Virus record (IMG/VR): IMGVR_UViG_3300042310_000554
Reading direction: 5' to 3' (one strand)
DNA length: 20,000 nucleotides
Source of the DNA: an uncultured virus (IMG/VR IMGVR_UViG_3300042310_000554)
Taxonomy: Duplodnaviria > Heunggongvirae > Uroviricota > Caudoviricetes
A model generated the notes under the pieces. That model did not search any database. It worked only from the letters and a program-made list of their open reading frames with translations, and had not been told where the DNA came from. Position 1 is the stretch's first letter; every line of letters begins with the position of its first letter. A program made the translations under genes and the position numbers. Shown here piece by piece: positions 1 to 20,000 of the stretch.

Positions 1-92
1 GTTTCTACTTTATCTTCTTGTGAGTTCCAAAATTTAGGATTTAGTTCATCTTGTAATCTAAAACTGGATAATATACTTTTTAAATTGCTCAT
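1..92 (-). CDS. 5' part of a hypothetical phage protein (MSNLKSILSSFRLQDELNPKFW...), continues beyond the left edge
   Basis: ATG at 92-90 on the minus strand, open frame to the window edge, TATTTATA motif just upstream (97-104). Confidence 0.6.
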   Translation of the reverse strand, partial: MSNLKSILSSFRLQDELNPKFWNSQEDKVE

Positions 93-122
93 TAACTATA
101 AATACTTAAATATTTATAATTG

Positions 123-365
123 TTACAATTTTTTGTATTTGAACACCTTTGAAATATCTGTGGTAAAAAACTTACCCTGTGATTCTGCCATTCTGAATTT
201 TGTATATACATTATGAGGAACTGCCTCATACTCGTATTTCATACCATTTTTAAATTCAGCGATTAATTTTTTAGTTTCTGTATCGTATTCAGTTTTTACG
301 ATATTTGTTGACTCAATTTCGTTAATAATTTTAGTCCCGTCTATTGTTTCTTTTTTTATTGCCAT
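123..365 (-). CDS. KTSC domain protein
   Basis: 80 aa; pattern S-x-I...Y-D...L-x-x-E-F-x-x-G-x-x-Y-x-Y-x-x-VP...Y-x-x-F-x-x-A-x-S-x-G-x-FF typical of KTSC. Confidence 0.85.
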   Translation of the reverse strand: MAIKKETIDGTKIINEIESTNIVKTEYDTETKKLIAEFKNGMKYEYEAVPHNVYTKFRMAESQGKFFTTDISKVFKYKKL

Positions 366-663
366 TTTTTAAAGGTGTTTCTAAATCAATTATTTGTAAT
401 TTATCCATAAGATAATCGTTAAACTCATTATTATCAACATCACCAAAAAAACTTCTTAATTCTGAATAAACATTATCCTTTAATGTTGAGAATTTTTGAA
501 AATTTCTCAATATATCATCCGGATAATATGGGGGACTTTTAATATCCTCATCCGACCAACCCTCTCGTTGGAAAGCCAATCTAATGTTTCTATAAGTCTC
601 TGTTAGTTCATTATCAATACCTAAAGTATTAATATATTTCATCCAAGCATGTTTATAATCCAT
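331..663 (-). CDS. Hypothetical protein (110 aa, likely start MDYKHAW)
   Basis: The ORF-track extension to 855 overlaps clpC and its promoters; ATG at 663 is preceded by TATTTATA (667-674). Confidence 0.65.
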   Translation of the reverse strand: MDYKHAWMKYINTLGIDNELTETYRNIRLAFQREGWSDEDIKSPPYYPDDILRNFQKFSTLKDNVYSELRSFFGDVDNNEFNDYLMDKLQIIDLETPLKNGNKKRNNRRD

Positions 664-688
664 TTTTATAAATATATTAAAAAAATGT

Positions 689-719
689 TTTGGTAATTCA
701 AAAATATGTATTACTTTTG
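689..719 (+). promoter_or_regulatory. Bacteroidetes primary-sigma promoter for clpC
   Basis: TTTG (689-692), 19 nt spacer, TACTTTTG (712-719); matches the -33/-7 consensus TTTG-N19-21-TAnnTTTG. Confidence 0.7.
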
Positions 720-775
720 TCCAATCATTTGAAATAATGAAATTAACCCTTATACTTAAATAAAACAAATTAATT

Positions 776-2827
776 ATGATAGAATCTATGGATGGTAACG
801 AAGGAAGAGGTAAGAACACAAGTGTTTCCGAATCAGCAACACCAGTGTTAGACAATTTTAGTCGAGATTTAATAAAATTGGCTGAAGAAGGGAAATTAGA
901 CCCTGTTATTGGTAGAGAAAGTGAAATAACGAGAATTGCCCAAATTCTTTCTCGTAGAAAGAAAAATAACCCAATTATTATTGGAGAACCTGGTTGTGGT
1001 AAAACCGCAATCGTTGAGGGTCTTGCAATTAAAATCTATAATGGGGATTGTCCAAGAAACTTAATGGACAAAAGAATTGTATCGTTAGATATGACATCAA
1101 TCGTTGCCGGAACAAAGTATCGTGGTCAATTTGAAGAACGAATGAAAGTAATTATAGAAGAATTACAAAACGCACCAAACATCATCGTATTCATTGATGA
1201 GATTCATACCATCGTTGGAGCCGGAAATTCATCAGGGTCAATGGATGCATCAAACATCTTTAAACCAGCTCTTGCTCGTGGGGAAATCCAATGTGTTGGA
1301 GCAACAACATTAGATGAATATAGAAAAAACTTTGAAAAAGATGGAGCGTTAGAAAGACGTTTTCAAAAAGTTGTTGTTGATTCACCAAGCAAAGAAGAGA
1401 CATTACTTATCTTGGAAAACTCAAAAGATAAATACGAATCTTACCATAAGGTAACCTATTCCAACGAGATTTTAAATCTATGTGTTGATTTAGCGGAAAG
1501 ATATATCACCGATAGAGAATTTCCGGATAAAGCGTTTGACATCTTGGATGAGGTTGGCGCAAGAAGTCAGGTAGAGATTAAAACTCCGGACTCAATAGAA
1601 AAGTTGAAACTCCAAGCGTTTGATATTAAACAACAAAAAATGGATGTTGTTAAACGACAAGATTATGAGGAAGCCGCAAATCTTCGTGATAAAGAAAAAA
1701 GAGTCTTAAATAAACTTGAATCTGAAAAGAAAAAGTTTGAAGAGGAACTTCTTACAAATAAAAAAGAAATCACCATTGATTTGGTTTATGAGGTTGTATC
1801 CAATATTACCAAAATTCCAATTACCAAATTAAACTCTGATGAGACTAAATTATTATCCGAAATGGAAGTTAATTTATCGGATAAAGTTATTGGACAATCC
1901 GATGCAGTTTCAAAAATTGCTAAGTCAATTAGAAGAAGTAGAATTGGGATTAAAGACCCAAACAAACCAATTGGTTCATTTATCTTTTTAGGGTCAACCG
2001 GTGTTGGTAAAACATATCTGGCAAAACAACTCGCCAAACAAATGTTCGGTAGTGAGGATAATATGATTCGTGTGGATATGTCAGAATACCAAGAAAAACA
2101 TACCATATCAAGATTAATCGGAGCACCTAGCGGATATGTTGGTTATGAAGATGGTGGACAACTAACCGAACAGGTTAAAAATAAACCATATTCTGTTATT
2201 CTATTTGATGAGGTTGAGAAAGCTCATAAAGATATTTTCTCCACACTTCTTCAAGTATTGGATGAAGGACACCTAACCGATAGTTTAGGTAAGAAAATCA
2301 ATTTCAAAAATTGTGTGATTATTATGACCTCAAATGTTGGAGCAAAAAAATTACAAGATTTTGGTTCAGGTGTTGGTTTTAAAACTGGGTCAAGTACCTA
2401 TGTTGAGGAAGAATATCGTAGAGATGTTTTGAAAAAGGAATTAAAGAAATTCTTTACTCCGGAATTTTTAAATCGTGTAGACGAGATTGTAATCTTTAAT
2501 TCTTTAGTGAAAGAAGATGTTAAAAAAATCGTGAAATTAGAATTGGACATCTTAACTAATAGATTAATTGGAATGAAATACGACATCACTTTTGATGGTA
2601 GTGTTTTAGATTTAATATCTGATGTTGGATTTGATGAGACTTACGGAGCAAGACCAATTAAACGAGCTATCCAAGACAAACTTGAGGATTTTGTATCAGA
2701 GGAGATTATAAAAGGAAATGTGGTTGAAAACACCCCATACACGATTATCTCTGTGGATAAAGAAATTAAATTTCAAGAGGTTGTAGAAGTTGTGAAAAAG
2801 ACAAGAAAGAAAAAGGGGGATGTATAA
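776..2827 (+). CDS. clpC: ClpC-like AAA+ unfoldase lacking the N-terminal Clp-repeat domain
   Basis: Two AAA modules (GEPGCGKT/IVFIDEIH; GSTGVGKT/ILFDEVEK), GTKYRGQFEER pore loop, short UVR-type middle domain (QDYEEAANLRD), VGF ClpP-docking loop. Confidence 0.92.
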   Translation: MIESMDGNEGRGKNTSVSESATPVLDNFSRDLIKLAEEGKLDPVIGRESEITRIAQILSRRKKNNPIIIGEPGCGKTAIVEGLAIKIYNGDCPRNLMDKRIVSLDMTSIVAGTKYRGQFEERMKVIIEELQNAPNIIVFIDEIHTIVGAGNSSGSMDASNIFKPALARGEIQCVGATTLDEYRKNFEKDGALERRFQKVVVDSPSKEETLLILENSKDKYESYHKVTYSNEILNLCVDLAERYITDREFPDKAFDILDEVGARSQVEIKTPDSIEKLKLQAFDIKQQKMDVVKRQDYEEAANLRDKEKRVLNKLESEKKKFEEELLTNKKEITIDLVYEVVSNITKIPITKLNSDETKLLSEMEVNLSDKVIGQSDAVSKIAKSIRRSRIGIKDPNKPIGSFIFLGSTGVGKTYLAKQLAKQMFGSEDNMIRVDMSEYQEKHTISRLIGAPSGYVGYEDGGQLTEQVKNKPYSVILFDEVEKAHKDIFSTLLQVLDEGHLTDSLGKKINFKNCVIIMTSNVGAKKLQDFGSGVGFKTGSSTYVEEEYRRDVLKKELKKFFTPEFLNRVDEIVIFNSLVKEDVKKIVKLELDILTNRLIGMKYDITFDGSVLDLISDVGFDETYGARPIKRAIQDKLEDFVSEEIIKGNVVENTPYTIISVDKEIKFQEVVEVVKKTRKKKGDV

Positions 2828-2844
2828 TCCCCCCTTTAAATACC

Positions 2845-2879
2845 AAAAAAATAACCCCACCTTTCGGAGGGGTTTTTTA
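2845..2879. terminator. Bidirectional intrinsic terminator between the convergent clpC and peptidase genes
   Basis: A-tract, AACCCC-aCC-TTTC-GGa-GGGGTT, T-tract; a second hairpin AAAGGGGGA/TCCCCCCTTT spans the clpC stop (2812-2837). Confidence 0.75.
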
Positions 2880-2880
2880 T

Positions 2881-3702
2881 TTAAAACTTATAAAAATATT
2901 TTGAATCTGTTTTATAAAGATATTTTTTATACCCCAAATCCTGAATCATCTTTTTACCGGTCTCTATTCCACTATAAACATCCTCAACAACCACATATTC
3001 ATTTTTAGTGTGATAGTCGTAATAACCTATCGCAAAATTGATACAGGAGAAGTCAAAAATGTTTTTTAAAGCATAAACATCGGTATAAGGATGTGATTGG
3101 TAATCGTGTCTACCCTGAAACCCCTCGTTTAAAGCAACATCACAAATTTTAAAGAACTCCCCATCTCTATCAAATAGTTGAGTTCCCATACAAAATTCAC
3201 TAACCATAACATTTCCTGGAGCATCAAACTGAATCCCATAACCAACATTCATAAAGAAGTCAGGACTTGCTTTTTTGGACCCGTGACATCCGGTTTCTTC
3301 TGATACGAAGAATGCCGCCTTTAGATTTGGTAATTCTTTTAATAATTCCAAACAAGCATAAACACCACATTTATCATCACCACCAATTCCGGTTGGATTT
3401 CCAAAATCGTTAAACGCCTTTAATGATGGTTTTAATTCATTCTGCTCATTTACGGAAAATATCTCACGAACATTAATCGTGTCTATGTTATGAACCGTAT
3501 CTGTATGAGCAATAACACAGGGAAAATAATCTATAAATTCGTCTGTTTGTTTTGTTGCGTAGATATTATTATGTTCATCCACATTGAAGGGAATCCCATT
3601 TTCCTCTAACCAATTGATTAGAAATTCTACCATAAGGTCTTCTTGATATGTTTTTGTCGGAACCGACAATACATCTTTTAATAATTGATAATTTCTTTCC
3701 AT
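2881..3702 (-). CDS. M20/M28-family zinc metallopeptidase
   Basis: Motifs AHTDTV, GGDDKCG, SEETGCHGS, FD and YHT characteristic of Zn exopeptidases. Confidence 0.85.
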   Translation of the reverse strand: MERNYQLLKDVLSVPTKTYQEDLMVEFLINWLEENGIPFNVDEHNNIYATKQTDEFIDYFPCVIAHTDTVHNIDTINVREIFSVNEQNELKPSLKAFNDFGNPTGIGGDDKCGVYACLELLKELPNLKAAFFVSEETGCHGSKKASPDFFMNVGYGIQFDAPGNVMVSEFCMGTQLFDRDGEFFKICDVALNEGFQGRHDYQSHPYTDVYALKNIFDFSCINFAIGYYDYHTKNEYVVVEDVYSGIETGKKMIQDLGYKKYLYKTDSKYFYKF

Positions 3703-3743
3703 AGCACAAATATAGGGAAAATAATTAACATAAAAACATTATT

Positions 3744-5105
3744 TTAATTTATTCTAACAAAACCCTCAAATAATTCGGGTGAAACTAAAAAGTTATTAAA
3801 TTCTTCTTCGGTATAACTTCTACGAGCAACACCAGTTTTAGTGAAAACATCCATGTGTATTCTATTTGTTTCGGGGTCAATTTCTCTAATAAAAAATTCT
3901 CTACCATACGAAGTCTTACTTCTAGTGTTAGTCGGGTATTTAGAGACAACTCTATCGTAGATATTTGAATATTCTAAAATATCAACATACTTATCGGATT
4001 CTTCTAATTCCTCAAGTATTTCATCTAATTCTTCCCCTATAACAATATTAAGTCGTTCTTCATCAAAATCATCACATTGTATTTCATATCTATATTCATC
4101 CCATCCACCAGTGTTAAATGTGTGTCCGATATCTGTTAAAACACCCTTAATGTCTTTAGTGGGGTCTTGACTAATCTTAAACATTGATAATAAAAGACCG
4201 ACAGTGGTATAATAAGTTCTAAAACAATCTATATTTATTAACCCATAATTTTGAAAAATTTCACAAATTTCATCCTTAATTTGTTTTTTAGCATCATCGT
4301 GACGACACCCATTTTCAAGGTCTACATACTCTTCTAAGATATTTTCAATTTTACCCTCAAACATTTCCATCAATTTTTGAGCCGCCACTTCTTTCTTATC
4401 ATCATCATCTAACAAAATTAAATCAGGTGAAATATATTTTAAAATTTGTTTTAATTTACCCTTATTTTCATCTGAAAACCACCCGAAAAAATACCCCCCA
4501 TGCCAATCATCGGCGGCTATATTATAATCAACATAATCATATGTGTCGCCGTAATATGAAAATAATCTATCCACATAATAAACATCTTCTTCTTCAACCT
4601 GAAATAATTTAACATAATCCGAAATTTCATCAAAACGTAATTTGATTGTACTTTTACCTGGATTTTTTTCATTGTAATTAAATTTATAAACTAAATCGTC
4701 AGCACCTTCCATTTCATTAGATGACACCGGTTCACCATTCTTAACCTTAACCAATAATTCATAAATTGGACTATAACCAATTATGGGTTCAAGTTCCGAT
4801 TTAACTTCATCAGGTAACTCATAAAATAATTCTTTCCTATCAATAAGTCTATATCTCATAGCCTCACTACCCAAATAAAGTATTTCATTATCGGGACCTT
4901 TATGAATAACATATATTTGGATAGGTTCTTTATCTTTATCAATAATAAAGTAAGTATTTCCATCCCGAAATTCATCCCATTTAGATTTTATCGAAGGAGG
5001 AGCGTAATATATAAAAGAATCGTAATCCATTGGTTCAACAATTAACCAATCGTCATTGTCAAATATTGTTTTAAATTCCCCGTGAGAGTCGTTTTTATCG
5101 GGCAT
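3744..5105 (-). CDS. Hypothetical acidic phage protein (453 aa)
   Basis: Long ORF, no recognised motif, TATTTAT upstream (5123-5129). Confidence 0.75.
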   Translation of the reverse strand: MPDKNDSHGEFKTIFDNDDWLIVEPMDYDSFIYYAPPSIKSKWDEFRDGNTYFIIDKDKEPIQIYVIHKGPDNEILYLGSEAMRYRLIDRKELFYELPDEVKSELEPIIGYSPIYELLVKVKNGEPVSSNEMEGADDLVYKFNYNEKNPGKSTIKLRFDEISDYVKLFQVEEEDVYYVDRLFSYYGDTYDYVDYNIAADDWHGGYFFGWFSDENKGKLKQILKYISPDLILLDDDDKKEVAAQKLMEMFEGKIENILEEYVDLENGCRHDDAKKQIKDEICEIFQNYGLINIDCFRTYYTTVGLLLSMFKISQDPTKDIKGVLTDIGHTFNTGGWDEYRYEIQCDDFDEERLNIVIGEELDEILEELEESDKYVDILEYSNIYDRVVSKYPTNTRSKTSYGREFFIREIDPETNRIHMDVFTKTGVARRSYTEEEFNNFLVSPELFEGFVRIN

Positions 5106-5137
5106 AGATATTTATTTTAATAATAAATATATTTTTA

Positions 5138-5168
5138 TTTGGAATTATCTAAAAATGTATTATCTTTG
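5138..5168 (+). promoter_or_regulatory. Bacteroidetes-type promoter for tmRNA
   Basis: TTTG (5138-5141), 19 nt spacer, TATCTTTG (5161-5168), 14 nt upstream of the mature 5' end. Confidence 0.75.
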
Positions 5169-5182
5169 TAGAGTTAAAATAT

Positions 5183-5598
5183 GGGAGTGACACGGAATTG
5201 ACTATTCGTAATAGTTATTCGGGGCACGTAGTGAGATGTTCTCTATCACTTAAATCTATGGGTACAACAATTTAGACGGAAACGTTTTAAACAAAATGGC
5301 TCTATTAGGTCTTGTACGTCAAGATGAGCTTGTGAACGTAGCGTAAGCAAACACACATTGGGGTCGACAGACAGATGTACCTAGCAACAGAACTGTCTTA
5401 AGGTGTAATACCACCAGAAGATGTATTAGGAGTCTCGTTCAGGGGTCTACTCCAACACAAGTGAACCCGACACAGTTATTGGTGACGATGTCAAAATAGG
5501 AACCAAATATTTGTCAGTTGAGAATTAACTGAATAAACGTGTAGTCCTTAATAGGTAATACAAGTAACACCGGGGTTCGAGTCCCCGCACTTCCACCA
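5183..5598 (+). ncRNA. ssrA: tmRNA (one-piece, 416 nt); tag frame 5278-5346 encodes (A)GNVLNKMALLGLVRQDELVNVA
   Basis: 5' GGGAGTGA...GGAATTGAC; acceptor stem GGGAGTG/CACTTCC with G3.U70; T-arm CGGGG-TTCGAGT-CCCCG; encoded ACCA end; TAGAC before the GGA resume codon; smpB nearby. Confidence 0.95.
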
Positions 5599-5602
5599 AA
5601 AG

Positions 5603-5630
5603 AAAAACCCATCATACGATGGGTTTTTTT
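5603..5630. terminator. Bidirectional intrinsic terminator downstream of tmRNA
   Basis: AAAAACCCATC-ATAC-GATGGGTTTTTTT. Confidence 0.85.
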
Positions 5631-5654
5631 GTTATCAGTTCAAATGTTTATTTT

Positions 5655-6020
5655 TTAATCTTTTAATACTTGTTTATCCCCAACCGGAGATGTAAATTTA
5701 TTTGTTAATTTATCTAATCTTGAATCAAAATTTCTATATACGTCTCCAAACATTTTATCAACGTCATCCATTCTTTTGTTGGTGTATGTATTTGCTTCAG
5801 TATATAATCTATCAACCCTATCAATCTCACCATCAATACGACGATTGAGAGAATCACCACCACTATTAATATCATTGAAGATATGTCCTTGAACTTGTTC
5901 TAATTGTTTGCATTTATTTTTTAATCTGTTAATCTGATTGCACATTATAACCATAACCACAACTCCCAGTACCCCGAGAACCAAACCTATACCCATAATG
6001 AACGATGTTAAATCTACCAT
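5655..6020 (-). CDS. Hypothetical membrane-anchored coiled-coil protein
   Basis: N-terminal hydrophobic helix (FIMGIGLVLGVLGVVVMVIM) followed by heptad-like repeats. Confidence 0.75.
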   Translation of the reverse strand: MVDLTSFIMGIGLVLGVLGVVVMVIMCNQINRLKNKCKQLEQVQGHIFNDINSGGDSLNRRIDGEIDRVDRLYTEANTYTNKRMDDVDKMFGDVYRNFDSRLDKLTNKFTSPVGDKQVLKD

Positions 6021-6069
6021 AATTTCTTTTTTTTATTTGTTTATTATTGAACTGATGATTAAGTATAAT

Positions 6070-6098
6070 AAAAAAAGGGACTATTTCAAGTCCCTTTT
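6070..6098 (-). terminator. Intrinsic terminator overlapping the smpB stop
   Basis: AAAAGGGACT/AGTCCCTTTT inverted repeat followed by a T-tract on the minus strand. Confidence 0.7.
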
Positions 6099-6518
6099 CA
6101 TATCTCTCTCTATGTCCCGAGATTTGATGGTATCTCGTTTATCGTGTATCTTCTTCCCTTTGGCAAGAGCAATTTCCATCTTAATCAATCCGGTGTCGTT
6201 TATGAAGACGCGATAAGGAACGATTGTGGTACCATTGATTAACTCATTCTCCAACTTAATAAGTTCTTTTCGTTTGGCTAATAGTTTTCTATCCTTTACG
6301 GTCTCGTGGAACGACCCAAACCCATAATCGGAGATGTTCATCCCCTTTATAAATAACTCCCCGTCATTAAAATAACAATACCCTTCAGAGATGGATACCT
6401 TCCCCTGACGAATGGACTTTACCTCTGAACCAACTAGTTTGATTCCCACAATTAGTGTCTGTAGGAATGAATACTCAAACTTGGCTTTCTTATTGACTAT
6501 GTTAATTGATTTTTTCAT
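6081..6518 (-). CDS. smpB: SsrA-binding protein SmpB
   Basis: NKKAKFEY, GIKLVGSEVKSIR, RKLL and the C-terminal tail LAKGKKIHDKR. Confidence 0.96.
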   Translation of the reverse strand: MKKSINIVNKKAKFEYSFLQTLIVGIKLVGSEVKSIRQGKVSISEGYCYFNDGELFIKGMNISDYGFGSFHETVKDRKLLAKRKELIKLENELINGTTIVPYRVFINDTGLIKMEIALAKGKKIHDKRDTIKSRDIERDMKRDLK

Positions 6519-6522
6519 AGGA

Positions 6523-6553
6523 CAAAGATAATATAAAAATTGATATAAACAAA
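6523..6553 (-). promoter_or_regulatory. Bacteroidetes-type promoter for smpB (probably leaderless mRNA)
   Basis: TTTG (6553-6550), 19 nt spacer, TATCTTTG (6530-6523), 4 nt before ATG. Confidence 0.75.
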
Positions 6554-6583
6554 AAAAGGTGACACAAATTAATGTATCACCTT
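6551..6583 (-). terminator. Intrinsic terminator closing the large ncRNA
   Basis: AAGGTGATACA-TTAATT-TGTGTCACCTT plus T-tract on the minus strand (the U.G wobble forms only in this orientation). Confidence 0.8.
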
Positions 6584-6584
6584 C

Positions 6585-7473
6585 TTGGCTTAATACGATG
6601 AGAATACTCGTCTTATTGAGAATCTTCGGAAGGATTATTGTTTCCCTTCGTTTCCACCATCTTTTGAATGGTAATCCTCATTGCCGATTGGTTAGACCAA
6701 TCACTCCTTGAGATATCATCTACTCTCTCATTATTCAACTCTCTTTAACCTTGCGAGCTAACTCAGGATTCGACTCCTTAGAGGTTTTTGGCGAGAATAC
6801 ATTCAGACTTGCGGTCATCCTGTGCAACGAACGGCTCGTTACTATGTAGGCAACTTGTCGACGATACCTGGTAAACATTTTTGCTATTGTCTATTTAGTT
6901 TTTCACCATATGAAAATAGTTAATGTGTTGTGGATGTATTCAGGAAGTAGTTTACCGTAAGCTCCCTAACCTTTTGGGTTAAAGAATACTAAACTTCCCG
7001 ATGAGATATCCCTATCTCCAAATTTCAAGAATTCTTCAAATCAATATCTTGGTAGATATTTGATAGGGATAAAGTCAGCACCACCTGTTACTTAATCTTG
7101 CCTTTCGGCGTTAAGATTCCTTTAATTTTGGAACTCGCAATCATAAGGTTGGATAACCTTACTTCTCACATAATCCCTATGAATTATTTTTATTGGTGTT
7201 CCCACCTCAAACAGACAACCCACATTGCCTATTCAGTTTTCCATTTCCCTACGAAGTCATCCTCGGTACTACAGGCTCACTGATATTTCACTTGCTTACT
7301 CGAGTTCGGTTTCCCAAACCCCAAAATTAGTAACACAACTAATTTCGGTTTAATCCTCATTTCTGAGTTTATTTAAAGATGATAAGCCACCTATTATCTT
7401 TGATACAACACCGAAGTGTTATAATGGATAATCTAAAATTTCTAAGAACGTCTTTAAGGTTTCCCTTAATTGT
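6585..7473 (-). ncRNA. Large (~890 nt) structured non-coding RNA, GOLLD-like candidate
   Basis: No credible ORF; dedicated promoter and terminator; at least 12 hairpins, several with GNRA or cUUCGg loops and G.U pairs on the minus strand; adjacent to tRNA-like genes. Family assignment is not verified. Confidence 0.8.
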
Positions 7474-7477
7474 TTTA

Positions 7478-7508
7478 CAAAGGTAAGTGATTTTTTTCTA
7501 AAGTCAAA
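7478..7508 (-). promoter_or_regulatory. Bacteroidetes-type promoter driving the large ncRNA
   Basis: TTTG (7508-7505), 19 nt spacer, TACCTTTG (7485-7478). Confidence 0.78.
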
Positions 7509-7543
7509 CACTTTTGTAATTTTTTTTAATTTATTTTCTATCT

Positions 7544-7615
7544 TTATTCGGAATCATTTATTTTAATTCCAAAAAATATAAAGACTACAGCTACAACTAT
7601 AAAACATACTATCAT
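7544..7615 (-). CDS. Possible 23-aa membrane micropeptide MIVCFIVVAVVFIFFGIKINDSE
   Basis: ATG after an A-rich leader, a single hydrophobic stretch, TAA stop; too short for the ORF track. Confidence 0.4.
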   Translation of the reverse strand: MIVCFIVVAVVFIFFGIKINDSE

Positions 7616-7633
7616 AATTTTTTTTTAAAAAAT

Positions 7634-7729
7634 AAAATGTGTTGTGTAAGCTCTACCACTGCAGCTAAACCTTGGTCACCAGGATTACGGTTGTTGGAAT
7701 CGAACCAACGACTCTACACGACACATTTT
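7634..7729 (-). ncRNA. Circularly permuted tRNA mimic (YrlA/Y-RNA-like) #2
   Basis: Terminal stem AAAATGTGTCGTGTA/TACACAACACATTTT; then GAGTC, T-arm GTTGG-TTCGATT-CCAAC, closed acceptor-like stem AACC...GGTT, TA, D-arm GCT-GCAGTGGTAG-AGC. Confidence 0.75.
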
Positions 7730-7731
7730 TG

Positions 7732-7822
7732 TGGTATCAGATGGGCTCGAACCACCGGCACAGAGACTTTCGGGACTCCTGCTCTACCAAGGGAAATAAA
7801 TCTCCCACTGAGCTATAATACC
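7732..7822 (-). tRNA. Atypical tRNA or tRNA-like RNA (Phe-like body, aberrant anticodon loop, D-loop hairpin insertion)
   Basis: Acceptor GGTATTA/TGATACC+A; D-stem GCTC/GAGC with a 16-nt insert GGGAGATTTATTTCCC; anticodon arm GGAGT-CCCGAAAG-TCTCT; T-arm GGTGG-TTCGAGC-CCATC; no encoded CCA. Confidence 0.65.
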
Positions 7823-7830
7823 ATATAAAA

Positions 7831-7914
7831 TAATGCGGGTGTATGCTCTACCATCTGAGCTACGGATTTGAAACCGGAGGGATTTGAAACCTCGACACAA
7901 CACCCACACCATTA
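7831..7914 (-). ncRNA. Circularly permuted tRNA mimic (YrlA/Y-RNA-like) #1
   Basis: Terminal stem GTGTGGGTGT/ACACCCGCAT; T-arm GAGG-TTTCAAATC-CCTC; closed acceptor-like hairpin CGG-TTTCAAAT-CCG; TA; canonical D-arm GCTC-AGATGGTA-GAGC. Confidence 0.72.
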
Positions 7915-7938
7915 CTTCAACGAACTTATTTTCTTCTA

Positions 7939-7970
7939 CAAAGATAATACATTTATTTTAATCTGTCAAA
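7939..7970 (-). promoter_or_regulatory. Bacteroidetes-type promoter for the tRNA-mimic cluster
   Basis: TTTG (7970-7967), 20 nt spacer, TATCTTTG (7946-7939). Confidence 0.75.
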
Positions 7971-7987
7971 TATTTTTTGAAATTTTT

Positions 7988-8197
7988 TTAATTCATATTA
8001 TCCAAGAACATTTCAATAATCTCATCTTCCTCTTCATCTGTCCCTTCGGCTCCGTTAATCCATTCTATGGTATCTACAGTGTAATCGTCCCAATTGTCCC
8101 AGAACGCGTGAATTGTAAATTCTCTTCCATCCTCGGTTTTACCATCATAATCATAATTTGCTGAAGTTAAAACTTCGCTTGAATAATTTATTTCCAT
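7988..8197 (-). CDS. Small, highly acidic hypothetical protein
   Basis: 69 aa with 21 D/E versus 2 K/R; A-rich leader. Confidence 0.7.
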   Translation of the reverse strand: MEINYSSEVLTSANYDYDGKTEDGREFTIHAFWDNWDDYTVDTIEWINGAEGTDEEEDEIIEMFLDNMN

Positions 8198-8218
8198 TTT
8201 TTTTTATTTTTTAATTTG

Positions 8219-8311
8219 TAGTCAGGAGAGGAATCGAACCTCTCTACAGGGAGCTACCCGTCATCCATGACCTTCCATCGGACTCGAACCGACCTTGTAT
8301 CCAACCTGACT
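8219..8311 (-). ncRNA. tRNA-like RNA with two T-loops and no D or anticodon arm
   Basis: Acceptor AGTCAGG/CCTGACT+A; T-arm AGAGG-TTCGATT-CCTCT; interior closed by TACA/TGTA holding TCGG-TTCGAGT-CCGA, GTCA-TGGA-TGAC and GGG-TAGCT-CCC. Confidence 0.65.
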
Positions 8312-8458
8312 ATTTTTCGCTAATGTTAAAAACTGAATCAATCTCCCTAAAAAACACTAACTTGGTACTTACTATATCGGCTCCCCCATCCTAGTTATAT
8401 ATTCACCTGAAACTTCGATGGGTTGTTGATTGACCACACCCACCTACTCAAATAGTTT

Positions 8459-8713
8459 TTACACACTCATCATCCAACCCATCCGGTTTTGAGATTGATA
8501 CTCACTATAAGTACATTTTCTCATTGAGGAATAGTCGGGTCTCAACTTAACATGAGTCGGATATTTCTTCTCGTGTTCTTTGCTCTCTCTCACCACCTTA
8601 GCGTAAGCTTCTCTCTTACTTGGAGCCCACACATCATTAAATCCACCACCTATCCAATTAAACAAATAAAGGTATTCGCCGTTAACACTTCTATACAATT
8701 TCTCTTTAGCCAT
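8459..8713 (-). CDS. Hypothetical protein (84 aa, start MAKEKLY)
   Basis: The upstream start at 8758 lies inside the promoter at 8737-8767, so ATG 8713 is preferred. Confidence 0.7.
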   Translation of the reverse strand: MAKEKLYRSVNGEYLYLFNWIGGGFNDVWAPSKREAYAKVVRESKEHEKKYPTHVKLRPDYSSMRKCTYSEYQSQNRMGWMMSV

Positions 8714-8736
8714 AATGATTAGTTTTAAATCCGATA

Positions 8737-8767
8737 CAAAGATAAGCATTAAATCCACACTTCCAAA
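8737..8767 (-). promoter_or_regulatory. Bacteroidetes-type promoter
   Basis: TTTG (8767-8764), 19 nt spacer, TATCTTTG (8744-8737). Confidence 0.75.
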
Positions 8768-8835
8768 CTTTATTTCATTTTTTTTTAAAAAATTTTTTTA
8801 CGATAACGATTCCGTAAGTTTATTTACTATTTTTC

Positions 8836-8864
8836 TTGACATGTCGGACATATTTATCTATAAT
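8836..8864 (+). promoter_or_regulatory. Perfect canonical -35/-10 promoter upstream of the lipoprotein gene
   Basis: TTGACA (8836-8841), 17 nt spacer, TATAAT (8859-8864); spacer contains TATTTAT. Confidence 0.55.
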
Positions 8865-8890
8865 TTAACAGAATTAAAAAACAAACTATT

Positions 8891-9067
8891 ATGAAAAAGT
8901 TATTATTGGCGATTGTTATCGCAGGGTCTTTGTCTCTAACTTCTTGTTGGAAAGGTACAAAAAATGAAGAATCAACAACAGAAGTTGCAACCGATACCAC
9001 ACAAGTGGATTCAGTACAGGTTGATTCAGTGGAAGTGGATACTGTAAAAGTAGATACGGTTAAGTAA
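8891..9067 (+). CDS. Small lipoprotein (58 aa) with VD(S/T)V repeats
   Basis: MKKLLLAIVIAGSLSLTS-C lipobox; tail DTTQVDSVQVDSVEVDTVKVDTVK; missed by the ORF track; followed by a terminator. Confidence 0.85.
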   Translation: MKKLLLAIVIAGSLSLTSCWKGTKNEESTTEVATDTTQVDSVQVDSVEVDTVKVDTVK

Positions 9068-9071
9068 TCAG

Positions 9072-9099
9072 AAACCCCTCTTAACGGAGGGGTTTTTTT
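9072..9099. terminator. Bidirectional intrinsic terminator
   Basis: AAACCCCTC-TTAACG-GAGGGGTTTTTTT between convergent genes. Confidence 0.8.
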
Positions 9100-9661
9100 A
9101 TTTTAAAAGTTGTTTAATTCTATTAATATCTTCATTAAGTTCATCGTCTTTTTTCTTTGGTTTGTCGGATAACGCTTTTTTAATAAAAGATATTGGACTT
9201 AAAAGTATGTCAGTAAAAATATCAGACCCTCCAATTCTAGGTTCATTTGATTTTACAATAGGTTCTTTGGTTTTAGGGTCTTTGGTTTTAGGGTCTTTAA
9301 CGTTTTTGTTAAATTTATGACCACTTAAAAAATCACCAACATTTTGTTTTGATTTGTTTTTATTTAGGATTGAGAATGATATTTCTTTATCTGAAAAATA
9401 TCCAATAGTGTGTCCTTGTTTCACTGTACTACCAATTCCAACAATAACTCTACCTATTTCACAAAAATCTGAATAAAAGGTTTCACCATTAACATTATGC
9501 TCAATAGTAAGATTTCCATCACAACGATTAATAGATGGTACAACTATACCATCATAAGGGCTAACTAACCTATCGTTATCATATGATGAAAGACCGACAG
9601 TTTTTGATAACATTCCTTGGTTTAAATTACCATTAGGTGAAGGTGAGATGAAATGATTCAT
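9098..9661 (-). CDS. Peptidase M23-like fold protein, probably non-catalytic
   Basis: VSPYDGIVV, IEH...FYS, VGIGSTVKQGHTIG resemble M23/hybrid-motif strands; the HxxxD and HxH zinc ligands are not evident. Confidence 0.55.
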   Translation of the reverse strand: MNHFISPSPNGNLNQGMLSKTVGLSSYDNDRLVSPYDGIVVPSINRCDGNLTIEHNVNGETFYSDFCEIGRVIVGIGSTVKQGHTIGYFSDKEISFSILNKNKSKQNVGDFLSGHKFNKNVKDPKTKDPKTKEPIVKSNEPRIGGSDIFTDILLSPISFIKKALSDKPKKKDDELNEDINRIKQLLK

Positions 9662-10266
9662 TATAATAAATTTTTTATACGATTAATACTCTCAAGTATT
9701 CTTTTATTTTTAAAAAAATTTTCATTATTTAACGACATAATTTTTGATATTCCAGCTGATAATAAATCACCACCAAGTTCCGGTTTTCCATCAACATAAG
9801 TGGTTGTTGTATTATCATCATTATTGGTTATACCGCTCTTTGTTGAGCCCTTACCTTCTGGTTGACCGCTTCTATATGATATATGAAAATGTCCTCCGGT
9901 GGCTTTGGCAGTTGGATTTGTATATTCATCAATATATGAAAATCCATTATATTTTGTTTTATATGAATCTAATAATGATTTAAAGTCTGAACGACACGCA
10001 CTATCTAAAGTCACATCAACCGCCTCTCCTTTAGTATGACGACTAGTATAACTTGTGATTTTTTTATGAAAAGAATCATTACCGGATGTGAAAGTTAAAG
10101 GACAATTACTCTTTAGTTTTTTCCAATCATCCATGAATTTAGATAATATATCTAAAAAATCGGGTTGCAAATCACCTCCTGAAGTTAATTCGTTTCCTTT
10201 TTCAACATTCCCAACACTTTTAAGTTTAGATTTAAATTCTGATGATGAAAGTTCTAATAATTTCAT
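9661..10266 (-). CDS. Peptidase M15-like (Zn D-Ala-D-Ala/LAS) cell-wall hydrolase
   Basis: TSG...SRHTKGEAVD (SxHxxGxAxD) and GHFHIS (HxH) motifs. Confidence 0.7.
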   Translation of the reverse strand: MKLLELSSSEFKSKLKSVGNVEKGNELTSGGDLQPDFLDILSKFMDDWKKLKSNCPLTFTSGNDSFHKKITSYTSRHTKGEAVDVTLDSACRSDFKSLLDSYKTKYNGFSYIDEYTNPTAKATGGHFHISYRSGQPEGKGSTKSGITNNDDNTTTTYVDGKPELGGDLLSAGISKIMSLNNENFFKNKRILESINRIKNLL

Positions 10267-10286
10267 ATTTTTTTAATTTTTTAATA

Positions 10287-10490
10287 TTATTCTGTAACAA
10301 CCATAATACATGTTTTACCTCCATCAATTGTGAAAAATAAATCATATGTTCCAATATAATCTGTTGTTTCATAAAAATATGGGATGACATGGTCACCTAA
10401 ACTAATTACTCCACCCGATGTTGGGTTGTATGTTATTGAGGCTGTTTGTCCTGAATAATCTGTACTATATATTACTATTCCGTTTGTCAT
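10287..10490 (-). CDS. 67-aa protein, stand-alone paralog of the N-terminal module of the upstream gene
   Basis: YSGQTASITYNPTSGGVISLGDHVIPY aligns with YSGYSGNITYYPSTGGTIDLGSVMLPY. Confidence 0.7.
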   Translation of the reverse strand: MTNGIVIYSTDYSGQTASITYNPTSGGVISLGDHVIPYFYETTDYIGTYDLFFTIDGGKTCIMVVTE

Positions 10491-10502
10491 TTGTATTAAT
10501 TT

Positions 10503-12668
10503 TTAAATTGGGAATATAACTACTCCATTGTTTATTTCATAAATTAATGTTCCTGGTGAGACAACACTACCATTAGAATCTAACCTATTTGTTATTGTAA
10601 AATTATTTGTTGGGTCAGTTACATCGGTTACATTGTAAAATATATAATATGTGTATGATTCCCACTGAAAATTATTGGAAGTAGAGAGCCAACCACTCAT
10701 AGATGATTGACATACATTAGGTTTAGGTGTAATTCTTGAAGACGAACTTGAATTGTGTGATGGGAAAAAAGTGGTACTATAATACCGTCCTCCGATTGAG
10801 TAATAAGGGTTAATCCCATTACCTCTTCTAACATACGTTTTAAATGTATAATTCGCCTCGGAAATTTCGTTATTTATATTATTAATAACTTGATTTATTG
10901 AATCATACATACCATTACACGTTGTCCCACTATTATAACCATTAAGCCCCGTAGAAAGAACAACCGTTATTATTTTATTTAAATCATCAAATATAAATGG
11001 ACTTGATATGTGAGTTGAATAGTCATACGCAACACCTAATGTATCACCACAAGTTGTTCCTGAAAGAACACCTATAGTAAGATATTTGTAATAATTAATA
11101 TTTGATGGGTTATTTATATAATTTGACAGTGTGGAACCCGTAGCTACGTTATATTGAGTTTTGTAAACATTATAATCAGTTATATTGTCAAAAGTTAATG
11201 TTATTGTCGAACCTACTTTAGTTATCGTTGTTCCAGAAATTTGGTTTGTACATAGACTGTTCACAAATGTCCCACCCTGACTTGCACTAACTTTTAAATC
11301 ACAACTTCCATTGGCCATTGATTGTGTCCCAATGCTTTCAATTTTGGACCCATGATATTTAAAAAAGTTGTTATTAGTAGTTGTTGCGGTATAAATTGGT
11401 GAATTTCTTTTTAAACCCGAAATTGTTAACCTACAATTAGATATGTCATATGTTGAGGTAATATTAGAAACATCATATCCACCTGTCACAAAATTACCAT
11501 TAAAAATTGAACCACAATCTAGTGACGCAGTATCTGTTAAACACTTACCTGAAAACCCCCAATTTGTATTGGTATTTGTTGGGTTTGGTTCCATATTTAT
11601 TAATAAATAATCCCCATTAGTATAAGTAAAACCGGTTAATGAAGTAACTAGTTTTAAAGTATCCGGACCTAAAGTTGTGCTTAATCCATATGAATAAACT
11701 TTTGGGTTCGATGTTAAACTATTAGTTCCCGCATCATAACCTACTTTCCAATTTTCGATTTGTGAATTAATATTGTTAGTCGGACTAATATAACTAATAC
11801 TTATTGTATCATAAACATTAAACCCTTTAAATGCCCATGCGAAATTTTTAGTAATAGGACTTAAATCCCAACTAATACTTCTTTGAGCTTGAGTTGAATT
11901 TTGAGTGGTATTAACATACGATATTGTCACAGGATATGTATTTCCTGATACACCTGAAGAACAAGTATAACTTTCAACACATATTGTATTACTAATTGTT
12001 GTTAAATTTAAATTTAAATCAGGACTATATTTAACAATTCCATCGACTAAATTAATATCTGAAGTGTATTGGATACCGTCTAAATACACAAATCTAATAA
12101 CAGGATACCATGTACCTCCTTGAGCTGGCTCACTATAAAATGGTTGTACTACTGTAACATCAGGTGATGCGCTAATAGCCGAACCTGACGTAAACGATGG
12201 TGAACCAATAACTTCATTTAAATACCAATCAACAACATAAGTACCAATTGTACATCCTGAACTAGATAATAATGAACCAGCACTTAAAGCCCCAAGTTGA
12301 CAACCAATTTGAGATTCTTCAATGTATAATCCACAATCTTCACCTTTATTTACGACAATACTATAATTAACATCACAAATAGATGGGATAAGTGGTTCTG
12401 TTGGAGTTACAGTTGGAGTTACAGTTGGAGTTTGGGTATTAGTAGGAGTTACTGTTGGTGTGATGTTTAGCGGTGGATAATTTAAAACACAAATCTTCTC
12501 AAATTCGGTTATATCTATAATATATTGACCATAATAATATTCCGTATAATATATATAAGGTAACATTACCGAACCTAAATCTATTGTACCACCAGTTGAG
12601 GGGTAATAGGTTATATTTCCGGAATACCCACTATAATTATCTGTTGATATTGTAAATTTATATGACAT
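10503..12668 (-). CDS. Large S/T/N/C-rich modular protein with a Pro-Thr linker (putative virion surface or fibre protein)
   Basis: 721 aa; N-module, TPTVTPTNTQTPTVTPTVTPT linker, beta-rich body. Confidence 0.7.
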   Translation of the reverse strand: MSYKFTISTDNYSGYSGNITYYPSTGGTIDLGSVMLPYIYYTEYYYGQYIIDITEFEKICVLNYPPLNITPTVTPTNTQTPTVTPTVTPTEPLIPSICDVNYSIVVNKGEDCGLYIEESQIGCQLGALSAGSLLSSSGCTIGTYVVDWYLNEVIGSPSFTSGSAISASPDVTVVQPFYSEPAQGGTWYPVIRFVYLDGIQYTSDINLVDGIVKYSPDLNLNLTTISNTICVESYTCSSGVSGNTYPVTISYVNTTQNSTQAQRSISWDLSPITKNFAWAFKGFNVYDTISISYISPTNNINSQIENWKVGYDAGTNSLTSNPKVYSYGLSTTLGPDTLKLVTSLTGFTYTNGDYLLINMEPNPTNTNTNWGFSGKCLTDTASLDCGSIFNGNFVTGGYDVSNITSTYDISNCRLTISGLKRNSPIYTATTTNNNFFKYHGSKIESIGTQSMANGSCDLKVSASQGGTFVNSLCTNQISGTTITKVGSTITLTFDNITDYNVYKTQYNVATGSTLSNYINNPSNINYYKYLTIGVLSGTTCGDTLGVAYDYSTHISSPFIFDDLNKIITVVLSTGLNGYNSGTTCNGMYDSINQVINNINNEISEANYTFKTYVRRGNGINPYYSIGGRYYSTTFFPSHNSSSSSRITPKPNVCQSSMSGWLSTSNNFQWESYTYYIFYNVTDVTDPTNNFTITNRLDSNGSVVSPGTLIYEINNGVVIFPI

Positions 12669-12680
12669 ATTTTTTTAATA

Positions 12681-13286
12681 TTATTGTTGTAGATGGTTCA
12701 TTAATACACCACCCAATGAGGCTGAATACATTTTTAAATGTTGAATATCCTCTTCATCCAATTTAGTTTTTCTTTTCGTATAATCTAAACCTAATGTTCC
12801 TATGAATTTTCCATCAATAGATTTAATGGGGAATAAATAACCTGATTTACATCCTGTGTCTTCAGCAACATATTTTAATCCAAAAGTGGGGATTGTTTCA
12901 TCTTTAAAATCCGAAATTTCAATAGATTCATTCTCTAATAAATAGTTGATAGATTTTGAAAATAAATTAACGGGGATATTTTGAAAGTTTGATTGGATAG
13001 ATAGGGCTCCTGTTTTTACAGTTTCGTAAATTATACTAAACTTAGCCATTGATTTACCTGTTGGGTAGAAATTTCCACCATTATGAAATTGGGTTATCCA
13101 AACTCTATCAGGTTTTAATTCGTCCTTGATACGGTCTAATTTAGACATTACAAGCTCACTAACTTTTAAAGTTTCTAAAACCATATCAGGTTTTTGATTC
13201 TTTTTATCTAATTTATTTTTAATAAATAATAATATGACTGGTCCTAAAACTCCCGTGATAAATGCTACTATTACTGATGTACTCAT
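12681..13286 (-). CDS. N-terminal TM helix plus GAF-like domain protein (possible T4 T-type holin)
   Basis: Hydrophobic residues 5-22; DRVWITQFHNG...SGYLFPIKSIDGKFIGTLGLDY resembles the GAF core. Confidence 0.55.
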   Translation of the reverse strand: MSTSVIVAFITGVLGPVILLFIKNKLDKKNQKPDMVLETLKVSELVMSKLDRIKDELKPDRVWITQFHNGGNFYPTGKSMAKFSIIYETVKTGALSIQSNFQNIPVNLFSKSINYLLENESIEISDFKDETIPTFGLKYVAEDTGCKSGYLFPIKSIDGKFIGTLGLDYTKRKTKLDEEDIQHLKMYSASLGGVLMNHLQQ

Positions 13287-13322
13287 AATTTGTTAATATA
13301 TCAAGATAAATAGTTTAAAAAT

Positions 13323-13352
13323 AAAAAAAGTGAAGAAATTTTCCTCACTTTT
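13323..13352 (-). terminator. Intrinsic terminator after the RNA ligase operon
   Basis: AAAAGTGA...TCACTTTT inverted repeat with a T-tract on the minus strand. Confidence 0.6.
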
Positions 13353-13362
13353 ATCTTTTTTC

Positions 13363-14388
13363 TTACAACTTTTTAAATTCCGGTTTGATTAGATTCCATA
13401 TAATTTCAGAATAATCTTTTTTATCAAACATCCTAAATAAAATACCTGACAAATGTTTATTTTGTTGTGACACCCACTCAGCAAATTCTTTTCTATCTTC
13501 TATGGGTTCTTTGTCGTTATATTTACCATACATTTTACCATCAAACTTTTTACCAGCATCTTCAGATATTTGGAAATAAGAATACCTTAATTCTTTTACA
13601 TAATTTTTAATTTTGGTGTAAAATTCATCCGGAACATCTTTTAATAATTCCATTACATCCTCATCATTTTTTAAATACTCCCAAATACCGGTTGTAGATA
13701 CATTAGTCATAATTTTGTGAAGACGCAAATATTCAACACCTTTAACTTTGACTCTGTCCCCATTTGAGAACTTCACCACAAACCCTTCTTGGTCGTTTTT
13801 AACCATTTCTTTTAATTGTTGGTAGTCCTTGATACCATCGTATTTTTTAACCACATCAAAACCCCACTCATCCCAATCTGACATGTCATAATCTTTACCC
13901 CAATTATCGAATGCTCCCAATAGGACCAGTTTCTCTTCACCTTTATAATCCAAAACAATTCTGTTTTCCGGATAGATAATCTCAAAACAAAATGTCATAT
14001 GTCTGAACATTATGTCTGTATTGTATTTCTTTAAGAGTTCTCTTGCTTTGATTGCTTGGTCTGATGTAAATGAACCACGAGTCGCCACCACCCATTGACC
14101 CTGATACCAAAATACAATACCTAATGAACCGTCCATTTTTTCATAAACCTCAAAAGTTTCGGTAGGAGTATATTTTCCTTCCTCAATATTAAAGAATTTT
14201 TTAAATGGTGTCGCAACAATGTCTCCTTTGTCATCAGTAACTAAACCTCTACACATAAGAGTCACCTCATCCCATAGGTTCTCGTACTGAACTTTTTCAG
14301 AGTAGTTCCATATGGTTAATGGAAGTGTTGGATGCACTTGTTTGTAAAGTAATCCGTCTTCGTAATATTTGTTTAGTTTTTCTAACAT
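13363..14388 (-). CDS. rnl1: T4 Rnl1-like RNA ligase
   Basis: CRGLV, PFKKFFN, motif I EKMDGS, TRGSF, FEII, EGFVV, VKVK. Confidence 0.9.
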   Translation of the reverse strand: MLEKLNKYYEDGLLYKQVHPTLPLTIWNYSEKVQYENLWDEVTLMCRGLVTDDKGDIVATPFKKFFNIEEGKYTPTETFEVYEKMDGSLGIVFWYQGQWVVATRGSFTSDQAIKARELLKKYNTDIMFRHMTFCFEIIYPENRIVLDYKGEEKLVLLGAFDNWGKDYDMSDWDEWGFDVVKKYDGIKDYQQLKEMVKNDQEGFVVKFSNGDRVKVKGVEYLRLHKIMTNVSTTGIWEYLKNDEDVMELLKDVPDEFYTKIKNYVKELRYSYFQISEDAGKKFDGKMYGKYNDKEPIEDRKEFAEWVSQQNKHLSGILFRMFDKKDYSEIIWNLIKPEFKKL

Positions 14389-14392
14389 AATT

Positions 14393-14530
14393 TTATTTTT
14401 TCTTTTTCTTTTTTTTAATAGGTCTTTCAGGTCTTTCTAAATATCTTGGGGGTAAAGGAATTTGTCTTCCCCCTCTGAATACACACCCATTTCCCATCAT
14501 GAGGAAGGACCAAATAAACCACCCTATCAT
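14393..14530 (-). CDS. 45-aa hypothetical protein MIGWFIWSFLMMGNGCVFRGGRQIPLPPRYLERPERPIKKKKKKK
   Basis: ATGA overlap with the kinase stop; fills the gap exactly to 4 nt before the ligase ATG. Confidence 0.55.
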   Translation of the reverse strand: MIGWFIWSFLMMGNGCVFRGGRQIPLPPRYLERPERPIKKKKKKK

Positions 14531-14910
14531 AATTTTATCTCAAATCTATCTTTCATCTGTACTAATTTATCCTCCGGAACTCCGTGTTCATTTACACCAC
14601 CGTGTCTATTTTCCACAATGATGGAGAACACTTTATATCCGTATTTTGATGCTAAGTCATAATATGGTAGCATTTCCCACTCTTGTGTGAATGTGTTAGA
14701 TACTACCACTCTTTTACTTTTATTTTCCATAAAAACTCTCACAGCGTTTTGACACCAAGCGTGAGCATCTTTTAATTTAGAACCATCAAATTCGTACTTA
14801 CCTTCGTAGGTAAAGTATTTATCTGCTTCCATATGCGACCCCCCTAATGATTCCGCCAATGTTGTTTTACCTGAGCCGGGACAACCACGAACTAAAAATA
14901 ACTCTTTCAT
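14527..14910 (-). CDS. P-loop kinase (AAA_33, polynucleotide-kinase-like)
   Basis: RGCPGSGKTT Walker A, EADKYF, VVSNT, HGVP. Confidence 0.82.
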   Translation of the reverse strand: MKELFLVRGCPGSGKTTLAESLGGSHMEADKYFTYEGKYEFDGSKLKDAHAWCQNAVRVFMENKSKRVVVSNTFTQEWEMLPYYDLASKYGYKVFSIIVENRHGGVNEHGVPEDKLVQMKDRFEIKL

Positions 14911-14911
14911 A

Positions 14912-15193
14912 TTAATTTTTTAAATATTTTACAATCTTTTCAATTCCTTCGGTATCATCCGAATTAATAATAAACTCATCAAACGCTCCGTATCTACATT
15001 GATAACCAAAAATATATTTCAAACCATAACTAACTCTTTCCCAAAAAGGTCGTTTAGTTAAATGAGTATGGATATAAACCATTGGATATTTTACACCATC
15101 AATTTCATCTTCATCATATAAGACAACCATTTGATGTTCCGTATTATGACAGGAACAAATGAATAAATCTTTTTGTGTTTGCTTAATTTCCAT
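14912..15193 (-). CDS. Hypothetical protein (CxC...H motif)
   Basis: Tightly packed ORF in the operon. Confidence 0.7.
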   Translation of the reverse strand: MEIKQTQKDLFICSCHNTEHQMVVLYDEDEIDGVKYPMVYIHTHLTKRPFWERVSYGLKYIFGYQCRYGAFDEFIINSDDTEGIEKIVKYLKN

Positions 15194-15686
15194 GTTTTTT
15201 CAGTCGTTTTTTTATCTTTTTTAATACTATTTTATCATTCGCAGCATCTTTTAGTGAATTATATTTAGAGTAGGATTCTTTAGTTAGTTTTAATAACTCA
15301 ATACTTTCTTCATCCGATAAATCAAATAAAATATGACCACAAATTACTTTTGTTATAAATCTATAAGTCGTAACTGTTGTCCAAAATTTCTTTAATCCAA
15401 AATATTTTGTCTTATAAATCTCATCCGCAGAACTATAATCCCACTGCGTATAAACTCTAATATCGGGTTCACCATCTTCAAATTTTAAAGTAAACTCCAT
15501 TATATCGGGACTTATGTGTTCTGATTTGTCATAATTCTCTTTAACTTTAAACCGCTTTGTAACGTATGGTGATGGACTATAACCACCACAATATATGTGA
15601 TTAGCAAAATAACAATTGTGAAAAATATTTTCACCACCAACATTCTTTAATTCTTTGTGAATTAATTCTAAAATTTTTTCTTTCAT
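15183..15686 (-). CDS. Hypothetical protein
   Basis: Tightly packed ORF in the operon. Confidence 0.7.
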   Translation of the reverse strand: MKEKILELIHKELKNVGGENIFHNCYFANHIYCGGYSPSPYVTKRFKVKENYDKSEHISPDIMEFTLKFEDGEPDIRVYTQWDYSSADEIYKTKYFGLKKFWTTVTTYRFITKVICGHILFDLSDEESIELLKLTKESYSKYNSLKDAANDKIVLKKIKKRLKKHGN

Positions 15687-15687
15687 C

Positions 15688-16350
15688 TTATTTTCTTTTT
15701 CGACCTTCGTCTGTTATCATTTCATCTGTGTGATGGTCATTATCCATATTTGATTTAATTTCTCTCAATTTTACAATCTTAATAACATTATCTAATGAGT
15801 ATGGTGCAAAAAACAATGAACCATCAATACCAACATCCATTCTACGACCCTTACCAAAGATTTTACCCGTTGGGAGATGTACATGTCCATGGAGGTGAAT
15901 ATGACCCTTATTTAACCCATCCCAAGAATCTATAGGATAGTGCATTAAAACCAAAGTGTCAAATTTATACATCAATTTTGTGTAATGATTAACACTCGCA
16001 AACAATTCCTGACAATCACCCCGATTGGTCTCAATGTGGTGGTCATGATTACCTAATATAAGGTGAATCTCTTGACACACAATTCTGTCTCTAAAAATTT
16101 TAATATTTTCAAAACCACCAAAACTCCAATCACCAAGATGAATCAAAACATCGTCTTGACCAACAACACTATTTATACCATTTACAATGGCATCATTCAT
16201 TTGACCAATTGAATCAAAATCTCTTGTTTGGTGAATTGGAACACTTCCATCCGGAAGCCTCCATTCTGTTACGCCACGACATATATTCTTATGTCCAAAG
16301 TGTGTATCGGATATAATCCAAACTTTTCTATCGTTATCTATCTTAATCAT
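15688..16350 (-). CDS. Calcineurin-like metallophosphoesterase
   Basis: SDTHFGH, HLGDWS, GNHD, MHYP, HGHVH motifs. Confidence 0.9.
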   Translation of the reverse strand: MIKIDNDRKVWIISDTHFGHKNICRGVTEWRLPDGSVPIHQTRDFDSIGQMNDAIVNGINSVVGQDDVLIHLGDWSFGGFENIKIFRDRIVCQEIHLILGNHDHHIETNRGDCQELFASVNHYTKLMYKFDTLVLMHYPIDSWDGLNKGHIHLHGHVHLPTGKIFGKGRRMDVGIDGSLFFAPYSLDNVIKIVKLREIKSNMDNDHHTDEMITDEGRKRK

Positions 16351-16840
16351 ACTGCAAATCTAATTCTTTTTTTCCAAACCAAAAAGGTTTTTCTCTGTTT
16401 TTCCAAGATGCTAAATTAATTTTAGCCCCCATATAATAATTTCTATAAGATTCCACAACAGAATCCGTTTTAAACTCATCCGGCATTGCCATTGCTGGTT
16501 GAGTAAAACCAATATCCGGGATGTTAGGTCTATTTAAAATACACCATAAAACTACTTCAATTGATTTATGTCGTTTACCATACCTGTGGGTATATTCTTT
16601 ACCCAATTCCAAACCCAATTCACACAAGTACAAATAATTTGATAAACTCTGACGAGCCCACACCGCACATGGGTGATTTTTATGAGATAATTTGTACGGT
16701 ACTTGGTCGTTAACTTGGTCGGTTACGTGATGAACCGAACATAATAACTGAGCCGTTTCCAAAATCATTTTTATAACATGTTTATCAACATGATATTGAG
16801 CCGATAGTTTAGGATTCTCATCCAAGAAAAATATATTCAT
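16343..16840 (-). CDS. denV: Pyrimidine-dimer DNA glycosylase / endonuclease V-like protein
   Basis: MNIFFLD...DKHVIKMILETAQLL, HKNHPCAVW, EYTHRYGKRH, AMPD, YRNYY; start at 16840 by TGATG coupling. Confidence 0.75.
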   Translation of the reverse strand: MNIFFLDENPKLSAQYHVDKHVIKMILETAQLLCSVHHVTDQVNDQVPYKLSHKNHPCAVWARQSLSNYLYLCELGLELGKEYTHRYGKRHKSIEVVLWCILNRPNIPDIGFTQPAMAMPDEFKTDSVVESYRNYYMGAKINLASWKNREKPFWFGKKELDLQYD

Positions 16841-17298
16841 CACACATGTGGTATTTTGACTCTCACACAAGTTTGTGCTTGACCCTCGTTCATATAAAAA
16901 TTATTCAAATAACCCATAATGTTTGCACTTCCAATTGGATTGGCCGAATGAACATATACGGTTGGAAAAACAAACTTATCTGATTTTCTCTCACTTCTTG
17001 TCATATTAAAACGACCCTCGTTTGTATTGTGAAATAATGCTACCAAGAATTTGGATGCGTCATATCCGGTTTTCTCATTAATATTGTTATAATCCAAAGT
17101 ATAATTTGGTGAAACATTATTAAAGTATTCTTTTATTGCTGTGTCACCCAAATCGTGGTCCAAGGAGATTACATCAATATTTTCTAAACCAATTTTGTTA
17201 ACTTCATTAACAAATTCATCGTAATCTCTTACAACAATCCAATCATCTCCGGTTGGAGTTCTTATATCATCGAGATAAATTCTATAGAGTGTTTTCAT
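16840..17298 (-). CDS. Cyclic-phosphate-processing receiver-domain protein
   Basis: IYLDDIRTP, WIVVR, ISLDHDLG, TGYD, HSANPIG motifs. Confidence 0.8.
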   Translation of the reverse strand: MKTLYRIYLDDIRTPTGDDWIVVRDYDEFVNEVNKIGLENIDVISLDHDLGDTAIKEYFNNVSPNYTLDYNNINEKTGYDASKFLVALFHNTNEGRFNMTRSERKSDKFVFPTVYVHSANPIGSANIMGYLNNFYMNEGQAQTCVRVKIPHV

Positions 17299-17315
17299 AT
17301 TATTTAAATTTAAGA

Positions 17316-17323
17316 CAAAGATA
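17316..17323 (-). promoter_or_regulatory. Bacteroidetes -7 element for the RNA-repair operon
   Basis: TATCTTTG 17 nt upstream of ATG 17298; no clear -33 TTTG. Confidence 0.55.
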
Positions 17324-17369
17324 TATATTTTTTTTTAATAAAAAAAACTATTTATACTAAAATAGCAAT

Positions 17370-19466
17370 ATGAGTGGTCAAAAATTAGAAATTAGAAATA
17401 ACGGTAATACAAATATAACAATAAGTTATCAAAATTTTAGTGATTATTTATGGAGAACTGATGTGGTGTTAAAACCTCAACAAACAAAATTTGTATGGTG
17501 TGTTAAAGGAACTTTCACACATTCTTTAGGTAAATTAGATATTATATCAAATATTAATTGGCCAATATCTAACCCAACTATTAAACAAATTAAATGTGTT
17601 TTACCAAATGGATTAACACCTATAATTGTTTTAACATCGGTTATACTTGAAAATCCGTCTGAAGTCATAACATTTGATTTAACTCTTAACTCAATTAATA
17701 ATTGGATAGATTTAAAATCAAATTCAGATTACAATAATAGGAATGAAATAAGAACATACACATCAATTTATAGTTATAATCCTCAACGAATGGTTTTATA
17801 TAATAGAATAAATGGGTGTAAAGCCGTTGATGGATATTATATTACAGATGAATTTATACAGGTGATAAATGGTAATATGTCTATAACATCTATTGATTTT
17901 ACAGTAACTCCAACACCAACCCCAACATTAACACCAACTGAAACACCTACACCCACACCAACTATAACCCCAACCAAAACACCAACCCCAACACCAACAC
18001 CAAGTTTAACCCCAAATTTCATACCTAATTTAAGATTAACTTTTGACACTATTGAGAACATAAATTTATTGGTTGGTGACTCTACCGAAGTATCAAATTG
18101 GAATGATTTTTTTGATTTACCAAATTATGGTGACGCATTTTCATCTGTAACAATTAACGATGTTAATGTTATATTATTTGGTGGTGGTAATCTCACAATA
18201 AAAAATAATTTATTTGAAGGGAATAATTCTTTAATAGAGATTGTTGATGAATTTAATTGTGTTATCAATATAGATGGTTATGGTTTTTCTTCTTGTTTAA
18301 ATCTAACAACAATAAATTTACCAAGCGCTATAAATTGTGGTGAATATTGTTTTAATGATACCCCAAAAGTTGAGGTTATTAATTTACCGAATTTAATTGC
18401 TGCGTCTTCCCATTCATTTAACGGAGAATCAATTCTAACCGAATTATCTTTACCTAATTTAATAAACGCAGGGTCTTATTGTTTTAATTTGTGTAGTAAT
18501 GTAACACATTTTTATTTACCAAATTTAGAATCAATAGAAAATCACGGATTTAATAATTGTATATCAATTACTGATTTATATATTCCATCAATAATATCTT
18601 TAGGTGAAACTTTTGGCGATATATATGATGTTTTTGAGGGTATAACAGGAAATACTATAAATTTAACTGTTTCGTCATATGTTATGACATGTAATGAAAG
18701 TCTCCCAGATAGTGATATTCAATATCTTATAGGTAATAATGATGTAACTATAATAGAAATATTAACACCACCCCTTAAATTAACATTTGATGATATATCT
18801 AATGCAAATACATTAGTTGGGAATGTGTATGATGTTAATGACTGGAACACATTCTTTGATTTACCAACTTATGGTAATCCATTTACTAGGCTAGAGGTGA
18901 GTGATAACACAGTTAGTTTATTTGGAGGTAGTAATATTGATTTAAAAGATAGTTTATTTGTGATTTCAGGGCAAGGTCCTGCATTACAACAAATTAATGA
19001 TAACGCCGGATGTATTATATCAGCCGGATTCAATGTATTTGGATACAACGAAGACAAAGGTGTTGGTTGTTCAAATCTTACAACAGTATATCTACCTGAA
19101 CTATTAAGTGCTGGTGAGTTTTGTTTTGTTTTCAATAGAAATCTTGTAAATGTTTCTATGGATAAAGTTATTTCTATTGGGAATTATTGTTTTAATGGTT
19201 CTAATTTGTTATCAACAATATCTTTACCTGTTGTTCAATCAATAGGTGATGAATCATTTGGTAATACAATTTTAACAACAATAAGTATTCCATCTTGTAT
19301 TAACTTAGGTTCTACAGTTGGGTATAATAGTGTGTTTACTAATTTAACAGGACAAATAATAACATTAACTATCCAAAGTATACTTATGACCTGTAAAGTT
19401 GGACTTCCAGATAGTGATATACAATATCTTATAGATAATAATGATGTAAATATAATTATAACATAA
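17370..19466 (+). CDS. Pro-Thr-linker protein with two tandem BspA-type (LRR_5) leucine-rich-repeat modules
   Basis: Repeats of the form CxNLTTINLP/AGxYCF; PT linker at about 17902-18015; internal duplication. Confidence 0.8.
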   Translation: MSGQKLEIRNNGNTNITISYQNFSDYLWRTDVVLKPQQTKFVWCVKGTFTHSLGKLDIISNINWPISNPTIKQIKCVLPNGLTPIIVLTSVILENPSEVITFDLTLNSINNWIDLKSNSDYNNRNEIRTYTSIYSYNPQRMVLYNRINGCKAVDGYYITDEFIQVINGNMSITSIDFTVTPTPTPTLTPTETPTPTPTITPTKTPTPTPTPSLTPNFIPNLRLTFDTIENINLLVGDSTEVSNWNDFFDLPNYGDAFSSVTINDVNVILFGGGNLTIKNNLFEGNNSLIEIVDEFNCVINIDGYGFSSCLNLTTINLPSAINCGEYCFNDTPKVEVINLPNLIAASSHSFNGESILTELSLPNLINAGSYCFNLCSNVTHFYLPNLESIENHGFNNCISITDLYIPSIISLGETFGDIYDVFEGITGNTINLTVSSYVMTCNESLPDSDIQYLIGNNDVTIIEILTPPLKLTFDDISNANTLVGNVYDVNDWNTFFDLPTYGNPFTRLEVSDNTVSLFGGSNIDLKDSLFVISGQGPALQQINDNAGCIISAGFNVFGYNEDKGVGCSNLTTVYLPELLSAGEFCFVFNRNLVNVSMDKVISIGNYCFNGSNLLSTISLPVVQSIGDESFGNTILTTISIPSCINLGSTVGYNSVFTNLTGQIITLTIQSILMTCKVGLPDSDIQYLIDNNDVNIIIT

Positions 19467-19521
19467 TAAACTCCAACAATATTATATTCATAAAATAATA
19501 CTATTTATAAATTAAAACATT

Positions 19522-20000
19522 ATGAAAGGGCAAAGATTAATAATTAAAAATAATGGAACAACAAAAATTACATTAAAATATCAAAATTTAAGTGATTTTT
19601 TGTTAAGAAATAATGTATCATTAAATCCAAATCAAATTAGACACATATGGTGCGTTAAAGGAACTTTTAGTCACACTTCAGGTAATTTATCAATTATTTC
19701 AGATATTGATTGGCCACCTAAAAAAGTAATTAAAAAACCAATACCCACACCAACACCCACACCAACACGTTCTTCTACACCAATACCCACACAGACACCA
19801 ACACAGACACCAACACAGACGACTACCCCAACTCAAACGCCTACCCCAACTCAAACGCCTACCCCAACACCTATGGCATACACAAATATTGAACTGTTTG
19901 TTAATGAATCATTCGATTATTTCACAATAACTAATGGTGGTTCAAATATTCTTGTTGATTTTGGTGATGATTCAGGTTTAATAAATTTTAGTGGTGGAGC
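19522..20000 (+). CDS. 5' part of a paralogous Pro-Thr-linker protein, runs off the right edge
   Basis: MKGQRLIIKNNGTTKITLKYQNLSDFLLRNNVSLNPNQIRHIWCVKGTFSH aligns with the N-terminus of the previous ORF; long PT/QT linker; frame open to 20000. Confidence 0.85.
   Translation, partial: MKGQRLIIKNNGTTKITLKYQNLSDFLLRNNVSLNPNQIRHIWCVKGTFSHTSGNLSIISDIDWPPKKVIKKPIPTPTPTPTRSSTPIPTQTPTQTPTQTTTPTQTPTPTQTPTPTPMAYTNIELFVNESFDYFTITNGGSNILVDFGDDSGLINFSGG

What the first reader, a model, noticed from the sequence alone, without database searches (positions are those of the whole stretch)
776..17298. Co-located translation-protection toolkit: ribosome rescue, proteolysis, tRNA mimics, giant ncRNA and RNA repair
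Seen within about 17 kb: clpC, an exopeptidase, tmRNA, smpB, a giant ncRNA, four non-canonical tRNA-like RNAs, and Rnl1, kinase, phosphoesterase and cyclic-phosphate receiver genes, all behind host-type promoters or -7 elements. Known: T4 Pnk/Rnl1 repairs anticodon-nuclease damage, and tmRNA/SmpB have been reported in huge phages. Inference: an integrated early counter-defence system against ribotoxins or collateral RNA cleavage, in which decoy RNAs absorb nucleases, the ligase set repairs broken RNA, and tmRNA-SmpB-ClpC clears stalled ribosomes and their products.
Basis: inference. Interest (0 to 1): 0.78.

Follow-up and report, generated by a model that had tools for sequence, protein, structure and literature searches.

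The report
Jumbo-phage RNA island, swappable tRNA shells
A giant lake phage carries real genes for rescuing ribosomes and repairing RNA, but they move around its relatives' genomes separately rather than as one defence kit; the odd part is a family of tRNA-shaped RNAs with fixed ends and interchangeable middles whose job is unknown.

Summary
All listed parts are real: N-domain-less ClpC, M20-like peptidase, tmRNA, SmpB, a ~870-nt GOLLD RNA, four tRNA-like RNAs and an Rnl1 operon, in a ~310-kb Bacteroidota phage of the bS21-phage group. The one-system reading is weak. The five core parts lie within 11-18 kb in 4 of 8 near-complete relatives and span 97-120 kb in 3; the block's synteny never exceeds genome background; ClpP, CCA enzyme and tRNAs sit elsewhere; the promoter class is genome-wide. 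tmRNA and SmpB do co-occur (15 of 15 genomes both or neither). None of the tRNA-like RNAs keeps an anticodon arm, which fits anticodon-nuclease decoys poorly. The notable item: 8218-8311 belongs to a family of anticodon-less tRNA shells (constant acceptor and T arm, mostly a tRNA-Leu D arm, 188 unrelated interiors, 1-6 per genome, several phage groups), exchanged behind a conserved 150-nt structured leader absent from Rfam. T5 RNA1/RNA2 are the precedent. The scan noted the tmRNA-ClpC block, the YrlA-like RNA and the shells before on other DNA; my look-ups found no note on the leader.

The parts
123..365 (-).
   Evidence: PF13619 E 2.4e-15; 8 of 8 genomes, 38 of 38 non-redundant ClpC loci
776..2827 (+). 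ClpC-like Hsp100 ATPase without N domain; both Walker A/B pairs and a VGF ClpP-docking-type tripeptide
2881..3702 (-). M20/M42-like zinc peptidase
   Evidence: below curated cut-offs
3744..5105 (-). 453-aa protein of unknown function, positionally fixed between peptidase and tmRNA, fast-evolving (24-95% identity)
   Evidence: no family; atlas hits all under 0.9
5183..5598 (+). tmRNA with G3-U70, encoded CCA and a 22-codon tag (5278-5346) ending V-N-V-A, conserved across relatives
   Evidence: RF00023 71.2 bits; tags
6081..6518 (-). SmpB with intact C-terminal tail, own promoter and terminator
6595..7466 (-). GOLLD RNA, about 870 nt (Rfam 3' half 6595-7001; 5' end inferred from the promoter at 7478-7485)
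   Evidence: 5' half conserved next to the 3' half in relatives; contigs of three RNA runs cross position 7001
7624..7731 (-). second permuted YrlA-like tRNA mimic (T arm, closed acceptor, D arm)
   Evidence: RF02553 26.9 bits, cut-off 69; fold z -3.6
7732..7822 (-). pseudo-tRNA resembling tRNA-Phe, with a hairpin inserted in the D loop and a degenerate, variable anticodon loop; abuts both YrlA-like RNAs
   Evidence: RF00005 36.7 bits; alignments; host tRNA-Phe
7823..7919 (-). first permuted YrlA-like tRNA mimic; no GNCGAA Ro60 motif
   Evidence: RF02553 38.4 bits; fold z -3.1
8218..8311 (-). anticodon-less tRNA shell of the AGUCAGG family; this copy is atypical (a second T-loop hairpin in place of the Leu-type D arm)
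8312..8463 (-). conserved ~150-nt structured leader abutting the shell; four helices, possible loop-loop pairing; no Rfam match
8459..8710 (-). 83-aa conserved viral protein of unknown function heading the leader/shell transcript
13363..14388 (-). Rnl1-family RNA ligase (motifs I, IV, V visible in the sequence)
   Evidence: PF09511 E 1.8e-20, phrog_562; TIGR02308 below cut-off
14527..14910 (-). stand-alone P-loop kinase, weakly T4 Pnk-like
   Evidence: AAA_33, phrog_2071, phrog_505; T4 Pnk E 0.016
15688..16350 (-). calcineurin-like phosphoesterase
16343..16870 (-). DenV-like pyrimidine-dimer glycosylase family protein inside the ligase operon (DNA, not RNA, related)
16840..17298 (-). cREC cyclic-phosphate receiver, first gene of the ligase operon
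   Evidence: PF20274 E 5.9e-18; -7 element at 17316-17323, terminator 13326-13352

Best explanation
This is the early, host-polymerase-transcribed RNA-gene island of a ~310-kb T4-like Bacteroidota lake phage (bS21-phage group), not one operon or one machine. It is a meeting place of separately inherited modules in at least eight transcription units: (1) a fixed KTSC-clpC-peptidase-unknown-tmRNA backbone, (2) a floating smpB that is always kept with tmRNA but not beside it, (3) GOLLD, (4) exchangeable tRNA-shaped RNAs, (5) an Rnl1/kinase/phosphoesterase/cREC end-healing operon. Each sustains translation in the infected cell by its known route (shown: identity and intact motifs; inferred: function): trans-translation with a phage-specific tag read by a headless ClpC with phage or host ClpP, and healing and sealing of cut tRNAs. 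The tRNA-shaped RNAs keep only acceptor helix and elbow. They are most likely cut out by RNase P and a 3' nuclease and given CCA, which also sets the ends of their structured neighbours (the pseudo-tRNA between the two YrlA-like RNAs; the shell behind the leader). Typical shells keep the bacterial LeuRS identity set and may be leucylated; if they are decoys, their target reads acceptor end and elbow, not an anticodon. Their fixed ends serve as crossover points, so strains swap, gain and lose interiors as cassettes.
For: Separate promoters and terminators on both strands. Smallest arc holding clpC, tmRNA, smpB, GOLLD and Rnl1: 11, 12, 13, 18 kb in four genomes, 97, 100, 120 kb in three, 27 kb in the one lacking GOLLD. 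Block synteny at or below the genome median in 7 of 7. ClpP in 6 of 8 genomes, 32-112 kb from clpC; CCA enzyme, two HAD_SAK RNA-repair phosphatases, Hsp70, DnaJ, PhoH and the tRNA cluster lie outside the block in G004. Promoter motif 26-50 per genome against 3-6 in shuffles. tmRNA and SmpB: both in 9, neither in 6, of 15 near-complete genomes. Shells: canonical anticodon arm in 4 of 137 against 4.0 by chance; U8 175, A14+A15 146, D-loop GG 167, A73 176, whole LeuRS set 120 of 182 (identity rules from PMC9976931); D-stem kept complementary in 26 of 49 variant shells against 6.5 by permutation; 15 shell types behind the same leader in 31 parsed loci; 0-3 different shells at one orthologous site.
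Against: High retention of tmRNA, SmpB, ClpC, Rnl1 and cREC (8 of 8) shows selection on each and does not exclude cooperation in trans; 5 of those 8 genomes were found with SmpB, 2 with ClpC, 1 with Rnl1, so retention is inflated. The clpC-peptidase-tmRNA-GOLLD order is kept far out in the clade (tmRNA by blastn in 32 of 38 ClpC loci chosen for holding GOLLD). Processing alone does not explain why the acceptor sequence is constant across unrelated phage groups. The window's own shell lacks the Leu D arm and A15-U48. No tRNA among 30 of one Flavobacterium bin has this acceptor. No expression evidence for the small RNAs (contigs only).
Confidence: 0.6

Rival explanations
1. One reading: one integrated early counter-defence system in which decoy RNAs absorb nucleases, the ligase set repairs RNA and tmRNA-SmpB-ClpC clears the debris, co-located because it is selected as a unit.
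For: Tight clustering in 4 of 8 near-complete genomes; shared promoter class; core parts in 8 of 8; Rnl/Pnk/cREC counter-defence role argued in PMC7824862; phage tRNAs counter tRNA-cleaving defences (PMC11555353 abstract).
Against: Scattered in 3 of 8; synteny not above background; kinase missing in 1 and phosphoesterase in 2 of 8, YrlA-like RNA found by blastn in 4 of 8 and in 0 of 20 distant loci; shells in phages without tmRNA/SmpB; no anticodon arms to bait anticodon nucleases; unrelated genes interleaved.
Confidence: 0.15
2. Takeover rather than defence: phage tmRNA with a private tag, headless ClpC, bS21 and abundant GOLLD redirect host ribosomes and proteolysis to raise late protein yield.
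For: bS21 in 3 of 5 relatives and its late expression in this group (PMC9723584 passages); a 21-22-residue tag conserved in all relatives read; chaperones and ClpP elsewhere in the genome; GOLLD rises during lysis and was pulled down with ribosomes (PMC12286853 passages).
Against: Does not account for the RNA ligase operon or the tRNA mimics; promoters are host-type; tag readout untested.
Confidence: 0.15
3. The shells are cargo carriers or near-neutral cassettes: the tRNA frame stabilises a variable payload RNA, or merely persists through recombination between its fixed ends.
For: 188 interiors under 80% alike, 59-191 nt; interiors only mildly structured (mean z -0.66, n 123); single variants kept at 98-99% identity at different genome sites; nested arrays of 1, 2 and 3 shells in related strains.
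Against: No source or target found: 24 interiors hit the local loci, 22 only in other shells and the other 2 at places that look like shells too; compensatory changes show selection at RNA level in D and T stems; no shared partner protein near shells (495 ORFs in 433 clusters) or between phage groups.
Confidence: 0.1

Closest known systems
bS21-encoding freshwater Bacteroidetes phages (Chen et al. 2022, PMC9723584)
   Same: 293-331 kb, 31-34% GC, tRNA cluster, Clp genes, bS21 beside portal and prohead protease
   Different: The paper's main text has no mention of tmRNA, smpB or RNA ligase (0 occurrences); bS21 found in 3 of 5 relatives only; supplements not read
Phage tmRNA-SmpB in huge phages (Al-Shayeb et al. 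2020, PMC7162821)
   Same: Intact tmRNA plus SmpB
   Different: Long conserved tag, fixed position beside an N-domain-less ClpC, smpB free to move
T4 Pnk/Rnl1 and jumbo-phage RNA repair with cREC (Iyer et al. 2021, PMC7824862)
   Same: Rnl1, kinase, phosphoesterase and cREC in one operon, a linkage that paper describes
   Different: Kinase is stand-alone and only weakly Pnk-like; phosphatase is calcineurin-like; operon also holds a DenV-like gene
GOLLD RNA (RF02032; Kretsch et al. 2025, PMC12286853)
   Same: Full-score 3' half, about 870 nt, phage-borne, near tRNA-like genes
   Different: No tRNA found inside it; own promoter and terminator
YrlA Y RNAs (RF02553; Chen et al. 2014, PMC4201824)
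   Same: Permuted T-acceptor-D tRNA-like domain closed by a long stem
   Different: Below cut-off, no GNCGAA motif, no TROVE gene in 8 of 8 near-complete genomes
Phage T5 RNA1 and RNA2 ('tRNA-like stable RNA with unknown functions', NC_005859)
   Same: RNA1 has a Leu-type D arm, a long insert and a T arm; RNA2 has the same T arm as a common shell variant
   Different: Different acceptor stems, single fixed copies; no constant acceptor, multi-copy exchange or leader recorded
Allo-tRNAs and irregular tRNA polycistrons (Mukai et al. 2017, PMC5389517)
   Same: Irregular tRNAs with diverse anticodon regions, some not used in translation
   Different: Shells are 7/5 with A73, not 8/4 or 9/3 with G73/U73, and have no anticodon arm

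Membership tests
tmRNA-SmpB trans-translation | Rfam/Pfam scores above cut-off, G3-U70 acceptor, CCA end, open tag frame | tested here: met
tmRNA-SmpB trans-translation | Tagging activity and degradation of the tag | not testable with these tools
   needs bench assay
ClpC/ClpA unfoldase | Two AAA+ modules with Walker motifs and a ClpP-docking tripeptide | tested here: met
   (motif names recalled)
ClpC/ClpA unfoldase | N-terminal adaptor-binding domain | tested here: not met
   ClpA model matched from position 157; no Clp_N among the 25 best of 34 Pfam families shown
GOLLD RNA | RF02032 above gathering score; variable 5' half giving over 800 nt | tested here: met
   288.9 against 150
YrlA / bacterial Y RNA | Permuted tRNA-like domain (T, AS, D) closed by a terminal stem | tested here: met
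YrlA / bacterial Y RNA | GNCGAA Ro60-binding motif near the 5' end and a Ro60/TROVE gene within 4 kb | tested here: not met
   motif absent; TROVE 0 of 5 and 0 of 5 records; scores 38 and 27 against 69
T4-type Pnk/Rnl1 RNA repair | Rnl1 ligase with nucleotidyltransferase motifs | tested here: met
   motifs read from the translation
T4-type Pnk/Rnl1 RNA repair | Polynucleotide 5' kinase and 3' phosphatase | tested here: inconclusive
   Walker A and the Asp kept, the following Arg of T4 Pnk not (E 0.016; catalytic roles recalled); no fused HAD; substrate of the phosphoesterase unknown
Canonical tRNA (shells and pseudo-tRNA) | 5-bp anticodon stem with 7-nt loop, U33 and purine 37 | tested here: not met
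   4 of 137 against 4.0 expected; pseudo-tRNA loop degenerate
Bacterial LeuRS substrate (shells) | A73, U8-A14, A15-U48, G18G19, U54-A58, U55, C56 | tested here: inconclusive
   120 of 182 have all; T-loop positions were imposed by the search pattern; the window's copy fails; charging untested (PMC9976931)
Integrated co-selected gene cluster | Linkage conserved beyond background synteny | tested here: not met

The most novel reading that the evidence does not exclude
Freshwater Bacteroidota phages of several unrelated groups share an exchangeable repertoire of anticodon-less, probably leucylated tRNA shells, loaded like cassettes behind a conserved pseudoknotted leader RNA. The constant acceptor and elbow are read by one host factor (a tRNA-end-attacking defence effector or the LeuRS/EF-Tu pool), and the hypervariable interior is a diversified decoy or payload: a natural tRNA-scaffold system with CRISPR-array-like turnover.
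Probability: 0.2. Interest if true: 0.85.

Novelty: new variant of a known kind. Interest (0 to 1): 0.5.

Why it matters
It warns that clustering of translation genes in jumbo phages can be plain clade synteny. It also gives a large natural variant set (188 interiors in one fixed tRNA frame, plus a new structured leader) for a long-open question: what the 'tRNA-like stable RNAs of unknown function' of phages such as T5 do. The conserved and free positions say what to test first: processing, leucylation and acceptor-end effectors rather than anticodon nucleases.

Tried and rejected
No whole genome is held for the window, so relatives stood in. Ro60/TROVE partner: none. Leu/Phe transferase as a link from leucylated shells to ClpC: 0 of 8. 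YrlA model search: 5 of 8 at E 1e-4 but it also rang in 6 of 14 control genomes, so I rely on blastn (4 of 8). Sigma-70 scan and the bare -7 octamer were uninformative (134 against 111; 31 against 32). Sources or targets for shell interiors: none in local loci. Shell or leader homologues in cultured phage records: only short tRNA-arm matches or none. Shared partner protein: none. Atlas searches on the 453-aa and 83-aa proteins gave no function (a MecA cluster at 0.81 is below lead quality). Rnl1 had no PDB sequence hit at E 0.01. My first D-stem count was out of register and is replaced; one script crashed and was rerun. RNA runs are contigs only: X1 covers all 30 bins like DNA; lack of cover over the small RNAs and the ligase operon proves nothing and depth cannot rank genes. 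A T-box, ribozyme or riboswitch identity for the leader was considered from memory and has no Rfam support. No structure or complex prediction was run.
Full report
Source. No assembly is held for the window; the nearest record, G001 (113 kb), is collinear at 72-96% identity. SmpB, Rnl1 and ClpC queries brought 80 loci each from IMG/VR, among them eight records at least 90% complete (282-322 kb). G004, the closest, has T4-like portal, terminase, prohead protease and baseplate genes; bS21 is present in 3 of 5 tested. Size, GC and the bS21 position fit the freshwater Bacteroidetes phages of PMC9723584 (passages seen). The Bacteroidota -7/-33 promoter consensus is recalled, not taken from a call.

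Observation. All parts are confirmed. The giant RNA is GOLLD; its 5' half lies outside the Rfam model, stays next to the 3' half in relatives, and contigs from three RNA runs of different studies cross the boundary (6832-7213, 6841-7286, 6683-7318). The tmRNA has G3-U70, CCA and a 22-codon tag; relatives keep a 21-22-residue tag of the same type. ClpC starts at the first AAA+ module. The region holds at least eight transcription units on both strands. The two-part promoter motif occurs 6 times here against 0.2 in shuffles, but 26-50 times per genome against 3-6, so it marks a genome-wide class.

Is it one system? Retention: SmpB 8 of 8 near-complete genomes (17 of 37 records, many partial), tmRNA 8 of 8 (one just under cut-off; 28 of 37 over it), GOLLD 7 of 8, ClpC, Rnl1, cREC, KTSC 8 of 8, peptidase and kinase 7 of 8, phosphoesterase 6 of 8, first YrlA-like RNA and pseudo-tRNA 4 of 8. 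Five of the eight were found with SmpB, two with ClpC, one with Rnl1, which inflates these numbers; the three not found with SmpB still have it. In seven other near-complete phages picked by the shell or leader pattern, tmRNA and SmpB are both present in 1 and both absent in 6. So the rescue pair is a real unit in trans. Position: the smallest arc holding clpC, tmRNA, smpB, GOLLD and Rnl1 is 11-18 kb in G002, G003, G004, G006, 27 kb in G013 (no GOLLD) and 97-120 kb in G005, G017, G018. As a control I slid 17-kb windows over G004 (382 ORFs from a simple ATG caller): the share of orthologues that stay together in this block is 1.0, 1.0, 0.79, 0.67, 0.67, 0.50, 0.42, against genome medians of 0.89-1.0, never above and below in 5 of 7. 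Among 80 ClpC loci, 48 reach GOLLD and 38 are non-redundant: smpB lies in the locus in 9 of 9 close ones but 4 of 29 distant ones, whereas KTSC, peptidase and the 453-aa unknown are in 29 of 29; the YrlA-like RNA, pseudo-tRNA and leader are in 0 of 20 distant loci long enough to show them (blastn). Related functions are dispersed: ClpP in 6 of 8 genomes, 32-112 kb from clpC; CCA enzyme, two HAD_SAK phosphatases, a second cREC, Hsp70, DnaJ, PhoH, Acb1- and Tad6-like genes and the tRNA cluster elsewhere in G004 (286 of the 382 ORFs scanned, plus the block itself). Co-location is therefore sub-clade synteny around a stable clpC-peptidase-unknown-tmRNA-GOLLD backbone.

The tRNA-like RNAs. Two have the YrlA topology but lack the GNCGAA motif and a Ro60 gene that define the family in PMC4201824 (passages; TROVE 0 of 8 near-complete). 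Between them, abutting both, sits a tRNA-Phe-like RNA with a D-loop hairpin and a loop that varies among strains: a likely processing mark. The fourth, 8218-8311, belongs to a large family. In 6.77 Mb of partly redundant loci there are 231 unique elements (0 in 2.9 Mb shuffled), 188 clusters at under 80% interior similarity, 59-191 nt. I dropped 6 clusters with other ends, leaving 182. The 3' strand, the T loop and acceptor pairing were imposed by my search. Free positions are conserved too: U8 175, A14+A15 146, D-loop GG 167, U48 150 of 182; the whole E. coli LeuRS identity set of PMC9976931 (passages) is in 120. In sequences not fetched by that pattern, 36 of 53 5'-anchored hits have a T loop and 35 of those 36 the matching 3' strand. 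D stems compensate (26 of 49 variants against 6.5, maximum 14). A canonical anticodon arm occurs at chance rate (4 of 137 against 4.0), and interiors are mildly structured (mean z -0.66). All 8 near-complete genomes carry 1-6 shells (29 after dropping 3 canonical tRNAs from 32 matches), as do a distant 162-kb phage and an unrelated 113-kb phage in which ARAGORN finds no tRNA. The window's copy is atypical, with a second T-loop hairpin.

The leader. 8312-8463 has no Rfam match. A pattern found 52 copies; the junction was parsed in 44, and 38 of them run straight into a shell-type 5' strand; 31 fully parsed shells fall into 15 types. On 26 sequences, 24 pairs are 98.7% paired with 20 double-change cells against 6.4 in shuffles (relatedness can inflate this). 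A hexamer complementary to the first loop is kept in the last loop in 26 of 26, but the first loop was fixed by the pattern, so the pairing is not shown by covariation. A model finds it once in 9 of 40 records, 5 of the 8 clade genomes: shells do not need it. At one orthologous site strains carry 0-3 different shells, some in nested series, which fits exchange through the fixed ends.

Mechanism. Shown: identities, motifs, unit structure, distribution, and conservation of acceptor and elbow with loss of the anticodon arm. Inferred: RNase P and 3' processing, CCA addition (C74 follows 186 of 188 shells, as in 124 of 125 parsed phage tRNA genes), leucylation, recombination at the ends. [quoted passage not shown] Punctuation by tRNA-like elements (t-elements, mascRNA) is recalled; one search gave a listing only.

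Prior knowledge. tmRNA and SmpB in huge phages: PMC7162821 (passages). Rnl, kinase, phosphoesterase, cREC, KTSC and CCA enzymes in jumbo phages: PMC7824862 (passages and section 3.4.9). GOLLD: PMC12286853 (passages). Allo-tRNAs: PMC5389517 and PMC7609411 (passages). tmRNA database: PMC11915505 (passages). PMC11555353: abstract and outline. T5 RNA1 and RNA2 share the shell's plan; I owe that lead to scan note e1-6122668. Searches listed no paper whose title or abstract start describes the constant-acceptor family or the leader; the library lacks most subscription papers and older T5 work, and supplements of PMC9723584 and PMC7162821, which I did not read, may list these RNAs.

Verdict. Parts real and mostly known; integrated toolkit about 0.15; the shell-and-leader cassette system is a new variant of phage tRNA-like stable RNAs and is directly testable. 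Interest 0.5.

Noticed in passing
   Followed up: partly
window 3744-5105 (-): Fast-evolving 453-aa unknown always between peptidase and tmRNA; a candidate ClpC adaptor, untested.
   Followed up: partly
window 8312-8463 (-) first helix; L618-L647 tRNA-Lys genes: The leader's first helix resembles the acceptor helix of a tRNA-Lys seen in the Flavobacterium bin; may be chance.
   Followed up: no
window 10503-12668 (-) and 17370-19466 (+): Thr-Pro-repeat fibre-like and BspA-LRR proteins; the 721-aa gene is missing from the nearest record G001, so a variable insertion splits the supposed toolkit.
   Followed up: no
G004 29610-30173 and 317816-318520: Acb1-like and Tad6-like anti-defence genes lie far from this block.
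   Followed up: no
G006 213192-216162; L253, L292: clpC and peptidase genes interrupted by insertions (probable introns or homing elements) in some relatives.
   Followed up: no
G004 5326-7631: Thymidylate synthase split by an I-TevI-like endonuclease.
   Followed up: no
L011-L060 between GOLLD and smpB: The gap varies from about 70 to 4000 bases among close strains: an insertion hot spot.
   Followed up: no
G013 64240 and 65985: Two identical 121-nt shells 1.7 kb apart, a recent duplication.
   Followed up: no

What the first reader, a model, noticed from the sequence alone, without database searches (positions are those of the whole stretch)
6551..7508. ~900-nt ORF-free, ornately structured RNA gene with its own promoter and terminator
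Seen: a Bacteroidetes promoter (7478-7508) and an intrinsic terminator (6551-6583) bracket about 890 nt with no credible ORF in an otherwise gene-dense genome. Minus-strand hairpins include UUAAGG-GAAA-CCUUAA (7454-7469), AACAC-UUCG-GUGUU (7407-7420), CUCA-GAAA-UGAG (7356-7367), an 11-bp stem (7321-7348), GGUUUGG-GAAA-CCGAACU (7303-7320), a 10-bp stem (7209-7234), UAAGGUU/AACCUUA (7144-7161), GCC-GAAA-GGC inside AAUCUU/AAGAUU (7094-7118), 7040-7064, GAGAUA-GGGA-UAUCUC (7003-7018), 6824-6842 and GAUUGG/CCAAUC (6686-6702). GNRA/UUCG loops and G.U pairs appear only in the promoter orientation. Known: GOLLD (~800 nt) and ROOL are giant phage-associated ncRNAs found near tRNA genes, with unknown function. 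Inference: this is a divergent GOLLD or a new giant ncRNA class, placed directly upstream of smpB.
Basis: partly seen in the sequence, partly recalled or inferred. Interest (0 to 1): 0.9.

Follow-up and report, generated by a model that had tools for sequence, protein, structure and literature searches.

The report
GOLLD RNA with rRNA-style leader
The gene-free stretch is a full-length member of the known cage-forming GOLLD RNA family in a large freshwater bacteriophage; the new detail is that it starts with the hairpin and boxA signal its likely hosts use to transcribe ribosomal RNA.

Summary
The RNA gene is real, but it is not a new class. Its 3' half matches the whole Rfam GOLLD model (6595-7001, minus strand, 288.9 bits, cut-off 150). 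Its 5' half is colinear with env-38 GOLLD, the cryo-EM 14-mer cage. In 30 homologues, 81 of 119 pairs of the 5' half show changes on both sides, and the loops that join cage subunits are kept. Relatives are ~310-kb phages, probably of Bacteroidota. Two features were not found in the papers I could search. (1) An ~80-nt leader, absent from the cryo-EM construct, holds a hairpin and GUUCUU(U/A)GAAA. The motif occurs in 50 of 51 lake-type GOLLDs. In host genomes the same layout precedes 16S rRNA (34 of 120 hits), so it is the rRNA boxA antitermination signal. In these phages it otherwise marks only non-coding RNA promoters (6 of 233). (2) GOLLD is the most variable locus among near-identical phages, and its alleles are mosaic. 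smpB has its own promoter, so the adjacency is not co-transcription. The scan earlier noted boxA before other phage RNAs, not GOLLD. The cage's job is inferred, not shown.

The parts
7478..7508 (-). Bacteroidota-type promoter: -33 TTTG (7508-7505), 19 nt, -7 TACCTTTG (7485-7478); start inferred at ~7473
   Evidence: the promoter consensus is recalled; the start is inferred from two window genes whose ATG lies 4 nt after the same box
7454..7469 (-). 5'-terminal hairpin (boxB-like position)
   Evidence: hairpin in 44 of 45 GOLLD leaders and 33 of 34 host 16S leaders; 3 of its 4 pairs change on both sides
7439..7449 (-). boxA-type antitermination signal GUUCUUAGAAA
   Evidence: unpaired in the consensus fold
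7393..7432 (-). rest of the leader: short helix (7432-7427 with 7398-7393) around a variable UUCG hairpin
   Evidence: pairs in the window; not recovered by the consensus fold, so weaker
7002..7392 (-). GOLLD 5' (cap) domain, env-38 type
   Evidence: colinear with env-38; covariation
6595..7001 (-). GOLLD P14, A-rich linker (~6930-6885, no embedded tRNA) and 3' (ring) domain
   Evidence: Rfam RF02032 positions 1-416 of 416, 288.9 bits, E 5e-82; no tRNA found inside
6551..6586 (-). intrinsic terminator; its T run doubles as the -33 box of the smpB promoter
   Evidence: a terminator-like hairpin follows GOLLD within ~55 nt in 25 of 45 homologues
6523..6553 (-). separate smpB promoter (TTTG, 19 nt, TATCTTTG), ATG 4 nt downstream
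6081..6518 (-). smpB (neighbour, separate transcription unit)
   Evidence: Pfam PF01668, E 3e-46
7624..7919 (-). upstream cassette: YrlA-like RNA (7919-7823), tRNA-like gene with a hairpin in the D loop (7822-7732), second YrlA-like RNA (7731-7624); own promoter (-7 box at 7946) with a degenerate boxA
   Evidence: Rfam YrlA 38.4 and 26.9 bits, below the cut-off of 69; folds
5183..5598 (+). tmRNA (neighbour)
   Evidence: Rfam RF00023, 71.2 bits

Best explanation
A stand-alone GOLLD RNA gene of the env-38 (lake) type in a ~310-kb phage, made the way its host makes ribosomal RNA. SHOWN by comparison: family membership, a conserved fold in both halves, conserved inter-subunit loops, and a promoter-hairpin-boxA leader identical in layout to Bacteroidota rRNA leaders. 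INFERRED: host RNA polymerase starts at ~7473; boxA loads NusB-S10 and the rRNA-type antitermination complex, which shields the untranslated ~920-nt transcript from Rho and helps it fold as it is made; the transcript stops at ~6551; copies assemble into a hollow RNA-only cage, more likely the env-38-like 14-mer than the smaller S. agalactiae form. MOST LIKELY JOB (inferred, about 0.35 on its own): an abundant decoy or sink that protects phage translation from host RNA-cutting or RNA-sensing defences, working beside tRNA mimics, tmRNA-SmpB and RNA-repair enzymes. The confidence given is for identity, leader and cage, not for the job.
For: Rfam full-model hit. 5' half: 97.6% of cells paired, 81 of 119 pairs with changes on both sides, score 0.54 against 0.23 in shuffles and at most 0.10 in slid controls. 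Bridge loops in 45 homologues: B4 UCC:GGA 45, B5 UGGU:ACCA 45, B7 paired in 45 (GC:GC 40, GG:CC 5), L14 CAAAA 44, L24 CAAAA 45, L11a GAAA 45, self-complementary CG or GC in L21a and L21b in 45 (mapping to env-38 bridges by eye). boxA-like motif within one mismatch in 45 of 45, in 4 of 4 further loci with longer leaders and 1 of 2 huge phages. Host scan: 34 of 120 hits have a 16S start within 600 nt, 8 more lead into tRNA genes, and 9 of the 34 carry the window's exact variant. In phage loci the motif follows 18 of 18 GOLLD promoters and 6 of 233 other promoter matches, all six before YrlA-like RNA or tmRNA. B. subtilis rRNA leaders have a 5' hairpin then a similar boxA that binds NusB (PMC13753749, passages). 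Contigs from RNA libraries cover it. For the job: neighbours and high allele diversity with a kept fold.
Against: No binding of Bacteroidota NusB to this motif, no transcript ends and no strand were measured; the RNA evidence is contigs only, from runs picked with a query that contains GOLLD. The consensus fold was derived from the same alignment on which pairs were counted. The 16S fraction has no matched control scan without boxA; 36 of 120 hits end too near a contig edge to classify and 50 lack a 16S start within the fetched DNA. One huge-phage GOLLD lacks boxA (L292), and 23 of 24 GOLLD loci that match only in the 3' part lack it within up to 2.4 kb, so GOLLD does not need it everywhere. 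Stoichiometry cannot be read from sequence. The decoy role has only indirect support, and recombination also affects smpB.
Confidence: 0.8

Rival explanations
1. Same RNA and cage, but the job is to hold or store translation parts (tRNAs, tRNA mimics, ribosomal subunits) inside or on the cage.
For: Kretsch et al. propose encapsulation and cite ribosome pull-down (PMC12286853); some mycobacterial GOLLDs embed a tRNA in the linker (PMC12990946); neighbours are translation RNAs; relatives carry 13-26 tRNAs and often bS21.
Against: No tRNA in this linker (36-65 nt). Storage would not explain why sequence varies more than in flanking protein genes.
Confidence: 0.25
2. The leader's main job is to soak up NusB-S10 and so cut host rRNA synthesis; antitermination on GOLLD is a side effect.
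For: The promoter-boxA unit is single-copy but fronts what looks like an abundant RNA.
Against: A sink would favour many copies; there is one promoter-linked site per genome in 4 of 5 records. The motif keeps its place relative to GOLLD even behind a tRNA or a longer leader, as a loading site would.
Confidence: 0.1
3. The 11-mer is a leftover of a promoter captured from a host rRNA or tRNA operon and no longer works.
For: The whole layout resembles host leaders.
Against: It is kept in 50 of 51 lake-type loci while the hairpin loop and spacer change, and both host variants (T/A at position 7) occur.
Confidence: 0.1
4. GOLLD allele diversity is neutral: many lake phages carry GOLLD, so its conserved segments simply recombine often with a wide donor pool.
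For: Loci from the pattern scan that are 56-88% alike elsewhere share 91-94% in one segment (L090, L099, L118, L130); smpB halves also give conflicting trees; tmRNA is variable too.
Against: GOLLD is the lowest of 13 features in six close phages (78% and 84% against 87-99%), which selection for diversity would also give. The data do not separate the two.
Confidence: 0.5
5. A new giant RNA class, or a regulatory leader of smpB.
For: The 5' 470 nt match no Rfam family at the gathering score; smpB follows at 34 nt.
Against: The Rfam model covers only the 3' 416 positions; the 5' half follows env-38. A terminator and a separate promoter lie between; 20 of 39 loci have 290-3995 nt between the two genes; no GOLLD lies near more distant smpB genes (0 of 38 by nhmmer; 0 of 11 of these by Rfam).
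Confidence: 0.02

Closest known systems
GOLLD RNA, Rfam RF02032; env-38 GOLLD 14-mer cage (PDB 9MEE; PMC12286853)
   Same: Full 3' model match; 5' domain colinear; size ~800 nt from the first env-38 helix; loops of bridges B1-B10 have counterparts; phage gene near tRNA-like genes.
   Different: Own promoter and terminator instead of following a tRNA; extra ~80-nt leader with hairpin and boxA that the published env-38 construct lacks; neighbours are YrlA-like RNAs, smpB and tmRNA. B7 reads GC:GC here and GA:UC in env-38.
S. agalactiae GOLLD 12-mer (PDB 9L0R; seen only through the review PMC12990946)
   Same: Same 3' domain family.
   Different: The review says it lacks P9, P11a-c and P21b; counterparts of P11a-c and P21b are present here (labels assigned by eye).
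rRNA operon leader (5' hairpin, boxA; NusB-S10 antitermination complex)
   Same: Promoter, hairpin, then GUUCUU(U/A)GAAA at 26-28 nt, as in Bacteroidota 16S leaders (20-42 nt); B. subtilis consensus AUGAUCUUUGAAA; E. coli-type GYTCTTTAANA.
   Different: It fronts a phage cage RNA, not rRNA; no long leader-trailer processing helix is evident; binding untested.
bS21-encoding freshwater Bacteroidetes phages (PMC9723584)
   Same: Relatives of 282-322 kb; bS21 in 3 of 5; 13-26 tRNAs; SmpB appears in that paper's gene table.
   Different: That paper's text and searchable supplements never mention GOLLD or tmRNA. Clade membership was not tested with a tree.

Membership tests
GOLLD | Conserved 3' domain matching RF02032 | tested here: met
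   288.9 bits, model 1-416 of 416
GOLLD | Variable but structured 5' domain, total about 800 nt | tested here: met
   colinear with env-38 by eye; covariation; 880 nt with leader
GOLLD | Conserved inter-subunit kissing loops and A-minor loops | tested here: met
   against Supplementary Table 2 of PMC12286853; B2 shown only as a conserved GAGG...AC motif
GOLLD | Phage or prophage gene near tRNA genes | tested here: met
   tRNA-like genes at 7732-7822 and 8218-8312; relatives are complete phage records with tRNA arrays
GOLLD | Expressed as an abundant RNA | tested here: inconclusive
   present in RNA-library contigs, without strand, ends or level
GOLLD | Forms an RNA-only dihedral cage | not testable with these tools
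   needs mass photometry or cryo-EM
rRNA-type boxA site | Matches the host's rRNA-leader motif, after a 5' hairpin, single-stranded | tested here: met
rRNA-type boxA site | Binds NusB-S10 and confers antitermination | not testable with these tools
   no data for Bacteroidota found
ROOL, OLE, HEARO, RNase P, group I/II introns | Rfam match | tested here: not met
   no hit at gathering score or at E up to 5

The most novel reading that the evidence does not exclude
Lake-type GOLLDs are pseudo-rRNA genes: the phage uses the host's boxA signal to route its long non-coding RNAs (GOLLD, tRNA mimics, sometimes tmRNA) through the rRNA antitermination and folding machinery, the natural transcript carries a leader missing from solved structures, and the cage is an anti-defence decoy whose helices are swapped between phages to vary sequence while keeping shape.
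Probability: 0.25. Interest if true: 0.7.

Novelty: new member of a known kind. Interest (0 to 1): 0.4.

Why it matters
GOLLD's structure is solved but its function is open. This locus adds three handles. The boxA leader says how a 900-nt untranslated phage RNA can be made in full and gives a point mutation to test it. The natural mosaic alleles show which helices can be swapped without breaking the cage. The neighbourhood (tRNA mimics, tmRNA-SmpB, RNA ligase and kinase) points to translation protection in a phage group whose published description does not mention GOLLD.

Tried and rejected
New RNA class: rejected. Coding ORFs inside: rejected. Co-transcription with or regulation of smpB: rejected on sequence grounds. 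My first hand-drawn pairing of loop UGUGGG with 7183-7178 was dropped: the consensus fold gives that strand another partner, and the loop pairs instead with the linker in 42 of 45. My first L4 pseudoknot was dropped for the same reason. Ro60/TROVE partner for the YrlA-like RNAs: none in 5 related genomes. Depth ranking from contigs (GOLLD bins 220-7100 against 0-0.8 over smpB in runs X2-X4; even cover in X1) is not used as evidence of level, as the tool warns. The window's own genome is not held, so gene content comes from relatives. The env-38 sequence was compared by eye only, so no identity figure is given. A search for the boxA motif in the supplements of PMC12286853 found nothing, but gapped alignments, one picture-only PDF and one oversized spreadsheet could hide it. 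PMC7549688 is not held.

Full report
Observation. The promoter boxes, the hairpins and the terminator are at the stated places. The minus strand folds better than shuffles (z -6.45) and better than the plus strand (z -3.02). Two short plus-strand ORFs overlap the stretch but stay open in only 4 and 6 of 45 homologues.

Identity. Rfam gives GOLLD (RF02032) at 7001-6595, all 416 model positions, 288.9 bits against a cut-off of 150. The model covers only the 3' part, so I studied the 5' part separately. I read the env-38 GOLLD sequence and bridge table in the supplement of PMC12286853 (main text parts 1-3 of 9 read). By eye, from about 7394 onward the window follows env-38 in order: first hairpin and its pseudoknot, the GAAA hairpin, the GAGUARRCAAG segment, the GAGG...AC loop, the GGAA loop, the UCC and GGGA kissing loops, GGU and ACCA, and P14. 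No identity figure is given because that comparison was not computed.

Homologues. Of these 163, 78 matched nearly the whole gene, 44 after removing duplicates; with the window this is the set of 45. Thirty of them, under 93% alike in the 5' half, were aligned. The consensus fold has 111 pairs, 80 with changes on both sides. With two pseudoknots added, 81 of 119 pairs change on both sides, 97.6% of cells pair, and the score is 0.54 against 0.23 in shuffles and at most 0.10 when partners are slid. The structure came from this alignment, so the slid control is lenient, but the number of independent pair types is far beyond that effect. The loops that join subunits in env-38 are kept: B4 and B5 in 45 of 45, B7 paired in 45 of 45 with two forms, CAAAA loops in 44 and 45, and self-complementary dinucleotides in L21a and L21b in 45. 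A cage is therefore likely; its size is not determined.

The phage. The window's genome is not held. Close relatives are 282-322 kb records with 13-26 tRNAs, and 3 of 5 encode bS21. This fits the bS21 phages of freshwater Bacteroidetes (PMC9723584, passages and supplement search), whose text and searchable supplements do not mention GOLLD or tmRNA. The host is inferred from that paper and from the promoter type (consensus recalled). The window also encodes SmpB, tmRNA, a ClpC-like ATPase, a T4-type RNA ligase, an AAA_33 kinase-like protein and a phosphoesterase.

The leader. The env-38 construct begins about 80 nt downstream of the inferred start here. That leader is conserved: a hairpin (44 of 45), then GUUCUU(U/A)GAAA or a one-mismatch form (45 of 45), 26-28 nt after the -7 box in the 40 where the box was matched. 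I had dropped loci whose match began later; four distinct ones with upstream DNA all have the motif, further from the promoter but at the same place relative to GOLLD, and one fragment has no upstream DNA. Of two 635-642 kb phages, one has it between tRNA-Met and GOLLD and one lacks it. That is 50 of 51. A 16S start lies within 600 nt in 34, the contig ends within 250 nt in 36, and 50 are other; 8 of the non-16S loci lead into tRNA genes by ARAGORN. Nine of the 34 have the window's exact variant and 33 have a hairpin before it. No matched scan without the motif could be run, but rRNA promoters are a tiny share of all promoters (general knowledge). B. subtilis rRNA leaders have the same hairpin-then-boxA design and bind NusB (PMC13753749, passages); the E. 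coli-type consensus is close (10.1101/091223, passages). In the phage loci the motif follows 18 of 18 GOLLD promoters and 6 of 233 other promoter matches, five before YrlA-like RNAs and one before tmRNA (the 233 include chance matches). Promoter plus motif occurs once in each of 4 of 5 phage records, always at GOLLD; the fifth has a variant promoter and its only exact motif is at GOLLD. Against generality: of 24 distinct GOLLD loci that match only in the 3' part and have over 1.3 kb upstream, 23 lack the motif and 9 follow a tRNA.

Relation to smpB. smpB has its own promoter, whose -33 box is the terminator's T run, with the ATG 4 nt after the -7 box. GOLLD was found beside 39 of 42 smpB genes of 70% identity or more (the three misses have 0.3-1.9 kb of upstream DNA) and beside 0 of 38 more distant ones. 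The gap is under 100 nt in 19 of 39 and 290-3995 nt in 20. This is clade synteny, not a leader-gene pair.

Allele diversity. In the window and five close phages, mean pairwise identity is 78% for the 3' half and 84% for the 5' half, against 87% for tmRNA and 91-99% for the other ten features. Segment identities form a patchwork. Trees of the two halves reject each other (log-likelihood gaps 427-787 on 24 taxa). The control is only partly clean: the two halves of smpB also reject each other, with gaps of 55-70 on shorter, less divergent alignments. So helices are exchanged between phages; whether selection drives this is open.

Expression. Twenty-four runs hold part of the region, 21 on record as RNA, from 18 studies. 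In four laid runs, contigs cover GOLLD, including one of 636 nt (6683-7318, 14 differences) across the 5'/3' junction. Contigs give no strand, ends or level.

Mechanism. Shown: identity, fold, bridge loops, leader layout. Inferred: start near 7473, loading of the rRNA-type antitermination complex at boxA, termination near 6551, cage assembly. For the job I favour a decoy that protects phage translation from host RNA-targeting defences (about 0.35), ahead of storage of translation parts (0.25) and a NusB-S10 sink (0.1); the rest is unassigned.

Print status. GOLLD is well described. No paper linking GOLLD to boxA or Nus factors appeared in six searches (several list only the top 15-30 rows). 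The library lacks most subscription papers; I did not see Weinberg et al. 2009 or the S. agalactiae structure papers, whose supplements may bear on the leader. Earlier scan notes report boxA before other phage RNAs and the neighbouring rescue island and tRNA mimic in relatives; I saw them after finding the motif and they are not counted as support.

Verdict. A real RNA gene, a new member of a known family, with an apparently unreported rRNA-style leader and mosaic alleles. Interest 0.4.

Noticed in passing
window 7919-7624 (-): Two YrlA-like circularly permuted tRNA mimics flank a tRNA-like gene, behind one promoter; no Ro60/TROVE gene in 5 related genomes.
   Followed up: partly
window 7822-7732 (-); L291 ~1160-1255 and ~2355-2450: tRNA-like genes with a hairpin inserted in the D loop and no clear anticodon; the same design flanks GOLLD in a 635-kb phage.
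   Followed up: no
window 8312-8218 (-): A second odd tRNA-like gene with extra arms; ARAGORN calls it tRNA-Pro, Rfam gives only a weak tRNA-Sec match; present in some close relatives and absent in others.
   Followed up: no
window 6530-6516 and 3714-3700 (-): smpB and the peptidase gene have the ATG 4 nt after the -7 promoter box, which suggests leaderless mRNAs.
   Followed up: partly
window 13363-16350 (-): RNA ligase, AAA_33 kinase-like protein and phosphoesterase genes form a likely RNA-repair cluster, with a cREC_REC protein at 16840-17298.
   Followed up: partly
window 5183-5598 (+): tmRNA is also more variable among close phages (87%) than most protein genes; in one relative its promoter is followed by boxA.
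   Followed up: partly
window 776-2827 (+): ClpC/ClpB-like ATPase of 683 aa beside a KTSC protein and an M20/M42-like peptidase.
   Followed up: no
L165, L166, L174, L214, L225, L233, L260, L282: In Bacteroidota genomes the promoter-boxA unit also fronts tRNA operons, not only rRNA operons.
   Followed up: partly
L090, L099 (5' half): The GAAA loop that points to the cage's inner circle in env-38 carries an inserted hairpin in some relatives.
   Followed up: no
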